From positions 3,844 to 67,843 of the forward strand of contig CAVPUD010000060.1 in NCBI GenBank assembly GCA_963708545.1: a stretch of 64,000 bases of DNA. Direction: 5' to 3'. The notes below the pieces were generated by a model. That model worked only from the letters and a program-made list of their open reading frames with translations, was not told where the DNA came from and did no database searches. Positions within the stretch are counted from its first letter, which is position 1. The number at the start of each line of letters is the position of its first letter. Origin of the DNA: an uncultured beta proteobacterium. Lineage in GTDB: Bacteria; Pseudomonadota; Gammaproteobacteria; Burkholderiales; Burkholderiaceae_C. Positions 1-64,000 of the stretch are shown piece after piece. A program made the translations under genes and the position numbers.

Positions 1-1894
<1,894 letters not shown>

Positions 1895-1906
1895 GATTTC
1901 GGTGCG

Positions 1907-1960
1907 AAATTGCCTTTTTTCGCATATCCAGCAATCGTAAGAAGCTACTTATTTAGTAGT
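1907..1960 (+). repeat. 54-bp dispersed motif copy (intergenic, after purB)
   Basis: aaattgcct-tttttcgcatatccag-caatcgtaaga-a-gctac ttattta gtagt. Confidence 0.8.
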
Positions 1961-2003
1961 ATTCTGGCTGTCTGAAAAGGCCATCACTGCGCCGGCGGCA
2001 GGA

Positions 2004-2300
2004 TCAGCGTATGCCCCCGACATAGCGTGGCGTCTCGGGTGGCGCCGGCGGCGCTGGAGCCGGAGCCTGCGGTAACGCGGCGCCCGCGCCCATGGCGCCC
2101 ATGGCGCGCTCGAGCTTGTCGGCCCACTCGGCCAGTTCGGGCGCCTGGTCTTCGGCGGCGCGCTGGCGTGCAAAACGCACGATTTCGCGCGCATAGTCGG
2201 CATTGCAGGCCATCCATTCGGTGTCCGTCACGCGCCCGGTCTTGCGCCGCAGCAGCACATGCAGGTGCGCTGCGATGGCCAGTTTCTCGCTCTCCAGCAT
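2004..2300 (-). CDS. Small conserved hypothetical protein
   Basis: MLESEKLAIAAHLHVLLRRKTGRVTDTEWM...YVGGIR; typical codon usage; start set at ATG 2300. Confidence 0.75.
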   Translation of the reverse strand: MLESEKLAIAAHLHVLLRRKTGRVTDTEWMACNADYAREIVRFARQRAAEDQAPELAEWADKLERAMGAMGAGAALPQAPAPAPPAPPETPRYVGGIR

Positions 2301-2328
2301 GTTCCGCCCCCCTGTAGGCTGTGCGCCA

Positions 2329-3705
2329 TCAACCCAGCCGCTCACGCTGCTGCGCGATGTCCAGCCCCGTCAACTCGCTTTGCGCATCCACGCGCAAGCC
2401 GACCACCAGGCGCGTGATCCACAAGCACAGCGCGGTGCCGACCAGGCCGTACACCAGCACCGCCGCCACGCCCAGGGCCTGCGTGAGCACATCGCCACGC
2501 ACCCCGGAGACCACCGGATCGGCAAACACGCCCGTCAACAAGGAGCCGACGATGCCGCCCACGCCATGCACGCCGAACACGTCCAGCGAATCGTCCGCGC
2601 CCAGCAGGCGCTTGAGCCCCGTGGCACCCCAATAGCAGGCCACTCCCGCGATCAGCCCGATCAGCAGCGCCGAGCGCAAGGTGACGAAGCCGGCGGCAGG
2701 CGTGACCGCCACCAGCCCGGCCACCAGCCCCGAGCACAGGCCCAGCAGCGAGGGGCGCCCGCGCGCTATCCATTCGGCCAGCATCCAGGCCAGTGCGCCC
2801 GCGGCGGCCGCAAGGTGCGTCACGGCCATGGCCAGCCCGGCGCGCCCATCGGCGGCGATGGCCGAGCCGGCGTTGAACCCAAACCAGCCCACCCACAGCA
2901 GGCCCGCGCCCACCATGGTGAAGCCCAGGTTGTAGGGCTCGAACGGCTCGCGGCCGTAGCCTTGGCGTGGCCCCAAGATCCAGGCGCAGACCAGGCCCGC
3001 CACACCGGCGTTCACGTGCACCACCGTGCCGCCAGCAAAATCCAGCGCCCCAAGCCGCGCCAGCCAGCCGCCAGGCTCCCACACCCAGTGCGCCACCGGC
3101 ACGTAAACGCACAGCGACCACAGGCCCATGAACCACAACAGGGCGGAAAAGCGCATGCGCTCGACCAGCGCGCCCACGACCAGAGCGGCGGTGATGAGGG
3201 CAAAAGTCAGCTGGAACATGGCATAGACCGACTCGGGAATGTGCGGCGCAATATGGCTCACCGCGACCAGGCCTGCACCCTGCTGCAGGTCCAGCCCGGC
3301 AAAACCCAGGCGCTCCCCGCCGCCCAACCATGGGCTGCCCGGCGTGAAGGCCCACGAGTAGCCTGCGGCAAACCACAGCACACTCACCAGCGCGGCAATC
3401 GCCACCACGCTGGCCATCGTGTTGAGCACGTTCTTTTTGCGCACCATGCCGGCGTAAAACAGCGCGATGCCGGGTAAGGTCATCAGCAGCACCAGCGCCG
3501 TGGCGGTGATCATCCAGGCAGTGTCCCCGGCGCTGATGCTGCTTTGCGCCACGAGCGCAGGCGCAGTCAGCGCCGCCGGCGCGGCCGGGGCCGGCACCGG
3601 CGCGGCGCCGGTGCCGGGCGGTGTCTGGGCCAGGGCAGCGGTAGCAAGCCCGAGGATCAACAGCGCTGTGATTCCAAGCCATCGAAGCAAGGCTGCGGGC
3701 ATCAT
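2329..3705 (-). CDS. amt: Ammonium transporter (Amt family)
   Basis: GDTAWMITATALVLLMT, DFAGGTVVH, WFGFNAGS, DDSLDVFGVHG motifs; start set at the Met-Met 3705/3702 downstream of the sigma54 promoter. Confidence 0.95.
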   Translation of the reverse strand: MMPAALLRWLGITALLILGLATAALAQTPPGTGAAPVPAPAAPAALTAPALVAQSSISAGDTAWMITATALVLLMTLPGIALFYAGMVRKKNVLNTMASVVAIAALVSVLWFAAGYSWAFTPGSPWLGGGERLGFAGLDLQQGAGLVAVSHIAPHIPESVYAMFQLTFALITAALVVGALVERMRFSALLWFMGLWSLCVYVPVAHWVWEPGGWLARLGALDFAGGTVVHVNAGVAGLVCAWILGPRQGYGREPFEPYNLGFTMVGAGLLWVGWFGFNAGSAIAADGRAGLAMAVTHLAAAAGALAWMLAEWIARGRPSLLGLCSGLVAGLVAVTPAAGFVTLRSALLIGLIAGVACYWGATGLKRLLGADDSLDVFGVHGVGGIVGSLLTGVFADPVVSGVRGDVLTQALGVAAVLVYGLVGTALCLWITRLVVGLRVDAQSELTGLDIAQQRERLG

Positions 3706-3743
3706 GAACGCCTTTCTGTAAAGAGTGGTAACGAGTGACCCCT

Positions 3744-3759
3744 TGCACAAGGCGTGCCA
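3744..3759 (-). promoter_or_regulatory. Sigma54 (-24/-12) promoter of amt
   Basis: Minus strand TGGCACGCCTTGTGCA with exact GG-N10-GC spacing, about 40 bp upstream of the amt start. Confidence 0.8.
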
Positions 3760-3834
3760 ACGGGCCGGCGGCATGGAGCGCGGTGCTGCAGGCGCGCTGG
3801 GTTGCGGTGCGCCGCAGGGGCGGGAAATCCCCAA

Positions 3835-3851
3835 TGCACCAATGCAGTGAA
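3835..3851. promoter_or_regulatory. Putative NtrC-binding site
   Basis: TGCACC-AATGC-AGTGAA resembles TGCACC-N5-GGTGCA, about 80 bp upstream of the sigma54 promoter. Confidence 0.5.
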
Positions 3852-3997
3852 TGCGCTTACAGTCCCCATCACTCGAAAGCGCTGCCTGCGCCAAACGAGG
3901 GAGCCGAGGAGACACCCACAAGCACACAATCCTTTCCAAGCGCCCCATGAGGTGCACTTTTTCCAGCGTCGGTGATCCCGGCGCTTTTTTTTTGCCA

Positions 3998-4051
3998 AAA
4001 ATGCGGAAAAGTCCAGCTGCATCGTGCGTTGGATGCTCTTCAGTCGGTAGC
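3998..4051 (+). repeat. 54-bp dispersed motif copy (degenerate, upstream of TauE gene)
   Basis: aaaatgcgg-aaaagtccagctgcat-cgtgcgttgga-t-gctct tcagtcg gtagc; same spacing as other copies. Confidence 0.55.
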
Positions 4052-4076
4052 TTTTTGGGGCGGCGACAATACCTGC

Positions 4077-4835
4077 ATGGAATGGATTGCGATGGCGCTC
4101 GCCGCCCTGCTCGCGGGTTTTGTCGATGCCATCGTCGGTGGCGGAGGGCTGGTGCTGCTGCCGGCCCTGTTTGCGGCTTTTCCGCAGGCGGCTGCGGCGA
4201 CCCTGCTGGGCACGAACAAGGCCACCTCGGTGTGGGGCACGGCCATGGCCACCTGGAATTACAGCCGGCGCGTGCCGCTGCGCTGGAGCGCCATGCTGCC
4301 CGCCGCGGCAGCCGCGTTCCTGGCGGCGTGGGCTGGAGCCTGGGCTGTCACCTTGATCCCCGGAGATACGCTGCGCCGGCTGCTGCCCCTGGTATTGCTC
4401 GCCGTGCTGCTCTATACGCTCTCTAAAAAAGAGCTTGGAAGGTCGCATACACCTAGGTATTCAGGCAAAAATGAGGCTATTTTTGCGAGCCTGATCGGCG
4501 CGGGCGTCGGCTTTTACGATGGTTTTTTCGGGCCTGGGACGGGCAGCTTTTTCATCTTTTTGCTCGTGCGCGTACTCGGGTATGACTTTCTGAACGCCTC
4601 GGTGTCGGCCAAGCTGCTCAACTTTGCGAGCAATGTCGCCGCGATCCTGCTGTTTGCGAGCAAAGGCCACGTGTGGTGGCCACTCGCGCTCACGCTGGGG
4701 GCAGCCAACGTGCTGGGCAGCGTGCTGGGCACCCATCTGGCGCTGCGACACGGAGCCGGCTTCGTGCGCGGTATTTTCATCGCCGTGGTGGGCGTTTTGA
4801 TTTGCAAGACAGGGTGGGATGCTTTCCTGCGCTGA
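4077..4835 (+). CDS. Sulfite exporter TauE/SafE family membrane protein
   Basis: AGFVDAIVGGGGL, GFYDGFFGPGTGSF motifs; hydrophobic. Confidence 0.92.
   Translation: MEWIAMALAALLAGFVDAIVGGGGLVLLPALFAAFPQAAAATLLGTNKATSVWGTAMATWNYSRRVPLRWSAMLPAAAAAFLAAWAGAWAVTLIPGDTLRRLLPLVLLAVLLYTLSKKELGRSHTPRYSGKNEAIFASLIGAGVGFYDGFFGPGTGSFFIFLLVRVLGYDFLNASVSAKLLNFASNVAAILLFASKGHVWWPLALTLGAANVLGSVLGTHLALRHGAGFVRGIFIAVVGVLICKTGWDAFLR
4418..4471 (-). repeat. 54-bp dispersed motif copy inside TauE CDS
   Basis: Reverse complement tttttgcct-gaatacctaggtgtat-gcgaccttcca-a-gctct tttttag agagc; perfect 5-bp arms; run of rare codons. Confidence 0.65.
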
Positions 4836-4884
4836 AAGCCGGGCCTGCGCAGCGACCGCTGCGATTGCCGCGAGTTTTTGACAG

Positions 4885-4912
4885 GGCAATTTCAAGTCCG
4901 AAGTGCAACACC
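4885..4912 (+). mobile_element. Probable left inverted repeat of an IS30-family element
   Basis: GGCAATTTCAAGTCCGAAGTGCAACACC resembles IS1086-like IS30 ends (from memory) and precedes an IS30 transposase N-terminus once the MITE is removed. Confidence 0.55.
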
Positions 4913-4927
4913 ACCCTATCAGATAAA

Positions 4928-5164
4928 CCTAAATCCGGCAGTTGACCGCTGCATTTTTGTATGCAACTCTTTGATTTTTCGAATGATTTTTACGTTGCGA
5001 GACGCACCCATCGGGTCAGAGCGCTGCGCACCCGATCGCGCCGCCCTCGGGCACGCTGGCCGCGTTGCAAATCCTCGCCATGGCACCCGCCATGGCTGCG
5101 GTTTGCGCCTTGCCAGTGCACCCGATGACGACACGCTCGGGCGCGCTCAACTGCCGGATTTAGG
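4928..5164 (+). mobile_element. MITE copy 1 (237 bp)
   Basis: 18-bp TIR CCTAAATCCGGCAGTTGA / TCAACTGCCGGATTTAGG; flanks ATAAA / TTAAA (4 of 5 match); no transposase. Confidence 0.92.
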
Positions 5165-5177
5165 TTAAATTGCGCAG

Positions 5178-5327
5178 ATGAGCAGCGGATACACACCATT
5201 GCAGCCCGAAGAACGCATCACCCTCGCCTCACTGCACCAGCAAGGCCGCAGCCAACGCTTCATCGCCCAGCTACGCGGGCGCAGCCCCAGCACCATCCGC
5301 CGCGAACGGCAGCGCGGGCGCTGGTGA
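5178..5327 (+). pseudogene. IS30-family transposase N-terminal HTH remnant (49 aa)
   Basis: MSSGYTPLQPEERITLASLHQQGRSQRFIAQLRGRSPSTIRRERQRGRW*, matching the IS30 HTH pattern Y.QL..EER..I..L...G.S.R.IA..LGRSPSTI.RE. Confidence 0.85.
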
Positions 5328-5476
5328 GCGGCTTTGTCGCACTGCTCAAGGATTCGTCGCTGGCCTGTGCGATCGGCGTGGTCGAGCGCACCAGCGTGGG
5401 CAACCGCATCCAGTCGGCCGCATTCCAGCCCGTTGCTGTCGGCGCAGGCGCTGACACCTTGTTTCATGCGCTCTGA
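5324..5476 (+). pseudogene. C-terminal remnant of polar amino-acid ABC transporter permease
   Basis: VSGFVALLKDSSLACAIGVVERTSVGNRIQSAAFQP resembles the permease C-terminal LLKDSSL..IG..EL pattern; no N-terminus present. Confidence 0.7.
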
Positions 5477-6338
5477 ACGTGGCGGCCTGCTGGCCATGCT
5501 GGCCCTGCTGATCGTGACCGTGGTCTGGGGCACGACCTTTCCGGCGATGAAGCTGCTGTCGGCGCAGCTCGACGCGCTGCAGATCATTTGGTTGCGCTTT
5601 GCCATCGCTTCGCTCGTGCTCGCGCCGCTGTGGCACAGCATGCGCGGCCCCGAGCGCGCGTGGGGCGGCCTGCTCGGGGCCTTGCTGTTCGTCGCGTTTT
5701 GGCTGCAGATCGAGGGGCTCGCGCGCACCAGCAGCAACCGCAACGCCTTCGTCACGGGGCTCAACGTGCTCGGGGTGCCGCTTTTGGCCATGCTGGTGCT
5801 GCGGCGCCGCTATGGCTGGCGTCTGTGGGCAGCCTGCGCCCTGGCCGGCGCGGGCATGGCACTGATGTTCCACGAGGACGCGCCCTGGAATTTCGGCGAC
5901 ACGCTCACGCTGGTGAGCGCGCTGTTTTATGCGCTCTACGTCCTCGCGCTCGAAGAGTGCGCGCGCCACACGGCGGCGCAGCCGCTGCGCGCCACGCGCA
6001 TGGCCACGGTGCAGGCGGGCGTGATGTGCGCTGCCGCGACGGCGTTGCTGCTCGCGCGCGGCAGCGGCCTGGGCTGGCTTGCGTCGCTCGGGCGCCTCGA
6101 CGCCACAAGCTGGGGTGCGCTGCTGTATCTCGGGCTTGTCGCCAGCGTGCTCGTCGTGATTTTGCAAGCCTGGGGGCAGCAGCGCGTCGATGCCGTGCGC
6201 AGTGCCATCGTGTACGGGCTCGAGCCGGTGTTCGCCGCGCTCGCCGCGTGGGCGCTGCTGGGCGAGCGGCTTGGCTGGACGGGCAGCGCGGGCGCGGCGC
6301 TGATCGTGGCTGCGCTGGTGCTGAGCCAGTTACCCTAA
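5466..6338 (+). CDS. DMT/EamA family transporter
   Basis: VVWGTTFPAMK, GDTLTL, AIVYGLEPVFAA; stop codon lies inside MITE copy 2. Confidence 0.92.
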   Translation: MRSERGGLLAMLALLIVTVVWGTTFPAMKLLSAQLDALQIIWLRFAIASLVLAPLWHSMRGPERAWGGLLGALLFVAFWLQIEGLARTSSNRNAFVTGLNVLGVPLLAMLVLRRRYGWRLWAACALAGAGMALMFHEDAPWNFGDTLTLVSALFYALYVLALEECARHTAAQPLRATRMATVQAGVMCAAATALLLARGSGLGWLASLGRLDATSWGALLYLGLVASVLVVILQAWGQQRVDAVRSAIVYGLEPVFAALAAWALLGERLGWTGSAGAALIVAALVLSQLP

Positions 6339-6570
6339 ATCCGGCAGTTGAGCGCGCCCGAGCGTGTCGTCATCGGGTGCACTGGCAAGGCGCAAACCGC
6401 AGCCATGGCGGGTGCCATGGCGAGGATTTGCAACGCGGCCAGCGTGCCCGAGGGCGGCGCGATCGGGTGCGCAGTGCTCTGACCCGATGGGGGCTTTTCG
6501 CAGAGTGAAAAATCATCGGAAAAATCAAAGAGTTGCATACAAAATGCAGCGGTCAATTGCCGGATTTAGG
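6334..6570 (-). mobile_element. MITE copy 2 (237 bp, reverse orientation)
   Basis: Same TIRs (one mismatch); perfect 5-bp TSD GTTAC at 6329-6333 and 6571-6575. Confidence 0.95.
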
Positions 6571-6603
6571 GTTACAGTCGCCGCCCTCGCGCAAGTCCTG
6601 ATC

Positions 6604-8658
6604 TCAGGGCGCTTGTTGCACAGCGGCCGGCAGCGGCACTTCGGCCGCCTGCCTTGGCTTGCCGATGGGCGCGGTGGCCTTGCCGCTGCGCACGGCGGCG
6701 ATGTCTTCCTCGCTCGGGTACTCGCCCAACAACCAGTAGTCGAACACGCGCCGCGCGATCGGCGCGGCTGCACTTGCGCCCCAGCCGGCGTTTTCGACGA
6801 TCACCGCGAGCGCGATGCGCGGCGCCTCGGCCGGGGCGAAGGCAATGTAGAGCGCATGGTCGCGCTGGCGCTCTTGCAGTTTGCTGGCGTTGTATTTTTC
6901 CTTCTGCCCTATGGTCACGGCCTGTGCCGTGCCGGTCTTGCCTGCCGAGAGGTAGCGCGCGCCGGCAAAGGCCCGCGCGGCGGTGCCCTGCTGCGTCACG
7001 CCGACCATGGCGCGATGCACCACCTCGACGTTTTCAGGCTTGAAGCCCAGGTTCACGCCGGGCTCGCTCGGCAGCGCCTGGCGCGCGTGCGTGACCGGAT
7101 CGAGCGTGGCCAGCCCCAAGTGCGGGCGGTGGCGCACCCCGCCGTTGGCCAGCGTGGCCGTGGCCTGGGCGAGCTGCAAGATGGTGAAGTTGTTGTAACC
7201 CTGGCCTATGCCCAGCGAAATGGTTTCGCCCGCGTACCAGACCTTTTGTTCGGGGCGGCGGTAGTTGGCGCGCTTCCAGGCCTGGCTGGGCAGCACGCCG
7301 CGCACTTCGCCGGCGAGGTCTATGCCGGTGATCTGCCCGAAACCCAGCGGCGCCATGAAGTCGTGGATGGCGTCCACGCCCAGGTCATTCGCCAAGGCGT
7401 AGTAATACACATTGCTCGACTGCACGATGCTGCGGTGCATATCCACCACGCCCAGGCCGCCGTCTTCGTGGCTGCGGAAGGTGTGGCCGCCGAAGGTCCA
7501 TGTGCCGCGATCGACGATGGTGCCGCGCGGCGTGCGTTTGCCCAGCTCGAGCGCGGCCAGCGCCATGAAGGGCTTGTAGGTCGAGCCCGGCGGGTAGGTG
7601 CCGCGCAGGGCGCGGTTGAGCAGGGGTTTGTCGAGCGATTCGTTGAGCGCCGTCCAGCTCTCCACGTCTATGCCTTCGACGAACAGGTTCGGGTCGAACG
7701 TGGGTTTGGAGACGAGCGCGAGCACTTCGCCCGTGCGCGGGTCCAAGGCCACGAGCGCGCCGCGCCGCTCGCCGAACAGGTCTTCGACCATGCGTTGCAG
7801 CTTGACGTCGAGCGCGAGCACCACGTTGCTGCCGGGCGTGGCCGGGCGGCTCGCGAGCTTGCGCACGGCCCGTCCGCCTGCGGACGTTTCCATGAGCTCC
7901 ACGCCCGTGGTGCCGTGCAGCAGTGCTTCGTAGCTTTGTTCTATGCCCAGCTTGCCTATGTATTCGGTGCCGCGGTAGTTGGCCTCATCGTCCGAGTCCT
8001 GGATGCGTTCCTTTTCCGCCTGGTTGATGCGGCCTATGTAGCCTATGGCGTGGCTCGCGGTGTCGCCCTGGGGGTAATTGCGAAAGAGCCGCGCCTTCAC
8101 GTCCACGCCCGGAAAGCGAAAGCGCTGCGCCGCAAAGCGCGCCACTTCTTCGTCCGTGAGGCGCGTGCGTATGGGCAGCGACTCGAAGTTGCGCGATTCT
8201 TCGAGCAGGCGCTCGAAGCGCCGGCGCTCGCGCGGCTGGATATCGACCACCTGCGCGAGCGCGTCCAGCGTGGCTTCGAGCTCGGGCACTTTGGAGGGCG
8301 TGATCTCCAGCGTGTACGCGGCGTAGCTGCTCGCGAGCACCACGCCGTTGCGGTCCAGGATCAAACCGCGGCTGGGCACGATGGGCACCACCGCCGTGCG
8401 GTTGCTCTCGGCCTGCGCGGCCAGGTCTTCGTGGCGTACCACCTGCAGATACACCAGCCGCGCGAGCACCAGGCCAAACGCCAGCAGCACCACGGCACCC
8501 ATGACGAGCACGCGCAGGCGAAAGTCCGCCGTGTCGGCCTGCACGTTGCGCAGCTCCGCGATGGATGTGATCTCTTCGCCCGGCCATGGCGCATCGCTGC
8601 CCTGCAAGCGCTTGCGCAGGCGCAGTGCGGTCTGGCGAAGGCGCGCAAACCTCGGCAT
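6604..8658 (-). CDS. mrdA: Penicillin-binding protein 2
   Basis: PGSTYK (SxxK), SSN, AGKTGTAQ motifs; follows mreD; the 970-aa track ORF is over-extended; start set at ATG 2 nt after the mreD stop. Confidence 0.95.
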   Translation of the reverse strand: MPRFARLRQTALRLRKRLQGSDAPWPGEEITSIAELRNVQADTADFRLRVLVMGAVVLLAFGLVLARLVYLQVVRHEDLAAQAESNRTAVVPIVPSRGLILDRNGVVLASSYAAYTLEITPSKVPELEATLDALAQVVDIQPRERRRFERLLEESRNFESLPIRTRLTDEEVARFAAQRFRFPGVDVKARLFRNYPQGDTASHAIGYIGRINQAEKERIQDSDDEANYRGTEYIGKLGIEQSYEALLHGTTGVELMETSAGGRAVRKLASRPATPGSNVVLALDVKLQRMVEDLFGERRGALVALDPRTGEVLALVSKPTFDPNLFVEGIDVESWTALNESLDKPLLNRALRGTYPPGSTYKPFMALAALELGKRTPRGTIVDRGTWTFGGHTFRSHEDGGLGVVDMHRSIVQSSNVYYYALANDLGVDAIHDFMAPLGFGQITGIDLAGEVRGVLPSQAWKRANYRRPEQKVWYAGETISLGIGQGYNNFTILQLAQATATLANGGVRHRPHLGLATLDPVTHARQALPSEPGVNLGFKPENVEVVHRAMVGVTQQGTAARAFAGARYLSAGKTGTAQAVTIGQKEKYNASKLQERQRDHALYIAFAPAEAPRIALAVIVENAGWGASAAAPIARRVFDYWLLGEYPSEEDIAAVRSGKATAPIGKPRQAAEVPLPAAVQQAP

Positions 8659-8660
8659 GG

Positions 8661-9179
8661 TCACAAGGGGCGGTTTTCGTCGCGCTCGAGCGGGCGGCGC
8701 TGGGGGGCCAGCAAGACCCAGCTCGCCAGCGGCCACAGCAGGGTTTCGAGCAAGGGCGCAACGACACTGGCCAGCCCTGGGAACACACCACCCCAGGCGA
8801 GCCCCACGGCCAGCGCTATGGCGTGCGCGAGCAGCAGCAGCGGCAGCACGTGCAAGGCCTGCGCCCAGGAACTGAACCACGCGAGCCGCCGCTGCAGCGC
8901 CGCCGCGCCGCAGGCGAGCACGGTGTAGGCGAGCGCATGCTGGCCGAGCAGGCTGGAGGCTTGCACGTCCATGCACAGGCCCAGCACGAAGGCCGTGCCC
9001 ATGCCCACGCGCTGCGGCTGGTGCACGCACCAGAAAGCGAGCAGCAGCATGAGGAAGTCCGGCAGCCAGACCACGCGCCCGAGCGGCAGCATGTTCAGCG
9101 CCAGGCCGGCGACCAGGCTCGCGGCGATGAAAAAAGGGTTGGCTGGCAGCAGCAGCGGCTGCCCGCGCGGCATGATCAT
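8661..9179 (-). CDS. mreD: Rod shape-determining protein MreD
   Basis: Hydrophobic, PDFLMLLLAFWCVHQP, GLCMDV; position in mreBCD operon. Confidence 0.93.
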   Translation of the reverse strand: MIMPRGQPLLLPANPFFIAASLVAGLALNMLPLGRVVWLPDFLMLLLAFWCVHQPQRVGMGTAFVLGLCMDVQASSLLGQHALAYTVLACGAAALQRRLAWFSSWAQALHVLPLLLLAHAIALAVGLAWGGVFPGLASVVAPLLETLLWPLASWVLLAPQRRPLERDENRPL

Positions 9180-10126
9180 GGTGCGCGCCCTCCCTTGCCT
9201 TCGCTCTTGGCCTGCTTCTTTGCGGCAGGCGCTTCGTGGGCCGGGGCCGGCGGTGGCTCCGGCAGTCGCGCGGCGAGCGGCTGCAGCACGAGCACGTGGC
9301 GTGCGCCCTGCACCTGGGCGAGCGGCGCGCAGATGACGCGCGCAAAGGTCGAGTCGGCACGGCGCTCCACGCGCAGCACCCGGGCCACGGGCTGGCCCGG
9401 CGGATAGACGCCATCGACGCCACTGGTGCTGAGCAGGTCGCCTTCGCGGATGTCGGCGCTGCTGGGCACGAAGCGCAGTTCCAGACTGCCAGTGCGGCCT
9501 GCCACAGGATCACCAAAGACTACGCCGCGCACTCCGGTGCGCATGTTCTGTACGGGCGTCGCCTGCTCGCGGTCGATCAGCAGCGTGACTTCGCTCACGA
9601 GCGGCAGCACGCGCGTCACCTGGCCGAGTACGCCCGCGGCATCGATGACGGGCGATCCCGCCACCATGCCCGCAGCCTGGCCTCGGTCTATGACCACGCG
9701 GCGGCTGAACGGGTCGGCCGCGTCGTAGATCACCTCTGCCGCCTGGGAGGGGGTGGCGATGCGCGGCTTCAATTGCAGCAGCTGGCGCAGCTGCTGGTTT
9801 TCCTGCAGCAGCAAGTCCGCCTGGTGCGCGCGCTGCGCGAGCTGCAGCATCTGGGCCCGCGCGGCCCGGGCGTCGGCCTCGGCCTGGTGCAGCGACCGGA
9901 AGTAGTCCAGCCCCTGGTGTGCGAACTCCACGGGCTGGCGCATCAGCCATTGCGCGGGGTAGAGCACTGTGGCCACGGCCTGGCGCAGCGGGTCCACGAG
10001 ATGAAAGCGCGCGTCGGCCACCATCAGGAACAGCGCCAACGCAGCGTACAGCGCCAGTTGCGACAGCGGCGACGGCCCCTGCTTGAAGAGCGAGGGCGCA
10101 CTGCGCTCCAAGGTTGCGGGCGGCAT
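9176..10126 (-). CDS. mreC: Rod shape-determining protein MreC
   Basis: LLQENQQLRQLL coiled coil, GDLLSTSGVDGVYPPG. Confidence 0.95.
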   Translation of the reverse strand: MPPATLERSAPSLFKQGPSPLSQLALYAALALFLMVADARFHLVDPLRQAVATVLYPAQWLMRQPVEFAHQGLDYFRSLHQAEADARAARAQMLQLAQRAHQADLLLQENQQLRQLLQLKPRIATPSQAAEVIYDAADPFSRRVVIDRGQAAGMVAGSPVIDAAGVLGQVTRVLPLVSEVTLLIDREQATPVQNMRTGVRGVVFGDPVAGRTGSLELRFVPSSADIREGDLLSTSGVDGVYPPGQPVARVLRVERRADSTFARVICAPLAQVQGARHVLVLQPLAARLPEPPPAPAHEAPAAKKQAKSEGKGGRAP

Positions 10127-10253
10127 GGGGCGGTTTCAGAAGGAGGCGATCAGAGCGCAGCCGACGGCAAGGTGTGATGCTGGTATCCGTGCAGGGGCCA
10201 CAAGCGCGCGCCTTGGCATCCGCAGGGCATGATCGCGCGGCGCCCCAAACGCT

Positions 10254-11297
<1,044 letters not shown>

Positions 11298-11600
11298 TCA
11301 AAATCCTCTGGGGCACGGCATGCACGTGCGGCCTGCCAGTGCCGGGTTGGTGGGGTCAAAAGTTTTCACGACTTACGCAAATCGGGGTGAGGCAAGGCGT
11401 TCGACCCATGGCAAAACACCTCGTTGCATCCTTGTTTGCGTAAGTCCAGGTTTTGCTTTTTTCGCACAATGACCGGCAGGAGGGAGGGTATTGCGGCAAA
11501 GCCGGGATAATACCCGATCGCCCCCGCGCGGGCCCTCTTGCGGCCCCGTGCGCAGCACAGTTTTACATCTGTGGCAGCACCCACTTTCACCCTTGTTTTT

Positions 11601-11900
11601 ATGGCACTGACACCCCAGGACATCGAGCGCATCGCGCACCTGGCGCGGCTCGCGCTCAGCCCCGCCGAAGCCGGGCGCATGCACGCGCAGCTCAACGGCT
11701 TTTTTGCCATCGTCGAGCAGATGCGCGCCGTCGATACCAGCGGCCTCACGCCGCTGCCACACCCCGTGGCCACCGTGCAGCCCGTGGCCCTGCGGCTGCG
11801 CGAGGACGTGGCGAGCGAGCCGAATCAGCGTGAGCGCAACCAGCGCAGTGCCCCGGCCGTGGAGCGCGGCCTGTACCTCGTGCCCAAAGTCATCGAGTGA
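11601..11900 (+). CDS. gatC: Asp/Glu-tRNA amidotransferase subunit C
   Basis: [17 protein letters not shown]...LYLVPKVIE. Confidence 0.95.
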
Positions 11901-11908
11901 GGCCGCGC

Positions 11909-13405
11909 ATGACATCGACCCCTGCATTGCACGAGCTGGGCGTGGCCGAACTCGCCGCCGAATTGCGCGCGCGCCGCATGTCCGCCGTCGAAGCGGCGCA
12001 GCATTTTCTGGCGCGCGCGCACACCCACCAGCACCTGGGCGCGTACCTTGCGCTGAATGAGGAAGCGACGCTCGCGCAGGCGCGCGCCGCCGATGCACGC
12101 CTGCAGGCCGGCACGGGCGGCCCGCTCGAAGGCGTGCCCATTGCGCACAAGGACATCTTCGTCACCCAGGACTTCCCGAGCACTGCGGGCTCGAAGATGC
12201 TCGCGGGCTACCAGTCGCCGTTCGACGCGACCGTGGTGCAGCGCCTGGCCGCGGCCGGCTGCGTGACGCTGGGCAAGCTCAATTGCGACGAATTCGCGAT
12301 GGGCTCGGCGAACGAGAATTCGGCCATCGCGCCGCTGGGCTTCGCCGCGCCCGCGCCGGTGCGCAACCCCTGGGACACCACGCGCGTGCCCGGCGGTTCC
12401 TCGGGCGGCAGCGCCGTGGCCGTGGCCGCGCGCCTGGTGCCGGCCGCGACGGGCACAGACACCGGCGGCTCGATCCGCCAGCCCGCCTCGTTTTGCGGCG
12501 TTACGGGCATCAAGCCCACCTACGGGCGCGCCTCGCGCTACGGCATGATCGCCTTTGCCTCCAGCCTCGACCAAGCCGGCCCCATGGCGCGCTCGGCGCA
12601 GGACTGCGCGCTGCTGCTGTCGGCCCTGTGCGGCCCCGACCCTGACCGTGATTCGACGAGCCTGGACCTGCCCGCCGAAGATTTCAGCGTGCGGCTGGGC
12701 GACAGTCTCGATGGGCTGCGTATCGGCATCCCCGCCGAGTTCTTCGGCGCAGGGCTGGCCGACGACGTGCGCGCCGCCGTCGAAGCCGCGCTCGAAGAGT
12801 ACGAAAAACTCGGCGCCACGCTCGTGCCCATCCGCTTGCCGCGCACCGAGCTGTCCATCCCGGTGTATTACATCATCGCGCCCGCCGAGGCGAGCTCCAA
12901 TCTGAGCCGCTACGACGGCGTCAAGTTCGGCCACCGCGCACGCGACTACACCGACCTCGAAGACATGTACAAAAAAACCCGCGCCGAAGGCTTCGGCGAC
13001 GAGGTCAAGCGCCGCATCATGATAGGCACCTACGTGCTGAGCCACGGCTACTACGACGCCTACTATCTGCAGGCGCAAAAAATCCGCCGCATGATCGCCG
13101 ACGACTTCCAGCAGGCCTTCACGCAATGCGACCTGATCGCCGGCCCTGTCGCGCCGAGCGTGGCCTGGCCCCTGGGCGCGCACGGCAGCGACCCGCTCGC
13201 CGACTACCTGGCCGACATCTACACCCTGCCGGCCTCGCTCGCGGGCCTGCCCGGCATGAGCGTGCCCGCAGGCTTTGGCGCGCACGGTATGCCCGTGGGG
13301 CTGCAGCTCATCGGCAATTATTTCCAGGAAGCCCGGCTACTGAACGCGGCGCACCGCTTGCAGCAGGTGACGGATTTTCACTTGCGCATGCCCGGGGGAT
13401 TGTGA
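11909..13405 (+). CDS. gatA: Asp/Glu-tRNA amidotransferase subunit A
   Basis: Amidase signature [21 protein letters not shown]. Confidence 0.97.
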
Positions 13406-13406
13406 G

Positions 13407-14858
13407 ATGACGAGCAGCACATTGATCCACGGCTACGAAGTCGTCATCGGCTTCGAGACGCATGCGCAGTTGGCCACGCGCAGCAAGATTTTCAGCCGCG
13501 CCTCCACGGCGTTTGGCGCCGAGCCCAATACGCAGGCCTGCGCGGTCGATCTGGCTTTGCCGGGCACGCTGCCGGTGATGAACCGCGCGGCCGTCGAATG
13601 CGCTATCAAATTGGGACTGGCACTCGGCTCCCACATTGCGCCTGTGAGCATTTTTGCGCGCAAAAACTATTTCTACCCCGACCTGCCCAAGGGCTACCAG
13701 ATCAGCCAGTACGAAATCCCCGTGGTGCAAGGCGGCGAGGTGGCGTTTTACGTGGGCGACGAGAAAAAAACCGTGCGCCTGGTGCGTGCGCACCTCGAGG
13801 AAGACGCGGGCAAGTCGCTGCACGAAGAGTTCCACGGCATGAGCGGCATCGACCTGAACCGTGCCGGCACGCCGCTCTTGGAAATCGTCACCGAGCCCGA
13901 CATGCGCAGTACCGAGGAAGCCGTGGCCTACGCCAAAGAGCTGCACAAGATCGTCACCTGGATAGGCATTTGCGACGGCAACATGCAGGAGGGGAGTTTT
14001 CGCTGCGATGCGAACGTGAGTGTGCGCAAGCCCGGCCAGCCGCTGGGCACGCGGCGCGAGATCAAGAACCTCAACAGCTTCAAGTTCATGCAGCAGGCGA
14101 TCGACTACGAAGTCCGCTGGCAGATCGAGCAGCTCGAGGACGGCCACGCGATCCAGCAGGCCACGGTGCTGTTCGACCCCGCGACGGGCGAGACGCGCGC
14201 CATGCGCACCAAGGAGGACGCGGCCGACTACCGCTACTTTCCCGATCCAGACCTGCCGCCGCTCCATATTTCAGAGCAATGGATCGAAGCGCAACGTGCG
14301 CTGATGCCCGAATTGCCGCGTGCCATGGCGGCGCGCTTCGTGGCCGAGTACGGTTTGCCGGAATACGACGCGAGCACGCTCACGCAGTCGCCCGCGATGG
14401 CCGCGTACTTCGAGGCCGCGGCGCGCGCCTGTGGCCAGCCCAAGCTCGCGAGCAACTGGATCATGGGCGAAGTCTCGCGGCGCCTCAACGCCGAGGAGAT
14501 CGACATAGTGCGCTCGCCCGTGGGCGCGGCACAGCTGGCGGCGCTGATCGCGCGCATCGCTGACGGCACGCTCAGCAACAGTGCGGCGCGCCAGGTGTTC
14601 GACGCCTTGTGGAAGGGCGAGGGCGGCGACGTCGATGCCTTGATCGAAGCCAAGGGCCTCAAGCAGGTGAACGACGCCGGCGCGCTCGAGCAAATCATCG
14701 CCGAGGTGATCGCCGCGAACCCCGACAACGTGGCGCAGTTCAGGGCCGGCAAGGACAAGGCCTTCAACGCGCTCGTCGGGCAGGTGATGAAGGCGAGCAA
14801 GGGCAAGGCCAATCCGCAGCAGGTGAATGCGCTGCTGCGCGCCAAGCTGGAGGGGTAG
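13407..14858 (+). CDS. gatB: Asp/Glu-tRNA amidotransferase subunit B
   Basis: [38 protein letters not shown]. Confidence 0.97.
14261..14314 (-). repeat. 54-bp dispersed motif copy inside gatB
   Basis: Reverse complement aattcgggc-atcAGCGCACgttgcg-cttcgatccat-t-gctct gaaatat ggagc; shares AGCGCAC at the same offset as the copy at 39818. Confidence 0.6.
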
Positions 14859-14901
14859 CGTGGGCGAGCGCAGCGGCGGTCTGATCGGCCCGCCCCGCCC
14901 A

Positions 14902-15606
14902 TCAGCGCGGCGTGGCCGGCTGGCCGCTGACCGGCAAAGGCGTCTGCACAGACGCGGCTGCGGCGGGAGGCTGACGCTGGCTGTCCCATAGTTGGCGCAG
15001 GTGCGCCAGTTCGGCGTCGAAACGCTGCTGAATGCGGCGCTTTTCCTGTTCCTGGTTGGCAATGAAGCGCCACTGCGCGGCCGTTTCGTCCTGGTTTTCG
15101 GCGACTTGGCGGCGCAATTTCATGGGGGCTTTGCTCGGGTCCTTTTGGTAGAACTCCATTTCCGTGTCGAGCGCCTTGCGCTCCTGCAGCAATTCCTGCA
15201 GGCGCTTGCGGGCGATGGCCGAGACCTCATCGACTTGCGCCATCGCCGCGGCGCGCTCGGCATCGTGCGCGGCCTGGTTCGGGTAGCGCGCGAGCAGGAC
15301 GCGGTCGCGGCGGCGCTCTTCGAGGATGCGCGACTGCTCCTCGGCCTCCTTGCGGCGCTGCGCTTCGAGGGCAGCGCGCTCCTGTTCGGTGAGCGAGGGG
15401 CCGATTTTGCGGCGCGTCACGCCCGTGGGGCCGAGCTCGCGCTGCTCGCGGTCGAGGCATTCGACGATGGGGCGGTCGGACGTGATGCGCCGGCCCTGGG
15501 CATCGATGCAAGTGTAGATGCTGGCGCCCGAGCTTGGCTGCGCGCCCACGGCGCTGACGCAGAGGCCTGCGAGCAGCGCCGCACCGATGTTCCAGAATTG
15601 GTTCAA
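14902..15606 (-). CDS. DUF4124 domain secreted protein
   Basis: Signal peptide then IYTCIDAQGRRITSDRP; TTG start overlaps the pyrE stop. Confidence 0.85.
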   Translation of the reverse strand: MNQFWNIGAALLAGLCVSAVGAQPSSGASIYTCIDAQGRRITSDRPIVECLDREQRELGPTGVTRRKIGPSLTEQERAALEAQRRKEAEEQSRILEERRRDRVLLARYPNQAAHDAERAAAMAQVDEVSAIARKRLQELLQERKALDTEMEFYQKDPSKAPMKLRRQVAENQDETAAQWRFIANQEQEKRRIQQRFDAELAHLRQLWDSQRQPPAAAASVQTPLPVSGQPATPR

Positions 15607-16319
15607 AAGATCGTTCCCCCGCCATCGTCATCGACCCCGTAGCGCTCGCGATAGGCGAGCACTCGGGCGCGGTGGGCTGCCATTGCGTCCCCGGCCGCGT
15701 CGGACAGGTACAGCAATAAATCTGCCAGGCGTGCAATCGCGCACACCTGCAGGCCGAGTTCGCGGCGCACGTACTGCACGGCGCTGTAGGGCACGTCCTG
15801 GCCGTTTTCGGTGGCTTTTTCCTGCCGGTCGAGCGCAACCACCATCGCATGCGGCGTGGCGCCGGCGGCGCGGATGAGCGCGATCGACTCGCGCGCTGCG
15901 GTGCCTGCGGACATCACGTCGTCGATGATGAGCACACGCCCACGCAGCGGCGCGCCCACCAGCGTGCCACCTTCGCCATGGTCTTTGGCTTCCTTGCGGT
16001 TGTAGGCGAAGGGCACGTTGCGCCCCCGGCGCGCGAGCTCCACGGCGACCGTGGCCGCGAGCGGGATGCCTTTGTAGGCCGGGCCGAACACCATGTCGAA
16101 GGCGATGCCGCTCGCTTGCAGCGCGCTTGCATAGAATTGCGCGAGCCGGCCGAGCTTGGCGCCGTCGTCGAACAGCCCGGCATTGAAAAAATAAGGGCTC
16201 AGGCGCCCCGCCTTGGTCTTGAATTCGCCGAAGCGCAACACACCGGCCTCGACGGCGAAACGCACGAAATCCTGCGCCAGCTGGCTTTGTTGTGCGTTTT
16301 GCACGCCCTTGTCCCCCAT
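15603..16319 (-). CDS. pyrE: Orotate phosphoribosyltransferase
   Basis: FKTKAGRLSPYFFNAG, RKEAKDHGEGG, VLIIDDVMSAGTA; start approximate. Confidence 0.96.
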   Translation of the reverse strand: MGDKGVQNAQQSQLAQDFVRFAVEAGVLRFGEFKTKAGRLSPYFFNAGLFDDGAKLGRLAQFYASALQASGIAFDMVFGPAYKGIPLAATVAVELARRGRNVPFAYNRKEAKDHGEGGTLVGAPLRGRVLIIDDVMSAGTAARESIALIRAAGATPHAMVVALDRQEKATENGQDVPYSAVQYVRRELGLQVCAIARLADLLLYLSDAAGDAMAAHRARVLAYRERYGVDDDGGGTIF

Positions 16320-16329
16320 GGAAAAACCC

Positions 16330-17133
16330 TTGTTCAAGTTAAGCAGCCTCAATCTCAACGGCATCCGCTCGGCCGCCAGCAAAGGCGTGGAGCAATGGCT
16401 CGCCACGATGCGGCCGGATTGTATTTGTGTGCAGGAGGTCAAGGCCCAGGCCGCCGACGTGCAGGGCCGCTTTGAGCAGCTTGCCGGGCTGCAGGGCCAT
16501 TTTCACTTTGCGCAGAAAAAAGGCTATGCGGGCGTGGGCATCTACACGCGCCTCGCGCCCAGCGACGTGCTGACGGGCTTTGGCGTGCCCGAATTCGACG
16601 CCGAGGGGCGCTACATCGAGCTGCGCTTCGACACGCCCGCGCGCAAGCTTTCCATCGTGAGCGCGTACTTCCCGAGCGGCTCCTCGGGCGAGGAGCGCCA
16701 GCAGGCCAAGTTCCGCTTTCTCGAGGCGTTTTACCCGCACCTACAGCAGCTGCAGGCCGAGCGCGAGTTCATCCTCTGCGGCGACCTCAACATCGCGCAC
16801 CAGCCCATAGACCTGAAAAACTGGCGCAGCAACCAGAAAAACAGCGGTTTTCTGCCCGAAGAGCGCGCCTGGCTGACAAAGCTGTTGCGCACGAATGACA
16901 ACCCGGGCGGGCTCGTGGACGTTTATCGCCGGCTGCAGCCCAGCGCCACGGACGCGGCCTACACCTGGTGGAGCAACCGCGGTCAGGCCTGGGCGAAGAA
17001 CGTGGGCTGGCGGCTCGACTACCACCTGGCCACGCCCACGCTGGCTGAATTGGCACGCGCCGAGCATATCTACAAGGAGCAGCGCTTTTCCGACCACGCG
17101 CCGATCACCATCGATTACGCCCTGGCGCTTTGA
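16330..17133 (+). CDS. xth: Exodeoxyribonuclease III
   Basis: SLNLNGIRSA, CGDLNIAH, WRLDYH, SDHAP; start TTG 16330 or ATG 16318. Confidence 0.95.
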   Translation: MFKLSSLNLNGIRSAASKGVEQWLATMRPDCICVQEVKAQAADVQGRFEQLAGLQGHFHFAQKKGYAGVGIYTRLAPSDVLTGFGVPEFDAEGRYIELRFDTPARKLSIVSAYFPSGSSGEERQQAKFRFLEAFYPHLQQLQAEREFILCGDLNIAHQPIDLKNWRSNQKNSGFLPEERAWLTKLLRTNDNPGGLVDVYRRLQPSATDAAYTWWSNRGQAWAKNVGWRLDYHLATPTLAELARAEHIYKEQRFSDHAPITIDYALAL

Positions 17134-17191
17134 TGGCTTTGCGCCTACAGACGCCTTTGCCCACGCATTTTGCTTGCCCAGGCTTTTGCTC

Positions 17192-19144
17192 ATGTCCGAT
17201 AGTTCCGATCCCATCTTTGCCGACCAGCCCGCCGAGGCCTCGACGCGCACCTTCACGCCGCCGCATGCCGAGGCGCTGTGGAAACTGGTCACCGTCCCGC
17301 ATCCGGTCATAGGCAAAGCCCACCATCTTGGCGAGGCGCTGGTGCACGCGGGCCTGATCAGCCCGTCCGTGCTCGCCGATGCGTTGCAGGTCCAGCGCCT
17401 GGAGCGCGAAAACGGCAAAGACCCGCAATTGGGGCAAATCCTGGTCAGCCACGGCCATGTCACGCCGGAGCAGCTGCAGCGCGTCATCGACAGCTGGCTG
17501 GGCGAATACGTGGTCGATCCTGGCAAGCTGGCGCCGGACCCTGCGGCCCTGGCGCTGGTGCCGCGCACGGTGGCCGAGCGCGAATCGGTGCTGCCGCTGC
17601 TGGCGCGCGACGATGCGCTGGTGCTGCTGATGGCCGATCCACACGACCGTATGTTGCTCGACGAGCTGCGCTTTCTGACGCAGCGGCGTCTGATACCTGT
17701 GCACGCCGCGCCGGGAACGCTGCTGCCGGCGGTCAGCCGTTTTTATGGTGGTGGCAGTGGTGCGACGGCGGGCGCGAAAAAGGCTGCGCCGGCCGCGGCG
17801 GGGGCCACAAACCAGCCCTCGACGGCGCAAGAACTCGCCTCCAGCCTGGATGCGGCGGGCAGCGACCTTGACATGACGCCAGCCGACGTCATCAGCGAAT
17901 CCGACAACACGCTGGTGCGGCTCATCAATTCGCTGATCACCGAGGCCATTGCCCACCGTGCCTCCGACATCCACATCGAAACCGAGCCACCGCCGCAGCC
18001 GGTGCGCATACGCCTGCGCATCGATGGCGACCTGCAACCCTATCTGGAGTTGCCTGCGCGCTATCGATTTGCATTGGTGGCACGCCTCAAGATCATGGCG
18101 GTCATGGATATTTCGGAGCACCGCAAGCCGCAGGACGGCAAGATCGACTTTGCGCGCTTCGGTGGCCCGCCGGTCGAGCTGCGCGTGGTCACGGTGCCCA
18201 CTTCGCGCGGGCTCGAAGACGTGGTGCTGCGTCTGCTCTCGGGTGCCAAGCCGCTGCCGCTCGATCAGATCGGCCTGAGCCCGGGCAATCTGGCGGGGCT
18301 GCGTACCTTGATGCGCAAGAGCTACGGCCTGATCCTGGTCTGCGGCCCCACGGGCAGCGGCAAGACGACCACGCTGCATTCGGTGGTGCGCGAGCTCAAC
18401 ACTGACAGCCGCAAGATCTGGACGGCCGAAGACCCGATCGAAATCTCGCAGGCCGGGCTGCGCCAGGTGCAGATGAACCCGCGCATCGGCTGGACCTTCG
18501 CCGCGGCGATGCGCACCTTTTTGCGCGCCGACCCGGACGTGATCATGATCGGCGAGATGCGCGACGAGGAAACCGCGCGCATCGCGATCGAGGCTTCGCT
18601 CACCGGGCACCTGGTGCTTTCTACCCTGCACACGAATTCGGCGCCCGAGAGCATCACGCGGCTGCTCGAAATCGGGCTCGATCCGTTCAACTTTTCCGAT
18701 TCGCTGCTCGGCATCCTGGCGCAGCGCCTGGTGCGGCGCCTGTGCACGGCCTGCCGTGCACCGCGCGTGGCCGAGGCCGACGAGCTCGACAGCCTGGCGT
18801 CGCAATATCTCGAAAGCGGTACCACCAACACGCCCGAAGTCCGTGCGGCGCTGATCGCGCAGTGGCGCCAGCGCTTCGGCGGCCAGGGCGGTGCGTTGCG
18901 CCTGTGGAAGCACGTGGGCTGCAAGGACTGCGAGGGCCACGGCTACCGCGGCCGCATGGGCATTCACGAGCTGATGCTGAGCGACGACACCATCCGCCAG
19001 CATATCCGCCACCGCGCACCAGCCTCGGATATTCGCCATTCGGCGCTCGCCGCCGGCATGCTGACGCTGCGCCAGGACGGCATCGAAAAAGTGCTGCAAG
19101 GCCTGACCGACATGCCCGAGGTGATCGCTGCGAGCAATTTGTGA
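17192..19144 (+). CDS. GspE/PulE/PilB-family secretion ATPase with N-terminal MshEN-like domain
   Basis: Walker A GPTGSGKTT, AEDPIE, RADPDVIMIGEMRD, STLHTN; N-terminal tandem HLGEALVHAGLI...Q / QLGQILVSHGHV. Confidence 0.93.
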   Translation: MSDSSDPIFADQPAEASTRTFTPPHAEALWKLVTVPHPVIGKAHHLGEALVHAGLISPSVLADALQVQRLERENGKDPQLGQILVSHGHVTPEQLQRVIDSWLGEYVVDPGKLAPDPAALALVPRTVAERESVLPLLARDDALVLLMADPHDRMLLDELRFLTQRRLIPVHAAPGTLLPAVSRFYGGGSGATAGAKKAAPAAAGATNQPSTAQELASSLDAAGSDLDMTPADVISESDNTLVRLINSLITEAIAHRASDIHIETEPPPQPVRIRLRIDGDLQPYLELPARYRFALVARLKIMAVMDISEHRKPQDGKIDFARFGGPPVELRVVTVPTSRGLEDVVLRLLSGAKPLPLDQIGLSPGNLAGLRTLMRKSYGLILVCGPTGSGKTTTLHSVVRELNTDSRKIWTAEDPIEISQAGLRQVQMNPRIGWTFAAAMRTFLRADPDVIMIGEMRDEETARIAIEASLTGHLVLSTLHTNSAPESITRLLEIGLDPFNFSDSLLGILAQRLVRRLCTACRAPRVAEADELDSLASQYLESGTTNTPEVRAALIAQWRQRFGGQGGALRLWKHVGCKDCEGHGYRGRMGIHELMLSDDTIRQHIRHRAPASDIRHSALAAGMLTLRQDGIEKVLQGLTDMPEVIAASNL

Positions 19145-19182
19145 GGCCTTTTTCCTCGCCCATTTCCCCTACGGAACCCGCC

Positions 19183-19821
19183 ATGCTCCACTACCGCACC
19201 ATCCCCGTCACGCCTTTCCAGCAGAACTGCTCCATCGTCTGGTGCGATGCCACGCACGAGGCGGCGCTCATTGACCCGGGCGGTGACATCGACGTGTTGC
19301 TCGCCGAGGCTCGGCGTCTGGGCGTCGAGCCCACGCAAATTTGGCTCACGCACGCGCACATAGACCACGCCGGCGGTGCGGGCGAGCTCGCGCAGCGCCT
19401 GGGCATCCCCATCATCGGCCCGCATCCGGGCGACCAGTTCTGGATCGACGGCCTGGCGCAGCAAAGCGCGGCCTTCGGCTTTGCGCCCGCCGTGCCGTTC
19501 ACGCCCACGCGCTGGCTGCACGACGGCGACAGCGTGCAGGTCGGCCACGAAACGCTGCACGTGCGCCACACTCCGGGCCACACGCCCGGCCACGTGGTGT
19601 TCCACGCGCCGCAGATCGACCGCGCCTTCGTCGGCGACGTGCTGTTCGCGGGCAGCATCGGGCGCACGGACTTTCCGGGCGGCAACCACCAGCAGCTCAT
19701 CGACAGCATCGTCAGGCGTCTGTGGCCCATGGGCGACCAGACGGTGTTCATCCCCGGCCACGGGCCCGAGAGCACCTTTGGGCGTGAGCGGCGCAGCAAC
19801 CCGTTCGTGGGCGGCACTTGA
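19183..19821 (+). CDS. MBL-fold metallo-hydrolase (YcbL/glyoxalase II-like)
   Basis: THAHIDHAGG, HTPGHTPGH, GDVLFAGSIGRTD. Confidence 0.93.
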   Translation: MLHYRTIPVTPFQQNCSIVWCDATHEAALIDPGGDIDVLLAEARRLGVEPTQIWLTHAHIDHAGGAGELAQRLGIPIIGPHPGDQFWIDGLAQQSAAFGFAPAVPFTPTRWLHDGDSVQVGHETLHVRHTPGHTPGHVVFHAPQIDRAFVGDVLFAGSIGRTDFPGGNHQQLIDSIVRRLWPMGDQTVFIPGHGPESTFGRERRSNPFVGGT

Positions 19822-19845
19822 GCTACGCGCCGAGGATTTTGGATA

Positions 19846-19899
19846 AAAAGTGCCATTAGCCCAGGCGGGACAAGCGCAAGCAGCTATCGTTTGGAGAGT
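19846..19899 (+). repeat. 54-bp dispersed motif copy overlapping the mpl 3' end
   Basis: aaaagtgcc-attagcccaggcggga-caagcgcaagc-a-gctat cgtttgg agagt. Confidence 0.85.
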
Positions 19900-21299
19900 T
19901 CTTCGAGCAGCTTGGCGTGCACGCCGCCAAAGCCGCCGTTGCTCATGCACACGATGTGGTCGCCCGCCTGCGCGGCCTGTACGATCTGGCGCACCAGGGT
20001 GGCGATGTCGGGCGCGGTCTGCGCGCGTGGGCCCAGCGGTGCGAGCGCCTCGCGCGCGTCCCAGTCCAGGCCGCCGGTGTGGCAAAAGGCCAGGTCGGCC
20101 GGCTCCAGGGCCCAGGGCAGCTGCGCCTTCATGGTGCCGAGCTTCATGGTGTTGCTGCGCGGCTCGAACACGGCCAGGATGCGTGCCTGCGACTGGCCCG
20201 CGGCATCGAGCTGGCGGCGTAGGCCGTCGAGCGTGGTGCGTATCGCCGTGGGGTGGTGCGCGAAGTCGTCGTACACCGTGACTTCGCCGCCCGCCAGCGC
20301 CACGCGCCCGCGCAGCTCCATGCGGCGCCGCACGTTCTGAAAGCCCGCGAGCGCCTGCGCCGCCAGCGCCACCGGCACGCCCACGTGCTGCGCCGCCGCG
20401 ATGGCCGCGAGCGCGTTGAGCTGGTTGTGCACACCCGTGAGCGACCAGACCACGCGCCCCTGCGGTGCGCCTTGCACGAGCACGTCGAAGGCCTGCGGCG
20501 CGCCCGCGGCGCAAAAATCGCTCACCGCGGCGCCAAAGCTGCGCACCTCGCTCCAGCAGCCCTGGTGCAGCACGCGCGTGAGGCTCTCCTCGAGGCCGTT
20601 GACCACCACGCGCCCGGCAGCCGGCACGGTGCGCAGCAGGTGGTGGAACTGGCGCTCGATCGCGGCCAGGTCGTCGAAGATGTCGGCGTGGTCGAATTCG
20701 AGGTTGTTGAGCACCGCCGTGCGCGGGCGGTAGTGCACGAACTTGCTGCGCTTGTCGAAAAAGGCCGTGTCGTACTCGTCGGCCTCGATCACGAACAGCG
20801 GCCGCGGCTGCCCCGGCGCCTGCGCGCCCAGGCGCGCCGAAATGCCGAAATTCAGCGGCACGCCACCCACCAGAAAGCCCGGCGTGAGCCCTGCGCTTTG
20901 CAAAATCCAGGCGAGCATGGAGGTCGTGGTGGTCTTGCCGTGCGTGCCCGCCACGGCCAGCACGTGGCGGCCTTGCAGCACGTGCTCGGCCAGCCACTGC
21001 GGGCCGCTGGTGTAGGGCAGGCCCGCATCGAGGATGGCTTCCATCAAGGGAAATTTGGGCGCTCCGTCGGCCAAGCGCGCGCGGCTGACCACGTTGCCCA
21101 CCACGAACATGTCGGGCGCGAGCGCGAGCTGGTCGGCGTCAAAGCCTTCGATCAGCTCGATGCCCAGCGCGCGCAGCTGCTCGCTCATGGGCGGATAGAC
21201 GCCCGCGTCGCAGCCCGTGACCTTGTGTCCGGCCTCGCGCGCTAGCGCGGCCACGCCGCCCATGAAAGTGCCGCAAATGCCCAGAATGTGGATATGCAT
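19884..21299 (-). CDS. mpl: Murein peptide ligase
   Basis: MHIHILGICGTFMGG, AGTHGKTTT, EADEYDTAFFDKRSKF, DDFAHHPTAI. Confidence 0.97.
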   Translation of the reverse strand: MHIHILGICGTFMGGVAALAREAGHKVTGCDAGVYPPMSEQLRALGIELIEGFDADQLALAPDMFVVGNVVSRARLADGAPKFPLMEAILDAGLPYTSGPQWLAEHVLQGRHVLAVAGTHGKTTTTSMLAWILQSAGLTPGFLVGGVPLNFGISARLGAQAPGQPRPLFVIEADEYDTAFFDKRSKFVHYRPRTAVLNNLEFDHADIFDDLAAIERQFHHLLRTVPAAGRVVVNGLEESLTRVLHQGCWSEVRSFGAAVSDFCAAGAPQAFDVLVQGAPQGRVVWSLTGVHNQLNALAAIAAAQHVGVPVALAAQALAGFQNVRRRMELRGRVALAGGEVTVYDDFAHHPTAIRTTLDGLRRQLDAAGQSQARILAVFEPRSNTMKLGTMKAQLPWALEPADLAFCHTGGLDWDAREALAPLGPRAQTAPDIATLVRQIVQAAQAGDHIVCMSNGGFGGVHAKLLEELSKR

Positions 21300-21324
21300 G
21301 GCGGGGCATTGTAATCTTGGAGCC

Positions 21325-21378
21325 AAAATGGCCGTTTGTGCAGATGTATCAAGCGCAAGAAGCTACCAAAAAAGTAGC
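21325..21378 (+). repeat. 54-bp dispersed motif copy upstream of mpl
   Basis: aaaatggcc-gtttgtgcagatgtat-caagcgcaaga-a-gctac caaaaaa gtagc. Confidence 0.88.
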
Positions 21379-21474
21379 TTTTCCGTAGCCTTTGCGGGGC
21401 TGCGGGCCGGGTATGGCGCAGGGCCGCGGGTTCGCGCCACAATGCGGGCTGCACATTCCTACCGCTGCCCTGCC

Positions 21475-22083
21475 ATGTCTGCCACATCCTTGAGCGCCGA
21501 AATCGCCAGCACCGCGGCCCGCCTGGCTGTGGAAGAAGGGCTCGAATGGGGTCCGGCCAAGCGCCGCGCGCTGCGTGTGCTGGGCCTGCCGGCGCGCACG
21601 CCGCTGCCCGACAACACCTTGGTCGAGGCCGCCGTGCGCGAGCACATTGCGCTCTTTTTCGCCGACACCCAGCCGCGCGAGCTGCGTGCGCTGCGCCAGC
21701 TTGCGCTCGCCTGGATGGAGCGCCTCGCGCAATTCCGCCCCCACCTCGGCGGCGCGGTCTGGCATGGCACGGCCACGCGGCTTTCCGATATTTACCTGCA
21801 ACTTTTCTGCGACGACCCCAAATCCGCCGAGATCGCCCTCATCAACCACCGCGTAGAGTACGAGCCACGCAGCGTGCCGGGCCTGCACGGCGCGCCCGTG
21901 GAGGCGCTGAGCATGTCCAGCCTTTCACCCGAGCTCGGCGAGGCGATCGGTGTGCACCTGCTGATCTACGACCTCGACGACCTGCGCGGCGCCCTGCGCG
22001 CCGACGCCCAGGGCCGCACGCCGCGCGGCGACATCGCAGCCGTGCGGCAGCTACTGCAAGAACCGCCGAATCCAAAACCATGA
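21475..22083 (+). CDS. Conserved hypothetical protein (nucleotidyltransferase-like fold possible)
   Basis: EIASTAARLAVEEGLEWGPAKRRA, GAVWHGTATRLSDIYLQLFCDD. Confidence 0.8.
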   Translation: MSATSLSAEIASTAARLAVEEGLEWGPAKRRALRVLGLPARTPLPDNTLVEAAVREHIALFFADTQPRELRALRQLALAWMERLAQFRPHLGGAVWHGTATRLSDIYLQLFCDDPKSAEIALINHRVEYEPRSVPGLHGAPVEALSMSSLSPELGEAIGVHLLIYDLDDLRGALRADAQGRTPRGDIAAVRQLLQEPPNPKP

Positions 22084-22655
22084 CTAAAGACAAGGCCAAG
22101 GCGGCGCCCGCACAGCCTGTAAATCCCGGTCGCCGTCGGCTGCTCTACGCCGGCGTCGCCGCTGCCGCTGCACTCGGCGGCGCCGCGCTGGCTTGGCGCA
22201 GACTTGCGCTTGATGACCCTTCCCCTGGTGTGGAGCAGGCGTTCTGGGCGCAGGAGTTCGACACCCCCGAGGGCGGCGCGCGCCTGGCGCTGCGCAATTT
22301 TGCGGGCCGGCCACTGCTGCTCAACTTCTGGGCCACGTGGTGCCCGCCGTGCGTTGCCGAATTGCCGCTGCTCAACACCTTTTACCGCGAACACCGCAAC
22401 GCCGGCTGGCAGGTGGTGGGCCTGGCGATCGACCAGCCGGCTGCGGTGCAACGCTTCTTGCAGCGCCAGCCGCTCGATTTTCCGATCGGCCTGGCCGCGC
22501 AGGGCGGCACCGAGTGGGCGCGCGCACTCGGCAACCTGGCTGGCGGATTGCCGTTTACCGTGGTCTTCGATGCCGCGGGCAAGGTGCGGAACCGTAAAAT
22601 CGGCGCGGCGAGCGATGCCGAACTGCAGCAATGGGCGGCGCTGCCACTGGGTTGA
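22080..22655 (+). CDS. TlpA-family thiol:disulfide oxidoreductase
   Basis: LLNFWATWCPPCVAELP; Tat-like RRRLL N-terminus. Confidence 0.92.
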   Translation: MTKDKAKAAPAQPVNPGRRRLLYAGVAAAAALGGAALAWRRLALDDPSPGVEQAFWAQEFDTPEGGARLALRNFAGRPLLLNFWATWCPPCVAELPLLNTFYREHRNAGWQVVGLAIDQPAAVQRFLQRQPLDFPIGLAAQGGTEWARALGNLAGGLPFTVVFDAAGKVRNRKIGAASDAELQQWAALPLG

Positions 22656-22821
22656 GTCCATTAGGCGGCGCTCAGACCTTTCATGCCCGCCTGCGCTCTG
22701 CGCGGTCGCGTGACGATCGCGTCAAATTGCGACAGATCATGAAAAATATCCGCCAAAGCGCAAAATTGGCCGAAATTGCAGTAAATTCGCGCCCTCTCGT
22801 TTCATCGTCTTCGGAGCACCC

Positions 22822-23265
22822 ATGGACTTGCGAAAGCTCAAAACCCTGATCGACCTCGTGTCCGAATCGAACGTCTCGGAACTCGAAATCACCGAAGCCG
22901 AAGGCAAGGTGCGTATCGTCAAGGGCGGCCCTGCCATGGTGCAGCAGTACGTCCCGGTGGCCGCGCCCGTGGCCACGGCGGCTCCCGCCGCTGCAGCAGC
23001 GGCCGAACTGCCCGCGCCTGCGGCCTTGCCGGGCCATGTGGTCAAGTCGCCCATGGTGGGTACCTTCTACCGCGCGCCCAGCCCCGGCGCCAAGCCGTTC
23101 GTCGAGGTGGGCAGCCAGGTCAAGGAAGGCGACACCCTGTGCATCATCGAGGCCATGAAAATCCTCAACGAGATCGAGGCCGACAAGGCCGGCACCGTGA
23201 CGCGCGTCCTCTGCGAAAACGGCCAGGCCGTCGAATATGGACAACCGCTGTTCATGATCGAGTAA
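22822..23265 (+). CDS. accB: Acetyl-CoA carboxylase biotin carboxyl carrier protein
   Basis: [24 protein letters not shown] biotinylation motif. Confidence 0.98.
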
Positions 23266-23273
23266 GGCGGCGC

Positions 23274-23631
23274 ATGTTCCAAAAGATACTGATCGCCAAC
23301 CGCGGCGGACATGCCGCAGGCATGGCGAAGCAAATTGCCCTGGCACGCGCAGCGTGCGGGCGATGAGCCGCGGGAGAAACCATGTTCAAAAAAATACTGA
23401 TCGCCAACCGCGGCGGACATGCCGCAGGCATGGCGAAGCAAATTGCCCTGGCACGCGTAGCGTGCGGGCGATGAGCCGCGGGAGAAACCATGTTCAAAAA
23501 AATACTGATCGCCAACCGCGGCGGACATGCCGCAGGCATGGCGAAGCAAATTGCCCTGGCACGCGTAGCGTGCGGGCGATGAGCCGCGGGAGAAACCATG
23601 TTCAAAAAAATACTGATCGCCAACCGCGGCG
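23274..23631 (+). repeat. Tandem 108-bp repeat (3 units plus the accC 5' end), each unit a 30-aa mini-ORF
   Basis: ATG starts at 23274, 23382, 23490 and 23598 (period 108); mini-ORFs 23274-23366, 23382-23474, 23490-23582 read MF(Q/K)[22 protein letters not shown](A/V)ACGR*. Confidence 0.97.
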
Positions 23632-24947
23632 AAATCGCCCTGCGCATCCAGCGCGCCTGCCAGGAGCTGGGTGTCAAGGCCGTGATGGTCTATTCCGAGG
23701 CCGACCGCGACGCCAAATACGTCAAGCTCGCCGAAGAGGCGGTGTGCATAGGCCCCGCGCCCTCGTCGCTGAGCTACCTCAACATGCCGGCCATCATCTC
23801 GGCCGCCGAGGTGACCGACGCCGAGGCCATCCACCCCGGCTACGGCTTCTTGAGCGAGAACGCTGATTTTGCCGAGCGCGTGCAAAAGAGCGGTTTCGAG
23901 TTCATAGGCCCCACGCCCGATGCCATCCGCATCATGGGCGACAAGGTTGCGGCCAAGCAGGCCATGGTGCAGGCTGGCGTGCCTTGCGTGCCGGGCTCGG
24001 AGGGCGCGTTGCCCGATGATCCCGTGCAAATCGGGCGCATCGCCCGCGCCGTGGGCTACCCCGTGATCATCAAGGCGGCGGGCGGCGGCGGCGGGCGCGG
24101 CATGCGTGTGGTGCACACCGAGGCAGCACTGATCAACGCCGTGCAAACCACCAAGTCCGAAGCGGCAGCAGCCTTTGGCAACCCCTCGGTCTATCTGGAA
24201 AAATTCCTGCAAAACCCGCGCCACATCGAGATCCAGGTGCTCGCCGACAAGCATCGCAACGCCGTCTATCTGGGCGAGCGCGACTGCTCCATGCAGCGGC
24301 GCCACCAGAAGGTGATCGAGGAGGCGCCGGCGCCCGGCATCCCGCGCCGGCTCATCGAGCGCATCGGCGAGCGTTGCGTGGCCGCGTGCAAAAAGATCGG
24401 CTACCGCGGCGCGGGCACCTTCGAGTTCCTGTACGAAAACGGCGAGTTCTACTTCATCGAGATGAACACCCGCGTGCAGGTCGAGCACCCGGTCACCGAG
24501 TGGATCACCGGCATAGACATCGTGCGCACGCAGATCATGGTTGCTGCGGGCGAAAAGCTGCCATTCACGCAGCGCCAGATCGAGCTGCGCGGCCATGCGA
24601 TAGAGTGCCGCATCAATGCCGAAGACCCGTACAAATTCACCCCATCGCCGGGCCGCATCACCATGTGGCACCCGCCGGGAGGGCCGGGTGTGCGCGTGGA
24701 TTCGCACATCTATACCAACTATTACGTGCCGCCGAACTACGACTCCATGATCGGCAAGCTCATCACGCACGGCGACACGCGTGAGCAGGCGCTCGCGCGC
24801 ATGCGCACGGCGCTCGCCGAAACGGTGGTCGAGGGCATACAGACCAACATCCCGCTGCACCGCGAGATGCTCGTGGATGCCAAGTTCATCGCCGGCGGCA
24901 CGAGCATTCATTACCTCGAAGAGTGGCTGGAGCAGCACAAGCGCTGA
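23598..24947 (+). CDS. accC: Acetyl-CoA carboxylase biotin carboxylase subunit
   Basis: [45 protein letters not shown]. Confidence 0.98.
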
Positions 24948-25013
24948 GGCTTTTGTCGCTTGCTTTGCGCCCCCGTGCCCAACTTTCGGCCGTTTTCACC
25001 CACCGTCCAAGCC

Positions 25014-25967
25014 ATGTTTGAATTGCGCCTGCTGTGCCCCGAGGACAGCGTCGAGCCCGTGAGCGACGCGCTCGAGGCGCTCGACGCCCTGAGCGTTTCG
25101 GTCGAGGATGCCGACGCGCAGACCGAGGCCGAGCAGGCGCTGTTCGGTGAGCCCGGCATGCCGCCGCCGCGCGAAGGCTGGCAGCGCAGCCGCGTGCTGG
25201 CGCTGTTTGCCACCGAAGAGGCAGCGCAGCAGGCGCAGCAGCTGCTCGCCGTGCAGGACTTTTTTGCCGGCTGTGCGGTGCTCGGCCTGGCTGCCGTGCC
25301 CGAGCAGGACTGGGTGCGGCTGACGCAGGCACAGTTTGCGCCCGTGGAGATCACGCCCGACTTCTGGATCGTGCCCAGCTGGCACGACTTGCCACCGCAG
25401 GCGCGACGCAGCCTGCGGCTCGATCCGGGGTTGGCCTTCGGCACGGGCACGCATCCCACCACGCGCATGTGTCTGCGCTGGATGGCACGCCAAGCGCAAC
25501 AGGCCACTGCGGCGGACGCCGCGCAGCACAACGCTGGCGCAGTGCAGGCCGTGAATCCATTCGGGCGTGTGCTCGACTACGGCTGCGGCTCGGGCATCCT
25601 GGCGCTGGGCGCGGCCCTGTTCGGGGCGACCGAGATCGACGCCGTCGACATCGACCCCGCCGCCGTGCAAGCCACGCTGGAAAACGCGCGCGCCAACGGT
25701 GTGCAGGCCCCGGGCGTACAGCTGCGCGCGGGCTTGCCGGAGCTTGCGCGGGGCCAGTACCAGACCGTGTTTGCCAACATCCTCGCGAGCCCGCTCAAGG
25801 TGCTCGCGCCCTTGCTGTGCGCCCATGTCGCGCCGGGCGGCTGGCTCGTGCTCGCAGGCATCCTCGAGCGCCAGGCGCAGGAGCTGCAAGAGGCCTATGC
25901 CCCGTGGCTACGCCTCGAAGTGGCCGACACCGAAGACGGTTGGATTCTGATGACCGGCATGCGCTGA
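25014..25967 (+). CDS. prmA: 50S ribosomal protein L11 methyltransferase
   Basis: LDPGLAFGTGTHPTT, VLDYGCGSGIL, ANILA. Confidence 0.96.
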   Translation: MFELRLLCPEDSVEPVSDALEALDALSVSVEDADAQTEAEQALFGEPGMPPPREGWQRSRVLALFATEEAAQQAQQLLAVQDFFAGCAVLGLAAVPEQDWVRLTQAQFAPVEITPDFWIVPSWHDLPPQARRSLRLDPGLAFGTGTHPTTRMCLRWMARQAQQATAADAAQHNAGAVQAVNPFGRVLDYGCGSGILALGAALFGATEIDAVDIDPAAVQATLENARANGVQAPGVQLRAGLPELARGQYQTVFANILASPLKVLAPLLCAHVAPGGWLVLAGILERQAQELQEAYAPWLRLEVADTEDGWILMTGMR

Positions 25968-26029
25968 ACTGTGCGCGGGACCGGCATGGCGGGTGGCGCT
26001 TCCAGAGGGAGCCCTAAAATGGGCCGCTG

Positions 26030-27235
26030 ATGAGCCAGATCACACGCTGCCCTTTTTGCGGAACCCGTTTCAGGGTCGTTGCCGACCAGTTGCGCATCTC
26101 CGACGGCTGGGTGCGTTGTGGGCAGTGCCACGAGATTTTCGACGCCTCGGCCCAGCTCGTACCCGCCAGGGCGCAGGCGCTTTGGCCCGATGCGGTGCCT
26201 GCAGCAGATTCTCCGCAGCGGCCCGCAGGGGCAGGGTTGCTGGATTCAGAGCCACCGGCGGCAAGCACCGCTGCGGCGCAGCGCCCTTCTTCCGACGACG
26301 CATCCATTCTGCAGGCGGGCGCTTCAAGCTTGCCGACGTTTCTGACGCATGCGCAGCCGACGGCTCCAAAATCCGACAGGCTCATAGGCCCCGCCGCGCC
26401 ACCCCAGGAGTCCCAAGAGCAGGAGTTGGAGGGTTACGAGCTGCCGTTTGCCGAGCTGCGCGACTCCGGCTGGCCGGAGGAGGACGAAAACGCACAGGCT
26501 GGCGCTTCGGCGCTAGAGGGGCAGGAGCACGCGGGCGCAGAGCCCTTGGGGCACGCGGCGGACGCGGAGACCACACACGAGCCAGCCGCGCTGACGCCGC
26601 CCGCGGATGCCGGGTTTGCCTATGCGTCGGCCAGCGAAATGCTCGCGCAGGCGAATGAAGTGCCACCCGGCCACGCAGGGGGCGACGAGGCTCCTCTCGA
26701 AGATGCAGAGCCCGATGTGCAGGAACCCGGTTTCGTGCGCGCCGCGCGGCGCCGCGCCTTCTGGCGCCGGCCGTGGGTGCGCGCAGGATTGGCTGCGCTA
26801 TCTGTGCTTTTGCTGGCGGCGCTGGCCTTGCAGGTGGCTGTGCAGGAGCGGGACGCCATCGCCGCCGCGGCTCCGGCGACGCGGCCATGGTTGCAGCAGG
26901 TCTGCGCCCCGCTGGGCTGCAGTGTGGCACCACTGCGCCGCATCGCGGACGTGGTGATAGACAGCTCTTCGTTCCAAAAAGGCCGGGGCGACAGCTACCA
27001 GCTCACGTTCAGCCTGCAAAACCGCGCTGCCTATGCGCTGGCGATGCCGGCGCTGGAGCTGACCCTGACCGACGCGCAGGATCAGCCTGTGGTGCGCCGC
27101 GTGCTGCTGCCCAAGGACATCGGGGCGCCGGCGGAGCTCCCGCCCCGCGGGGGCTGGGGTGCGGTGCTGACGGTGGTCGTGACCACGGGCGGTGCGCGCG
27201 TGGCCGGCTACCGCCTGCTGGCGTTTTATCCTTGA
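26030..27235 (+). CDS. Zinc-ribbon and DUF3426 domain protein
   Basis: TRCPFCGTRF...GWVRCGQC N-terminus, low-complexity linker, TM helix, typical position after prmA. Confidence 0.88.
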   Translation: MSQITRCPFCGTRFRVVADQLRISDGWVRCGQCHEIFDASAQLVPARAQALWPDAVPAADSPQRPAGAGLLDSEPPAASTAAAQRPSSDDASILQAGASSLPTFLTHAQPTAPKSDRLIGPAAPPQESQEQELEGYELPFAELRDSGWPEEDENAQAGASALEGQEHAGAEPLGHAADAETTHEPAALTPPADAGFAYASASEMLAQANEVPPGHAGGDEAPLEDAEPDVQEPGFVRAARRRAFWRRPWVRAGLAALSVLLLAALALQVAVQERDAIAAAAPATRPWLQQVCAPLGCSVAPLRRIADVVIDSSSFQKGRGDSYQLTFSLQNRAAYALAMPALELTLTDAQDQPVVRRVLLPKDIGAPAELPPRGGWGAVLTVVVTTGGARVAGYRLLAFYP

Positions 27236-27267
27236 CTTTTTCTGACCCCACCCTGACTCCACCCCCT

Positions 27268-28164
27268 ATGGCAGCCCTGATTTGCGGTTCTCTCGCGTTC
27301 GACACCATCATGACCTTCGAGGGGCGCTTTGCCGAGCAGATACTGCCCGACCAGTTGCACATCCTCAACGTGTCCTTTCTCGTGCCCACCTTGCGGCACG
27401 ACTTCGGCGGCTGCGCGGGCAACATCGCCTACAGCCTGCGCCTGTTGGGCGGCACGCCCTGGCCCATGGCCATGCTGGGCAGCGACGGCGGTCGGTATTT
27501 GCAGCGTTTGCAGGCGCTGGGCATCCCCACGGTCCATGTCGGCATGGCCCAGGACTCCTACACCGCGCAGGCCATGATCATGACCGACCGCGACAACAAC
27601 CAGATCACCGCGTTCCACCCCGGTGCGATGCTGCAGGCGCACACCCTGCGCATCACGCCACACCCGGACATTGCGCTGGCCATCATCGCGCCCGACGGAC
27701 GCGAAGCCATGCTCGAGCATGCCGAGCAGCTCGCTACAGCGGACATTCCCTTCGTGTTCGATCCGGGGCAGGGGCTGCCGATGTTCGACGGGCCTGAGCT
27801 CGCGCGCTTCGTCGAGCAGGCGAGCTGGGTCGCGGTGAACGACTACGAGGGCAAGATGCTGTGCGAGCGCACTGGCTGGTCACTGGACGACATTTCGCGC
27901 AAAGTACGCGGCCTGATCGTGACGCTGGGCGCGCAAGGCTGCGAGGTCTGGGTGGACGGCGCCAAGGCGCACGTGCCCGCCGTCGCGCCCTCGCAGATTG
28001 TCGATCCCACGGGCTGCGGAGACGCTTGGCGCGGCGCCCTGCTGTATGGGCTCGAACGCGGCTGGCCGCTCGAGCGCTGCGCAGCCCTGGGCAACCGGAT
28101 CGGCGCCCTCAAGATTGCCCACCGCGGGCCGCAGAACTACACGCTGGACTTCACGCCAGGCTGA
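27268..28164 (+). CDS. PfkB-family carbohydrate/nucleoside kinase
   Basis: FGGCAGNIAY, VDPTGCGDAWRG. Confidence 0.93.
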   Translation: MAALICGSLAFDTIMTFEGRFAEQILPDQLHILNVSFLVPTLRHDFGGCAGNIAYSLRLLGGTPWPMAMLGSDGGRYLQRLQALGIPTVHVGMAQDSYTAQAMIMTDRDNNQITAFHPGAMLQAHTLRITPHPDIALAIIAPDGREAMLEHAEQLATADIPFVFDPGQGLPMFDGPELARFVEQASWVAVNDYEGKMLCERTGWSLDDISRKVRGLIVTLGAQGCEVWVDGAKAHVPAVAPSQIVDPTGCGDAWRGALLYGLERGWPLERCAALGNRIGALKIAHRGPQNYTLDFTPG

Positions 28165-28180
28165 CCCCAGCGCGGCCCCG

Positions 28181-28558
28181 TCAAGGCTTGCTGCCCGTCG
28201 GGAAGGGCCAAGCTGCCTGGGGATTGAGAGTGGTCTGGGCGGGAACGGATGCCTTGGCTGCCTTCTTCGCAGGTGCGGCAGCTTTCTTCGCAGGTGCAGC
28301 AGCCTTCTTCGCAGGTGCAGCAGCCTTCTTCGCAGGTGCAGCAGCCTTCTTCGCAGGTGCAGCAGCCTTCTTCGCAGGTGCAGCAGCCTTCTTCGCAGGT
28401 GCGGCAGCTTTCTTCGCAGGCGCGGCAGCTTTCTTCGCAGGTGCAGCAGCCTTCTTCGCAGGTGCGGCAGCTTTCTTCGCAGGCGCGGCAGCTTTCTTCG
28501 CAGGCGCTTCGGTCTTCATGGCCTGGGATGCGGCGGGTTTTTTTGCAGTTGCCATCAT
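28181..28558 (-). CDS. Histone H1-like nucleoid protein with PAKKAAA repeats
   Basis: 11 full plus 1 partial PAKKAAA repeat; C-terminal TLNPQAAWPFPTGSKP. Confidence 0.9.
   Translation of the reverse strand: MMATAKKPAASQAMKTEAPAKKAAAPAKKAAAPAKKAAAPAKKAAAPAKKAAAPAKKAAAPAKKAAAPAKKAAAPAKKAAAPAKKAAAPAKKAAAPAKKAAKASVPAQTTLNPQAAWPFPTGSKP
28256..28504 (-). repeat. 21-bp coding tandem repeat (about 12 units)
   Basis: (GCAGCAGCCTTCTTCGCAGGT)n with minor variants. Confidence 0.95.
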
Positions 28559-28747
28559 GTTCTCCTTGGGTCGATGTGTTGTGCGCGCCGCACTCCTACG
28601 GTGAGCGGGCAGCAGTTAGAACCTGTTCTCAGGCGTGGAGGCCGATCCCTCCCGCATGAACACGAAAAACGCCCCACCTGGTGCAACACAAGACAATGCA
28701 GTGATGGCAGGTGCGATAGTCATGGCTTTTGTCTGCACCCGACGGGA

Positions 28748-29944
28748 TCAATCCCAGGAGAGTGCGCCTCCAGACTGGTATTCGATGACCCGCGTTTCGA
28801 AGAAATTGCGCTCCTTCTTGAGGTCGATCATTTCGCTCATCCAGGGGAAGGGGTTTTCTTCATTGGGGAAAAGGGTCTCGAGGCCGATCTGCGTGGCGCG
28901 GCGGTTGGCGATGTAGCGCAGATAGCCCTTGAACATGGAGGCGTTCAAGCCCAGCACGCCACGCGGCATGGTGTCTTCGGCGTAGCGGTATTCGAGCTCG
29001 ACGGCTTTGAGGAAGAGTTCCTTGAGCTCGGCTTTGAACGCCGGCGTCCACAGGTGCGGGTTTTCGAGCTTGAGCTGGTTGATCAGGTCGATGCCGAAGT
29101 TGCAGTGCATGGACTCGTCGCGCAGGATGTACTGGTACTGCTCTGCCGCGCCGGTCATCTTGTTTTGCCGGCCCAGTGCGAGGATCTGCGTGAAGCCGAC
29201 GTAGAAGAACAGCCCTTCCATCAGGCAGGCGAAGACGATCAGGCTCTTGAGCAGGGTCTGGTCGGCCTCGGGCGTGCCGGTGTGAAAGTGCGGGTCCATG
29301 ATCGCGTCGATGAACGGGATCAGGAACTCGTCCTTGGCGCGGATCGCGGGAACTTCATGGTAGGCGTTGAAGATTTCGCCCTCGTCGAGCCCCAGCGACT
29401 CGACGATGTACTGGTAGGCGTGCGTGTGGATGGCTTCTTCGAAGGCCTGGCGCAGCAGGAACTGGCGGCATTCGGGCGCCGTGATGTGGCGGTAGGTGCC
29501 GAGCACGATGTTGTTGGCGGCCAGGCTGTCGGCGGTGACGAAGAAGCCCAGGTTGCGCTTGACGATGCGGCGCTCGTCCTCGGTCAGGCCGTGCGGGTCT
29601 TTCCAGAGCGCGATGTCGCGCGTCATGTTGACCTCTTGCGGCATCCAGTGGTTGGCGCAGGTGGCGAGGTATTTTTCCCAGGCCCATTTGTATTTGAAGG
29701 GCACGAGCTGGTTGACGTCGGTCTGGCCGTTGATGATGCGCTTGTCGGCGGCGTTGACGCGGCGCTCGGACACTTTTTGCACCGGGGCCTGGAAAGAGGG
29801 GGTAGCGAGCGCGGCCACCGTTATTTCCGAGGCGCGGGGTGCAAGAAACGACTGCGTGCCGGGCATAGTACCGCCGGAAGGCAGTGCAATGCCCGGTGCG
29901 CCAGATGCGGCGGTGGGGGTGGTTTCTTCGTCCCAATTCAGCAT
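28748..29944 (-). CDS. nrdB: Ribonucleotide reductase class Ia beta subunit
   Basis: [34 protein letters not shown]; start MLNWDEE. Confidence 0.96.
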
Positions 29945-30058
29945 GGTTTTTTCCGTGCGAGGATTATGAAAGCAGCGCTTCAAAATGAAAAGCACTCCAG
30001 CGCGCTCTGACAAGGTTTTTTTGCAGGCACAGGCGTCCGGAGTGGGTGCGGAGCAGCC

Positions 30059-33019
30059 TCACTGGCAGGCTTCGCAGGTCGGATCGTCGATGGCGCAGAA
30101 CTTGACGTCCGTGGCCGGCAGTGCGGCCGCTGGCACAGTGGCTGTCACGTTGACCGCATCGAGCGCGCCTGCCGTGCCGAACGCGGCAGCGAAAGCCGCC
30201 GCTGCGCCGCCTTGCCCCGTGCCCACGGCATTGAGCTGCTGGCGGTTCACGGTGCTCATCTCCACGTGCGTGGCGCTTTGCGTGCGCAGGTAGTACGTTG
30301 TCTTGAGGCCGCGCAGCCAGGCGAGCTTGTAGGTTTCATCGAGCTTCTTGCCCGAGGCGCCGGCCATGTAGATGTTGAGGCTTTGCGCCTGGTCTATCCA
30401 CTTTTGGCGGCGCGCGGCGGCTTCGACGAGCCAGCGCGGCTCGATCTCGAAGGCGGTGGAATACAGCGCCTTCAAGTCGGGCGGCACGCGGTCTATAGGG
30501 TGCAGCGAGCCCTTGAAGTGCTTGAGGTCCAGCACCATCACGTCGTCCCACAGGCCCAGGCGCTTGAGGTCGCGCACGAGGTAGCCGTTGATGACGGTGA
30601 ACTCACCCGAGAGGTTGCTCTTGACCGACAAGTTGCCGAACGAGGGCTCGATTGAGGCATCGACGCCGATGATGTTGCTGATGGTGGCCGTGGGCGCGAT
30701 GGCTACGCAGTTGGAATTGCGCATGCCGTCCTGCGCGATCTTGCGGCGCAGCGCGTCCCAGTCCAGGCGCATGCTGCGATCGACTTCGAGGTGCCCGCCA
30801 CGTGCTTGCGCGAGCATGTCCAGCGTGTCGAGAGGCAGGATGCCGCGCTCCCACAGCGAGCCCTGGTAGCTCGAATACCTGCCGCGCTCGCGCGCCAGAT
30901 CGCTCGACGCCCAGTAGGCGTAGTAGCACAGCGCTTCCATCGAGGCGTCGGCGAATTCCACCGCTTCTTGCGAGGCGTAGGGGAAGCGCAGTTCATATAG
31001 CGCGTCCTGAAAGCCCATCACGCCCAGCCCCACGGGACGGTGGCGCAGGTTGGCGTCGCGCGCCTTGCGCACGGCGTAGTAGTTGATGTCGATCACGTTG
31101 TCGAGCATGCGCATGGCCACGGCCACGGTTTTGCGCAGCTTGTCGTGGTCGAGCACCTTGGTGGGCTGGCCGCTCGCGTTCGCCGGGCCGTCCTTGAGGT
31201 GCTGCAGCAGGTTGACCGAGCCGAGGTTGCACACCGCGGTTTCGCTGTCGCTGGTGTTGAGCGTGATCTCGGTGCACAGGTTGGACGAGTGCACCACACC
31301 CACATGCTGCTGGGGCGAGCGCACGTTGCACGCGTCCTTGAAGGTGATCCAGGGGTGGCCCGTCTCGAACAGCATGCTGAGCATCTTGCGCCACAGGTCC
31401 ACCGCCTGCACGGTCTTGCTGGGCTTGATTTCACCGCGCGCGGCCTTTTCCTCGTAGGCCAGGTAGGCGGCCTCGAAGTCGGCGCCGAATTTGTCGTGCA
31501 GGTCGGGCACGTCGGAGGGCGAGAACAGCGTCCATGGTCCCTTTTCCAGCACGCGCTTCATGAACAGGTCGGGAATCCAGTTGGCCGTGTTCATGTCGTG
31601 CGTGCGGCGGCGGTCGTCGCCGGTGTTCTTGCGCAGTTCGAGGAATTCCTCGATGTCCAGGTGCCAGGTTTCGAGGTAGCAGCAGACGGCGCCCTTGCGC
31701 TTGCCGCCCTGGTTCACGGCCACGGCCGTGTCGTTGACCACCTTGAGGAAGGGCACCACGCCTTGCGATTCGCCGTTCGTGCCCTTGATGTGGCTGCCCA
31801 GGGCGCGCACGCGCGTCCAGTCGTTGCCCAGGCCGCCGGCAAACTTGGACAGCAGGGCGTTTTCCTTGATGGCTTCGTAAATGCCGTCGAGGTCGTCGGG
31901 CACCGTGCTCAGGTAGCAGCTCGAGAGCTGCGAGCGCAGCGTGCCGCTGTTGAACAGCGTGGGCGTGCTGCTCATGAAGTCGAATGAGGACAGCACCTCG
32001 TAGAACTCGATCGCGCGCGCTTCGCGTTCCACCTCGTTGAGCGCCAGCCCCATCGCCACGCGCATGAAGAAGGCCTGCGGCAGCTCGATGCGCGTCTTGC
32101 GCACGTGCAGGAAGTAGCGGTCGTACAGGGTTTGCAGGCCGAGATAGTCGAACTTCAGGTCGCGCTCGGGGCGCAGCGCGGCCGCGAGGCGCGGCAGGTC
32201 GAATTGCAGCAGACGCTCGTCGAGCAGTTCGTTGTCCACGCCTTTGCGGATGAATTGCGGGAAGTAATCGAGGTAGCTTTGCGCCATCTCGCCGGGCGCG
32301 ACATCGCGCCCCAGCACCTCGCGCACGATGGTGTGCAGCAGCAGGCGCGCGGTGGCGTAGGTGTAGCCAGGGTCTTTTTCGATCAGCGTGCGCGCTGCAA
32401 GGATGGCAGCTTTATAGACCTCATCCATGGGCACACCGTCGTACAGGTTGCGCAAGGTCTCGGCGACGATGGGCTGCGCCTGCACGTCCGCGCCCAGGCC
32501 CTGGCACGCGGTGGCGATGAGCGCCTCGAGGCGCTGCAGATCGAGCGCCACGCGCGCGCCGCCGTCGAGCACGTGCAACTGCGGCGCTGCGGGTGCCTGC
32601 TGCGCAGCATGCTGCGCACGCTCCTGCGCACGGCGCTCGCGGTAGAGCACGTAGGCGCGCGCCACTTCGTGGTGGCCGCCGCGCATCAGACCGAGCTCGA
32701 CCTGATCCTGCACGTCTTCGATGTGGAAGGTGCCGCCGCCGGGGCGCGAGCGCACCAGCGCGCGCGTGACGGCCTGCGTCAGGCCATCGACCACTTCGCG
32801 CACGCTGGCCGAAGCCGCGCCCTGCGTGCCGTGCACCGCGAGAAAGGCTTTCATCATCGCGATGGCGATTTTTTGCGGCTCGAAAGGCACGACCGCGCCG
32901 TTGCGGCGGATGATCTGGTAGTGGGCGAAGGCGCTCGCGGCCGCAGCTGCTGCAGCGGCGGGCTGCCCCTGGGGGGCGGGAAAACCAAGGGGCTGGGGAG
33001 ATGGCATGGCAACTTGCAT
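30059..33019 (-). CDS. nrdA: Ribonucleotide reductase class Ia alpha subunit
   Basis: ATP cone IIRRNG, SSTPTLFNSG, SSNLCTEI, IAPTATIS, KTTYYLR, CEACQ. Confidence 0.98.
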   Translation of the reverse strand: MQVAMPSPQPLGFPAPQGQPAAAAAAAASAFAHYQIIRRNGAVVPFEPQKIAIAMMKAFLAVHGTQGAASASVREVVDGLTQAVTRALVRSRPGGGTFHIEDVQDQVELGLMRGGHHEVARAYVLYRERRAQERAQHAAQQAPAAPQLHVLDGGARVALDLQRLEALIATACQGLGADVQAQPIVAETLRNLYDGVPMDEVYKAAILAARTLIEKDPGYTYATARLLLHTIVREVLGRDVAPGEMAQSYLDYFPQFIRKGVDNELLDERLLQFDLPRLAAALRPERDLKFDYLGLQTLYDRYFLHVRKTRIELPQAFFMRVAMGLALNEVEREARAIEFYEVLSSFDFMSSTPTLFNSGTLRSQLSSCYLSTVPDDLDGIYEAIKENALLSKFAGGLGNDWTRVRALGSHIKGTNGESQGVVPFLKVVNDTAVAVNQGGKRKGAVCCYLETWHLDIEEFLELRKNTGDDRRRTHDMNTANWIPDLFMKRVLEKGPWTLFSPSDVPDLHDKFGADFEAAYLAYEEKAARGEIKPSKTVQAVDLWRKMLSMLFETGHPWITFKDACNVRSPQQHVGVVHSSNLCTEITLNTSDSETAVCNLGSVNLLQHLKDGPANASGQPTKVLDHDKLRKTVAVAMRMLDNVIDINYYAVRKARDANLRHRPVGLGVMGFQDALYELRFPYASQEAVEFADASMEALCYYAYWASSDLARERGRYSSYQGSLWERGILPLDTLDMLAQARGGHLEVDRSMRLDWDALRRKIAQDGMRNSNCVAIAPTATISNIIGVDASIEPSFGNLSVKSNLSGEFTVINGYLVRDLKRLGLWDDVMVLDLKHFKGSLHPIDRVPPDLKALYSTAFEIEPRWLVEAAARRQKWIDQAQSLNIYMAGASGKKLDETYKLAWLRGLKTTYYLRTQSATHVEMSTVNRQQLNAVGTGQGGAAAAFAAAFGTAGALDAVNVTATVPAAALPATDVKFCAIDDPTCEACQ
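32394..32447 (-). repeat. 54-bp dispersed motif copy inside nrdA
   Basis: Reverse complement ...cggtgtgcccatggat-gaggtctataa-a-gctgc catcctt gcagc; perfect arms; rare codons TAT AAA GCT CTT. Confidence 0.55.
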
Positions 33020-33127
33020 GGGAAGTCCTCTCGTCCTTTGGGGAACTGGCGTGAAAGTAGGGGTGAGCGTGGGGCAGGCCCACGGCGACGCAGGGCGTCG
33101 TGGCGAGTGCCGCTGCAGGAGACTATA

Positions 33128-33175
33128 GCACTAGATTTAGTGTTTCTGATTCATAAAAAACACTACATATAGCGT
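33128..33175. promoter_or_regulatory. Tandem NrdR boxes upstream of nrdA
   Basis: gcaCTAGATTTAGtgt (33128-33143) and acaCTACATATAGcgt (33160-33175) match acaCwAtATaTwGtgt, 32 bp apart. Confidence 0.88.
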
Positions 33176-33235
33176 TTATACGCTGTATTGCTTTTGGCAT
33201 GCGCCGGGCGCGGCACGCTGTTGGCGAGCTGCGCC

Positions 33236-33841
33236 TCAGCGCCGGAGGGCCGACTGCACAGCGCAGGGGAAATACTCTGCAGGCCAGGCGAGCGCTGCCT
33301 GCAGCCGTGCCCAGTCGAAGCCGGCGCCGGGGTCGTGCTTGCGTCCGGGCGCGACGTGCTCGTGGCCGGCCACGCCGGTGATGGGGTAGCGCCCGCCAAG
33401 GTCGCGGCACAGGCCCGCCAGCACTTCGTACTGTGCCGGCTCGAACGGCCCGCCTTCGAGTCCTTCGAGCTCTATGCCCACCGAGTAGTCGTTGCAGTTG
33501 CTCCTGCCTTGATAGCTGGAAGCGCCCGCGTGCCAAGCGCGCTGGTCACAATCGACGAACTGCCACAGGCACCCCGTGCGTGCTATGAAAAAATGCGCCG
33601 ACACTTCGAGGCCGCGGATGCTCTGGAAGTAGGGGTGTGCATCCCAGTCGAGGGTGCCGGTGAAGAGCTGCTGCACGGCCTGCGTGCCGTATTCGCCCGG
33701 TGGCAGGCTGATCGAGTGCAGCACGATCAAACTGACCTCGGCCCCCGTCGGCCGAGGGCCGAAATGGGGCGACGCCAGCCAGCGGGCGCCCACATGCCAG
33801 CCGCTGCCTCGCCACGGCGTGGCCGTCTCAGCCTTGCGCAT
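33236..33841 (-). CDS. ampD: 1,6-anhydro-N-acetylmuramyl-L-alanine amidase
   Basis: IVLHSISLPPG, VSAHFFI, RAWHAG, SVGIELEG, GRKHDPG. Confidence 0.95.
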   Translation of the reverse strand: MRKAETATPWRGSGWHVGARWLASPHFGPRPTGAEVSLIVLHSISLPPGEYGTQAVQQLFTGTLDWDAHPYFQSIRGLEVSAHFFIARTGCLWQFVDCDQRAWHAGASSYQGRSNCNDYSVGIELEGLEGGPFEPAQYEVLAGLCRDLGGRYPITGVAGHEHVAPGRKHDPGAGFDWARLQAALAWPAEYFPCAVQSALRR

Positions 33842-35360
33842 TCCGTGCGTCCTGCGGCGCATCCGGCTCGCCGGGCAGCGCGATCTGCAGACGGTCGATG
33901 CGGTAGCGCATCTGGCGCAGACTGATACCTAGACGCGCGGCGGCCGCCGTGCGATTGAAGCCGCATTCGTGCAGGGCGCGCACCAGGATGTCGCGCTCCT
34001 GTTGGTCGAGCCAGGCCTGCAGGTCTTGGGGCAATTCTTGCGGCGCGGCGCTCGGCGCTGCCATATCGCTGAGGTATCCCGCCTCTGCGACATCTCCGAC
34101 CGCTTGCGCCGCAGCGCTGGGCACTGGGGCGGCAGGCGCAGCCCGGGAGGGGCTGAGCGCCGCTTCGAGTTCGAGTTCGGCACCATCGCTGAGCGCCAGC
34201 GCACGGTGCAGCAGGTTTTCGAGTTCGCGCACGTTGCCCGTGAGCGGGTGCTGCGCCAGTGCGGCGAGTGCCCGTTCGGTCAGGCGCGGTGCGGGCACGC
34301 CGCTTTCCTGCGCGATGCGCGCGAGCAGCGCCGCGCACAGCGCAGGCAGGTCTTCGCGCCGCTCGCGCAAGGGTGGCACCAGGATTTCGATCACCGCCAG
34401 GCGGTAATACAAGTCCTGTCGAAAGCGTCCGGCCTGTACATCGGCCGCGAGCTCGCGGTGCGTGGCGCTCACGATGCGCACGTCCACGCTCTCCTCCTGC
34501 GTAGCGCCGAGCGGGCGCACGCTGCGCTCTTGGATGGCGCGCAGCAGCTTGGACTGCATGGCCAGCGGCAGGTCGCCTATCTCGTCGAGAAACAGCGTAC
34601 CGCCGCGCGCAGCCTGGAAGTAGCCCTCGCGGTCTGCCGTGGCGCCGGTGTAGGAGCCCTTGCGCGCGCCGAAAAACTCCGCTTCGAGCAGGTGTTCGGG
34701 GATCGCACCGCAGTTGACGGCAATGATGGGGCCGTCGGCCCGCTGGCTGCACGCGTGCAGCGCCTGCGCCACCAGTTCCTTGCCAGTGCCCGATTCGCCG
34801 AGGATCAGCACCGGCGCCATGCTCTTGGCGACTTTGGTTATGCGCTGCTTGACTTGCCGCATCGCGGGCGAATCGCCTACCAGCCGCTCCAGGGAGGCCT
34901 TTGCGCTGGCCTCTGCGCGGGCGTCCACCGGGGCCGTGCTGCCATGCAATTCCGACGTGCTGCGCGCGGCGCGCGGTGTGGGCACGCCGCCCATGCCTTG
35001 CACCGCAGAGGCCACGACGGCGCGGAATTGCTTGAGATCGACGGGCTTGGTGAGGTAGTCGAACGCGCCGGCGCGCAAGGCCTCGACGGCGTTGTCGGCC
35101 GATCCGTAAGCGGTCATGACCACGCAGCGCTCGCGCCGTTGCTGCGCGCGCACTTCCTGCAGCAGCTCCATGCCGAGGCCGTCGGGCAGGCGCATGTCGG
35201 TGATGACGGCGTCGAACTGTTGTCCATGCAGCTGCGCGCGCGCCTCCTGCAAGGTGGCGGCGGTTTCCACGCGGTAGCCTTCGCGCAGCAAGGTCAGCTC
35301 GTAGAGCGTGCGCAGGTCGGGTTCGTCATCGACGACGAGGATGGAAGCGGGGCTGGTCAT
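33828..35360 (-). CDS. pilR: Sigma54-dependent response regulator (PilR-like)
   Basis: Receiver domain, GESGTGKE, GSYTGA (GAFTGA variant), LFLDEIG, GNVRELEN, C-terminal Fis HTH. Confidence 0.85.
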   Translation of the reverse strand: MTSPASILVVDDEPDLRTLYELTLLREGYRVETAATLQEARAQLHGQQFDAVITDMRLPDGLGMELLQEVRAQQRRERCVVMTAYGSADNAVEALRAGAFDYLTKPVDLKQFRAVVASAVQGMGGVPTPRAARSTSELHGSTAPVDARAEASAKASLERLVGDSPAMRQVKQRITKVAKSMAPVLILGESGTGKELVAQALHACSQRADGPIIAVNCGAIPEHLLEAEFFGARKGSYTGATADREGYFQAARGGTLFLDEIGDLPLAMQSKLLRAIQERSVRPLGATQEESVDVRIVSATHRELAADVQAGRFRQDLYYRLAVIEILVPPLRERREDLPALCAALLARIAQESGVPAPRLTERALAALAQHPLTGNVRELENLLHRALALSDGAELELEAALSPSRAAPAAPVPSAAAQAVGDVAEAGYLSDMAAPSAAPQELPQDLQAWLDQQERDILVRALHECGFNRTAAAARLGISLRQMRYRIDRLQIALPGEPDAPQDARNAQG

Positions 35361-35370
35361 ATGGGATGGT

Positions 35371-37101
35371 TCAACCCACGATGGTGTCGAACAGCGAGGC
35401 CGCGGCAGCGGGCTGGGTTGTGGGGCGGAACAGTACCGTGAAGGCATTGCCTTCGACGTCGCCGCGGCGGGTGGGCCGGGGCAGACGCTGGTAGCTGATG
35501 CCCGCGCCGTGGCGCTGGCACAGCTCGCGGCAAATATAAAGGCCCAGGCCGCTGGAGCGGCTTTGCGAGGAGAAAAAGGGCTCGAACAAGTGGCGCTCGA
35601 CCGACTTGTCGAGGGGCGGGCCGTCGCTCCAGACCTGCAGGCTGGCCTGGCCGTTGGGCGTGGTGCGCGTGCTCACCTGTAGCGCATCGGGTTCGCGGCT
35701 TTGGTGGCGCAGCGCGTTGTCGAGCAGGTTGTAGAGCACGCGGCGCAGGTGCTCGGCGTCGAACGCGACCTGCGCATGACCCGCATGCAGGGCCACGTGC
35801 ACTTGGCGTCGGTTGGGCTCCTGCGCCTGCCATTCGCCGCAGATGCGCGCCACGCTGTCATCGAGTGCCAGCGTGGCGTCGGGCGCGAGCTGCGCCTGCT
35901 GTTGCACGCGCGCGATGTCGAGCACGTCGTCAACGATACGCGCGAGCCGCTCGGCGTTTTCGCGCACCATTTGCGCAAGGCGCCGTTGCGCTGGCTCGTG
36001 CAAGTCTTCTTCGAGCAGCGCGTTGGCCTGTGTGATGGCGGCCAGCGGATTGCGGATTTCGTGCGCCACCGCGGCCGACATACGCCCCATCGCAGCGAGT
36101 TTTTCGGTGCGCAGCCGCGCCTGCATGGCGCGCAGATCGTGCAAAAACATCACACACAGGCGCTCGTCGGCGCGCGCCGTCAAGGCAGGCTGGGGGGCGG
36201 CGCCGGGGGCTGTGCGCGATGGGGTCAGCCAGGTGCGCACGTGCAGCGCCACGGGGCTTTCGTCGGGGTGTTGTAAATGGACGTCGGCGGCCTGCGCGTG
36301 GCCTTGCACGAAGCTGCGCTGCGCGAGTGCCACCAGCGGCTGCCAGGCGGCGCTGCGGGCTCCGGCGCAGAGGGAAAAGTGCGCGGCGGGGAGGTGCCCG
36401 CCCCCGAGCAACAACAAGGCTGCCGGGTTGGCCATGTGCACGTAGGCATGCTCATCGAGCACCAGCACGCCGTCATCGAGGTTCTGGATCACGAGCGCGC
36501 TCACCTCGGACTGCAGTCGCGCCGTCACCTGGCTTTGCTGCGCATGCTGCTGCTCGCGGACCAGGCGCGCGGCCAGCTCGTGCGCGAGGTAGGCGACGAT
36601 GACATAACCCATGCCCGCGAGCGCGCCTTGCAGGTAGTTTTGTGCCTCGTCCCCGATGCCGTGGGCATTGAGCCACCAGGCCCAGGCGAGTAACAGCAGG
36701 CTGACGATGGCCGTCGTCCCCAGGGCCAGCAGCAGCGTGCCGTGCACGGCGGCGAGCAAAATGGGCAGGCCGAACAAAGGCGTGTAGTTCATTCCGCCCG
36801 CCTGCAGCCATTGCAGGGCACACACGACGGCCAGGTCAATCCCCAGGGTGAGCAGCCATTGCGGGCCCATGGCAGGTGCTGGTGGCGCATGTCGCTTCCA
36901 AATACGTAGCGCCAACGCGGCGCAGAGATAGGCCAGGCAGATGGCCAGCGCGGCGGGCTCCGGGCTGTGGTTGAGCACCTGCCCCAGGCCCTGCAGCACC
37001 AGCAAGGCCAGCGCCACCATGACCCGGCCAGTGAGAAATCCACGCCACAGCCGCACGAAGGGCGTGTCGTCGATGGGTGAGCGGGCACGCCGGAACATCA
37101 T
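35371..37101 (-). CDS. pilS: Sensor histidine kinase (PilS-like)
   Basis: TM N-terminus, AHEIRNPL H-box, NLLDNA, GLGLYIC. Confidence 0.85.
   Translation of the reverse strand: MMFRRARSPIDDTPFVRLWRGFLTGRVMVALALLVLQGLGQVLNHSPEPAALAICLAYLCAALALRIWKRHAPPAPAMGPQWLLTLGIDLAVVCALQWLQAGGMNYTPLFGLPILLAAVHGTLLLALGTTAIVSLLLLAWAWWLNAHGIGDEAQNYLQGALAGMGYVIVAYLAHELAARLVREQQHAQQSQVTARLQSEVSALVIQNLDDGVLVLDEHAYVHMANPAALLLLGGGHLPAAHFSLCAGARSAAWQPLVALAQRSFVQGHAQAADVHLQHPDESPVALHVRTWLTPSRTAPGAAPQPALTARADERLCVMFLHDLRAMQARLRTEKLAAMGRMSAAVAHEIRNPLAAITQANALLEEDLHEPAQRRLAQMVRENAERLARIVDDVLDIARVQQQAQLAPDATLALDDSVARICGEWQAQEPNRRQVHVALHAGHAQVAFDAEHLRRVLYNLLDNALRHQSREPDALQVSTRTTPNGQASLQVWSDGPPLDKSVERHLFEPFFSSQSRSSGLGLYICRELCQRHGAGISYQRLPRPTRRGDVEGNAFTVLFRPTTQPAAAASLFDTIVG
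36894..36947 (-). repeat. 54-bp dispersed motif copy inside pilS
   Basis: Reverse complement ...gcctggcctatctctg-cgccgcgttgg-c-gctac gtatttg gaagc; rare codons CTA CGT ATT CGA. Confidence 0.5.
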
Positions 37102-37121
37102 CAGCGCGGTGGGGCGGCGTC

Positions 37122-37343
37122 TCACGCAGTGCGCGGCAGGTGTGCCGCCGAGCAATAAAACTTTCCGTCCTGCACCAGGGCTTCGGAGCGCGGCAGGTGC
37201 ACGCCGCAGTGCGCGCAGGCCACCATGCTTTCAGGGGCCGCGCGCCGAGGCGGGACAGACTTGGAGCGGGAGGCAGGCGCCTGTTGGCTGCGCCACCAGG
37301 CCGCGCCCACAGCCACGACGATGAGCACGAGCAGGTACTTCAT
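37122..37343 (-). CDS. PP0621-family small protein
   Basis: TM helix then MVACAHCGVHLPRSEAL...YCSAAH. Confidence 0.88.
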   Translation of the reverse strand: MKYLLVLIVVAVGAAWWRSQQAPASRSKSVPPRRAAPESMVACAHCGVHLPRSEALVQDGKFYCSAAHLPRTA

Positions 37344-37493
37344 CCTAAATCCGGCAGTTGAGCGCGCCCAAGCGTGTCGTCATCGGGTGCGCAGCGCTCT
37401 GACCCGATGGGTGCGTCTCGCAGAGTGAAAAATCATTCAAAGAATCAAAGCGTTGCATACAAAAAAATACAGCGGTCAACTGCCGGATTTAGG
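37344..37493 (-). mobile_element. MITE copy 3 (150 bp, internally deleted)
   Basis: Same TIRs; 90-bp deletion between ATCGGGTGC direct repeats; flanks TTCAT / TTTAT. Confidence 0.92.
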
Positions 37494-37494
37494 T

Positions 37495-38292
37495 TTATAC
37501 GCTGCGGTGTAAAACGACTTCGAGCACGAAGCGCGAGCCCACGTAAGCCAGCAGCAGCAGCGCGGCGCCCGCATACAGCACACGCACGGCGCTGCGCCCG
37601 CGCCAGCCAAAGCGTGCGCGCCCGAGCAGCAGCACGGCAAAGGTGAGCCAGGACAGCAGCGAGAACACCGTCTTGTGGTCCCAGCGCCAGGCGCGCCCGT
37701 ACAACTGCTCGCCAAACAGCATGCCCGCGAGCAGCGTTGCCGTGAGCAGCGCGAAGCCCGCCGCGACGAAGCGAAACATCAGGCGCTCGAGCGTGAGCAG
37801 CGGCATGCCACTGTCTGGGTCTTGGCCCTGGCGGATGCGGCGCTCCGCGCGCGTCATGAGCCAGGCGTGCACCACTGCGGCGGCAAACAGGCCATAGCAG
37901 GCGATGCCCAGCGCCAGGTGCAGCGGCAGCCAGGCGGATGCCGTGGCATGCAGTGGCTGGCCCGGAAACAGCTGTGCGAGCAGCAAGCTCAGCGCCGCCA
38001 AGAGCGCCAGCATCCAGCGCGCGCGCAGTTGCGGGAACAGCTGGCGCTCGATGGCGTACACCGTGAGCGCAAGCCAGGCCGTCATCGACAGCGCCGGCGC
38101 AAAGCCAAAGCGCGGCGCCTCGCCCCACAGCCCCCAGCCGAGCGCCGCCGCGTGCAGCAGCCAGGCCGGGCGCAAGGCGCGCCGCGTCCAGCCCTCGCGC
38201 AGCCGTGCGCCCGCGAGCGCCGGAGCGGCGTAGGCCAGCGCCGCCGCGAGCGACAGCAGCCAGCCGATCGGAGAGGCACTCGGTAAAATCAT
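37495..38292 (-). CDS. CcsA/YpjD-like inner membrane protein (cytochrome c assembly family)
   Basis: PLHLALGIACYGLF, WRWDHKTVFS; divergent from ffh. Confidence 0.88.
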   Translation of the reverse strand: MILPSASPIGWLLSLAAALAYAAPALAGARLREGWTRRALRPAWLLHAAALGWGLWGEAPRFGFAPALSMTAWLALTVYAIERQLFPQLRARWMLALLAALSLLLAQLFPGQPLHATASAWLPLHLALGIACYGLFAAAVVHAWLMTRAERRIRQGQDPDSGMPLLTLERLMFRFVAAGFALLTATLLAGMLFGEQLYGRAWRWDHKTVFSLLSWLTFAVLLLGRARFGWRGRSAVRVLYAGAALLLLAYVGSRFVLEVVLHRSV

Positions 38293-38419
38293 GGCCCGCA
38301 GTTTATCCCGCGGCGATCGTCGAACCCTCCCGCGTGCAGGGGCCGACCGCCTTTGCAGACGGCCTTGCACCATGCATGCCGCTTTGTGACGCCCAGCCAC
38401 CCCTCAGCCCTTTACTCTT

Positions 38420-39796
38420 ATGGCCTCCGCCCTCACTGACAAACTCTCGCGCCTCGTCAAAGAAATGCGCGGCCAGGCCCGCATCACCGAATCCAACGTG
38501 CAGGACATGCTGCGCGAAGTGCGCATGGCCCTGCTCGAAGCCGACGTGGCCCTGCCCGTGGTGCGCGACTTCATTGCGCGCGTCAAGGAAAAGGCGCTGG
38601 GGCAGGAGGTGCTGGGCAGCCTCAAGCCCGGCCAGGCGCTGGTGGGCATCGTGCACCGCGAGCTCGCCGCCACCATGGGCGAGGGCGTGTCCGACCTGAA
38701 CCTGGCCACGCAGCCGCCTGCCGTGATCCTCATGGCCGGCCTGCAAGGCGCGGGCAAGACGACGACCACGGCCAAAATCGCCAAGCACCTGATCGAAAAA
38801 CGCAAGAAAAAAGTGCTCACCGTCTCGGGCGACGTGTACCGGCCTGCAGCCATAGAGCAGCTCAAGACCGTGACGCGCCAGGCCGGGGCCGAGTGGTTTC
38901 CGAGTTCGCCCGAGCAAAAGCCGCTCGAGATCGCGCGCGCCGCGCTCGACTACGCCAAAAAGCACTACTTCGACGTGCTGCTGGTCGACACCGCGGGGCG
39001 CCTGGCGATCGACGAGGCGCTGATGCAGGAGATCAAGGAACTGCACGCGGCGCTGCAGCCGGTCGAAACCTTGTTCGTCGTCGATGCCATGCAGGGGCAG
39101 GACGCCATCAACACCGCGCGCGCCTTCAAGGAGGCGCTGCCGCTCACGGGCATCGTGCTCACCAAACTCGACGGCGACGCGCGCGGCGGTGCGGCGCTGT
39201 CGGTGCGCCAGATCACGGGCGCGCCGATCAAGTTCGCGGGCGTCTCGGAAAAAATCGACGGCCTCGAAGTGTTCGACGCCGAACGCCACGCGGGCCGCGT
39301 GCTGGGCATGGGCGACATCGTCGCGCTGGTCGAGCAGGTCACGGCCAACGTCGATCTGGATGCCGCGCAAAAACTCGCCGCCAAGGTCAAGAGCGGCAAT
39401 GGGTTCGACCTCAACGACTTCCTCGCGCAGATTCAGCAGATGAAGCAGATGGGCGGGCTCTCCAGCCTCATGGACAAGCTGCCCACGCAACTGAGCGCGC
39501 AGGCGGGCAAGGTCGATATGGGCAAGGTCGAAAAAGACATACGCCGCAAGGAAGGCATCATCCAGAGCATGACGCCGCTCGAGCGCCGCAAGCCCGACGT
39601 CATCAAGGCCTCACGCAAAAAGCGCATCGCCCAGGGCGCGGGCGTGCAGGTGCAGGAGGTCAACCGCCTGCTCAAGGAATTTGAGCAGATGCAGGAAATG
39701 ATGAAAAAAATGAAGGGCGGCGGCCTGATGAAGATGATCAAGAAAATGGGCGGTATGAAAGGCCTGGGCGGCGGCATGCCCAAGATGCCGTTCTGA
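38420..39796 (+). CDS. ffh: Signal recognition particle protein
   Basis: GLQGAGKTTT, DTAGR, TKLDGDARGG, Met-rich C-terminus. Confidence 0.98.
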   Translation: MASALTDKLSRLVKEMRGQARITESNVQDMLREVRMALLEADVALPVVRDFIARVKEKALGQEVLGSLKPGQALVGIVHRELAATMGEGVSDLNLATQPPAVILMAGLQGAGKTTTTAKIAKHLIEKRKKKVLTVSGDVYRPAAIEQLKTVTRQAGAEWFPSSPEQKPLEIARAALDYAKKHYFDVLLVDTAGRLAIDEALMQEIKELHAALQPVETLFVVDAMQGQDAINTARAFKEALPLTGIVLTKLDGDARGGAALSVRQITGAPIKFAGVSEKIDGLEVFDAERHAGRVLGMGDIVALVEQVTANVDLDAAQKLAAKVKSGNGFDLNDFLAQIQQMKQMGGLSSLMDKLPTQLSAQAGKVDMGKVEKDIRRKEGIIQSMTPLERRKPDVIKASRKKRIAQGAGVQVQEVNRLLKEFEQMQEMMKKMKGGGLMKMIKKMGGMKGLGGGMPKMPF

Positions 39797-39817
39797 CGGC
39801 TTCTGAAATTTCAAGCC

Positions 39818-39871
39818 ATTTTGGCCTCTAGCGCACATCCAGAAAGCGCTTTCAGCTATTAATACAGCAGC
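39818..39871 (+). repeat. 54-bp dispersed motif copy between convergent ffh and lysE-like genes
   Basis: attttggcc-tctagcgcacatccag-aaagcgctttc-a-gctat taataca gcagc. Confidence 0.88.
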
Positions 39872-39889
39872 AAAAGCCGGGTGGAACAC

Positions 39890-40510
39890 TCAGCGCGTGA
39901 GCGGCAAGGCCAGCCCCATGGCCGCAAACAGGCCGCCGCAGACGCGGTTGAAGCGCCGGCCCATGCGCTCGAGCGCCGGGCGGATCAGGTGCGCAAGCCG
40001 CGCGAGCAAAAACTCCACGCAGCACTCGGTGAGCATGAAGGTGCCGGCCATCACCACGAACTGCAGCCACAGGCTGCGCGCCGGGTCGATGAACTGGGGC
40101 AGGAAGGCGCCGTAAAAAAGCAGCGCCTTGGGGTTGGACACGGCGGCGAACAGCCCTTGGCGAAACAGCTGTGCGCGGCGCGGGGGGCGCAGGAGGTGTG
40201 CCTCGTCCGCGGCCTGCAACTGCAGCGGCGGCGCGCGCCACAGTTGAACCCCTAGCCACACGAGATAAGCCCCGCCCGCCCACTTGAGCACCGTGAGGGC
40301 GTGCGACGAGGCCTGCAGCAGCGCGCCTATGCCCAGCATGGACAGGGCGATCAGCGCGACGAAACCGAGCGCGCCGCCGGCGATCGTGAACAGCGTGCGC
40401 CGGTGCCCATGCAGGGCGCCGTGCGTGAGCGCAAGCAGGCTGTTGGGGCCGGGCGTGAGCGACAGGCCCACGGCGGCAAGCAGATAGATCCACCAGGTAT
40501 GCCAACTCAT
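39890..40510 (-). CDS. LysE/RhtB family translocator
   Basis: SLTPGPN, LKWAGGAYLVWLG, NPKALLF. Confidence 0.92.
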   Translation of the reverse strand: MSWHTWWIYLLAAVGLSLTPGPNSLLALTHGALHGHRRTLFTIAGGALGFVALIALSMLGIGALLQASSHALTVLKWAGGAYLVWLGVQLWRAPPLQLQAADEAHLLRPPRRAQLFRQGLFAAVSNPKALLFYGAFLPQFIDPARSLWLQFVVMAGTFMLTECCVEFLLARLAHLIRPALERMGRRFNRVCGGLFAAMGLALPLTR

Positions 40511-40646
40511 AGCAAATGGAATGCGGTCGCTGCAAAGCAAAACCCCGAGTGTGCCGCAGGAGGGGCGGCATCGGGGCGTGCGGGGCGTGCGGGCCGGCAC
40601 AATCCGTACCTTCTGGGCATTTCCCCCACTCCCGACCGCCCCTGAC

Positions 40647-41081
40647 ATGGCCCGATTCGAAGCGCGCTCCTTCCTTTTTTACATGCTGGCGGCCCTGGCG
40701 CTGCCGGGGCTGTCGTACCGCGCTTACGGTTGGCGTGGCGTGGCCATCGCCGCGGCCGCCGTCGTGATGTGGCTGCTGCTGCACTTCACGCGCCTCATGA
40801 CCGTGTTGCGGCGCGCGGCAGAGCGCCCCGTGGGCTACGTGGACAGCGCCGTGATGCTGCATGCGCGCCTGCGCCCGGGCCTGGCGCTGCTCGACGTGCT
40901 CGCGCTCGCGCGTGCGCTCGGCGCCAGGCAATCCGCCGACGGCGCGGAGCCCGAGGTCTTTCGCTGGACGGATGCGGCGGGCGCGTACGTCGAAGCGCAT
41001 TTCCGTGCGGGCCGGCTCGTGCAGTGGCAGCTCGTGCGCGCGCCCGAGTCTGCAGTGCATGAGGCCGGCGCCGTAAAATGA
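40647..41081 (+). CDS. Conserved hypothetical membrane protein
   Basis: Hydrophobic N-terminus, PVGYVDSAVMLHARLRPG, FRWTD. Confidence 0.75.
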   Translation: MARFEARSFLFYMLAALALPGLSYRAYGWRGVAIAAAAVVMWLLLHFTRLMTVLRRAAERPVGYVDSAVMLHARLRPGLALLDVLALARALGARQSADGAEPEVFRWTDAAGAYVEAHFRAGRLVQWQLVRAPESAVHEAGAVK

Positions 41082-41143
41082 AATTTTGCCCAAGCAGCCA
41101 CGCCTGCTTGGTTTCTCTTTACTGACACACCAAAGGAGGTTCC

Positions 41144-42082
41144 ATGAGCCCCGTAGTTCCCTCGATGGCCGACCGTGACGGCAAAATCTGGATGGACGGC
41201 CAGATGGTCGATTGGCGCGACGCCAAAGTCCACGTACTGACGCACACGCTGCACTACGGCTGCGGTGCCTTCGAAGGGGTGCGGGCCTACCACACCGTGA
41301 ATGGCACGGCGATTTTCCGCTTACAAGAACACACCGAGCGCCTGTTCAATAGCGCCAAAATCTTGCGCATGAAGATTCCCTTCAGCCAGGAGCAGGTCAA
41401 CGAGGCGCAGCGTGCCGTGGTGCGCGAAAACAAGCTCGACGCTTGTTACCTGCGCCCGCTGGTGTGGATAGGCGACAAAAAGCTCGGCGTCTCGCCCAAG
41501 GGCAACACCATCCACGTCATGGTTGCGGCCTGGGCCTGGGGTGCCTACCTCGGTGAAGACGGCATCACCAAAGGCATACGCGTCAAGACCAGCAGCTACA
41601 CGCGCCACCACGTCAACATCACCATGACGCAGGCCAAGTCGGTGAGCAATTACACCAACTCCATCCTCGCCAACATGGAGGCCACGGATGACGGCTACGA
41701 CGAGGCGCTGCTGCTCGACGCAGCGGGCTTCGTCTCCGAAGGCTCGGGCGAGAACGTGTTCATCGTGAAGAACGGTGTGGTCTATACGCCCGACCTCTCG
41801 GCCGGCTCGCTCAACGGCGTCACGCGCAACACCGTGCTGCACATCTGCAAGGACCTTGGTATCGACGTGGTGCAAAAACGCATCACGCGTGACGAGGTGT
41901 ATATCTCGGATGAGGCCTTCTTTTCGGGCACTGCGGCCGAGATCACGCCGATCCGCGAGCTCGACCGCATCGAAATCGGCAGCGGCCAGCGCGGCCCGGT
42001 CACCGAGAATATCCAGAATGCGTTCTTCGACATCGTGAACGGACGCAACCCCAAATACGCCCACTGGCTGACCAAGGTGTGA
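41144..42082 (+). CDS. ilvE: Branched-chain amino acid aminotransferase
   Basis: LHYGCGAFEG, SEGSGEN, LNGVTR, SGTAAEITP. Confidence 0.97.
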   Translation: MSPVVPSMADRDGKIWMDGQMVDWRDAKVHVLTHTLHYGCGAFEGVRAYHTVNGTAIFRLQEHTERLFNSAKILRMKIPFSQEQVNEAQRAVVRENKLDACYLRPLVWIGDKKLGVSPKGNTIHVMVAAWAWGAYLGEDGITKGIRVKTSSYTRHHVNITMTQAKSVSNYTNSILANMEATDDGYDEALLLDAAGFVSEGSGENVFIVKNGVVYTPDLSAGSLNGVTRNTVLHICKDLGIDVVQKRITRDEVYISDEAFFSGTAAEITPIRELDRIEIGSGQRGPVTENIQNAFFDIVNGRNPKYAHWLTKV

Positions 42083-42084
42083 GC

Positions 42085-42291
42085 ATGTCGCAAGCCGTCG
42101 TCGAATTGCAGGCCAAAGACCTGAGCGCCCAAGGCGAGGTGTATTGCCCCCACCCCAAGGCGGGCATGCAGCTGTGGAGCGGCCACCCGCGCGTGTACCT
42201 CGACGTGGCGCACACGGGCGAGGCCAAGTGCCCTTATTGCGGCACGGTGTACCGCCTCAAGGCGGGCGAGAAAGTCGCGCACGGGCATTGA
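42085..42291 (+). CDS. Zinc-finger (zf-CHCC) protein
   Basis: YCP...W..HPRVYL...CPYCG. Confidence 0.9.
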   Translation: MSQAVVELQAKDLSAQGEVYCPHPKAGMQLWSGHPRVYLDVAHTGEAKCPYCGTVYRLKAGEKVAHGH

Positions 42292-42359
42292 GCCCGTTGC
42301 GCCTTTGCACTGCCCAGGCCGTAGCCGTATCACTCACTCCCCTACTGCCCTGACATTGG

Positions 42360-43688
42360 ATGGTTTTTTTTCGCTCAACTTTGCCGGGAGCAGTGCAGCA
42401 GCGTGTTTTGGACTTGGCCGCATTTTTGGTGCTTGCGCCTGCGCTGTGGCTGCCTTCGGGCTATTCCATCGGTGCGATCTTGTTGGTGATCCTGGGTCTG
42501 TGGCGCTGGCCGGCAGTGCTGCGCGGTCGGATCGCTCCGAATGCGCCCCTGCGGGCCTGGGCGCTGGCGGTTCTGGCCATGGGACTGGTGTGGTCCATGT
42601 ACCTCATGGAGGGCGGCCGGCTCATGACCAACACTTTGGGGCTGGATCGCAGCAGCAAATACTTTCTGGTGCTGCTGGCGCTGCCAGCCGTGTGGGCGCA
42701 GCGGCCGGCGGGCAGTGCCTTGCGCTGGGGCTGCTGGGTGGGCGCAACGGGCGCTGGCTTGCTCGCCGGCTGGCAGGTGTTGGTGCAGCACCTCGACCGC
42801 GCCGAGGGCCACACCAACGCCATACAGTTCGGCAATCTGGCCCTGTTGCTCGCGCTGTGGAGCAGTATCTGGGCCGTGCAGGCAAGCCGCCTGCACGAAC
42901 GCCTGCTTGGCAGCCTAGCTGCAGTGCTGGGCCTTGCGGCCAGCGTGCTCTCGGGCAGCCGGGGCGGGTGGGTGACGCTGCCCGTGCTGCTGCTGGTGCT
43001 CGTATGGTTCGCCCGCCCGTCAGCGAAGGGCACCAGGGGCCACCGGGGGTTGCGCGCGCTGGGGGCGGCGCTGCTTGCTTGCCTGTTGCTGGCGAGCCTA
43101 CCTCCTGTGCAGCAGCGTGCGCACGAGGCTGCGCAAGAACTGCTGCAGCAGCCCGAGCCCGAAAAGTCCAACACGGCAACCGGTTCCCGGCTCGCTTTCT
43201 GGATGCATGCATGGCGGCTGGGCATGGCGCATCCTTGGCTGGGCGCGGGCCAACTGGGCTATGAGCAAAGCCAGCTTGCGGCCGTCGCGCGCCAGGAGAT
43301 GCCTTCGATGTCCGTGCACTTCAACCATGCGCATAACGAATGGCTGGACATGTTCGCCAAGCGCGGCCTGCTTGGAGTCACCGCTCTGGCGCTGTTCTAC
43401 GCCGTGCCCGGCCTCCTGTGTTGGCGCCGGTTGCGCCGCACGGGGCGCGAACGTCTTGAAAATGCCCATGCTGCAGCCCATGGGTCCGCCATCGACGGCG
43501 AGCGCCATGCCGCCGCCCTGTGTGGCCTGGTCACGGTGCTCGGCTACCTGGGCTTTGGCATGACGCAGGTCATGTTTGCCCACAACAACGGCAACCTGAT
43601 GTACCTGCTGCCCATCACTTTGTGGCTGGCCGTCTGCTGGCCCGTTGCCGGCGCGCCTCGCGCCTTTCGGACTTCCATGCCACGATGA
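42360..43688 (+). CDS. O-antigen ligase (WaaL/Wzy_C) family protein
   Basis: Multiple TMs, SGSRGGW, GSRLAFW, HAHNEWL. Confidence 0.9.
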   Translation: MVFFRSTLPGAVQQRVLDLAAFLVLAPALWLPSGYSIGAILLVILGLWRWPAVLRGRIAPNAPLRAWALAVLAMGLVWSMYLMEGGRLMTNTLGLDRSSKYFLVLLALPAVWAQRPAGSALRWGCWVGATGAGLLAGWQVLVQHLDRAEGHTNAIQFGNLALLLALWSSIWAVQASRLHERLLGSLAAVLGLAASVLSGSRGGWVTLPVLLLVLVWFARPSAKGTRGHRGLRALGAALLACLLLASLPPVQQRAHEAAQELLQQPEPEKSNTATGSRLAFWMHAWRLGMAHPWLGAGQLGYEQSQLAAVARQEMPSMSVHFNHAHNEWLDMFAKRGLLGVTALALFYAVPGLLCWRRLRRTGRERLENAHAAAHGSAIDGERHAAALCGLVTVLGYLGFGMTQVMFAHNNGNLMYLLPITLWLAVCWPVAGAPRAFRTSMPR

Positions 43689-44824
43689 AACACTCCCTGC
43701 CCAGCGATTTCCCCGCAGCGTCCCGCCCGTTGCGCGTGCTGCACTTCGTCTCGGGCGGTTTTTCGGGGGCGACGCAGGTGGCCATAGACCTGTGCGGCGA
43801 GTACCCGGGCCAGGAAACGCTGCTCGTGCTGCGCCGGCGCGCGTCCATAGACCCGACCGAACGTGTGGCAGCGCTGCGCGCCAAAGGGCTGCAGGTCGAG
43901 GTGGTGCCGCGCTGGGCGCACATCGTCACCATTTTGGCGCTGGCGCGCCTGTGCCGCCAGTGGCAGCCGGACGTGCTCGTGGCGCATGGTTTCAGCGAGC
44001 ACCTGTGGGGCCGTTACGCGGGCTTGCTCGCCGGCGTGCCTCAGCTCATCCACGTGGAGCACAACGTGCGCGAGCGCTACCGCCTGGGGCGGCTGCGCCA
44101 GTCGCTGTGGCTGGCGCAGCGCACCGCCTGCATCGTGGGCGTTTCGCAGGCCGTGCGCGATGAACTGGTGCGCCTGGGCCACCCAGCAGAGCGCTGCGTC
44201 GCAATCCTCAACGGCATCGACCTGAACCGCTTTCCGCCCGGCCTGCCATGGGCGCAGCGCGAGGACGCGATCGTCATGCCGGCGCGCTTTGCGCAGCAAA
44301 AAGACCACACCACCTTGATCCGCGCCACCGCGCTGCTGGCACAAAAGGGCCTGCGTCCCACGGTGTACCTGGCCGGCGAGGGCAAGGCGAGCTGGCGCAG
44401 CAAGGCGCAGGCCCTCGCGCGCGCGCTGGGGGTGGATGCGCAGGTGCGCTTTCTGGGCCATGTGGCCGACTTGCCTGCGCTGCTGGCGCGGGTCAAGCTG
44501 TGCGTGCTCTCCACCCATTACGAGGGCTTGGGGCTGGGTTTGATCGAGGGCATGGCATCGGGCTGCTGCGGCATAGGCTCGGACGTGGAGGGCGTGCGCG
44601 AAGTGCTCACGCACGGCGAAACAGGCTTTCTCGTGCCGCATGCCGACGCGCAGGCGCTGGCGCAGACGCTGTACGCAGCGCTGCGTGACAACGAGGGCAC
44701 GGCGCGCATCGCCGCCGCCGGCCAGGCCCACGCGCGCGCCACGTTCGATCGCCAGCGCATGCGCCAGCAGTACCTGGACCTGTTCATTCGCGTGGGCAAA
44801 GGGCAGGGCGCGCCGGCGGCTTGA
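43685..44824 (+). CDS. Glycosyltransferase family 4
   Basis: PARFAQQKDH, EGLGLGLIEGMASG GT-B motif. Confidence 0.92.
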   Translation: MKHSLPSDFPAASRPLRVLHFVSGGFSGATQVAIDLCGEYPGQETLLVLRRRASIDPTERVAALRAKGLQVEVVPRWAHIVTILALARLCRQWQPDVLVAHGFSEHLWGRYAGLLAGVPQLIHVEHNVRERYRLGRLRQSLWLAQRTACIVGVSQAVRDELVRLGHPAERCVAILNGIDLNRFPPGLPWAQREDAIVMPARFAQQKDHTTLIRATALLAQKGLRPTVYLAGEGKASWRSKAQALARALGVDAQVRFLGHVADLPALLARVKLCVLSTHYEGLGLGLIEGMASGCCGIGSDVEGVREVLTHGETGFLVPHADAQALAQTLYAALRDNEGTARIAAAGQAHARATFDRQRMRQQYLDLFIRVGKGQGAPAA

Positions 44825-44839
44825 CTCTGCGCGCCCCGC

Positions 44840-45814
44840 TCAGGTACCCGTGGTGGCCCGCTGCCAGACGCTGCCTGGCGCGGCGCCGCCGTGGCCTTGC
44901 AGCAGCTTGGCAAAGTGCCGCCGCTCGCCGCCGCGCAGCTTGATCAAGGGGGCAGGATGCGGCTCTGCGGGCACCAGGCACAGCCGCGGGTAGAGCAAAT
45001 ACCACTTCCACCACACGGCCTGCTGGTAGAAAAACGCCGTGTCCTCGGCACGCAGCAAAGCCAGCCGAAAGCCGTTGGGGCGGCGCAGCACCTGTTGCGC
45101 TGCGACGTGGATGAGCAAATAGGCCGGGTCGGTGATGCCCTGCAGCACCTGGCTGCCCCCGGCCTGCGCCTGCAAGGCCTGCAAATAGCGCTGCTCGCCC
45201 TCTTCGATCAGCGCGCGGTGGAATTCCTGCTGCCACGCGGTCATGAAGGGCGCCCCCGCTGGTGCACCGAAGGCCCAGCTTTCGATGATGGGGTAGCGCA
45301 AGTCCGTGGTGTAGCCGTCGATGTAAAAGCCGACGAATTCCGCGCCCTGGGTCTGGCGCAGGCCATCGAGCCAGGCGAGCGACTGCGTGAGCAAAGTGCT
45401 CGCGTCCAGCCAATAGCCGCCGAATTTGTGCACCACATAAAGCCGCAGCCAGTCCGCCTGCTTGGCGGCAGGCAGCGCCGCAAACGCGGGCGGCAAGTCC
45501 CCCGCGGCAACCACGTCGCCCAGCGTGTGCGCGTGGATCACCTGCACGTCCAGGCCTGGGCAATGGCGCCGCCAGTTCGCTATGCACTGCTGCACCACGG
45601 GGTCGAGCGTGGCGCAGTGCCAGTAGGTCCAGATGCGAGCCGGGATGGGTGTCCGGGTGTTTGCAGTGGCGGCGGGCGCCACGGGCTGTGCCGGCGTGCC
45701 CGTAAACACCTGGACACGCGGCGTTCCGGGATAGGAAAGAGTGTCGCGTGGCTTGCGCGAACTCAGCCATTGGTAGGCTAGGCGAAAAACGCCCGGCGGT
45801 AGTTGCAGGTGCAT
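44840..45814 (-). CDS. Capsular polysaccharide synthesis / DXD sugar-binding glycosyltransferase (GT32-like)
   Basis: IPARIWTYW, ADWLRLYVVHKFGGYWLDAS; start uncertain (45814, 45841 or 45910). Confidence 0.85.
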   Translation of the reverse strand: MHLQLPPGVFRLAYQWLSSRKPRDTLSYPGTPRVQVFTGTPAQPVAPAATANTRTPIPARIWTYWHCATLDPVVQQCIANWRRHCPGLDVQVIHAHTLGDVVAAGDLPPAFAALPAAKQADWLRLYVVHKFGGYWLDASTLLTQSLAWLDGLRQTQGAEFVGFYIDGYTTDLRYPIIESWAFGAPAGAPFMTAWQQEFHRALIEEGEQRYLQALQAQAGGSQVLQGITDPAYLLIHVAAQQVLRRPNGFRLALLRAEDTAFFYQQAVWWKWYLLYPRLCLVPAEPHPAPLIKLRGGERRHFAKLLQGHGGAAPGSVWQRATTGT

Positions 45815-45913
45815 GACCCCAGATTGTCCATGAGGCAGCATGAAAGAGCGGTGGGATACGGGCGGACAGAGTGGCGCGGCGCATGCTGCAAACCCGGCTG
45901 GGCCTAGCATGAT

Positions 45914-46150
45914 CCTAAATCCGGCAGTTGACCGCTACATTTTGTATGCAACTCTTTGATTCTTCGAATGATTTTTCACTCTGCGAGACTCACCCATCGG
46001 GTCAGAGCGCTGCGCGCCCGATCGCGCCGCCCTCGGGCACGCAGGCCGCGTTGCAAATCCTCGCCATGGCGCCCGCCATGGCTGCGGTTTGCGCCTTGCC
46101 AGTGCACCCGATGACGACACGCTCGGGCGCGCTCAACTGCCGGATTTAGG
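45914..46150 (+). mobile_element. MITE copy 4 (237 bp)
   Basis: Perfect TIRs; perfect TSD ATGAT at 45909-45913 and 46151-46155. Confidence 0.95.
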
Positions 46151-46320
46151 ATGATAAACAGGCCTCGTCCCCTGGCCGGGCAGACCGTGCCGCTGCCGTG
46201 ACGGCGGCCAGCGCGCACGCTACGCCGGCAATGATCGGATAGGATGCAAGCTGGGCCGGCGCGCAATGCCACGGCGCTCTGGTTCCCCCCTCTTTCCAAC
46301 GACTTCAGGAGACGCCCCCC

Positions 46321-47307
46321 ATGCCTTTCCAAACGCGCATCACCGACATGCTCGGCATCGAACACCCCATCGTGCAAGGCGGTATGCAAAACGTCGGTGT
46401 GGCCGAGCTCGCGTCGGCTGTGTCCAACGCCGGCGGGCTCGGCATTTTGACGGCGCTGACGCAGCCCACACCGCAGGCGCTGCGCGAGGAGATCGCGCGT
46501 TGCCGCAGCATGACGGACAAGCCCTTCGGCGTGAACCTGACGGTGTTCCCGACGATCAACCCGCCCGACTACAAGGCCTACGTGCAGGCCATCCTCGACG
46601 GCGGCGTGCGCGTCGTCGAAACTGCGGGCACGCAGGCGGTGCGTGAGATATGGGAGATGCTCAAGCCGCACGGCGTGCGCATCATCCACAAGTGCACCGC
46701 GGTGCGCCACGCGCTGTCGGCCGAAAAAGCCGGCTGCGACATCATCTCTATCGACGGCTTCGAGTGCGCGGGCCACCCGGGCGAGGACGACATTCCGGGC
46801 CTGATTTTGATCCCCTGCGCGGCCGACAAGGTGAAGATTCCGCTGCTTGCCTCGGGCGGCTTTGCCGACGGCCGCGGGCTCATCGCGGCGCTTGCGCTGG
46901 GCGCCGAGGGCATCAACATGGGCACGCGCTTTTGCGCCACGCAAGAGGCCAAAATCCACCCGCGCGTCAAGCAGGCCTACCTCGAAAACGACGAACGCGG
47001 CAGCCTGCTCATTTTCCGCAGCCTCAAGAACACCGCGCGCGTGGGCCGCAGCCCCGTCTCCGAAGAGGTGGCGCGGCGCCTGAGCGAACCCGGTGCGAAG
47101 TTCGAGGACGTGCGCGAGCTCGTCTCGGGCAAGGCGGGCAAGGAGTTGCTGGAGACCGGAGACATTTCCAAGGGCGTGTTCTGGGCCGGCATGGTGCAGG
47201 GCCTGATCCACGACATCCCGACCTGCGCGGAGCTCGTCAGCCGCATCATCCGCGAAGCCGAAGAGGTCATGGACCGGCGCCTGGCGGGCTTTCGCCGCGC
47301 GGGCTGA
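46321..47307 (+). CDS. Nitronate monooxygenase / enoyl-ACP reductase II-like flavoprotein
   Basis: HPIVQGGM, ECAGHPG, LASGGFADGRG, MGTRF. Confidence 0.9.
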   Translation: MPFQTRITDMLGIEHPIVQGGMQNVGVAELASAVSNAGGLGILTALTQPTPQALREEIARCRSMTDKPFGVNLTVFPTINPPDYKAYVQAILDGGVRVVETAGTQAVREIWEMLKPHGVRIIHKCTAVRHALSAEKAGCDIISIDGFECAGHPGEDDIPGLILIPCAADKVKIPLLASGGFADGRGLIAALALGAEGINMGTRFCATQEAKIHPRVKQAYLENDERGSLLIFRSLKNTARVGRSPVSEEVARRLSEPGAKFEDVRELVSGKAGKELLETGDISKGVFWAGMVQGLIHDIPTCAELVSRIIREAEEVMDRRLAGFRRAG

Positions 47308-47327
47308 GGCTGCTCCGGCAAGGGCGG

Positions 47328-48125
47328 CTATTGCACCAGCCCGAGCGCGCCGCCGTCTATGCGCAGGTTCTGGCCGTTGATGAAGGCGGCGCGCGTGCTC
47401 GCGACGAAGCACACCAGGTCGGCCACCTCCTCGCGCGTGGCGATGCGGCCCACGGGGTTGGGAAAGCGCTGCGCGACGATGCGCGCCTCTATGCTCGCCC
47501 AGTCGCCCTCCCCGTCCTCCCAGCCCGCGCGGCGCGCCTTGGCGTGGAAGGCGGCCTCGACTTCGGGCGTGCGGATGTAGCCCGGCGACACCGTGTTCAC
47601 GGTGATGCCGGTGTTCGCAAGCTCCTGCGACAGCGTCACGGCGATGCTCGCGAGCGCGCTCTTGGCCGCGTAGTAGGCCGGGCGCAGCGGATTGGGCTGG
47701 GTCGAACCTATGGTGCCGAGCTGGATCACGCGCCCCCAGCCGCGGCTGCGCATCTGCGGCGTGAGCAGGCGGATCAGGCGCACCGCGCCCAGCAGGTTCT
47801 TCTGGTACATGTCGAGCCAGACGGCGGTCTCGGCCTCATCCCAGCGCGCGTCCGCGGCCGTGCCGTAGTTGTTCACCAGGATGTCCACGCGCCCCGCGGC
47901 AGCCAGCGCCTGCTGCGCCACCTGCGCGGCGCCCGCGTCGCTGCACAGATCGCCCCAGACGCTGTGCTGCACGCCCTGCACGCGCAGAGGCTCGGCGCTG
48001 CCTTGCGCAAAGCCATGCGCGATCACGGTCGCGCCTTCTTCGGCGAGGCGCTGCGCGATCACGCTGCCGGTGCCGCGCTCGCTGCCCGTGACCAGCGCCA
48101 CCTTGCCCTGGAGCCCGAGGTCCAT
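47328..48125 (-). CDS. SDR family oxidoreductase
   Basis: TGSERGTG, DILVNNYG, YYAAK, VNTVSPG. Confidence 0.92.
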   Translation of the reverse strand: MDLGLQGKVALVTGSERGTGSVIAQRLAEEGATVIAHGFAQGSAEPLRVQGVQHSVWGDLCSDAGAAQVAQQALAAAGRVDILVNNYGTAADARWDEAETAVWLDMYQKNLLGAVRLIRLLTPQMRSRGWGRVIQLGTIGSTQPNPLRPAYYAAKSALASIAVTLSQELANTGITVNTVSPGYIRTPEVEAAFHAKARRAGWEDGEGDWASIEARIVAQRFPNPVGRIATREEVADLVCFVASTRAAFINGQNLRIDGGALGLVQ

Positions 48126-48167
48126 GCTTGTCTCCTGTGCCGTGCGCTTGCGGCGCCCACCAAAAAT

Positions 48168-48221
48168 GCTATGTTAAATATAGCTTCTTATGCTTGATGG
48201 ACGGGCACAAATGCCCATTTT
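48168..48221 (-). repeat. 54-bp dispersed motif copy (intergenic)
   Basis: Reverse complement aaaatgggc-atttgtgcccgtccat-caagcataaga-a-gctat atttaac atagc. Confidence 0.88.
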
Positions 48222-48240
48222 TGCCTTTGAAGTCTATAGT

Positions 48241-49020
48241 TCAGCGGTTCTTGAACTCGGGCTTGCGCTTGTTCAGGAAGGCGTCCATGCCTTCCTTCTG
48301 GTCTTCGGTGGCGAACAGGCCGTGGAACAGGCGGCGCTCGAACATCAGGCCGTCGCTGAGCGAGCTTTCAAACGCGCGGTTCACGGATTCCTTGGCGGCC
48401 ATGGCGGCGACTTGCGAGAGGTCGGCGACGATGAGTGCCGCGCCCAGCGCTTCTTCCATCAGCTTGTCCAGCGGCACGACGCGGCTCACCAAGCCTGCGC
48501 GCTCGGCCTCGGTGGCATCCATCATGCGGCCCGTGAGCACCATGTCCATGGTCTTGGACTTGCCCACGGCGCGCGGCAGGCGCTGCGTGCCGCCCGCACC
48601 GGGAATCACGCCGAGCTTGATCTCGGGCTGGCCGAACTTGGCGTTGTCGGCCGCGATGATGAAGTCGCACATCATCGCGAGCTCGCAGCCGCCGCCGAGC
48701 GCAAAGCCGCTCACCGCGCCGATCACGGGCTTGCGCACGCTGCGGATGGTTTCCCAGTTGCGTGTGATGAAGTCGCCCTTGTAGGCATCGACGAAGCTGT
48801 ATTTGGCCATGCTGGGGATGTCGGCGCCCGCGGCAAAGGCTTTTTCGCTGCCCGTGAGGATGATGCAGCCGATTTTGTCGTCCGCGTCGAAGGCCTTGAG
48901 CGCGTGGCCCAGCTCGTCCATGAGCTGGTCGCTGAGCGCGTTGAGCTGTTTGGGGCGGTTCAGCGCGATGATGCCGACCTTGTCGGCCTCGGTGCGCACG
49001 AGGAGGGTTTCGTAGTTCAT
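48241..49020 (-). CDS. Enoyl-CoA hydratase
   Basis: [35 protein letters not shown]. Confidence 0.95.
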
Positions 49021-49082
49021 GGGGACTCCTTTGTGTTCCGGGAAAGAGGGAAGAAAGGGACGAGGAAGATGGTCACGCCCAA

Positions 49083-50948
49083 CTATAGCGGCGGCGCGTC
49101 GAGCCAGCGCCCTAGCGCCGCACCGTCGGCCACGCTGAGGCGGAAGGTGTCGGGTGGCACGCCTGCGCCGCTGCCAGCACCTTCGGGCAGCGCCAGCGGC
49201 AGGCGCAGCAGGCGCCCGTCGCGCGCGACCAGGGCCGTGAGCTCGCGCGCGGCGCCGGCCAGCAGCGGCAGCTCGTCCAGCCGCGCGAGGCGCCAGCCCT
49301 GGCCCGCCGCCTCCACGCCCAGCCATTCGTCACCCGCCGCCATGCCCGCCCGCTCGGCCGCGCCGTGGCGCAGCACGGTCTTGATGTGCACGCTATGGTT
49401 TTCATTGATACGCAGGCCCAGGCGCTGGGCGATCTGGGGCGTTTCGGCCTGCATGCGCACGCCGTGCGCGGCGAGCAGTTCGGCCAGCGGCAGCTCGTCG
49501 GTGCCGTGCACCCAGGCGTCGAGCTCGGGCGCGAACGAGCGCCCGCCGAGCTCGGCGAGCACCGCGCGCAGGTCTTCCTCGCGCATGGGGCCGCCCGCGC
49601 AGCGCTGCCACAGCGCGCGCAGCACGGCGTCTAGCGTGCTGCGGCCTTCGCGGCGCAGCGTGAGGTCCAGGCACAGCGCCACGAGCGCGCCCTTGGTGTA
49701 GTAGCTCACCGTGGCGTTGGGCGTGTTCTCGTCGGGGCGGTAATACTTGACCCAGGCGTCGAAGCTCGCCTGCGCCACGCTCTGCACACAGCGCCCTGGC
49801 GCCTGCGTCACTTGGTGGATGGTTTGCGTGAGCTGCTTGAGGTAGGCCGCGTCGTCGATCAGGCCCGCGCGGCGCAGCAGCAGCTCGTCGTAATAGCTCG
49901 TGAAGCCCTCGAAGAACCACAGCAGTTCGGTGTAGTTCTCGCGGTCGTAGTCGTAGCGCGCAAACTCCGCGGGGCGCAGGCGCTTGACGTTCCAGGTGTG
50001 GAAGTATTCGTGGCTGATGAGGCCCAAAAGGCGCGTGTAGTCCTCGCCGGGCTTGGCGGCCTGGTCGGCCTGGGTGGCCGGCGCGGCCAGGGCGTCGCTG
50101 CGGCGCGGCAGCTCGCGCCGCTTGCACACCAGCGCGGTGCTGTGGCGGTGCTCCAGCCCGCCGTAGCCCTCGTGCATGGCGTGCAGCATGAAGAGGTAGT
50201 GCGCATGCGGCGGCGCGGCGTCGCCGTGCCACAGGCGGATCGCCGCTGCGCAGATTTTTTGCGTGTCGGCCAACAGGCGTTCGCCGTCGAACGAGGGCGC
50301 GGCGCCGCTCACCACGAAGCGGTGCGGCACGCCGCAGGCAGTGAATGCACCGCTCCAGAAATTGCCCATTTCCACCGGGCTGTCCACAAGCTCGTCGTAG
50401 TCGGCCGCGCGGTACACGCCAAAGCCTGCGGCATCGACCTGCACCGCGGTGAGCGCCGTGGCCAGGCACCAGTCGGGCGGGGCGGCCGCGCGCTGCACCT
50501 CGAGCGTGTGCGCCGCCGCCTCCTGCCCCACGACGCGCAGGCACAGGCTGGTGCCGTTGAAAAAGCCGCGCGCCGCGTCCAGCCAAGCCGCGCGCACCGA
50601 CGGATCGTAGGCGCAGACCTCATAGCGCAGCGTGAGCGGCGCGCCGCTGCGGCACGCGGCGCGCCAGCGGTGCTTGTCGAGCTGCGTGAGCGGCACGGGC
50701 GCGTCGCCCTGCTGCGCCTGCAGACGCTGCAGGTTCTTGGAAAACTCGCGCACCAGATAGCTGCCCGGGATCCACACCGGCAGCGCGAATTCCTGCGCCG
50801 CCTGCGGCGCGGCCACGGTGAGCGTGACCGCGAACAGGTGCGCGTGCAGGTCGGCTGGCGCAATGCAGTAGTGGACGGCGGCGCTGGCGGCGTTGGTGCC
50901 GGGAGCAGCGGGAGCAGTAGCGGTGGGTATGTCGGGCATCTCGGGCAT
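49083..50948 (-). CDS. M61 family glycyl aminopeptidase with PDZ domain
   Basis: [13 protein letters not shown] (HEXXH), [16 protein letters not shown]. Confidence 0.93.
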
Positions 50949-50963
50949 GTGCGCGGGGCAGAC

Positions 50964-51684
50964 TCAGCGGGTGATGGCAGGGGGTTCCGCCAGGCGCTTT
51001 TCTAGCTCGGCCACGCCGATGGCGCCGGGCACGCGCGCGCCGTTGGCAAAGATCAGCGTGGGTGTGCCGGTGATCTTGTATTTGCGCCCGAATGCGAGGT
51101 TGCGCTGCAGTGCGCTGGTGTCGCAGCTCGCCGCGGGGGCGGGTTTGTCGCGCAGCATCTGGTCCAGCCAGGCCGCGGCGCGATCCTTGGCGCACCAGAA
51201 TGTTGCGCGATTTTTCGGCTGAGTCGGGGCTCAGGATGGGGTAGAGGAACAGATACGCCGTGACGTTGTCCACGCCCTGCAGGTCACGCTCGAAGCGCTT
51301 GCAGTAGCCGCAGTTCGGGTCTGCGAACACCGCGAGCTTGCGCTTGCCATTGCCGCGCACGATGGGGATCGCGTCCTTGATCGGCAGCGCGGCAAAGTCC
51401 ACCGCCGTGAGCTGGCGGATGCGGTCTTCGGTGAGGTTGCGCCGCGCCTGCGTGTCGATGAGCTCGCCCTGGATCAGGTAGTTGCCCTTGGCGTCGCTGT
51501 AAAACAGGTCGGTGCCCACGCGCACCTCGTACAGCCCCGGCATGGGCGTGGCGCGCACTTCGTCGATTTTTTCGAGCTGCGGAATGCGCTCGGCCAGGTT
51601 TTTGCGGATCGTCGCTTCCTGGGCCTGGGCCGCGAAGCTCAGGGCCAGCGCGGCGCCGGCCAGCAAGGCAGAAAAAGGGTGCAT
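50964..51684 (-). pseudogene. dsbC: DsbC thiol:disulfide isomerase with +1 frameshift near 51199
   Basis: N-terminal frame has DPNCGYCK; AAC ATT C TGG TGC carries one extra base before WCAKDR; the C-terminal frame continues ...ITGTPTL (track ORF 50964-51158). Confidence 0.85.
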
Positions 51685-51700
51685 GGTGGGGATTCGCGGA

Positions 51701-51754
51701 AGTATTGAAATAGGAGCTATTCAGGCAGACTGCACGGCGCCTATGGCCTGTTTT
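51701..51754 (-). repeat. 54-bp dispersed motif copy overlapping the UbiH-family gene 3' end
   Basis: Reverse complement aaaacaggc-cataggcgccgtgcag-tctgcctgaat-a-gctcc tatttca atact. Confidence 0.7.
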
Positions 51755-52875
51755 GCCACCAAAGCCTTGAGCGGGCCGCTGTGCTCGAAGCCGCGCAGCC
51801 CCAGGTTGCGCAGCAGCTGCACGGGAGCTTCACGGCGCGCAAACAGCTGCTGCAGGCCGTCGGTGGCGAGCAGCATGGGCAGCAGGGCGGCCTTGCGCTC
51901 GCGCTCGTAGCGGCGAAGCAGGCGCAAGTCGCCCACGCTGCGCCAGTAGTCGCGCTCGTGCAGCACGCGCGCGAGCGCCTGCACGTCGCCCAGGCCAAGG
52001 TTCAGCCCGTGGCCCGACAAGGGGTGCACGTTGTGCGCGGCGTCGCCCGCGAGCACCCAGCTGCGCGCGCCGGCCGCGGGGGATGCCGCCGCATCGGGCA
52101 TGGAGCCGCACCACTGGCGCGCCTGCGCGAGCTGCAGCGGCCAGGCCACGCGCTCGCCACGCAGTTGCAGCGCGCCCAGTGCGCCCTGGCTGGCCGTTTC
52201 GAGCTGTTGCACGAAGTCCTCGGGCGCGAGCGCGAGCAGCTGCGGCGCCAACTCTTGCGGCACCGACCACACCACCGCCACGGCGTGCCCGTGCGCGCCT
52301 TCGAGCGGCAAAAAGGCCAGGATGCTGCCGTCGGGCAAAAACCATTGCAGCGCGGTCTGCGCGTGCGGGTGCTCGCAGTGCAGCCGCGTGGCGATCGCGT
52401 GCTGCCCGTAGGGCGTGACCTCGAACTCCACACCGAACTCCGCGCGCGTGCGGCTCGCGCGGCCTTCGCAGACCACGGTGAGCGCCGCGGGCTGGGGCTC
52501 GGCCAGCACCTCGACCTGCGGCTGGTAGCGCACGGCCTCGGCCAGGCGCGCCTCGAGCGCGGGCACGTCGACGATCCAGGTCAGCGCCTCGGCGCCGAGT
52601 TCGGCGGCGTCGAAATGCAGCTGCGCACCCTGGTCGCCATAGACTTGCATGCACGTGACGGCGGTCGCGTGCTCTGTGTCGGGCCAGGCGCGCACGCCTT
52701 CGAGCAACTGCCGCGCCGCCGCGTTCAGTGCATAAGCACGCACGTCGGGCGCAGCGCCTTCGGGTGGCGGCGCCGCGACCAGCGCCACGCGCAACCGCTC
52801 GCGCGCGAGCAACAAAGCCAGGGTACGCCCCACGATCCCGGCCCCACGGATACAAATGTCATAGGTTTGCGCCAT
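51721..52875 (-). CDS. UbiH/UbiI/Coq6-family FAD-dependent monooxygenase
   Basis: ICIRGAGIVG, LAGDAAHNVHPLSGHGLNLG. Confidence 0.92.
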   Translation of the reverse strand: MAQTYDICIRGAGIVGRTLALLLARERLRVALVAAPPPEGAAPDVRAYALNAAARQLLEGVRAWPDTEHATAVTCMQVYGDQGAQLHFDAAELGAEALTWIVDVPALEARLAEAVRYQPQVEVLAEPQPAALTVVCEGRASRTRAEFGVEFEVTPYGQHAIATRLHCEHPHAQTALQWFLPDGSILAFLPLEGAHGHAVAVVWSVPQELAPQLLALAPEDFVQQLETASQGALGALQLRGERVAWPLQLAQARQWCGSMPDAAASPAAGARSWVLAGDAAHNVHPLSGHGLNLGLGDVQALARVLHERDYWRSVGDLRLLRRYERERKAALLPMLLATDGLQQLFARREAPVQLLRNLGLRGFEHSGPLKALVAKQAIGAVQSA

Positions 52876-53033
52876 GGCCGGCATTGTAGGAGCGCGCTTC
52901 GTACCCACGTTGCGCGCAGGCAGCACGCAAACTTGGTACGAGCCGAAGTTCAGCCCCGGTTGTCCATCCAAGTTGTTCAAAAGGCCGCCTCGTAAAATCA
53001 AACGTTCATCTTGCGAACCCAGAAAGCCCTGTC

Positions 53034-54128
53034 ATGAGCCTCCAATGCGGCATCGTGGGCCTGCCCAACGTGGGCAAGTCCACCCTCTTCAACGCCCTCA
53101 CCAAGGCCGGCATCGCCGCCGAAAACTATCCTTTTTGTACCATCGAGCCCAATACCGGCGTGGTCGAAGTGCCCGATCCGCGCCTGCAGCAATTGGCCGA
53201 GATCATCCACCCCGAGCGCGTCGTGCCGGCCATCGTCGAGTTCGTGGACATTGCGGGCCTCGTCGCCGGCGCGAGCCAGGGCGAGGGCCTGGGCAACCAG
53301 TTCCTCGCGCACATCCGCGAGACCGACGCCATCATCAACGTGGTGCGTTGCTTCGAAGACCCGAACGTGATCCACGTGGCCGGCAAGGTCGATCCGATCG
53401 CCGACATCGAAGTGATCCAGACCGAGCTGTGCCTGGCCGACCTCGGCACCGTCGAAAAAGCCCTGCAGCGCAGCACCAAGGCCGCCAAGAGCGGCAACGA
53501 CAAGGAAGCCGCGGCCCTGGTGCAGCTGCTCACCAAGGTGCAGGCCACGCTCGACGAGGGCCAGCCCGTGCGCACGCTCGCGCTCAGCGATGCCGAGCGC
53601 GCCCTGCTCAAGCCCCTGTGCCTGATCACCGCCAAGCCGGCGATGTTCGTAGGCAACGTCAGCGAAGACGGCTTCGAGAACAACCCGCTGCTCGAGCGCC
53701 TCAAGGACTACGCCGCGCGCCAGAACGCCCCCGTGGTGGCCATCTGCGCCAAGATCGAGGCCGAACTCGCCGAAATGGACGAGGCCGACCGGCTCGAATT
53801 CCTCAAGGAGCTGGGCCAGGACGAACCCGGCCTGAACCGCCTGATCCGCGCCGCCTACCAGCTGCTGGGCCTGCAGACCTACTTCACCGCCGGCGTCAAG
53901 GAAGTGCGCGCCTGGACCATCCACATCGGCGACACCGCCCCCAAAGCCGCCGGCGTGATCCACGGCGACTTCGAGCGCGGCTTCATCCGCGCCCAGACCA
54001 TCGCCTTCGACGACTTCATCGCCTACAAGGGGGAACAGGGCGCGAAAGAAGCCGGCAAGATGCGCGCCGAGGGCAAGGATTACGTGGTCAAGGATGGGGA
54101 TGTGATGAACTTTTTGTTCAACGTCTGA
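53034..54128 (+). CDS. ychF: Redox-regulated ATPase YchF
   Basis: [37 protein letters not shown]. Confidence 0.98.
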
Positions 54129-54326
54129 CCGCAGCCTGCAAGCTGACGAGCGGCCTCAGTGCTGGCCAGCGCAGTGGCGTAGCGGCGGTAGTGCGGAGGG
54201 GCGGTAGTGCGGAGGGGCAGGCGGTCGTTTGAGCGGGCTGTTTCGGATGCAGGCAAAAATTCGCGTTGCGGCACAATCGGGCGCTCGGCGCGCATGCGCG
54301 TCCGCCTCATATCAAGGTAAAGCAAC

Positions 54327-54854
54327 ATGGCATCCGTGAACAAAGTCATCCTCGTCGGCAACCTGGGCCGCGACCCCGAAATGCGCTCCTTTCCGAACGG
54401 CGATCAGCTGGCCAACGTCACCATCGCCACGACGGACAAGTGGCGCGACAAGCAAAGTGGCGAAATGCGTGAAGCCACTGAGTGGCACCGCGTGGTCTTC
54501 ACCGGGCGCCTGGCCGAAGTCGTGGGTCAATACCTGCGCAAAGGCTCGCAGGTCTATGTGGAAGGCTCCTTGCGCACGCGCAAATGGACGGATCAGTCGG
54601 GCGTGGAGCGCTACAGCACCGAGATCCGCGCCGACCAGATGCAAATGCTGGGCAGCCGCCAGGGCATGGGCGGCCAGGGTGCCTCGCAGGGCGGCTACGA
54701 CGAAGGCGGCAGCTACGACGCTGCACCGCGCCGCGCCAGCCCACCGCCAGCCCGCCCGGCAGCGCGCCCCGCGGCCCCCGCACCCGCTGCAGCGTCGCCC
54801 GTCGCGCCCGCCTCGTCGGGCTTCGATGACATGGACGACGACATTCCGTTCTGA
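54327..54854 (+). CDS. ssb: Single-stranded DNA-binding protein
   Basis: [18 protein letters not shown] ... DDMDDDIPF. Confidence 0.98.
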
Positions 54855-54889
54855 ATGCCTGAAAACTGCGGGCGAGCCGCCGCGCCGGT

Positions 54890-56221
54890 TCAGCTTTCCT
54901 GCACCACCACCTCGCCGCGCAGCGTGTAGGTCTTGGCCTCGGTGATGCGCACGTCCACCATCTGCCCGACGAGGCGCGCCGGCCCCGGGAAGTTGACCAC
55001 GCGGTTGCATTCGGTGCGGCCCATGAGTTCGCGCGCGTCGCGTTTGGCGTGGCCTTCGACGAGCACGCGCTGCACCGTGCCGACGCGGTTCGCGCTGATG
55101 CTCTGAATGTGCGCGTTGATCGTGGCCTGCAGCTCTTGCAGGCGGCGCAGTTTGACCTCCTGCGGCGTGTCGTCGTGCAGGCTGGCCGCGGGCGTGCCGG
55201 GGCGCGGGCTGAAGATGAAGCTGAAGCTGTTGTCGAAGTGCAGCTCCTGCACGAGGCGCATGAGGCGCGCGAAGTCTTCCTCGGTCTCGCCCGGAAAGCC
55301 GACGATGAAGTCGCTGGCGAGCGCCAGCCCGGGGCGGATCGCGCGCAGCTTGCGCACCGTGCTCTTGTATTCCATAGCGGTGTAGCCGCGCTTCATGGCC
55401 ATGAGGATGCGGTCGCTGCCGTGCTGCACGGGCAGGTGCAGGTGGCTCACGAGTTGGGGGATGCGCGCGTAGGCCTCGATCAGCCGCGGCGTGAACTCGT
55501 TGGGGTGGCTGGTGGTGTAGCGGATGCGCTCTATGCCGGGAATGTCGGCCACGTATTCGAGCAGCAGGGCAAAGTCCGCGATCTCGGCGCTGCCGCCCAT
55601 CGCGCCGCGGTAGGCGTTCACGTTCTGGCCCAGCAGCGTGACCTCCTTCACGCCCTGGTCGGCCAAGCCTGCGACCTCGACGAGCACGTCGTCGAGCGGG
55701 CGCGAGACTTCCTCGCCGCGCGTGTACGGCACGACGCAATAGCTGCAGTATTTGCTGCAGCCCTCCATGATCGAGACGAAGGCGCTCGCGCCCTCCACGT
55801 GCGCGGGCGGCAGGTGGTCGAACTTTTCGATCTCGGGAAAGCTGATGTCCACCTGCGGGCGGTTTTGGCGCTCTCGTTGTACGAGCAGCTCAGGCAGGCG
55901 GTGCAAGGTCTGTGGGCCGAAAACAATGTCAACGTACGGGGCGCGTGCGATGATCTCCTCGCCCTCCTGGCTGGCCACGCAGCCGCCCACGCCGATCTGC
56001 ACGCCGCGCGCCTTGAGGTGCTTGACGCGGCCCAGGTCGCTGAACACCTTTTCCTGCGCTTTTTCGCGCACCGAGCAGGTGTTGAACAGGATCAGGTCGG
56101 CCTCTTCGGGCTCCTGCGTGGGCTCGTAGCCTGCGGCGGCGTGCAGCACGTCGAGCATCTTGTCCGAGTCGTACTCGTTCATCTGGCAGCCGAAGGTTTT
56201 GATGAAGACTTTTTTGGGCAT
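54890..56221 (-). CDS. miaB: tRNA-2-methylthio-N6-dimethylallyladenosine synthase
   Basis: [21 protein letters not shown] radical SAM motif, TRAM domain. Confidence 0.97.
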
Positions 56222-56330
56222 GGCGAATCGGGAATCGGGGATCGGGGGGGAAACGAAAAACGGCAAACGGCGCCCACATGGGGCGCTGCTGCAGGCACAT
56301 CGGCGGCACGGCGCGATGTCCAGAATTTTT

Positions 56331-56726
56331 TTATTTGGCGGTGGCCGGGCGCGGCTGCGCGGCCTCGGCTTCGGTCAGTATCCAGGCCGTGAGCAGCATG
56401 CCCGTGGAGGGCTCGATCACGTAATTGACCTTGAAGCTTTGCCCGATCACGGTGTGCAGCATGACCAAGCTGTTTTGCGGGCTGAAAAGGCGCATGCCCG
56501 GCGCCATGCGAATGGCGCGGCCGTTGAGCTCGGCATCAACGGTGCTCATGATGCTGAGCTTGCCGCGCAGCGCGGCCTCGGGGAAATTGCGCACGTTGCC
56601 AAGGCCGGGCGGAACCTGCTGCGCCAAAACCGGCTGCGCCGCCAAGGCCGCGGCGAGCGCAAGCGCCAGGCCCCACACGCCAAGGCGCGAACCAGAAAGA
56701 CGGCGGGAAAAATCACAGCGTTGCAT
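56331..56726 (-). CDS. Conserved hypothetical exported protein
   Basis: Signal-peptide-like start, [27 protein letters not shown]. Confidence 0.75.
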
Positions 56727-56919
56727 GGTGTTTATCCAGTGGCTGAAGGCGCGCATTGTAGTTGCCGCCGCTGTGCACCTGCGACAATCGCAGGGTGCGC
56801 CGGCTGTTCACTGTCGAACGTCCGGCGCCGTTTGTTTTGTCAGAGGCTGGCCTCATGTGAGAAAAAAGCGGCAGCCGCCGCGCCGGCCCCATCAACATGC
56901 CTCAAGAAAGGAACCCCAC

Positions 56920-57270
56920 ATGCAAGTGCAAGTCCACACCGACGACAAAATCCATGGCGGCGAATCGCTGGCCCAATGGGCGCAGAGCGAGCTGCAAGAC
57001 CGGCTCGCGCGCTTTCGCGAGCACCTGACGCGCGTGGAAGTCTTCCTCACGGACGAAAACAACATCAAAGGCGGCGCCGACAAGCGCTGCCGCCTCGAGG
57101 CGCGCGTGGCTGGACGCGCACCCGTGGCCGTGACGGCCGAGGCCGAGAAAGTGGCCGAGGCGCTGACCAAGGCTGCAGACAAGCTGATCCACGCGCTCGA
57201 CTCTGACCTGGGCCGCGCCAAGGACAAGCACGGCCACGACACCATCCGCACGCAAGGCGCGGGCGAGTGA
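56920..57270 (+). CDS. HPF/RaiA-family ribosome-associated protein
   Basis: MQVQVHTD...LTRVEVFLTDEN...DKRCRLEAR; RBS AAGGA upstream. Confidence 0.88.
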   Translation: MQVQVHTDDKIHGGESLAQWAQSELQDRLARFREHLTRVEVFLTDENNIKGGADKRCRLEARVAGRAPVAVTAEAEKVAEALTKAADKLIHALDSDLGRAKDKHGHDTIRTQGAGE

Positions 57271-57286
57271 CGTAAGCGAGTGACGT

Positions 57287-57320
57287 AAAAAGCCCACCCG
57301 TGCAGGCGCAGCGGGTGGGC
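57287..57320 (-). terminator. Probable intrinsic terminator of gap
   Basis: GCCCACCCG/CGGGTGGGC 9-bp stem followed by a T run on the minus strand. Confidence 0.6.
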
Positions 57321-57342
57321 GCATCGGCTTATCAGCCCTCAT

Positions 57343-57374
57343 AAGCGCCGGCAGTGAACAGCCGGCGCTTTTTC
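57343..57374 (+). terminator. Probable intrinsic terminator of the HPF gene
   Basis: AAGCGCCGGC-N8-GCCGGCGCTT-TTT. Confidence 0.7.
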
Positions 57375-57390
57375 AGGATTCTCTGGCGGA

Positions 57391-58437
<1,047 letters not shown>

Positions 58438-60576
58438 CTACTTGCGCTTGTTTTTGCTCTTGTTTTTGTCTTTGGCCTTGTGCTTGCCGTGGCCCTTGTC
58501 ATGGCCTTTGCCGTGTGCTTCGTCAGCGCCCGCGAGCACGGTCTGCACGATGGCTGCGAGGTTCTCCGCGGTGAAGCCAAAGTGCTGCAGCAGCGCCGGC
58601 GCAGGGGCCGATTCGCCAAAACGGTCGAGCCCGAGCACGGCGGCGCAGCCGTACTTCCACCAGCCGTCGGTCACGCCCATCTCCACTGCGACGCGCGGGA
58701 TGCCGGCCGGCAGCACGGACAGTTTGTAGTCCATCGGTTCACGGTCAAAAACGGTGGTGCTGGGCATGGATACGACGCGCACAGCTATTTTTTTGGATGC
58801 AAGCAGTTGCTGCGCCGCGAGCGCGAGCTGCACTTCGGAGCCGGTCGCGATCAGCACGGCCTGCGGCGGTTGCTTGAGCCCCGCGTCCGCCGGCTCGCTG
58901 AGCACGTAGGCGCCGCGGCGGATGTCTTCCAGATTGCGCTTGGGCGCGTACGCGAGGTTCTGGCGCGACAGCAGCAGCGCCGTGGGCCGGTCATCCTGGG
59001 CCAGCGCCGCGCCCCAGGCCACGGCGGTCTCGGCCGTGTCGGCGGGGCGCCAGACTTCCAGGCGCGGGATCAGGCGCAGGCTGGCCGCATGCTCCACGGG
59101 CTGGTGCGTGGGGCCGTCTTCGCCCAGGCCTATGGAGTCGTGCGTGAACACGTGGATCACGCGCTGGTGCATCAGCGCGGCCATGCGCACGGCGTTGCGG
59201 CTGTAGTCGCTGAAGGTCAAGAAAGTGCCGCCGTAGGGGATGTAGCCGCCATGCAGCGCGATGCCGTTCATGATCGCGGCCATGCCGAACTCGCGCACGC
59301 CGTAGTTGATGTGGCGCCCACCGAGGGTGCGGCCGCCCGGCAGCGTGGTCAGCACCATCTGGCCTTGCGCGTCGAAGCGCAGGTTGGGCGTGTGGCTAGT
59401 GTTGGTGAGGTTCGAGCCCGTGAGGTCGGCGCTGCCGCCGAGCAGCTCGGGCAGCGCGGCAGTGAAGGCCTCGAGCACGATCTGGCTGGCCTTGCGCGTG
59501 GCCACGGTCTCGGCCTTGGCGTGCAGCGCGGCGACGGTGCCCTGCAGCAGCTCGGCAAAGTGCGCCGGCAGCTCGCCGTGCATGCGGCGCGTGAACTCGG
59601 CCGCAAGCTCGGGGTACGCGGCGCGGTAGGCGGCAAAGTGCTGGGCCCACTGGGCCTCGGCGGCCTGGCCGCGCTGCTTCGCGTCCCAGTGGGCATACAC
59701 GTCCGCTGGGATCGTGAAGGGCGGATAGTCCCAGCCGAGCGCCGCGCGCGTTTGCGCGATCTCGTCGGCGCCCAGCGGCTCGCCGTGTGCCTTGGCGGTG
59801 TTGGCGCGGTTGGGCGAGCCCTTGCCGATGTGCGTCTTGCAGATGATGAGCGTGGGCTGCAGCGACTGCGCGCGCGCCTGCGCGATGGCCGCGGCCACCT
59901 GCGCCACGTCGTGCCCATCGACGGGGCCGAGCACGTTCCAGCCGCAGGCGGCAAAGCGCTGCGCCGTGTCGTCGATGAACCAGGGCGTGACCTCGCCGTC
60001 GATGCTGATGCCGTTGTCGTCGTAGAGCGCGATCAGCTTGCCCAGCTTCCAGGCGCCGGCCAGCGCCACGGCCTCGTGGCTGATGCCTTCCATCATGCAG
60101 CCGTCGCCCAGGAAGGCGTAGGTGTGGTGATCGACCACGCGGTGCCCCGGACGGTTGAACTCGGCCGCGAGCAGCTTTTCGGCCAGCGCCATGCCCACGG
60201 CGTTGGCGATGCCCTGGCCCAGCGGACCCGTGGTGGTCTCCACGCCCGGCGTCACGTCCACCTCGGGGTGGCCCGGCGTCTTGCTGTGCAGCTGGCGGAA
60301 TTTTTTGATTTCCTCCAGCGGCAAGTCGTAACCCGTGAGGTGCAGCAGCGCATACAGCAGCATGGAGGCGTGGCCGTTGCTGAGCACGAAGCGGTCGCGG
60401 TCGAACCAGCGCGGATTGGCCGGGTTGTGGCGCAGGTGCTCGCCCCACAAGGCCACGGCCATCTCGGCCATGCCCATGGGCGCGCCCGGGTGGCCCGAGT
60501 TGGCTTGCTGTACGGCATCCATGGCCAAGGCGCGGATCGCGTTCGCCATGCGTTGTTGTTCTGGGGAGTTGGCCAT
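58438..60576 (-). CDS. tkt: Transketolase with His/Lys-rich C-terminal tail
   Basis: [44 protein letters not shown]. Confidence 0.97.
58747..58800 (+). repeat. 54-bp dispersed motif copy inside tkt (antisense)
   Basis: aaaaacggt-ggtgctgggcatggat-acgacgcgcac-a-gctat ttttttg gatgc; tkt codons GCA TCC AAA AAA ATA GCT. Confidence 0.6.
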
Positions 60577-60751
60577 GGGAAGAGGGGCTCCAAAGGAGGC
60601 AAAAGTCGAGGAAAGCGCCCGATTTTACCGACGCGCCTTGGTAGCCCCTGCGCGGCCTCCTGCGGCAGGCGCGCCGCAGTGGGTGATGCGCTGGCAGACG
60701 GGAGCGTTTTTGGCGCGAAAAACGTGTTTACGACTTTTCATGGTGCCTGCC

Positions 60752-60796
60752 TTGACGGTACAGATGGCCAAAGGATAATGTAGTGTCCAGCACTAC
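60752..60796 (+). promoter_or_regulatory. Sigma70 promoter and operator of the phd-vapC module
   Basis: TTGACG-N16-GATAAT followed by inverted repeat GTAGTG-N5-CACTAC. Confidence 0.6.
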
Positions 60797-60808
60797 CTAG
60801 AGCGTCGC

Positions 60809-61045
60809 ATGAAAACCATCTCTGCCGCCGATGCCAATCGCCACTTCTCCAGCGTGCTGCGCGATGTCGCCACCGGCGAGGTCGTCACGATATTGTCGCG
60901 TGGCAAAGCCGTGGCAACCATTGCGCCCGCGCGCGCTGGCAGCGCAGAACGCGAAGCCGCCAAACGCAACTTGCTCACACGCTTGCGCCAGCAAAAACCC
61001 TGTGGCACGCGCGACTGGACGCGCGAGGAACTGTACGAGGGCTGA
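60809..61045 (+). CDS. Phd/YefM-family antitoxin
   Basis: MKTISAADANRHFSSVLRDVATGEVVTILSRGKAVATI...WTREELY. Confidence 0.9.
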   Translation: MKTISAADANRHFSSVLRDVATGEVVTILSRGKAVATIAPARAGSAEREAAKRNLLTRLRQQKPCGTRDWTREELYEG

Positions 61046-61048
61046 TCC

Positions 61049-61510
61049 GTGCGGCTCGCTCTTGACACCAACATCCTGACCTATGCCGAAGGGCTGGGTG
61101 ATGAGCCGCGTTGCGCCATGGCGGTGCAACTCGTCGAGCAACTGCCCAGCGATGCCGTGGTGCTCCCCGCACAGGCGCTGGGAGAGCTGGCGCGCGTGCT
61201 GACGGGCAAAGCCAGGCGCTCTAACGCGCAGGCGCGCGAGGCCGTACTGGCTTGGGCCGACAGCTTTACGGTAGCGGACTCCACTTGGTTCGCCTTCCAG
61301 TCCGCGCTGGATTTGACCGTCGACCACCAGCTACCGCTGTGGGACGCCTTGATTCTCGCGGTCGCGGCCGAGAACCACTGCCGCTTGCTGCTGTCGGAAG
61401 ACTTCCAGAATGGCTTCACGTGGCGCGGCGTGACCGTCGTCAACCCGTTTGTCCTGCCGCATGCGCCGCTGCTGACGGGCTTGATGCGCAGCGCGAGCCG
61501 CAGTGGCTAG
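61049..61510 (+). CDS. PIN-domain (VapC-like) toxin
   Basis: LDTNIL, LGE, WDALI..A, LLSEDF acidic PIN residues; GTG start. Confidence 0.92.
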   Translation: MRLALDTNILTYAEGLGDEPRCAMAVQLVEQLPSDAVVLPAQALGELARVLTGKARRSNAQAREAVLAWADSFTVADSTWFAFQSALDLTVDHQLPLWDALILAVAAENHCRLLLSEDFQNGFTWRGVTVVNPFVLPHAPLLTGLMRSASRSG

Positions 61511-61824
61511 CCCTTGCTGCCCGCGCCAGAAATCTTTGTTGCAAACTGGGCCTCGATGTCCATCGCGCCGTGCACGATGCGCACGATACGCACCAGGCCC
61601 GCCTCCTCGTAGAAAACCACGAGATAGTTGCCATGAGCGCAGGAACGCATGCCCTTGCCGAGTTCCGGCCGCGGTTTATAGGCTTGGGGCGACTGGGTCA
61701 GCTTGCGGCACTGCGCGCGCAACTCGCGTACGAAGCTGGCCGCTCGGCGGGGGTTGTCCCTGGCGATGTAATCACCGATGGCCTCCAAGTCTTCAATGGC
61801 CCGGGGCAAAAATTCCAGCCGCAT
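61507..61824 (-). CDS. ParE/RelE-family toxin
   Basis: AIEDLEAIGDYIARDNPRRA, RPELGKGMRS, YLVVFYE, IVRIVHGAMDI. Confidence 0.92.
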   Translation of the reverse strand: MRLEFLPRAIEDLEAIGDYIARDNPRRAASFVRELRAQCRKLTQSPQAYKPRPELGKGMRSCAHGNYLVVFYEEAGLVRIVRIVHGAMDIEAQFATKISGAGSKG

Positions 61825-62087
61825 CAGACTGCTTTCTCAGCCATCGCGAGATACTTCGCTTCGAGGCGATCAAACACCTCCTCTTCCGAAAGACAAGGCC
61901 CGCTCGCCAAACCCACCGCAACGGCCTCGCGCAAGGCCTGCAGCTTGGCGACCTGTTCGGCCTCGCGCTCTTCGAGCAGGCGCAGCCCGGCACGCACCAC
62001 CTCGCTGACGTTGTTGAAGCGGCCTGATTCGACCTGCTGCCGGACAAAGGCTTCGAAATGGGGGCTGAGCGCCACACTGGTAGGCAT
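61824..62087 (-). CDS. ParD-family (RHH) antitoxin
   Basis: VRQQVESGRFNNVSEVVRAGLRLLEERE; TGATG overlap with parE. Confidence 0.92.
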   Translation of the reverse strand: MPTSVALSPHFEAFVRQQVESGRFNNVSEVVRAGLRLLEEREAEQVAKLQALREAVAVGLASGPCLSEEEVFDRLEAKYLAMAEKAV

Positions 62088-62104
62088 CGCTGTTTCTCCT
62101 GCAA

Positions 62105-62123
62105 TTTAATAACCATTATTAAA
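62105..62123. promoter_or_regulatory. Perfect inverted repeat upstream of parD (putative operator)
   Basis: TTTAATAA-CCA-TTATTAAA, 17 bp upstream of the parD start. Confidence 0.65.
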
Positions 62124-62238
62124 GGCAGTCCTCTGGCCGCTTGTCAAGATACTGCGCTTTGCCTCGCGCTCGCAGCATCCGCGCTCTGCCACCCTGCGCT
62201 GGGCCGTCGTGCCCTTGTCGTGCCCTACAGTGCGCCCC

Positions 62239-63051
62239 ATGCCCGACAAGACCAAGCCCATTTCGGCGACCACAGGCCAAGTCCCCGCCATGCTGCTCGC
62301 CGCAGGCCGCGGCGAGCGCATGCGCCCTTTGACCGACCACACGCCCAAGCCCCTGCTGCGCGTGCAGGGGCGCCCGCTGCTCGAATGGCACCTGCGCGCG
62401 CTCGCCGCGGCGGGCGTCACGCGGGCCGTCATCAACACCGCCTGGCTGGGGGAGCAGATCAGCGCGTATTTTTCAGATCATTTTGCCATCCAAGGCAATA
62501 CTGACGGTCGCAAGCAGCTATCGATTTCATACTCACACGAGGGCCGCGACTTCGGCGCCGCGCTCGAAACGGCGGGTGGCATCGCGCGCGCGCTGCCGCT
62601 GCTGGGGCCGGTGTTCTGGCTCGCGGCGGGCGACGTGTTCGCGCCCGACATCGCCTTTGCCGCCGCCGAGGTGCAGCGCTTTGCCGCGAGCGACTACCTG
62701 GCGCACCTGTGGCTGGTGCCCAACCCTGCGCACCATCCGCGCGGCGACTTCGGCCTCTCGCCCGAGGGCCTTGCGCGCAACCTGCCGCCGCAAGACCCCG
62801 CGCCGTGCTACACCTACAGCACCATCGCCCTGCTGCGCGCCGAGCTCTTCACGCCGCCCTGGTGCGACATCCCGCCCGGAAACCCCGCCGGCCTGGCCGC
62901 GCCCCTGGCCCCCCTGCTGCGCCGCGCCATGGACCAGCACCGCGTGAGCGCCGCGCTCTACACCGGCCGCTGGACCGACGTGGGCACGCCCGAGCGGCTC
63001 GCGGCGCTGAATGAGCTGGCTGACAGCGGCACCAAAACAGCGGCCCCATAG
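62239..63051 (+). CDS. murU: Nucleotidyltransferase (MurU-like N-acetylmuramate alpha-1-phosphate uridylyltransferase)
   Basis: AMLLAAGRGERMRPLTDHTPKPLL, LETAGGI, WTDVGTPERL. Confidence 0.85.
   Translation: MPDKTKPISATTGQVPAMLLAAGRGERMRPLTDHTPKPLLRVQGRPLLEWHLRALAAAGVTRAVINTAWLGEQISAYFSDHFAIQGNTDGRKQLSISYSHEGRDFGAALETAGGIARALPLLGPVFWLAAGDVFAPDIAFAAAEVQRFAASDYLAHLWLVPNPAHHPRGDFGLSPEGLARNLPPQDPAPCYTYSTIALLRAELFTPPWCDIPPGNPAGLAAPLAPLLRRAMDQHRVSAALYTGRWTDVGTPERLAALNELADSGTKTAAP
62480..62533 (+). repeat. 54-bp dispersed motif copy inside murU
   Basis: attttgcca-tccaaggcaatactga-cggtcgcaagc-a-gctat cgatttc atact. Confidence 0.8.
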
Positions 63052-63066
63052 GCCAGCCCAAAAAAT

Positions 63067-63954
63067 TCACTCCTCGATAGCCCGAGTCCCTCCGCATTTG
63101 GTCTGCGCATAACGGCTGCAACCCCAAAACGGTTTGCCTGCATTGGCGCCCCGTTGGGCCAAGCGCCGCACCATGGGACTGCCACACAGCGGGCAAACCG
63201 GCGCTGCCGCTGCCGCTGCCGCTGGCGCAGCAGCCACAGCCACAGCCGATGCGCTTGCCGTTTTTTCCTTGTTTGCGACTGCGGGCCGCACGGCATCGAT
63301 CATCTTCTGCAGCGCAGGGCCATCGATCAGTTCAATGTTCCGTCCTTTTGCAAAATTGCGCGCCGGGTCAGTGAAGGTGCCGGAAGTGACCACAAAGCCA
63401 CCGGCTGCCCCCTGCGCCGCCATCACGCCATACAACTCACGCACGACCTCGACGGACACCTGGTATGCCTTCCAGCGCTTGCATTGGACGAGGAAAGTTT
63501 CGCCGCCCCTGGTCAATTTCAGGTCCACACCGCCGTCGGCACCATTTCCGCCCAGCTCGGTCACGGCGTAGCCGCGCAGGCGGAAAGCCTCGCCCACGAG
63601 AAGCTCGAAGTCGCGCCAGCTCATGGTACGCAGCACCGCACCCGTGGCATCGTTCCCCGCCTTGGCAATCAACCCCTGTCGCTTGCGCCGGCCAAGGGCA
63701 GAGGCAGCTGCAGCCGCCAACAGGATGAATGGAACCAGATATTGCCCGCCCGAGGCCAGCCCTTTGATCACCATCGCGGACAGCATGTCTCCGCCCTTCT
63801 GCCCTGCCGAAAGCGTGGTTGGCACTTCCATCACCGCATACCGGTGCAACACCGCGTAGGCGATGACGGCCAACACCACGCCCACCCACCATGGCAAGGC
63901 TGCCGTCAAGTCGAACAAAGCCTCGCCCAAACCGCTGTTCTTTCTTCTCGCCAT
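63067..63954 (-). CDS. Mrr-like (type IV) restriction endonuclease with N-terminal TM helices and C-terminal topoisomerase-type zinc ribbon
   Basis: WRDFELLVGEAF, ADGGVDL, LVQCKRW (D..QxK), CPLCG...FWGCSRY. Confidence 0.88.
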   Translation of the reverse strand: MARRKNSGLGEALFDLTAALPWWVGVVLAVIAYAVLHRYAVMEVPTTLSAGQKGGDMLSAMVIKGLASGGQYLVPFILLAAAAASALGRRKRQGLIAKAGNDATGAVLRTMSWRDFELLVGEAFRLRGYAVTELGGNGADGGVDLKLTRGGETFLVQCKRWKAYQVSVEVVRELYGVMAAQGAAGGFVVTSGTFTDPARNFAKGRNIELIDGPALQKMIDAVRPAVANKEKTASASAVAVAAAPAAAAAAAPVCPLCGSPMVRRLAQRGANAGKPFWGCSRYAQTKCGGTRAIEE

Positions 63955-64000
63955 GTGCCTCTCCTTGCTGATCGTTTGATTTTTTCCACCTGCCGATAGG

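Follow-up and report, generated by a model that had tools for sequence, protein, structure and literature searches.

We found that a repeat family first pointed out in an earlier note on a 64-kb window (the whole stretch of DNA that was analysed) is genuine: it is a fixed-length DNA signal of ~70 bp with ~300 occurrences in a Comamonadaceae genome. We put the probability that it is a DNA signal written in place and read by a protein at about three in four, and by analogy its closest resemblance appears to be to the DNA-uptake signals, not to an RNA or a jumping element. Using an nhmmer profile seeded with 7 copies from the window and iterated over the 2.98-Mb assembly, we identified ~290 copies (E ≤ 1e-3). 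None of the aligned copies contained an indel, which indicates rigid spacing and bears out the earlier claim of a fixed-spacing family. The 54-bp motif of the earlier note proved to be the core of a unit with sharp borders in the information profile, from −12 to +58 relative to the start given in that note (~70 nt). The unit consensus is AAwTTTnrAGyC-AAATTGGCCTCTAGCGCTTATGCATCAAGCGCwAGCAGCTATCAATTTAGTAGCAAT. In the column profile, information is spread across ~45 columns of the 54-70 bp unit, with conserved blocks every 10-15 bp (about one helical turn) and A/T tracts at both ends. A genome-wide scan with a shuffled control, as the earlier note had proposed, returned 402 strong cores in the genome versus 26 in the shuffled genome, and the two halves of the motif occur together almost all-or-none. 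Copies are single dispersed units rather than tandem arrays, with a density of one copy per 8-10 kb (8.6-10.2 kb). There are 140 copies on the plus strand and 150 on the minus strand, in agreement with the absence of strand bias reported before, and neighbouring copies lie on the same strand in 52% of cases.

The earlier note had listed 13 copies in the window; scored with the sequence-only covariance model R1 (filters off), 6 of these are members of the family and the other 7 are at chance level. Two members lie in convergent intergenic regions: 1895..1964 (+), which begins 1 base past the stop of gene 515-1894 (R1 43.1 bits, E 1.7e-12; nhmmer 28 bits), and 39805..39874 (+), 9 nt past the stop of gene 38420-39796 (R1 55.2 bits, E 2.9e-16). 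The copy at 19834..19902 (+) sits between genes 19183-19821(+) and 19884-21299(-) and overlaps the final codons and stop of the latter, minus-strand gene (R1 48.2 bits, E 4.6e-14). The copy at 21314..21382 (+) occupies a divergent intergenic region (R1 55.2 bits); in the orthologous intergenic alignment, its site is likewise occupied in G001-G003 and also in G005, which belongs to another genus, with possible decayed remnants in G008 and G009. On the minus strand, the copy at 48164..48229 fills the spacer of the tandem minus-strand genes 47328-48125 and 48241-49020 (R1 41.3 bits). A weaker copy at 62469..62531 (+), within called gene 62230-63051(+), scored 21.7 bits (R1 E 8.7e-6), with an nhmmer E value of 0.0014 across model positions 30-52. 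The listed copies at 3998, 4418, 14261, 51701, and 58747 reached only 2.5-6 bits with R1 (E 0.65-9), and those at 32394 and 36894 had no R1 score. Occurrence in both coding and intergenic DNA, as previously claimed, holds for the family rather than for the coding examples given, which are mostly at chance level: genuine intragenic copies are found elsewhere in the genome (75/290 by rough gene calls, about a quarter).

Copies are strongly enriched directly past stop codons (median edge-to-stop distance 8-11 nt), some lie within operons, and convergent spacers hold copies more often than divergent spacers. The positions past stops and in operons, along with two hairpin-capable palindromes within the consensus, are what might be expected of an element that folds as RNA or single-stranded DNA, for example a terminator, a small RNA, or an mRNA stabiliser. 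The palindromes, however, do not behave as paired elements. The earlier note had described covarying arms and suggested a cruciform or RNA structure; in the larger sample of 287 copies the covariation vanished, and in neither palindrome does pairing exceed that of shuffled columns. Watson-Crick counts match the expectation from column frequencies (for pair 41-51, 126 vs 119 expected), and in alignment A1 71.8% of cells were paired vs 72.6% in shuffles, with 456/500 shuffles reaching the observed value. We found no excess of double (compensatory) changes in 100-287 copies. Mutual information, Watson-Crick counts, and structure-pair counts were all without covariation, and a cruciform or RNA structure is unsupported because of this. 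A search of the whole window against Rfam gave nothing at gathering score, and at E ≤ 10 one copy had only chance-level matches. Relative to genes, copies face either way (58 vs 77 in tandem contexts), and within coding sequence they lie in four frames. The structured-RNA reading is thus already largely refuted by the absent covariation, and we give it hardly any credence.

In-frame intragenic copies are found in housekeeping genes including argF, purK, nadE, mutS, trpE, purL, and dapF, where they coincide with residues of low conservation and with rare codons ending in A or T. We aligned 26 intragenic copies to orthologues from two motif-free genera. Net length changes ranged from -8 to +29 aa with a mode of 0, and 14/26 were within ±3 aa; none of the 26 fell at +21 to +25 aa, the change expected from a 69-72-nt insertion. 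PurK aligns without gaps to PDB 4e4t across its copy, the length change is 0 or -1 aa in PurK, NadE, and MutS, and ArgF gains only 3 aa. Some length change, up to +29 aa in linkers, is seen in ~60% of the aligned intragenic copies, and therefore some copies may come with added DNA. For 10 independent length-neutral copies, picked because they align well, we compared identity to the motif-free orthologue with a null in which any other motif copy was placed at that site. Identity was 67.6% in the flanks, 51.9% at low-information columns (null 28.7%, p 1e-12), and 31.8% at high-information columns (null 26.6%). Ancestral bases were thus kept at unspecified columns and replaced at specified ones, which indicates that these 10 copies were written in place. 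Judging from these alignments, intragenic copies appear to have overwritten existing sequence by point changes.

Such overwriting bears directly on whether the family could descend from a non-autonomous mobile element of the REP, MITE, or RPE type, inserted long ago, no longer active, and partly reshaped since. The sharp borders and AT-rich ends would suit such an element, as would halves that occur together as a unit, the hundreds of copies adjoining gene ends, and net insertions of 18-29 aa in linkers of CobQ, the acetyltransferase E2 (its linker), and a WaaA-like gene. We consider it improbable, since the commonest net length change is 0 and none is near +23 aa, unspecified columns retain ancestral bases, and specified columns are constrained at the present day. 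No TIR or target duplication is conserved in the column profile, in line with the earlier judgement that this is not a MITE. We looked for near-identical copies as traces of recent copying and found none; among 287 copies, the most similar pair matched at 55/70 positions, one contig-end duplicate excepted. Filled and empty sites were sought between G000 and 1.19 Mb of its sister species G001, with no clean empty site among the 122 G001 copies or among the G000 copies with flanks mapping to the first 400 kb of G001. The single RAYT-like gene of the genome (Y1-transposase-like, C36:12654-13391) is flanked by its own, different GGGGTCAGATTCCAATT inverted repeats, lies 3.5 kb from the nearest motif copy, and is also found in 6 motif-free genera, which argues against a REP/RAYT system. 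In G001, direct motif copies lie on either side of two accessory islets, as a mobile element might leave them. In a systematic indel catalogue, 5/64 indel boundaries were near a copy vs ~2 expected, which is not a clear enrichment, and because of this we dropped the claim that copies act as islet recombination junctions, despite these two striking examples.

Rickettsia palindromic elements (RPE), described by Ogata et al. in 2000, reportedly insert a peptide segment into proteins. Like RPE, the motif is an old, degenerate repeat found in frame within housekeeping genes; in contrast to RPE, its modal length change is 0 and the ancestral sequence is visible at unspecified positions. With REP and REPIN sequences, including GTAG-tagged REPs, it shares short length, a mainly extragenic and high-copy distribution, palindromic parts, a GTAG-like end, and placement past stops (PMC3116915, PMC3733652). 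It differs in that its palindromes lack compensatory maintenance (71.8% vs 72.6% shuffled), it forms no clusters of near-identical copies (best pair 55/70), its copies inside genes are length-neutral, and the RAYT-like gene here has another flanking repeat and occurs in motif-free genera. The BRE of Hot et al. (2011) is also a repeat in Comamonadaceae genomes that sometimes lies in coding sequence; it is ~90 bp with 69% G+C, often in tandem arrays, at 1-29 copies per genome (PMC3110155). The motif, at ~70 nt, 37-49% G+C (window copies), single units, and ~300 copies, is a different element by size, G+C, arrangement, and copy number.

Orthologous copies in G000 and G001 diverged by 11.4% at high-, 19.5% at middle-, and 23.0% at low-information columns, and in our first sample column divergence correlated negatively with information (Spearman rho -0.56, p 5e-7). 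At 4-fold sites in intragenic copies, divergence was 17% in high- vs 29% in low-information columns. The constraint on specified columns is modest, ~2-fold. The ArgF copy in G010, in which maintenance was lost, has drifted back to GC-rich codons. Together with the alignments of intragenic copies, these comparisons show a ~70-bp DNA-level recognition signal that arises in place, by point substitutions at ~25-45 specified positions with the positions between keeping their prior sequence, and is then held at those specified positions, intergenic and intragenic alike. They support the earlier proposal of a DNA-level signal with rigid geometry kept under constraint. We infer that the reader of the signal would be a protein or protein complex contacting ~55-70 bp, which fits the conserved blocks every 10-15 bp and the flanking A/T tracts.

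One candidate reader, and the idea of the earlier note, is a protein with an architectural or topological role in the chromosome, such as gyrase, a nucleoid-associated protein, or a domain-boundary factor; ~70 bp would be wrapped around it, and ordinary purifying selection would act on each site. Fixed length, a block spacing of about one helical turn, the A/T tracts at either end, orientation independence, the absence of covariation, a density of one site per 8-10 kb, constraint on specified columns, and the conservation of some sites across genera are all consistent with this. We nevertheless regard it as rather unlikely. Regular spacing of copies is ruled out, as their distribution is close to random (coefficient of variation 0.89-0.92); selection on any one of ~300 sites should be weak; purK, nadE, mutS, and argF are overwritten at a cost in rare codons and altered residues despite nearby intergenic DNA; and the reading comes without a candidate protein. 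A second type of reader would be a nuclease, repair, or defence system that spares or processes its own DNA by a self-mark, following a Chi-like logic. The density is within ~2-fold of that of Chi in E. coli, and the motif is taxon-restricted and written over genes. It is, however, far longer than any known such mark, no associated gene was found, and, unlike Chi, it has no polarity relative to neighbouring copies or to the local majority gene direction. This last result excludes replication polarity of the KOPS or Chi kind, as the earlier note had held, and a self-mark seems to us very improbable.

In-place writing within genes and the low similarity between copies point somewhat more toward a transmission bias like that of DNA uptake signal sequences, and this is the mechanism we favour. 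DNA with a good copy would enter competent cells preferentially, so that transformation and recombination would spread any allele improving a copy, despite a small cost to the host protein. That the reader of this in-place-written signal is the uptake machinery is, by analogy, a tentative suggestion to which we give somewhat less than even odds. Like the USS of Pasteurellaceae and the DUS of Neisseriaceae, the motif has hundreds of copies that are oriented but strand-neutral (PMC2817400, PMC3630211). As with USS and DUS, it overwrites intergenic and coding DNA without insertion, at poorly conserved residues; it is frequent directly downstream of genes; it is common to related genera, perhaps with small lineage differences; and its motif positions are maintained while the remainder drifts. 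The same coding-region behaviour of USS and DUS was described by Findlay and Redfield (PMC2817400), and uptake-signal dialects have also been described (PMC3630211). Unlike USS and DUS, which have a core of 9-12 bp (~30 bp with flanks), the motif spans 54-70 bp and is five to six times longer; it is ~ten times sparser (one per 8-10 kb vs ~1 per kb); and its halves co-occur almost all-or-none. This co-occurrence is not obviously predicted by gradual accumulation and counts against the uptake reading. Natural transformation is known in Acidovorax temperans, A. facilis, and Verminephrobacter, and only conspecific DNA transformed Acidovorax (PMC4212676), which makes the uptake reading at most indirectly plausible. 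The competence gene comEC is nearly universal in carriers and non-carriers alike, and it was therefore rejected as a discriminator of carriers.

Of 121 genera sampled in the family, 33 carry the motif, among them Acidovorax, Comamonas, and Ottowia; this confirms the earlier mention of similar sequence in other Comamonadaceae. The consensus is nearly identical in Acidovorax, Ottowia, and Extensimonas and slightly different in the left half in Comamonas, although this comparison of cores is biased because the loci were seeded on the exact core. We found no description of the motif in the literature searched for it and for Comamonadaceae repeats, nor in Rfam, which supports the earlier view that it is undescribed. 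A more specific, and accordingly more doubtful, proposal drawn by analogy is that this could be a DNA-uptake signal, which would make it the first beyond Neisseriaceae and Pasteurellaceae. It would be composite, 70 bp long, and read by the Comamonadaceae competence machinery, and a transmission bias strong enough to rewrite stretches of essential genes would keep it. Exported DNA, for instance the gcuF cassette of clinical class 1 integrons, would then carry it as a taxonomic watermark. If our reading of a protein-read signal holds, a large and well-studied family has a long, apparently unnamed signal with a hand in shaping intergenic DNA and proteins alike; the carriers Acidovorax, Comamonas, and Ottowia are commonly found in water, soil, plants, and wastewater. 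Whether the 70-bp signal controls uptake or is read by a chromosomal protein is testable in culturable, naturally transformable strains. The motif may also be used as a marker of Comamonadaceae origin in mobile DNA, for example in the gcuF integron cassette. Finally, it accounts for unusual stretches of AT-rich sequence and rare codons within housekeeping genes and for spurious families of small ORFs, and Pfam DUF1010 appears to be partly a translation of the motif.

We extracted the 13 copies that the earlier note had placed in a 54-bp frame, used the seven best as the seed of an nhmmer profile and iterated this profile over the whole assembly (GCA_963708545.1; 167 contigs, 2.98 Mb; the window is C60:3844–67843), where it converged on approximately 290 matches (E ≤ 1 × 10−3). 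No insertion or deletion occurred in any of the 290 alignments. In the column profile of 287 extended copies, information jumped at −12 and dropped at +58 relative to the proposed start, and the flanks on either side were ordinary sequence of 67% G+C; the unit is therefore approximately 70 nt long, so the earlier frame captured a real repeat of fixed spacing but only its core. Strong cores numbered 402, compared to 26 in a shuffled genome, and a matching left half accompanied most of them.

Membership in the window was assessed with a sequence-only covariance model built from 100 copies and run without filters. Six of the 13 listed copies were members, at 1895–1964 (+), 19834–19902 (+), 21314–21382 (+), 39805–39874 (+), 48164–48229 (−) and, more weakly, 62469–62531 (+). 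The other seven fell away: those at 3998, 4418, 14261, 51701 and 58747 scored 2.5–6 bits (E 0.65–9), and those at 32394 and 36894 received no score whatever. Elsewhere in the assembly, an identical 70-nt copy was found on two contigs (C56:~303–372 and C83:~29538–29607), probably an overlap of contig ends.

The consensus contains two palindromes, and the covariation reported between palindrome arms, which was drawn from a small sample, did not stand up. Watson–Crick counts in both palindromes equaled the product of the column frequencies, with compensatory variation absent; 71.8% of cells in the alignment of motif copies were paired, compared to 72.6% in shuffles, and mutual information peaked between adjacent columns rather than arm partners. 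Rfam returned nothing at the gathering score, and what matched at E ≤ 10 was at chance level.

Several known classes of element were also considered. We agree with the earlier note that the motif is not a MITE, having no terminal inverted repeats, target duplication or filled and empty sites, and that it is neither KOPS nor Chi, having no polarity. The Beta-proteobacterial repeat element (BRE, Hot et al.) is 90 bp long, GC-rich and tandemly arrayed, unlike the motif. A REP/RAYT system was rejected because the sole RAYT-like gene has other inverted repeats and is also present in motif-free genera. This Y1-transposase gene (C36:12654–13391, outside the window) is flanked by inverted GGGGTCAGATTCCAATT repeats, and most genomes in the family have one such gene, whether or not they carry the motif. 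A first impression that copies form the junctions of accessory islets was not supported by a systematic indel catalogue, which did not show a general enrichment of copies at indels, despite two islets in the sister species (G001:C1:190028–193482 and 313227–314306), each lying between two direct copies. A large methyltransferase-like protein is encoded in the first islet (3.3 kb) and a HicB-like antitoxin in the second (0.94 kb). In the window's genome, the first of these sites lacks a copy, and the second has a single hybrid one.

Based on rough gene calls from our own codon-bias method, approximately 200 copies in the window's genome were intergenic and 75 were deep within open reading frames. 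Convergent spacers were enriched for copies (45/190) and divergent spacers depleted (16/278), and the median distance from a stop codon to the edge of an intergenic copy was 8–11 nt. Orientation was random with respect to both genes and neighboring copies, and spacing between copies was about random (coefficient of variation 0.89–0.92). Intragenic copies were read in four of the six frames and contained codons ending in A or T that the genome otherwise seldom uses; their hosts were housekeeping genes, among them argF, trpE, purK, purL, thiL, cobQ, nadE, mutS and dapF.

Comparison with copy-free orthologues bears on how these intragenic copies arose. Among argF orthologues from 20 genomes, the copy segment was just three codons longer than in copy-free genomes, and the ancestral residues Y-Q-x-F were visible through it; PurK aligned without gaps across its copy to the sequence of a Burkholderia structure, and TrpE had six additional amino acids at its copy. 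Using chimeric protein queries, we retrieved orthologous segments from genomes of two motif-free genera for 34 intragenic copies, 26 of which were alignable across the copy. Net length change ranged from −8 to +29 amino acids with a mode of 0, and none of the 26 changed by +21 to +25; length changes do occur in approximately 60% of them.

For 10 independent, well-aligned copies with at most three gapped residues, we then calculated nucleotide identity to the motif-free orthologue, with any other motif copy placed at the same site as the null. Flanks, which have no null, were 67.6% identical. Identity was 51.9% at low-information (weakly specified) columns (null 28.7%, p = 1 × 10−12), 40.1% at middle columns (null 32.0%, p = 0.008) and 31.8% at high-information columns (null 26.6%, p = 0.04), and it was higher per copy at low- than at high-information columns (Wilcoxon p = 0.004; 10 copies). 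The old sequence was therefore kept at indifferent columns and replaced at specified ones. This pattern in the 10 copies is the mark of overprinting by point substitutions, as opposed to insertion or the pasting in of a donor copy. In agreement with in-place writing, no pair of copies was more than 79% identical, one contig-end duplicate aside, and no clean empty site was found among 122 copies of the sister species or among copies of the window's genome whose flanks map to the first 400 kb of the sister species.

Copies are also under constraint. The sister species has 122 copies in 1.19 Mb, and 87 of these occupied an orthologous site in the window's genome. Divergence between the two was 11.4% at high-information, 19.5% at middle and 23.0% at low-information columns (11.6%, 21.9% and 26.0% for intergenic copies only), and in a first sample it was inversely correlated with column information (Spearman rho −0.56, p = 5 × 10−7). 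Four-fold sites within intragenic copies diverged by 17% (20/117) at high-information and 29% (27/92) at low-information columns, and those flanking the copies by 15%. Copies persisted at the same site between genera, argF and the spacer at 21314 being examples. In argF of G010, a member of another carrier genus, the codons of the motif patch have become GC-rich again by drift, and maintenance seems to have been lost.

All four genomes of the window's genus carry the motif, as did 7 of the 16 genera first sampled within the family; it was found in none of 12 other families sampled from the order. A broader sample, in which each of 121 genera was represented by one genome, gave matches in 33 genera (E ≤ 1 × 10−8), approximately 22 of them with many copies. 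An exact-core scan of named genomes identified Acidovorax, Comamonas (including C. testosteroni), Ottowia, Extensimonas, Simplicispira, Paenacidovorax, Alicycliphilus and Giesbergeria as carriers. At loci seeded on an exact core, the consensus is nearly constant over this set, Comamonas differing somewhat in the left half.

Taken together, these results show a DNA-level signal whose geometry is rigid and which was written in place and is kept at its specified positions; we infer that its reader is a protein or complex. Our leading explanation for its maintenance, to which we assign a probability of roughly 0.4, is a transmission bias like that of the uptake signals of Pasteurellaceae (USS) and Neisseriaceae (DUS). 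Among established processes, this one alone is known to write a single motif in place across a genome, in genes and spacers alike (PMC2817400, PMC3630211). Such a bias would demand no benefit per site, would suit costly copies in essential genes and would also predict dissimilarity between copies. Natural transformation occurs in Acidovorax and Verminephrobacter, and in Acidovorax only conspecific DNA gave transformants (PMC4212676). Three features count against uptake: the motif is longer than known uptake signals, it is tenfold less dense, and its halves occur together or not at all in nearly every case. A binding site for an architectural or topological protein, with ordinary selection keeping each copy, is a somewhat less likely alternative. 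As for competence genes, comEC of the carrier G009 (G009:C1:1836740–1837544) reads in three different frames, which could reflect a pseudogene or an assembly error; among heavy carriers, it is also the genome whose best motif scores are weakest. The comEC of the window's genome contains a weak copy (C153:45415–45484).

Outside the window, a first-rate copy (50.1 bits, E = 1 × 10−14 with the covariance model) was found in a class 1 integron of pCTX-M3 (L267:3499–3563, equivalent to NC_004464.2:66697–66761), in the cassette between dfrA12 and aadA2, which we take to be gcuF/orfF. In total, 1,750 plasmid records matched the motif consensus. The cassette's annotated “DUF1010 domain-containing protein” has a reading frame that crosses the copy, and the frame-0 translation of the consensus matches positions 4–21 of Pfam PF06231. 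This copy and this match suggest a chromosomal origin of the cassette DNA in Comamonadaceae, and they suggest that DUF1010 may not represent a genuine protein family.

The window also contains a second repeat family, unrelated to the motif, of approximately 240 nt with ends CCTAAATCCGGCAGTTGA. Its copies (4912–5177, 6311–6593, 37339–37509 and 45909–46154) occur in both orientations, are 85–98% identical and look MITE-like. Finally, there are tandem arrays at 28194–28571 (13 units of 21 nt) and 23273–23631 (three units of 108 nt, 98% identical), both probably within coding sequence.

Follow-up and report, generated by a model that had tools for sequence, protein, structure and literature searches.

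The window, by which we mean the whole stretch of 64,000 nucleotides that was analysed, comes from a 2.98-Mb genome (G000) with a GC content of 65.8%, and its first part holds a tauE/safE-family gene preceded by a short repetitive element and containing an unusual run of codons. The features of this locus are:

3984-4058, + strand: decayed repeat copy upstream of tauE, its end 19 nt short of the tauE start codon (weight matrix 9.7; nhmmer 7.3 bits)
4077-4835, + strand: tauE/safE-family (TSUP) predicted permease gene (open reading frame of 252 aa plus stop)
4413-4485, + strand: full extent of an AT-ward patch, codons 113-136, ~72 nt (codon alignment with orthologs and outgroup consensus)
4418-4434, no strand: palindrome GCTCT-CTAAAAA-AGAGC, a single match in the window
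4422-4472, + strand: 17-codon rare-codon island, codons 116-132, peptide SKKELGRSHTPRYSGKN (GC3 and codon log-likelihood)
4463-4484, no strand: second small palindrome, GCAAAAAT-GAGGCT-ATTTTTGC, seen in folds

The tauE product matches Pfam PF01925 (TauE/SafE) with 164.4 bits (cut-off 32.6; E 4.6e-48) over residues 7-244 of 252, and is accordingly predicted to be a full-length member of this family, above the curated cut-off. No homolog of solved structure was detectable by sequence. Orthologs of the same length are present in 208 of the 301 sampled genomes of the family, and the protein of Extensimonas perlucida HX2-24 is 99% identical to that of the window. Between G000 and a sister species (G001), tauE has diverged more rapidly than the genes set beside it, with 43% of identical-residue codons differing versus 14-21% in tlyA, waaA and nadE, and with a protein identity of 84% versus 90-97%. 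Directly downstream of tauE, an EamA-family gene (5334-6338) is bracketed by two inverted-orientation copies of a ~240-nt MITE-like element with terminal inverted repeats CCTAAATCCGGCAGTTGA, which is found in the window at 4923-5170, 6329-6574, 37339-37497 and 45909-46154. Tandem repeats also occur in the window, at 28194-28571 and 23273-23631, comprising a 21-nt array (at least 13 units) and three 108-nt units.

The island falls in the hydrophilic loop that separates TauE's two hydrophobic halves. The 17 codons that the initial annotation had quoted as rare (TCT AAA AAA GAG CTT GGA AGG TCG CAT ACA CCT AGG TAT TCA GGC AAA AAT) were found at 4422-4472, in the frame of the open reading frame 4077-4835, and its description of an AT-rich island in a GC3-rich gene proved accurate, with 5 of 17 codons ending in G or C compared with a GC3 of 0.79 in the rest of the gene. 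Likewise, GC content is 0.45-0.50 at the island versus 0.65-0.80 in the first half of tauE, and GC-rich sequence is back immediately past 4485. Eight of the 17 codons each account for <10% of their own synonymous family in this genome, with TCT, CTT, GGA, AGG, ACA, CCT and TCA each making up 3-8% genome-wide. The log-likelihood of the codon choice is -51.0 bits, 6 SD below a genome mean of -19.6 (sd 5.2), and windows as extreme as this number 66 among 464,899 (1.4e-4), counted over frame-checked windows. An unfiltered census of AT-rich or rare-codon windows, based on open reading frames, had contained many artefacts that were in the wrong frame or driven by amino acid content, and the filters were then tightened. 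Rare-codon density at the island is far above the genome background.

We gathered tauE orthologs from relatives, GTDB genomes and metagenomes. All 224 full-length orthologs are ungapped across the loop, and the peptide is homologous position by position, following the pattern K-K-[ED]-L-G-R-x-H-x-P-R-[FY]-x-G. The initial annotation had proposed that the peptide is the ordinary TauE loop and that nothing had been inserted; both points are borne out, as the length-conservation check shows no indel. A/T-rich codons are present in all four Extensimonas species sampled (GC3 of 5, 7, 8 and 7 of 17), and in these four both loop arginines are encoded by AGG or AGA versus CGN in every other ortholog. 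No similar island was seen in the ~220 orthologs outside Extensimonas, in which the lowest loop GC3 values, 7-10 of 17, belong to genes with low overall GC3. Furthermore, the difference between loop GC3 and rest-of-gene GC3 averages -0.039 over 186 outgroup orthologs, and across these no positional conservation of a rare-codon cluster was seen in the TauE family. A selective explanation related to folding is weakened by this, because the family at large has no rare-codon cluster at the loop.

At 28 of its 51 nt the island departs from a consensus built on 191 outgroup orthologs; 22 of these changes are GC-to-AT and one is AT-to-GC, while other 51-nt bins of tauE show 6-18 differences from the same consensus, 2-7 of which are GC-to-AT. 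Both arginine codons changed from CGC to AGG or AGA, and the amino acid replacements in the island are conservative (Ala to Ser, Arg to Lys). The island is thus a real, genus-specific AT-ward patch that arose without a change in length. Since 22 changes run from GC to AT and one the other way, and since the arginine codons went from CGC to AGG/AGA, whatever caused it must have acted at the level of DNA or RNA and not on the protein.

Within the genus the individual bases of the island vary freely (AGG/AGA, CCT/CCA/CCC, TCA/TCT/TCC), with AT-richness kept. Depressed synonymous substitution, which the initial annotation had expected here, was not seen: in the most distant Extensimonas pair 7 of 13 identical-residue codons differ inside the island versus 85 of 198 elsewhere, and closer pairs give 2/16 versus 18/233 and 2/12 versus 38/224. 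Amino acid change among Extensimonas is higher in the island than elsewhere. Normal synonymous divergence with no retention of the motif was the outcome named beforehand as contradicting the proposal, and it is what we found, but the test is of little power. True in-frame repeat copies in tlyA, waaA and nadE (argF being left out of this control) also show no depression, with synonymous differences of 16/92 versus 195/1424, so the synonymous rate cannot separate copies from non-copies. Of the proposal that a motif was written over the gene by codon choice, the codon choice, the conservative replacements and the lack of an insertion therefore stand, while ongoing selection at the DNA level is unsupported, synonymous divergence not being depressed.

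The motif in question is a ~70-nt element with the consensus CAAAATTTTGAGTCAAATTGGCCTCTAGCGCTTGTGCATCAAGCGCTAGCAGCTATCAATTTAGTAGC. It is composed of an A/T-rich left module (AAAWTGGCC), a first hairpin (HP1) with covarying arms around an invariant core, CAAGCGC-N3-CAGCTA, and a small second hairpin (HP2; AGCTAY-N6-8-RTAGC). Searched with an iterated nhmmer profile, the 2.98-Mb genome yields 284 copies at a threshold of E<1e-5 and 341 when this is relaxed to E<1e-3; by weight matrix, 419 copies score at least 10. No Rfam match was obtained in the whole window. The core sequence was not found in the literature searched, in which the repeat appears to be undescribed. Each Extensimonas genome has 60-74 exact core matches, five other genera (G005, G009, G010, G020 and G023) have 24-416, and the remaining sampled genomes have 0-2, with none in most of them. 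Further copies in the window, with nhmmer E-values from 2.5e-16 to 2.5e-3, are:

1874-1988, + strand: repeat copy
19806-19909, + strand: repeat copy
21309-21385, + strand: repeat copy
39795-39883, + strand: repeat copy
48147-48231, - strand: repeat copy
62466-62538, + strand: repeat copy (weak)

Two of the window's repeat copies flank mpl. A second, degenerate copy that the initial annotation had placed upstream of the island turned out to be genuine. Located at 3984-4058 on the + strand, it has a weight-matrix score (9.7) attained at no position of the reversed genome, and the orthologous site before tauE carries copies of 25.9 bits in G001, 20.5 in G002, 18.2 in G020 and 11.3 in G023, which includes clear ones in the sister species (G001, G002) as well as copies in other genera. 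Judged by these sequences, we regard the upstream element as a genuine, old and decaying copy of the repeat.

One explanation of the island is a partial overprint limited by protein constraint, according to which the process that writes the repeat into Comamonadaceae genes without indels hit the loop of tauE, reversed and in phase 1, and left a coreless imprint, with only bases compatible with the conserved G-R-x-H-x-P-R residues persisting. We consider this rather unlikely. The proposed reading of the island as the motif in reverse was not confirmed: the best register is the one originally proposed (minus strand, 4411-4485), but it scores -18.1, against 27-79 in true copies. With true copies masked and hits collapsed to loci, the interval [-20,-15) holds 64 weight-matrix loci in the real genome versus 52 in the reversed genome, and a score like that of the island is expected by chance about once per 64-kb window; a score at this genome-wide chance level argues against an overprint. 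Likewise, nhmmer run with --max and E<=1000 on positions 3900-4900 reported the upstream copy and not the island. The core CAAGCGC-N3-CAGCTA(Y) is absent from the island, and in the best register AAGCGC stands opposite CGACCT (1/6 identical) and AGCTA opposite AGCTC (4/5). What the element conserves most strongly is thus missing, and no module is significant alone, with +0.6 bits for the left module (p 0.46), -28.8 for HP1 and core (p 0.08) and +10.1 for HP2 (recoding p 0.08).

The changes themselves are not directed towards the motif either. Derived bases equal the motif-preferred base at 13 of the 35 changed sites in the 75-nt register, with 12.5 expected when only the A/T-or-G/C class of each change is kept. 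A search for a donor among the repeat copies found none, the best match being 39/75 compared with a null of 36.6 +/- 1.6 (p 0.11), and the repeat consensus in the orientation and phase of tauE would place an in-frame TAG stop. In the repeat-bearing G005, G009, G010, G020 and G023 the orthologous island sites score from -45 to -94, although the first four have 24-153 core matches per genome, whereas the sites of true copies (nadE, waaA and upstream of tauE) are usually common to several genera; at the tauE site, none of the other repeat-bearing genera has a copy. Furthermore, a single conversion would have destroyed the conserved residues, and under a gradual drive the core would be expected to come first. 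A blastn-short search of the genome for other sequence resembling the island returned only chance words of 13-19 nt.

What does look like the repeat can be traced to the native peptide. The perfect GCTCT-N7-AGAGC palindrome described in the initial annotation is present at 4418-4434, and a 5+5 palindrome of this form occurs in 13 of 100 shuffles of the window. It is composed of the codons ACG CTC TCT AAA AAA GAG CTT, which encode the native T-L-S-K-K-E-L; outgroup TauE proteins natively carry L-A-K-K-[ED]-L, and the 13 true in-frame copies of the same register encode L-x-K-x-E-L. The HP2-like palindrome would thus result from a native L-x-K-K-E-L written in A/T-ending codons (CTC TCT AAA AAA GAG CT), and we attribute the island's resemblance to the repeat to its AT-richness together with this palindrome. 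The arms of the second palindrome (4463-4484) are Lys AAA and Phe TTT codons. No significant structure of the island was detected, with fold z-scores of -0.08 as RNA and -1.26 as DNA. Taken together, these sequence comparisons indicate that the tauE island is neither recognisable as a copy of the 70-nt repeat nor a functional one.

The points in favour of a partial overprint include repeat copies inside other genes. Of the 419 copies, 90 lie in frame in genes with normal codon usage on both sides, many of these genes being essential; they use five of the six orientation and phase classes, and 13 share the orientation and phase that an overprint in tauE would have. Copies of G000 referred to here are:

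C105:12698-12794: in-frame copy in nadE (E 1.5e-15), encoding PGFKENLLFVQVQQAQAAIKMDA
C111:17279-17359: in-frame copy in argF (E 1.4e-15)
C69:4482-4567: copy in waaA, a true insertion of ~22 residues
C50:21973-22066: copy in tlyA, a true insertion of 8-12 residues
C147:15897-15997: copy in mutS
C119:2710-2795: copy in purL
C38:9302-9392: copy in cobQ
C69:23071-23146: copy in hrpA

Apart from gaps of 3 and 1 residues, the peptide of the nadE copy can be matched residue by residue to the NadE structures from Burkholderia thailandensis (4f4h) and Acinetobacter (5kha), and the argF copy has 18 codons in place of 15 ancestral ones (+3 aa). In nadE and argF the repeat has, as these alignments show, been written into the gene almost without a change in length, and because of such nearly length-neutral copies the general idea that a motif can be overprinted into coding sequence is right for the repeat family, but it is not supported for the tauE island itself. 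The existence of these copies, and of 13 in the matching orientation and phase, speaks for a partial overprint, as does the patch length of ~72 nt, which is near that of the element. Furthermore, of the 22 most extreme rare-codon loci in the genome 13 are repeat copies, with one more by weight matrix, and most of the remainder are wrong-frame or tandem-repeat artefacts. At a looser cut-off, the clusters in 46 of 87 genes are repeat copies, with ~7 more by weight matrix. Most of the extreme rare-codon clusters within genes are thus repeat copies, which again favours an overprint; the remaining coreless islands are not motif-like as a class.

Support also comes from synonymous recoding that kept the peptide and the A/T-or-G/C ending of each codon, in which the observed motif score was reached in 0.4-0.7% of trials (p ~0.005), although calibration on random coding windows showed this test to be about two-fold anti-conservative. 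We regard this result as suggestive. A second coreless, genus-specific and synonymous island of similar size was found in pheT:

C11:1569-1649 (G000): coreless AT-ward island in pheT, with ~16 purely synonymous GC-to-AT changes

The 27-residue peptide encoded there is nearly invariant between genera, and three Extensimonas species carry the changes, which G005, G009 and G020 lack. Its weight-matrix score is -25 and its recoding p is 0.055, and as a parallel to tauE it too lends something to the overprint. That the tauE and pheT islands are both coreless 'ghost' imprints of the repeat-overprinting process, made without indels, seems to us rather doubtful. If this were true, the process would work base by base or in very short tracts filtered by protein constraint, and the repeat family would reshape the codon usage of essential genes even where no recognisable copy is left.

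A short homologous-recombination patch from an unsampled, lower-GC tauE allele, followed by neutral persistence and slow amelioration, would account for a burst of change that is sharply bounded, falls on one branch, affects synonymous and replacement sites together and leaves the length unchanged, and the divergence within the genus fits neutral decay of an ancestral patch (GC3 of 5-8 of 17). We nevertheless think it improbable, since none of ~220 orthologs has similar nucleotides, AGG/AGA arginines or the peptide S-KKELGR-S/Q-HTPRYSGKN, and in a DNA search of 400 genomes of the family the GC-rich flank was all that matched beyond the genus. Recombination requires flanking identity, and here a 70-nt tract would have had to be exchanged between alleles ~30% diverged, without such identity.

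We think it equally improbable that the patch is a regulatory DNA site within the gene that has no connection to the repeat, be it a promoter (internal or antisense) or a place where a nucleoid or regulatory protein binds by way of the ACCTAGGT or GCAAAAAT-N6-ATTTTTGC palindromes. Promoters and AT-seeking proteins do act at AT-rich DNA when the genome is 66% GC, and two small perfect palindromes lie within the patch. However, a consensus scan found no sigma-70-like site on either strand at 3800-5000, the four species differ freely in the bases of the patch, chance alone should give about one 8-bp palindrome of fixed spacing per window, and the island has no other copy in the genome.

Several further candidates were rejected: an insertion, by the ungapped 252-aa orthologs, and likewise an inserted in-frame repeat like the Rickettsia palindromic elements, there being no extra residues relative to 224 orthologs; another repeat family, as blastn-short finds chance words and there is no relation to the neighbouring 240-nt MITE; an RNA family, with no Rfam match in the whole window; a sigma-70 promoter, by the negative consensus scan of both strands at 3800-5000; a foreign donor allele, none being present in ~220 orthologs or 400 family genomes; cytosine-deamination hypermutation, as transitions are mixed with transversions when ancestral and derived strings are compared by eye; and a programmed -1 frameshift at T-AAA-AAA-G, for which P-site re-pairing is poor, the heptamer is unconserved outside the genus and there is no stimulator.

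The reading we favour, tentatively and at a little less than even confidence, is that the island is an Extensimonas-specific patch at the codon level, unrelated to recognition of the motif, with a possible local slow-down of translation that was either selected or is a relic. On the stem branch of Extensimonas, ~72 nt of the loop gained about two dozen GC-to-AT point changes, synonymous or conservative, with the conserved K-K-E/D-L-G-R-x-H-x-P-R residues kept, and the four species inherited the patch. Any present-day effect would plausibly be at the codon or mRNA level only, through some of the rarest codons in a weakly structured, A/U-rich stretch, and a cluster placed at the hinge between two four-helix halves may slow ribosomes locally. 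The patch could have been selected for this slow-down, or it could be the neutral relic of a one-off event.

Taken alone, this cluster of rare codons in the loop of a transporter, confined to one lineage, is a minor curiosity. Its value is as a clean test case for whether rare-codon clusters matter in the folding of membrane proteins built of two halves, and as a boundary case for in-frame overprinting by a repeat with ~420 copies, 90 of them in genes, where it marks the limit of detection. It also shows which tests discriminate: the profile score, the presence of the core, the direction of the derived changes and the search for the nearest donor do so, and the synonymous rate does not.

Among known systems, the DNA uptake sequences USS and DUS build up within coding sequence through point mutation combined with biased uptake (Findlay and Redfield 2009, PMC2817400). 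As with these, a motif could enter genes without indels, through codon choice where the protein permits; unlike these, whose cores of 9-12 nt are retained, the tauE island misses precisely the core. Rickettsia palindromic elements, among other repeats fused in frame into genes, are insertions that make the protein longer (Ogata et al. 2000, cited in Delihas 2011, PMC3184786). The island resembles them in being repeat-like sequence within an intact, functional-looking tauE open reading frame, and differs from such insertions in that no length difference exists in 224 orthologs.

With the 70-nt Comamonadaceae repeat itself the island has in common a similar length, its AT-richness, an HP2-like palindrome at the matching position, the lack of an indel, and an orientation and phase shared with 13 copies. 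It differs from the repeat in having no core, HP1, profile match or donor, in a score at chance level, and in its absence from the other genera that bear the repeat.

Clusters of rare codons situated in protein loops and linkers, those of membrane proteins included, have been proposed to act as translational pause sites. Conserved clusters of this kind are defined by a position kept across a whole family, whereas the tauE island belongs to one genus only and is absent from 186 orthologs. It is like the pause clusters in its dense run of the rarest codons (AGG twice, GGA, TCA, TCT, ACA, CTT and CCT), in its place in a hydrophilic loop between two halves, and in a protein that is essentially kept.

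Follow-up and report, generated by a model that had tools for sequence, protein, structure and literature searches.

The window, a stretch of 64,000 nucleotides from an uncultured beta proteobacterium, carries four copies of a short repeat in two orientations, with the exact coordinates and the flanks given in the initial annotation. Copy 1 (4928-5164, plus strand) is full length at 237 bp, with its AT-rich end at the low coordinate, terminal inverted repeats (TIRs) at 4928-4945 and 5147-5164, and a target site duplication (TSD) reading ATAAA (4923-4927) on one side and TTAAA (5165-5169) on the other. It is intergenic, lying 93 nt past the stop of a TauE-family gene (3972-4835) and upstream of an EamA gene, and the corresponding empty site in the same-genus genome G003 is GTAAA. 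Within it lies a 57-nt hairpin module (5058-5114; GGCCGCGTTGCAAATCCTCGCCATGGC..GCCATGGCTGCGGTTTGCGCCTTGCC). Copy 2 (6334-6570, minus strand), also full length and flanked by GTTAC on both sides (6329-6333 and 6571-6575), interrupts the EamA transporter gene (5334-6338) in its final codons; the stop of this gene is now a TAA inside the TIR of the copy (6336-6338), with 9 native codons replaced. A penicillin-binding-protein gene on the minus strand (6604-9516) ends 34 nt past the other end of this copy, and the site is empty in G003 and G001.

Copy 3 (37344-37493, minus strand; TSD TTCAT at 37339-37343 and TTTAT at 37494-37498) is a 150-bp short form, having lost 87 bp between direct repeats GCACCCGAT. 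The insertion broke up an ATGA in which stop and start overlap: a 73-aa ORF (37122-37343, minus strand) has its ATG directly against one end, whilst the stop of a CcsA-like gene (37495-38400, minus strand) lies within the TSD copy at the other end and has changed from TGA to TAA. The empty sites in G003 and G002 read TTCAT, and the two G003 matches flanking the copy overlap by exactly 5 bp. Copy 4 (45914-46150, plus strand) is full length with ATGAT on both sides (45909-45913 and 46151-46155). It lies upstream of a Caps_synth-like gene (44840-45910, minus strand), with 3 nt between it and the ATG at 45908-45910, thereby parting this start codon from its native upstream region; an NMO gene (46321-47307, plus strand) begins 170 nt past its other end, and the site is empty in G002. 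Searching the window with the 18-mer CCTAAATCCGGCAGTTGA at up to 3 mismatches returned 8 matches, compared to 0 in 100 shuffles.

The copies described initially as a "four-copy 237-bp" family are real, but one is a deletion derivative and the family is far larger. In the host assembly, a metagenome-assembled genome (MAG) of 2.98 Mb (91% complete, 167 contigs, 66% G+C), we found 42 paired and about 6 truncated copies, bearing out the proposed genome-wide expansion; one further TIR match with 3 mismatches is weak and probably due to chance. The consensus is 237 bp long, with identical 18-bp TIRs, an AT-rich left third and GC-rich, palindromic right two-thirds. Copies with a perfect 18-bp TIR range from 115 to 238 bp and carry no transposase gene, being too short to encode one. 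Unpaired TIRs considered as possible IS ends (C37, C50 twice, C85, C86, C141) all proved to be truncated MITEs, and the sequences in G003 that match part of the left end (L016, L017), which lie beside ordinary genes, are likewise MITEs, either truncated or variant, and no IS. In each of two short forms the deletion is bounded by direct repeats that the full form contains (GCACCCGAT or CTCGGGC), and the differing end-points rule out an ancestral short form into which an 87-bp hairpin was later inserted.

As anticipated from its internal hairpins, the element folds strongly as RNA (-119 and -137 kcal/mol, z = -7.9 and -10.4). In this genome 36 of the 39 matches to the 57-nt hairpin module lie inside the MITE; in related genomes the same module forms the centre of other MITE families with different ends, with compensatory changes in its central stem. 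Rfam returned nothing at the gathering threshold, and the one match of a permissive scan, to a long hairpin, carries no meaning. The suggestion that the AT-rich end acts as a promoter was not borne out, as a scan of 4800-6700 yielded 0 sigma-70-like sites; the same scan found, at the AT-rich end, one weak terminator-like hairpin at 4938-4952 followed by ATTTTTG, a count no higher than in shuffles. Mean pairwise identity among copies is 96.3%, with about 2% divergence from the consensus, and the termini and right part of the element are near-invariant. Judged from this low divergence, and from the empty counterpart that each site tested has in a relative with 92-94% nucleotide identity, the MITE burst in this lineage is recent.

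We then tabulated TSDs genome-wide. Among 41 copies, 17 have perfect duplications and 19 differ by one mismatch, and the NTNAN target proposed initially can be refined to a near-palindromic D-T-S>W-A-H (S/W, G/C preferred over A/T), with no sequence information outside the 5-mer. At all 21 orthologous loci tested in the same-genus genomes G001-G003, including the four window sites, the relative carries an uninterrupted site with a single 5-mer, which shows true transposition with a 5-bp duplication and answers the empty-site check proposed with the initial annotation. The repeat is therefore a MITE, as first called: it has TIRs and no coding capacity, 5-bp TSDs with matching empty sites, multiple copies, and an autonomous element with matching ends in other genomes.

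The initial annotation had also noted that each TNA core gives TAA or TGA when read on one of the two strands. This holds for any TNA by symmetry and is not evidence in itself, but a genuine coincidence with stop codons exists. In 13 of 41 copies the TSD centre is the stop codon of a gene, compared to 1.6-2.5% of all target-like sites (p = 1e-11) and 7-10% of those outside ORFs (p = 1e-4), under a null model built on a crude GC3-based gene caller with 85% coverage and with start codons taken from predicted calls. Four insertions split RTGA (ATGA-type) stop/start overlaps, against 0.09% expected. The commonest targets, ATGAT, TTGAA and GTGAC, each hold TGA together with a start codon, so that insertion at a stop or overlap leaves both genes their signals. 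Landing on gene boundaries is thus upheld statistically and for copies 2, 3 and 4, but not for copy 1. In Tibeticola sediminis, which harbours about 60 MITE copies, the TSD centre falls on a stop codon in 30 of 53 cases; in other, mostly lower-G+C genomes, stop-codon sites account for 8/33 MITEs and 2/12 autonomous copies.

Insertions on a stop codon are also biased in orientation with respect to the gene that it ends (31/40 pooled), whilst autonomous copies show no orientation bias. Selection on transcription direction was rejected as its cause, since in this genome element orientation follows the purine at the target centre (33:6) more closely than gene direction (21:8), and the purine-centre bias persists in antisense copies (6:2); in T. 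sediminis it comes mostly from the stop-codon sites.

In other genomes we found autonomous elements of 1630-1696 bp with a single 510-545-aa ORF, ends beginning CCTA and 5-bp NTNAN duplications. The exact 18-bp MITE ends occur on 1662-1696-bp elements in other classes, including L029 (1696 bp, TSD GTGAA) and five 1662-bp copies in OY970201. Within the host's own family, the ends of element L228 match the MITE TIR at 17/18 and 16/18 positions and a further element, L229, is flanked by CTAAT, whilst a Polaromonas plasmid copy is flanked by TTAAA; conservation of the terminus CCTAAATCCGGCAGTT extends over at least four phyla. Autonomous elements with these ends, as initially called for, therefore exist, also in the host's family, but a transposase of this clade was not found in the host MAG or in the three same-genus genomes, which leaves two possibilities: copies that are now stranded, or an IS missed by the assembly. 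Matches to the IS1380 profile in the host genome (C24:26093-26422, C115:633-930 and C165) were rejected as the partner, being short N-terminal remnants of another IS1380-type element, with CGCTAGCCCGGAYATTTCACCG as its end. The MITE shares only its 16-18 terminal bases with any sampled IS and has no subterminal homology, so it is the ends and the TSD, and these alone, that argue for a parent-offspring relation. The resident IS of T. sediminis, at best a putative mobiliser of the MITE copies there, has ends 3-5 mismatches away from theirs.

The transposase supports the IS1380-like partner predicted in the initial annotation. The L029 protein matched the IS1380 profile NF033539 over positions 8-418 of 419 (E = 2e-44), although its 151.8 bits fall below the NCBIfam cut-off of 180, and PF13701 matched above its gathering score. 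NF033539 was the best match for 9/9 aligned homologues (best E = 4.8e-53), and all remote tblastn matches are annotated as IS1380 family. IS1247, a member of this family, is 1672 bp long with 5-bp direct repeats (PMC3281130). At about 520 aa and 22-25% identity to annotated IS1380 members, the transposase belongs to a separate, very abundant clade of more than 7,900 protein clusters, most of them unnamed. Sequence and profile searches of the PDB returned nothing and only a fold search was informative: an AlphaFold model (pLDDT 71.8, pTM 0.77) gave Tn5 transposase (E = 7e-10) and piggyBac (E = 5e-6) as top Foldseek matches, and on this model the protein is predicted to have the DDE RNase-H-like core of IS4/piggyBac type.

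These results strongly suggest that the repeats are a non-autonomous MITE, very probably moved in trans by a distinct IS1380-like clade sharing its termini, with the boundary excess probably arising from target preference plus selection; mobilisation by this clade, the transposition chemistry and the role of selection are what we infer. The transposase, by homology a DDE enzyme of Tn5/piggyBac structural type, would bind the CCTAAATCCGGCAGTT ends and excise the MITE, and reinsertion at a near-palindromic D-T-(G/C>A/T)-A-H site with 5-bp staggered cuts would duplicate the 5-mer. An element that lands on a stop codon, or on an ATGA, GTGA or TTGA overlap, leaves the genes on both sides with a copy of their signal each and disrupts no coding sequence, and much of the target space that a 66% G+C genome can tolerate consists of such sites. 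We think that target preference and purifying selection together account for the gene-boundary excess.

Could the copies instead be REP/BIME-like host palindromes or products of recombination? The long palindromic interior and the dispersal of the hairpin module in related genomes resemble such repeats, but this reading is close to untenable given exact boundaries, identical 18-bp TIRs, 5-bp direct duplications, autonomous elements with the same ends and a module that here lies almost always inside the MITE, and the precise single-5-mer empty sites in relatives contradict it. A second alternative is a mechanistic rather than selective origin of the boundary excess. The transposase might be led to gene ends by a feature beyond the 5-mer, for instance DNA structure at the coding/non-coding transition or coupling to transcription, translation termination or replication. 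Such active targeting would fit the 3-5 fold excess of stop-codon sites over target-like sites outside ORFs, which is larger still in T. sediminis, the coding-like G+C of the insertion-site flanks (55-70%, unlike intergenic composition) and the orientation bias with respect to the stop-hit gene. It is nevertheless doubtful, as the target logo is confined to the 5-mer, autonomous copies seldom sit on stop codons and show no orientation bias, and divergent-promoter sites are rare in T. sediminis (6/48), as purifying selection predicts.

The imperfect duplications raise a separate possibility, namely that the excised element, as in piggyBac, keeps part or all of the donor 5-nt duplication as 5' overhangs that pair with the new target, so that one of the two TSD copies would come from the donor and the duplicates could be imperfect. 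Mismatched TSDs affect 59% of copies, compared to about 20% expected from a divergence of 2.2%; the mismatches spare the invariant T2 and A4 (7/41 pooled versus 40% expected, p = 0.0015); and where empty sites polarise outer-position mismatches, the deviant base lies directly beside the MITE end in 9/10 cases (p = 0.011), the exception being C93, in which it is distal. Deviant TSD copies are often identical to the commonest TSDs (ATGAT, TTGAA, ATAAT). IS1380 transposases also serve as the prokaryotic outgroup of piggyBac (PMC10813416), whose fold the model matches. However, gene conversion among the 42 copies, reaching a single base beyond the terminus, would produce this pattern as well, is an equal rival and also fits the near-invariant termini and right part of the element. 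Moreover, TSDs are perfect in 13/14 full-length autonomous copies, and their centres vary within a single genome; the better structural match is to Tn5, which makes flush ends. We regard overhang carriage as an unlikely but serious alternative, and slightly less likely still the broader proposal that the IS1380-like transposase carries donor nucleotides whose footprints are the mismatch excess, its restriction to degenerate positions, the adjacency to the MITE end and perhaps the purine-centre bias. If true, this would connect bacterial IS1380 elements mechanistically with eukaryotic piggyBac for the first time.

The preferred reading, a MITE mobilised by an IS1380-like clade, places the partners close to the IS1380 family (IS1380, IS1247, ISEcp1, ISPme1), with which they share a length of 1.63-1.70 kb, one DDE transposase gene, CCTA ends and a 5-bp duplication, but the low identity and a score of 152 bits, under the curated cut-off of 180, set them apart as a separate clade. 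To our knowledge, a defined near-palindromic D-T-S-A-H target has not been described for this family. Like Correia (Neisseria), Chunjie (Geobacter), Nezha (cyanobacteria), RUP and ERIC, the MITE is short, non-coding, TIR-bounded, TSD-flanked and high in copy number, folds strongly as RNA, shows internal-deletion size variants and inserts beside or into gene ends. Correia duplicates TA, and we know of no report that any of these carries IS1380-type ends, a 5-bp NTNAN duplication or such a rate of stop-codon insertion. Chunjie, with 21-bp TIRs and 9-bp direct repeats (PMC3184786), was ruled out as a relative of an element with 18-bp TIRs and a 5-bp duplication. Literature searches found neither the terminus CCTAAATCCGGCAGTT nor an IS1380-derived MITE family. 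The short, AT-centred, palindromic duplicated target and ends starting CC(C)TA recall piggyBac (TTAA), whose transposase fold is related, and PIF/Harbinger or IS5-group elements (TNA/TAA), whose TNA-type targets likewise overlap stop codons; here, in contrast, 5 bp are duplicated, their centre is degenerate and mostly G/C, and the host is bacterial.

The element connects a repeat found at high copy number in genomes of Comamonadaceae and Nitrosomonadaceae with a very abundant, essentially unnamed IS1380-like clade. The IS1380 family includes ISEcp1, the mobiliser of blaCTX-M genes, and the mismatch and orientation patterns described here offer a cheap, testable handle on the transposition chemistry of this family. 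For genome annotation, the repeat can supply or duplicate stop and start codons, and the assembly of such genomes is also affected; for operon biology, it places 150-237 nt of strongly folding RNA between coupled genes. It provides a natural example of how a 5-bp RTGA-type duplication lets a transposon occupy stop codons and coupled gene pairs whilst both reading frames are kept.

The initial annotation placed copies of a 237-bp MITE at 4928-5164, 6334-6570, 37344-37493 and 45914-46150, in two orientations, and both these coordinates and the flanking 5-mers match the sequence exactly; the length holds for three copies, but copy 3 (37344-37493) measures 150 bp. Searching the window with the 18-mer CCTAAATCCGGCAGTTGA at up to three mismatches returned eight matches, forming four inward-facing pairs, and none in 100 dinucleotide-preserving shuffles. 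The expansion suspected from these copies is genome-wide: the source assembly (2.98 Mb, 167 contigs, 91% complete), in which the window spans C60:3844-67843, holds 42 paired copies, most of exactly 237 bp, and about six unpaired ends belonging to truncated copies. Across 35 full-length copies, pairwise identity is 96.3% and divergence from the consensus 2.2%.

The ends are the same left and right over 18 bp, the left third is AT-rich (..CCGCTGCATTTTGTATGCAAC..GATTTTTCGAATGATTTTT..) and the right two-thirds form a GC-rich imperfect palindrome. The strong internal hairpins predicted from reading the sequence were reproduced by RNA folding: the two strands reach -119 and -137 kcal/mol, far beyond shuffled sequence (z = -7.9 and -10.4), and an Rfam search of the MITE gave no family match. 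When the 35 copies are aligned, per-column variation is 4-7% in the AT-rich third and 0.1-1.9% in the palindrome and both termini, which points to gene conversion, to hairpin-templated correction, or to selection acting on the right part. Short forms are of two kinds with differing end-points, each at direct repeats that the full form contains: one kind lacks 87 bp, at GCACCCGAT, and the other 90 bp, at CTCGGGC. Both are therefore deletion products of the full form. By every defining test the element is a MITE.

Flanks tabulated for 41 copies consist of a 5-bp duplication, perfect in 17 and with one mismatch in 19. This upheld the NTNAN target proposed initially and refined it to D-T-S-A-H: A > T > G and almost never C at position 1, T at position 2, G/C (78%) or A/T (22%) at position 3, A at position 4, and T > A > C and almost never G at position 5. 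The symmetrised logo confines the information to this 5-mer, and the surrounding bases are 55-70% G+C. One copy, at C59:26076-26312 on another contig, carries a 6-bp duplication (TTCCAA) instead, which shows that the spacing of the staggered cut has some slack. We then compared reconstructed empty sites with three genomes of the same genus: at 21 loci, those of all four window copies among them, the orthologous site is uninterrupted there and carries one 5-mer at the predicted position. In one of these genomes, G003, which is 92-94% identical, the two matches flanking copy 3 share exactly 5 bp across a query gap of 150 bp. G003 has only one full MITE copy, 91% identical, plus fragments; with the 21 empty sites, this marks the burst of about 42 copies as recent and specific to this lineage.

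An autonomous IS1380-like partner had been postulated, and same-ended elements do exist elsewhere, with IS1380 as their best profile match, but none was found in the MITE's own assembly. An IS1380 profile search there yielded no partner candidate; its matches are two short N-terminal relics whose end sequence differs. These (C24:26093-26422 (-) and C115:633-930 (+)) were rejected as partner, being truncated and sharing the upstream end CGCTAGCCCGGAYATTTCACCG of another IS1380-type element; they show that this genome has been visited by more than one IS1380-type lineage. No full IS1380 transposase was found in 25 relatives. An exact scan with the 18-mer of the MITE ends (CCTAAATCCGGCAGTT), using one genome per species, gave at least 118 loci, with hosts, among the matches listed, in Acidobacteriota, Verrucomicrobiota, Alpha-, Beta- and Gammaproteobacteria and Geobacter. 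Most loci among the matches listed are MITEs (113-440 bp) whose interiors are unrelated; homologous to the present one are a family of about 235 bp in Tibeticola and, more distantly, one in Nitrosospira and Nitrosovibrio. At least 14 loci are autonomous elements of 1662-1696 bp with the same termini, each of the 14 encoding one protein of 510-545 aa, and 13 of 14 (among the matches listed) are flanked by perfect 5-bp NTNAN duplications. Among elements resident in the host's own family, the one in G186 has the ends CCTAAATCCGGCAGTTGC and ..TTAC, that in G075 is flanked by CTAAT, and a Polaromonas plasmid copy by TTAAA. MITE and insertion sequence share only the terminal 16-18 bp.

The best NCBIfam match of the partner protein is the IS1380-family model (E = 2e-44, positions 8-418 of 419), at 151.8 bits against a cut-off of 180; since this curated threshold is missed, we label the partner IS1380-like. 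The protein passes Pfam PF13701, IS1380 is the best match for all nine aligned homologues, and a remote tblastn search of PLSDB matched solely annotated IS1380-family transposases (22-25% identity). An AlphaFold model (pLDDT 71.8, pTM 0.77) has fold matches to Tn5 transposase (E = 7e-10), piggyBac (E = 5e-6) and piggyBat (E = 4e-4). The partner's size and 5-bp duplication agree with those of IS1247, of the IS1380 family (PMC3281130). Chunjie, considered as a candidate relative, is excluded by its 9-bp duplications. In its workings the partner resembles the IS1380 family, of which it is most probably a deep-branching member. Its clade occurs in 16 of 201 sampled genomes of the host's own family and is very abundant in metagenomes, with more than 7,900 clusters, most of which are annotated 'hypothetical protein' and come from contigs about 1.7 kb long. 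Tibeticola sediminis holds a single intact element (C7:76790-78446 of its genome, = L220:791-2447) with more diverged ends. Its flanks do not match as a duplication (TTGAA versus GCAAC), and on the right it directly adjoins the terminus (GCAACGCTGAACAAGTC) of a further MITE family; the element was either inserted into that other repeat or rearranged. The literature searched contained neither the present terminus nor an IS1380-derived MITE family. This kind of element is already known; the family, its conserved terminus, the D-T-S-A-H target and the striking stop/start fit appear undescribed.

A hairpin module of 57 nt, at 5058-5114 in copy 1, forms the centre of the MITE. The same module sits mid-element in other MITE-like families of related genomes with quite different ends, for example bounded by CTAG (loci L005-L007) or by TTAAGGCGACGCTGAA (L004, L008). 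The MITE is thus a chimera of IS-type termini and a borrowed interior. In its own genome, 36 of 39 module matches fall inside the present MITE. The module (55-57 nt) lies at about 1500-1560 in each of L004-L008, L003, L010 and L012, with conserved flanks (GCGTTGCAAATCCTCGCC / GGCTGCGGTTTGCGCC) and an inner stem that varies with compensation (CCATGGC, CGATACC, CCATAGC, CCGGGC); it looks to be under constraint of its own. Another dispersed repeat (GACTTACGCAAATCGGGGTTAGGCAAGGCGTTCGC.CCATGGCAAAACACC.CGCTGCATCCTT.TTTGCGTAAGTC), about 83 bp long and with 12-bp inverted ends, has 67 matches in the genome, among them C46:~3412-3494 and C55:~37725-37805 outside the window, and dozens in each of the three same-genus genomes (G001-G003). 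Two copies of the 237-bp family directly adjoin it.

Duplications are imperfect more often than divergence would predict: 59% of copies have at least one mismatch, whereas a divergence of 2.2% would give about 20%. Few mismatches fall on the invariant T2 and A4 (7/41, pooled with T. sediminis; p = 0.0015), and in 9 of 10 outer-position mismatches that empty sites could polarise, the deviant base is the one directly at the end of the MITE (p = 0.011). One explanation is that donor-site nucleotides are carried along with the element in a piggyBac-like manner, IS1380 transposases serving as the prokaryotic outgroup of piggyBac (PMC10813416); as a general rule, however, this is made less likely by the perfect duplicates of 13 of 14 autonomous copies. 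The other is gene conversion between copies that spills one base beyond the terminus, which is also consistent with the near-invariant MITE ends.

Within the window, copy 1 (4928-5164, +) is intergenic. Copy 2 (6334-6570, -) replaced the last nine codons of an EamA-family transporter gene (5334-6338), which at this junction (6329-6340) now stops on the TAA of the terminal inverted repeat; in relatives (G003:C23:223991-224301) the EamA stop lies 3 nt from that of a convergent PBP gene, which left no intergenic space at this site. Copy 3 (37344-37493, -) splits the overlap of a CcsA-like gene and a 73-aa ORF: relatives read TTCAT, the second copy of the duplication has changed (TGA to TAA on the gene strand), and the repeat runs ..CCGGAUUUAGG directly into the AUG of the ORF. 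Copy 4 (45914-46150, +) lies 3 nt upstream of a start codon.

That every TNA core reads as a stop on one strand, as the initial annotation remarked, is true but tautological; the coincidence with actual stop codons is genuine, and the landing on gene boundaries is supported statistically. For a null model, we removed the MITEs from the genome and called ORFs by GC3 (85% coverage). In 13 of 41 copies, the middle three bases of the duplication coincide with the stop of a called gene, against 1.6-2.5% of all genomic NTNAN or WTSAW sites (p = 1e-11) and 7-10% of target-like sites outside ORFs (p = 1e-4). Four copies (C37:19437, C93:3361, C66:2796 and window copy 3) occupy RTGA stop/start overlaps, which make up 0.09% of sites, and in about 11 a putative start, an ATG or TTG in frame with a high-GC3 ORF, lies directly against the terminus. 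A TGA stop is in register in 30 of 53 T. sediminis copies; in other genomes, mostly of lower G+C, the coincidence is seen for 8 of 33 MITEs and 2 of 12 autonomous copies.

Insertions are also oriented. When copies are read from the AT-rich end, 33 of 39 have a purine at the centre of the target (p = 1e-5), and in T. sediminis 29 of 42 have G there and not C. Where a stop codon is hit, its gene adjoins the AT-rich end in 31 of 40 cases. T. sediminis neighbours point into the element on the left (37:11) and are random on the right (24:24). Autonomous copies, among the matches listed, have no comparable bias. The sense-oriented AT-rich end forms a weak terminator-like hairpin with a U-run, which, as a conjecture, might be selected.

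Divergent-promoter sites are rare in T. sediminis (6/48), which points to selection as the source of the boundary excess; active targeting of gene boundaries is a less probable alternative. In our reading, the preferred targets (ATGAT, TTGAA, GTGAC, CTGAG) themselves constitute the RTGA boundary motif and the 5-bp duplication regenerates both signals, stop and start, so that these boundary sites are the safest landing places in a compact genome of 66% G+C.

Follow-up and report, generated by a model that had tools for sequence, protein, structure and literature searches.

The 5' end of the biotin carboxylase gene accC was split by three tandem 108-bp units, each of which consisted of a copy of the initial 34 nt of accC (A) and a 74-nt insert (B). 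Judging from the comparative sequence evidence, the best explanation is probably that these units are a translational relay leader cassette with a masked start, which has spread between biotin carboxylase (BC) genes by recombination. Approximately one fifth of the genomes of the family (Comamonadaceae-type) carried at least one BC gene, the start of which was split by such a cassette.

Tandem units at the accB-accC junction and at related loci

In the window (the whole stretch of 64,000 nucleotides that was analyzed), positions 23273-23631 were identified by Tandem Repeats Finder as one tandem array: period of 108, 3.3 copies, 98% matches, and no indels. The array is located between two ORFs on the forward strand, accB (biotin carboxyl carrier protein, BCCP; 22822-23265, with a TAA stop at 23263-23265) and accC (23598-24947, with the true ATG at 23598), which scored 181.9 bits with NCBIfam TIGR00531 for BCCP (cut-off of 115.2) and 738 bits with TIGR00514 for biotin carboxylase (cut-off of 626.5), respectively. 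The accC gene is essential and is believed to be held at a tightly controlled ratio to accB. The three units, also on the forward strand, occupied 23274-23381 (A, 23274-23307; B, 23308-23381), 23382-23489, and 23490-23597, and contained mini-ORFs at 23274-23366, 23382-23474, and 23490-23582, respectively, which encode peptides of 30 amino acids each in the form of MF(Q/K)...(A/V)ACGR. Units 2 and 3 were identical, including their peptides, and differed from unit 1 at three positions. Each mini-ORF ended with a TGA 15 nt ahead of the next ATG in this genome, and GGGAG was found 5 nt 5' of the next ATG in every unit. No family of NCBIfam matched the mini-ORF peptide. Two hairpins were present in each B: CATGCC-GCA-GGCATG (hairpin 1; 23310-23324, 23418-23432, and, in unit 3, 23526-23540) and GCACGC-GYA-GCGTGC (hairpin 3; 23343-23357, 23451-23465, and, with a GTA loop, 23559-23573). 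All of the details that the original prediction had given for the units, mini-ORFs, and these two hairpins were correct. A third hairpin, the mini-hairpin GCGAAGC (GC-GAA-GC), was located between them at 23325-23331, 23433-23439, and 23541-23547.

The first ATG (23274) is located 8 nt past the accB stop and belongs to the upstream copy of A (A_up; 23274-23307 on the forward strand), which now opens mini-ORF 1 (ATGTTCCAAAAGATACTGATCGCCAACCGCGGCG). At the accB-accC junction of four genomes of the genus, 0, 1, 2, and 3 units were found behind the identical flank TAAGGCGGCGC-ATG, and the empty site was that of the same-genus genome G002. This ATG was, therefore, the ancestral start of accC, as had been predicted. 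The assembly is a MAG (2.98 Mb, 167 contigs, and 65.8% G+C), in which the perfect period-108 repeat spans 250 nt (units 2 and 3 and the accC start); therefore, the number of three units is as assembled, and may be off by one unit in a short-read MAG.

Two BC "ANRG" cores located one unit apart were used as the search pattern, and the reversed pattern was used as the control. The two-core pattern matched 83 of the 401 genomes of the family, in 61 of the 201 genera, and the control matched none. This recurrence of the architecture in related genomes excludes chance, and bears out the statement, in the original prediction, that short ORFs are located ahead of biotin carboxylases in this family. 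The 103 non-identical instances extracted were distributed in at least eight BC paralogue clusters: accC (27 instances) and at least seven others. When classified by unit number, 91 loci possessed one unit, nine possessed two, and three possessed three. Isolate and complete genomes shared the architecture, and the units in other genera were related, with different hairpin stems. A scan of one genome per species gave at least 120 matches, and those listed added Rhodocyclales, Methylophilus, Ferrigenium, Hydrogenophilales, and Vitreoscilla from outside the family, together with at least Marinobacterium and Phytopseudomonas among Gammaproteobacteria. The cyanobacterial matches (L131, L144, and L162) were TPR-repeat proteins (..KANRGEIE..) and were rejected as false positives.

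The second cassette of this genome was found in a BC paralogue on contig C4 (MFDTLL-type), with the A-B-A layout once: the first 34 nt of the gene itself, a 90-nt insert, and its own start again as TTG. The insertion point was identical: after AACCGCGGTG and before AAATCGCC (codon 11/12). Five BC paralogues in this genome were uninterrupted. B was detected by blastn-short and an nhmmer profile HMM on C60 (three copies) and C4 (one copy), and not elsewhere in the 2.98-Mb assembly, and a covariance model of B alone did not find it away from BC starts in 41 genomes. This distribution contradicted the REP-like nature that had been suggested by the original prediction; tens to hundreds of dispersed and mostly extragenic copies in each genome are expected for REP/REPIN, whereas B was present only at BC starts. 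MITE was also rejected as a class since there were no terminal inverted repeats and the flanking direct repeat was approximately 32-37 nt (2-10 bp expected). No match was obtained at E <= 1 among the 4227 covariance models of Rfam for positions 22600-24000, and no description of a comparable structure ahead of BC genes was found in the literature searched. This cassette of approximately 74 bases is, apparently, an undescribed structured RNA.

Architecture of the insert and the helix at the true start

The anatomy of B was estimated by an alignment of 81 cassettes. In BC genes, the insertion point separated the first base of codon 12 from the second (GGY G|AA ATC), and the length of B ranged between approximately 74 and 105 nt across cassettes, with A being approximately 34 nt. 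The elements of B were, from 5' to 3', hairpin 1, the mini-hairpin with a GNA loop, a middle segment (B-mid), hairpin 3, a 3' segment (B3'), and a Shine-Dalgarno (SD)-like motif with a short spacer; the ends of B, GACATG.. and ..GAGAAACC, were not inverted repeats. The stem of hairpin 1 varied freely, its loop was mostly GCA or GAA, and the hairpin was kept in relatives with a changed stem: CTGGCC..GGCCAG, CTTGCC..GGCAAG, and CGCGCC..GGCGCG. Hairpin 1 was not scorable on one alignment because its register differed among sub-families. The mini-hairpin (consensus of GGC-GAA-GCC; helix 1 of alignment A1) was 84% paired, with two-sided changes in all three of its pairs. Hairpin 3 (consensus of GCACGC-GNA-GCGTGC) was paired in 94% of cells in the 81 cassettes, and compensatory changes were found in five of its six pairs. 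Together, hairpin 3 and the mini-hairpin contained 97 compensatory cells, compared with 23 ± 7 in shuffles. B-mid, with the consensus of AAATTGCC(C)TG, tracked the host gene: GCNCTG in accC and GCCTG in IAC-type paralogues. In unit 3, B-mid (AAATTGCCCTG; 23548-23558 on the forward strand) encodes QIAL and is an imperfect direct copy of accC just past the insertion point (AAATCGCCCTG).

A new finding in this study was that B3' (consensus of GCAGGCGATTTCACCGCGG; GGGCGAT-GAG-CCGCGG in accC) matches the insertion site, CCGCGGYG|AAATCGCCTGC, in reverse complement and, thus, pairs with the 3'-terminal part of the true start copy and the next codons. In the window, the B3' of unit 3 (23574-23589 on the forward strand), within which the TGA of mini-ORF 3 (23580-23582) is located, is complementary to the target strand CCGCGGCG|AAATCGCCC (23624-23640; accC codons 9-14), in which the bar indicates the insertion point, after 23631. 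The assignment of this anti-target was based on duplex energy, covariation, and the centroid fold. The mean energy of the duplex between B3' and the target was -36.6 kcal/mol, compared with -21.9 kcal/mol for shuffled B3', and z was lower than -2 in 92 of the 103 cassettes. The helix of 19 pairs was 88% paired in the 81 cassettes, compared with 32-47% when the partner was slid by 1-3 columns, and contained 104 compensatory (double-change) cells, compared with 32 ± 4 in shuffles. Covariation in this helix was found at synonymous sites: GAA/GAG with U/C, and the third base of Gly (GGN) with its complement. The IAC/IAL difference of the host also covaried with A/G in B3'. The numbers of G.U pairs were 3-5-fold higher than those of A.C (62 and 19 in the long helix and 27 and 5 in the hairpins, respectively), suggesting a constraint on the sense strand, which is most simply mRNA.

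The fold of unit 3 together with the accC start had an energy of -69.2 kcal/mol (-58.4 ± 4.3 kcal/mol in shuffles; z = -2.5). The centroid fold retained the helix between 23574-23589 and 23624-23640, which encloses the SD sequence GGGAG of the true accC (23588-23592 on the forward strand, 5 nt before the ATG) and the ATG at 23598. The covarying helix was, as expected for a masked start, located at the initiation region: it flanked the SD sequence and ATG and overlapped the former by two G. When B was folded alone, B3' paired with B-mid in 69 of the 88 cassettes. According to these folding models, B3' has two exclusive partners, the B-mid decoy or the true target, and the decoy was usually weakened by a G.U pair (ATTGCC in place of ATCGCC). 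Neither the antisense B3', with the covarying helix by which it locks the true start, nor QIAL as a competing decoy was included in the original prediction.

Termination of the mini-ORFs and a candidate relay

Relative to the next start, the stops of all 118 mini-ORFs fell in the range of -35 to +16; the position was +5 in 66 cases (ATGTTTAA/GA), where TAA, TGA, or TAG is formed from the TTT of codon 2 and the next two bases. Unit length modulo 3 was 1 in 78 of the 118; the 108-nt unit in the genus of this genome keeps the reading frame, and its mini-ORF is ended by the TGA of B3'. The second codon of the true start was TTT in 60 cases and TTC in three when the stop overlapped the start, and TTC in 19 and TTT in 10 when the stop preceded the start; the corresponding numbers in uninterrupted (empty) BC genes were 17 for TTC and seven for TTT. 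This stop placement and codon-2 bias suggested that selection has favored a stop of the mini-ORF at the true start, which is sensible only when the mini-ORF is translated. An SD-like motif was found at -16 to -4 in 88 of the 92 cassettes. The arrangement for termination-reinitiation, namely, an upstream stop near a downstream start with its own SD sequence, was, thus, found in the sequences, and the translational relay that had been one of the proposals of the original prediction was largely supported by the positions of the stops, the SD-like motifs, and the apparent selection for TTT. We infer that the mini-ORFs are translated and that accC may depend on them.

In the relay proposed, ribosomes would start at the ancestral ATG, 8 nt past the accB stop, using the native signals of the gene, and would then read the mini-ORF of 30 amino acids through B. 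In the resting mRNA, B3' would be paired with the true copy of accC at codons 9-14, and this helix would close a loop of approximately 45 nt around the true SD sequence and ATG, hindering independent initiation. A ribosome translating the mini-ORF would melt the helix and terminate beside the next start (15 nt upstream in this genome, and with the stop overlapping the start at ATGTTTAA/GA in most relatives), followed by re-initiation, such that each unit would pass translation on to the next and, finally, to the real accC. The split gene may, by this means, stay under its original translational control, which is the coupling to accB in this case. That the number of units also tunes the AccC:AccB ratio, as the original prediction proposed, is purely conjectural. 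The arrays of 0-3 units in the genus may have been produced by unequal recombination between the A repeats of 34 nt, and recombination between A and A would also delete the cassette precisely. New BC genes and genomes may be reached by homologous recombination or gene conversion, with the highly conserved BC motif DNA (..ATCGCCAACCGCGGYG / AAATCGCCTGC..) flanking the insertion point as the homology arms.

Several comparisons were relevant to this route of spread. Identity between the B sequences of paralogues in one genome was 0.80-0.86, and was higher than that of the host coding DNA (0.64-0.72), suggesting that cassettes have been passed among the BC genes of a genome by copying or conversion. 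Orthologous accC cassettes of different genomes were only 0.71 identical, compared with 0.83 for coding DNA. In L065, L024, L129, and L130, the 5' part of the true-start copy was canonical (ATGTTT..) and unlike that of the native upstream copy, and the identity of the two copies started only in the conserved core; this canonical 5' part fits recombination through the conserved BC motif.

Other facts were at odds with the relay leader spread by recombination. The upstream and downstream copies of A differed by 197 synonymous and 73 nonsynonymous codon changes in the six codons outside of the fixed search pattern, and the ratio of synonymous to nonsynonymous changes between genomes was 1455:479 for A_up and 1456:232 for the functional copy: equal synonymous changes and approximately two-fold more nonsynonymous changes in A_up. 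Since differences were mostly synonymous, A_up is not a neutrally decaying pseudo-start. A simple relay does not need a conserved sequence of the leader peptide, and this counts against our preferred explanation. The constraint on A_up indicates either the fast turnover of cassettes or a leader peptide with its own function; in the former case, the upstream copy would repeatedly become functional after a precise deletion between A and A or an exchange with empty alleles. Another fact against the preferred explanation is that only the CCGCGG of B3' is able to pair downstream in internal units.

Alternative explanations and comparison with known systems

Irrespective of the location of the native ATG, the duplication extended approximately 32-37 nt leftward from a fixed point, and this also fits the other proposal of the original prediction, an element that duplicates the 5' end of the gene. 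A true mobile element with its own trans-acting machinery may be considered from this observation: it would be site-specific at GGYG|AAATCGCC, guided by B3', and would duplicate approximately 34 nt, with the relay as a secondary adaptation that renders the insertion harmless. In MKKVL-type genes (cluster 3), 3-6 nt upstream of the ATG were duplicated too; in genes with longer N-termini, their own ATG was not duplicated; and both copies were native-type in the MFDTLL-type gene on C4. Such locally duplicated sequences in the MFDTLL- and MKKVL-type genes resemble fixed-length target duplication, not gene conversion of the donor type. The simple one-step gene conversion between paralogues left the MFDTLL-type gene with two native-like copies unexplained, and the fit of strict fixed-length target duplication was only partial: its boundary was at approximately 32-37 nt, was apparently further away in the MKKVL-type, and some of the true-start copies were donor-like. 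Further features compatible with a mobile element are the target complement of approximately 19 nt in B, which tracks each host gene, the B copies common to paralogues of one genome, the patchy distribution with empty sites in close relatives, and the presence of GNA triloops, known as stable loops of single-stranded DNA, in all three types of hairpin. However, neither a copy off BC genes nor terminal inverted repeats nor a linked enzyme was found. The duplication of approximately 34 nt far exceeds the usual lengths in transposons, most of which produce a target duplication of 2-15 bp, and its boundary is not sharp and seemingly longer in cluster 3. Furthermore, the wobble asymmetry and the statistics of stops and SD-like motifs are explained by a function in mRNA without a role as a guide. 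We consider such a mobile element to be unlikely. If it did exist, selfish DNA would have a new mode of life inside essential genes. A related and rather doubtful proposal is that "start-duplicating relay cassettes" constitute an unrecognized class of elements, which copy themselves into a single conserved codon of a gene family, close to the 5' end of the gene, guided by an antisense segment and with a target duplication of approximately 34 nt, and which are harmless due to their built-in relay. This class may be the translation-level counterpart of introns (RNA) and inteins (protein).

The two exclusive partners of B3' also raise the question of an adaptive leader similar to a riboswitch or attenuator, in which B3' would switch between the decoy and the target in response to a signal and regulate carboxylase synthesis. 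The signal would be temperature, a metabolite, a protein such as BCCP or BC, or the speed of the ribosome on the leader peptide. This explanation agrees with the bistable pairing (with B-mid in 69 of 88 cassettes for B folded by itself, and with the target when the true start is included), the consistent weakening of the decoy by G.U, the constrained N-terminus of the leader peptide, and the confinement of the cassette to one enzyme family. On the other hand, a needed regulator is difficult to reconcile with the patchy presence and with 0-3 units in a single genus, no conserved unpaired region similar to a ligand pocket was visible, hairpin stems varied freely, there was no terminator or Rfam match, and the same cassette was attached to functionally different carboxylases; a switch of this type is, in our estimation, quite improbable. 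It appears to be very improbable that the array is an artefact of assembly or a functionless local duplication in tandem that is neutral and decaying. The fragmentation of the MAG into 167 contigs, the identity of units 2 and 3, by which the count of three could be wrong, and the contig of a relative (L038) that ends inside a cassette are in line with an artefact, but the same architecture was found in isolate and complete genomes, and three positions distinguished unit 1 from units 2 and 3. A neutral duplication would not be expected to show the covariation, the placement of the stops, or the bias at codon 2, and neutral decay was ruled out by the covariation and the excess of synonymous differences. 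One translational and one transcriptional scheme were also rejected. Programmed bypass of the T4 gene 60 type, in which ribosomes would hop from the old to the new Gly-11 codon, is incompatible with the mismatched codons of several loci (GGG/GGC in L002, GGC/GGT in L003, and GGG/GGT in L027), with the lack of a stop after codon 11, and with the SD sequence and ATG of the true copy. A transcription attenuator with a leader peptide was rejected since no U-run followed any hairpin of the unit.

Among known systems, the relay leader is comparable to termination-reinitiation coupling with a masked start, examples of which are the MS2 coat-to-lysis/replicase genes, E. coli rpmI-rplT, and overlapping ATGA/TAATG junctions. 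Shared features are an upstream ORF with its end at, or next to, the downstream start, an SD sequence ahead of the restart, and a helix that surrounds the start, includes a strand from upstream, and would be melted by a translating ribosome. The cassette differs in that its upstream ORF is derived from the gene itself as a duplicated stump, the strand that masks the start is the antisense of codons 9-14 of that gene, and the whole is a portable module found at one codon of many paralogues and in tandem repeats. REP/REPIN, MITEs (Correia/NEMIS), ERIC, RUP, and Rickettsia palindromic elements are, similar to the cassette, short and hairpin-rich, and encode no enzyme. These small, non-autonomous bacterial repeats are also patchy between close relatives and able to supply expression signals, and the Rickettsia palindromic elements are located inside ORFs without killing them. 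In contrast to these repeats, the cassette was found only at BC starts, with no dispersed copies and no terminal inverted repeats, is flanked by a duplication of approximately 34 nt, not of a few bp, and would be bypassed by a restart instead of being read through in frame. Attenuators with a leader peptide (of the erm, cat, and trp types) share with the cassette a short, and here putatively translated, leader before the gene and alternative pairings of the strand that covers the start. The cassette, however, has no terminator, known stalling motif, or regulatory codons, and its leader copies the N-terminus of the regulated protein itself and is dispensable in close relatives. The working principle, termination-reinitiation at a start masked by a structure, is known, and the packaging of the cassette does not match any of the families tested.

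If the relay is true, translation is coupled across an insertion, and a start codon locked with the antisense of the gene's own codons, by a compact and portable device of natural origin, which would be of interest for synthetic biology. Relatives with 0-3 units would then provide a clean natural system for reinitiation efficiency. In the annotation of such genes, the last ATG would be the true start, and the mini-ORFs would be neither pseudogenes nor frameshifts. What looks like a series of tandem "false starts" in a MAG can be genuine biology, and not noise from the assembly.

Genomic context and a second cassette

In the window, accB is preceded by a putative thioredoxin-fold (WCPPC) ORF (21546-22655), and accC is followed by a putative PrmA-like methyltransferase ORF (24960-25967); from its sequence, the accB-accC-prmA neighbourhood at this locus was read as an ordinary one. 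Around accB-accC, the very long ORFs on the antisense strand are GC-content artefacts. One 124-nt cassette was also found outside the window in the same genome, at a second biotin-carboxylase (BC) paralogue with an enoyl-CoA-hydratase-like gene upstream (L060; contig C4:2585-2745). The true start of this BC gene is TTG, which is overlapped by the stop codon (TGA) of the mini-ORF read from the upstream start copy (TTGTTTGA).

Antisense matches at uninterrupted BC genes

When the profile of the structured insert (B) was searched against the own genome, weak matches on the minus strand were detected at uninterrupted BC gene starts: C4:2734-2773, C3:4768-4819, C140:9833-9857, and C102:35297-35323. 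These matches independently reflect that the 3' part of B is antisense to the BC motif.

Decayed and interrupted copies

In the accB-accC spacer of a relative (L008; genome G008), B was still recognisable (..GCGAAGCAATTTGCGCAGGCACGCCTGGCGTGC..) and the upstream start copy had decayed (ATGCTTGAAAGACGATTGCGTACCCATCTTGGC), so that, judged by its sequence, this locus looks like an old cassette. Since the covariance model of B missed it at E ≤ 0.01, decayed cassettes are under-counted. At L038, the contig of another relative (G019:C45) terminates at 17215, within the cassette and directly past the upstream start copy; cassette repeats probably break short-read assemblies.

Other structured inserts and look-alikes

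At five further loci (L004, L009, L014, L017, and L018), 135-400 nt separate accB from accC, and these long inserts, from several genera, are hairpin-rich and not B-like; in L004 (genome G023), one such insert lies upstream of two B units. The accB-accC junction seems to act as a general landing site for structured DNA.

In the own genome (contig C71:~12395-12440), a PCC-type BC gene that is uninterrupted has a 22-bp direct repeat (GATTCGATGATATCAAGGCAT / GATTCGATGATATCAA) directly in front of it; this repeat is unrelated to B. L131, L144, and L162 (Scytonema, Limnothrix, and Nostoc) were rejected as cassettes: their 120-bp TPR-like tandem repeats, encoding ..L(K/Y)ANRGEIEEAIALYQQSL.., fit the two-core DNA pattern (two BC 'ANRG' cores one unit apart) by chance of motif, and are a trap for any pattern-based cassette census.
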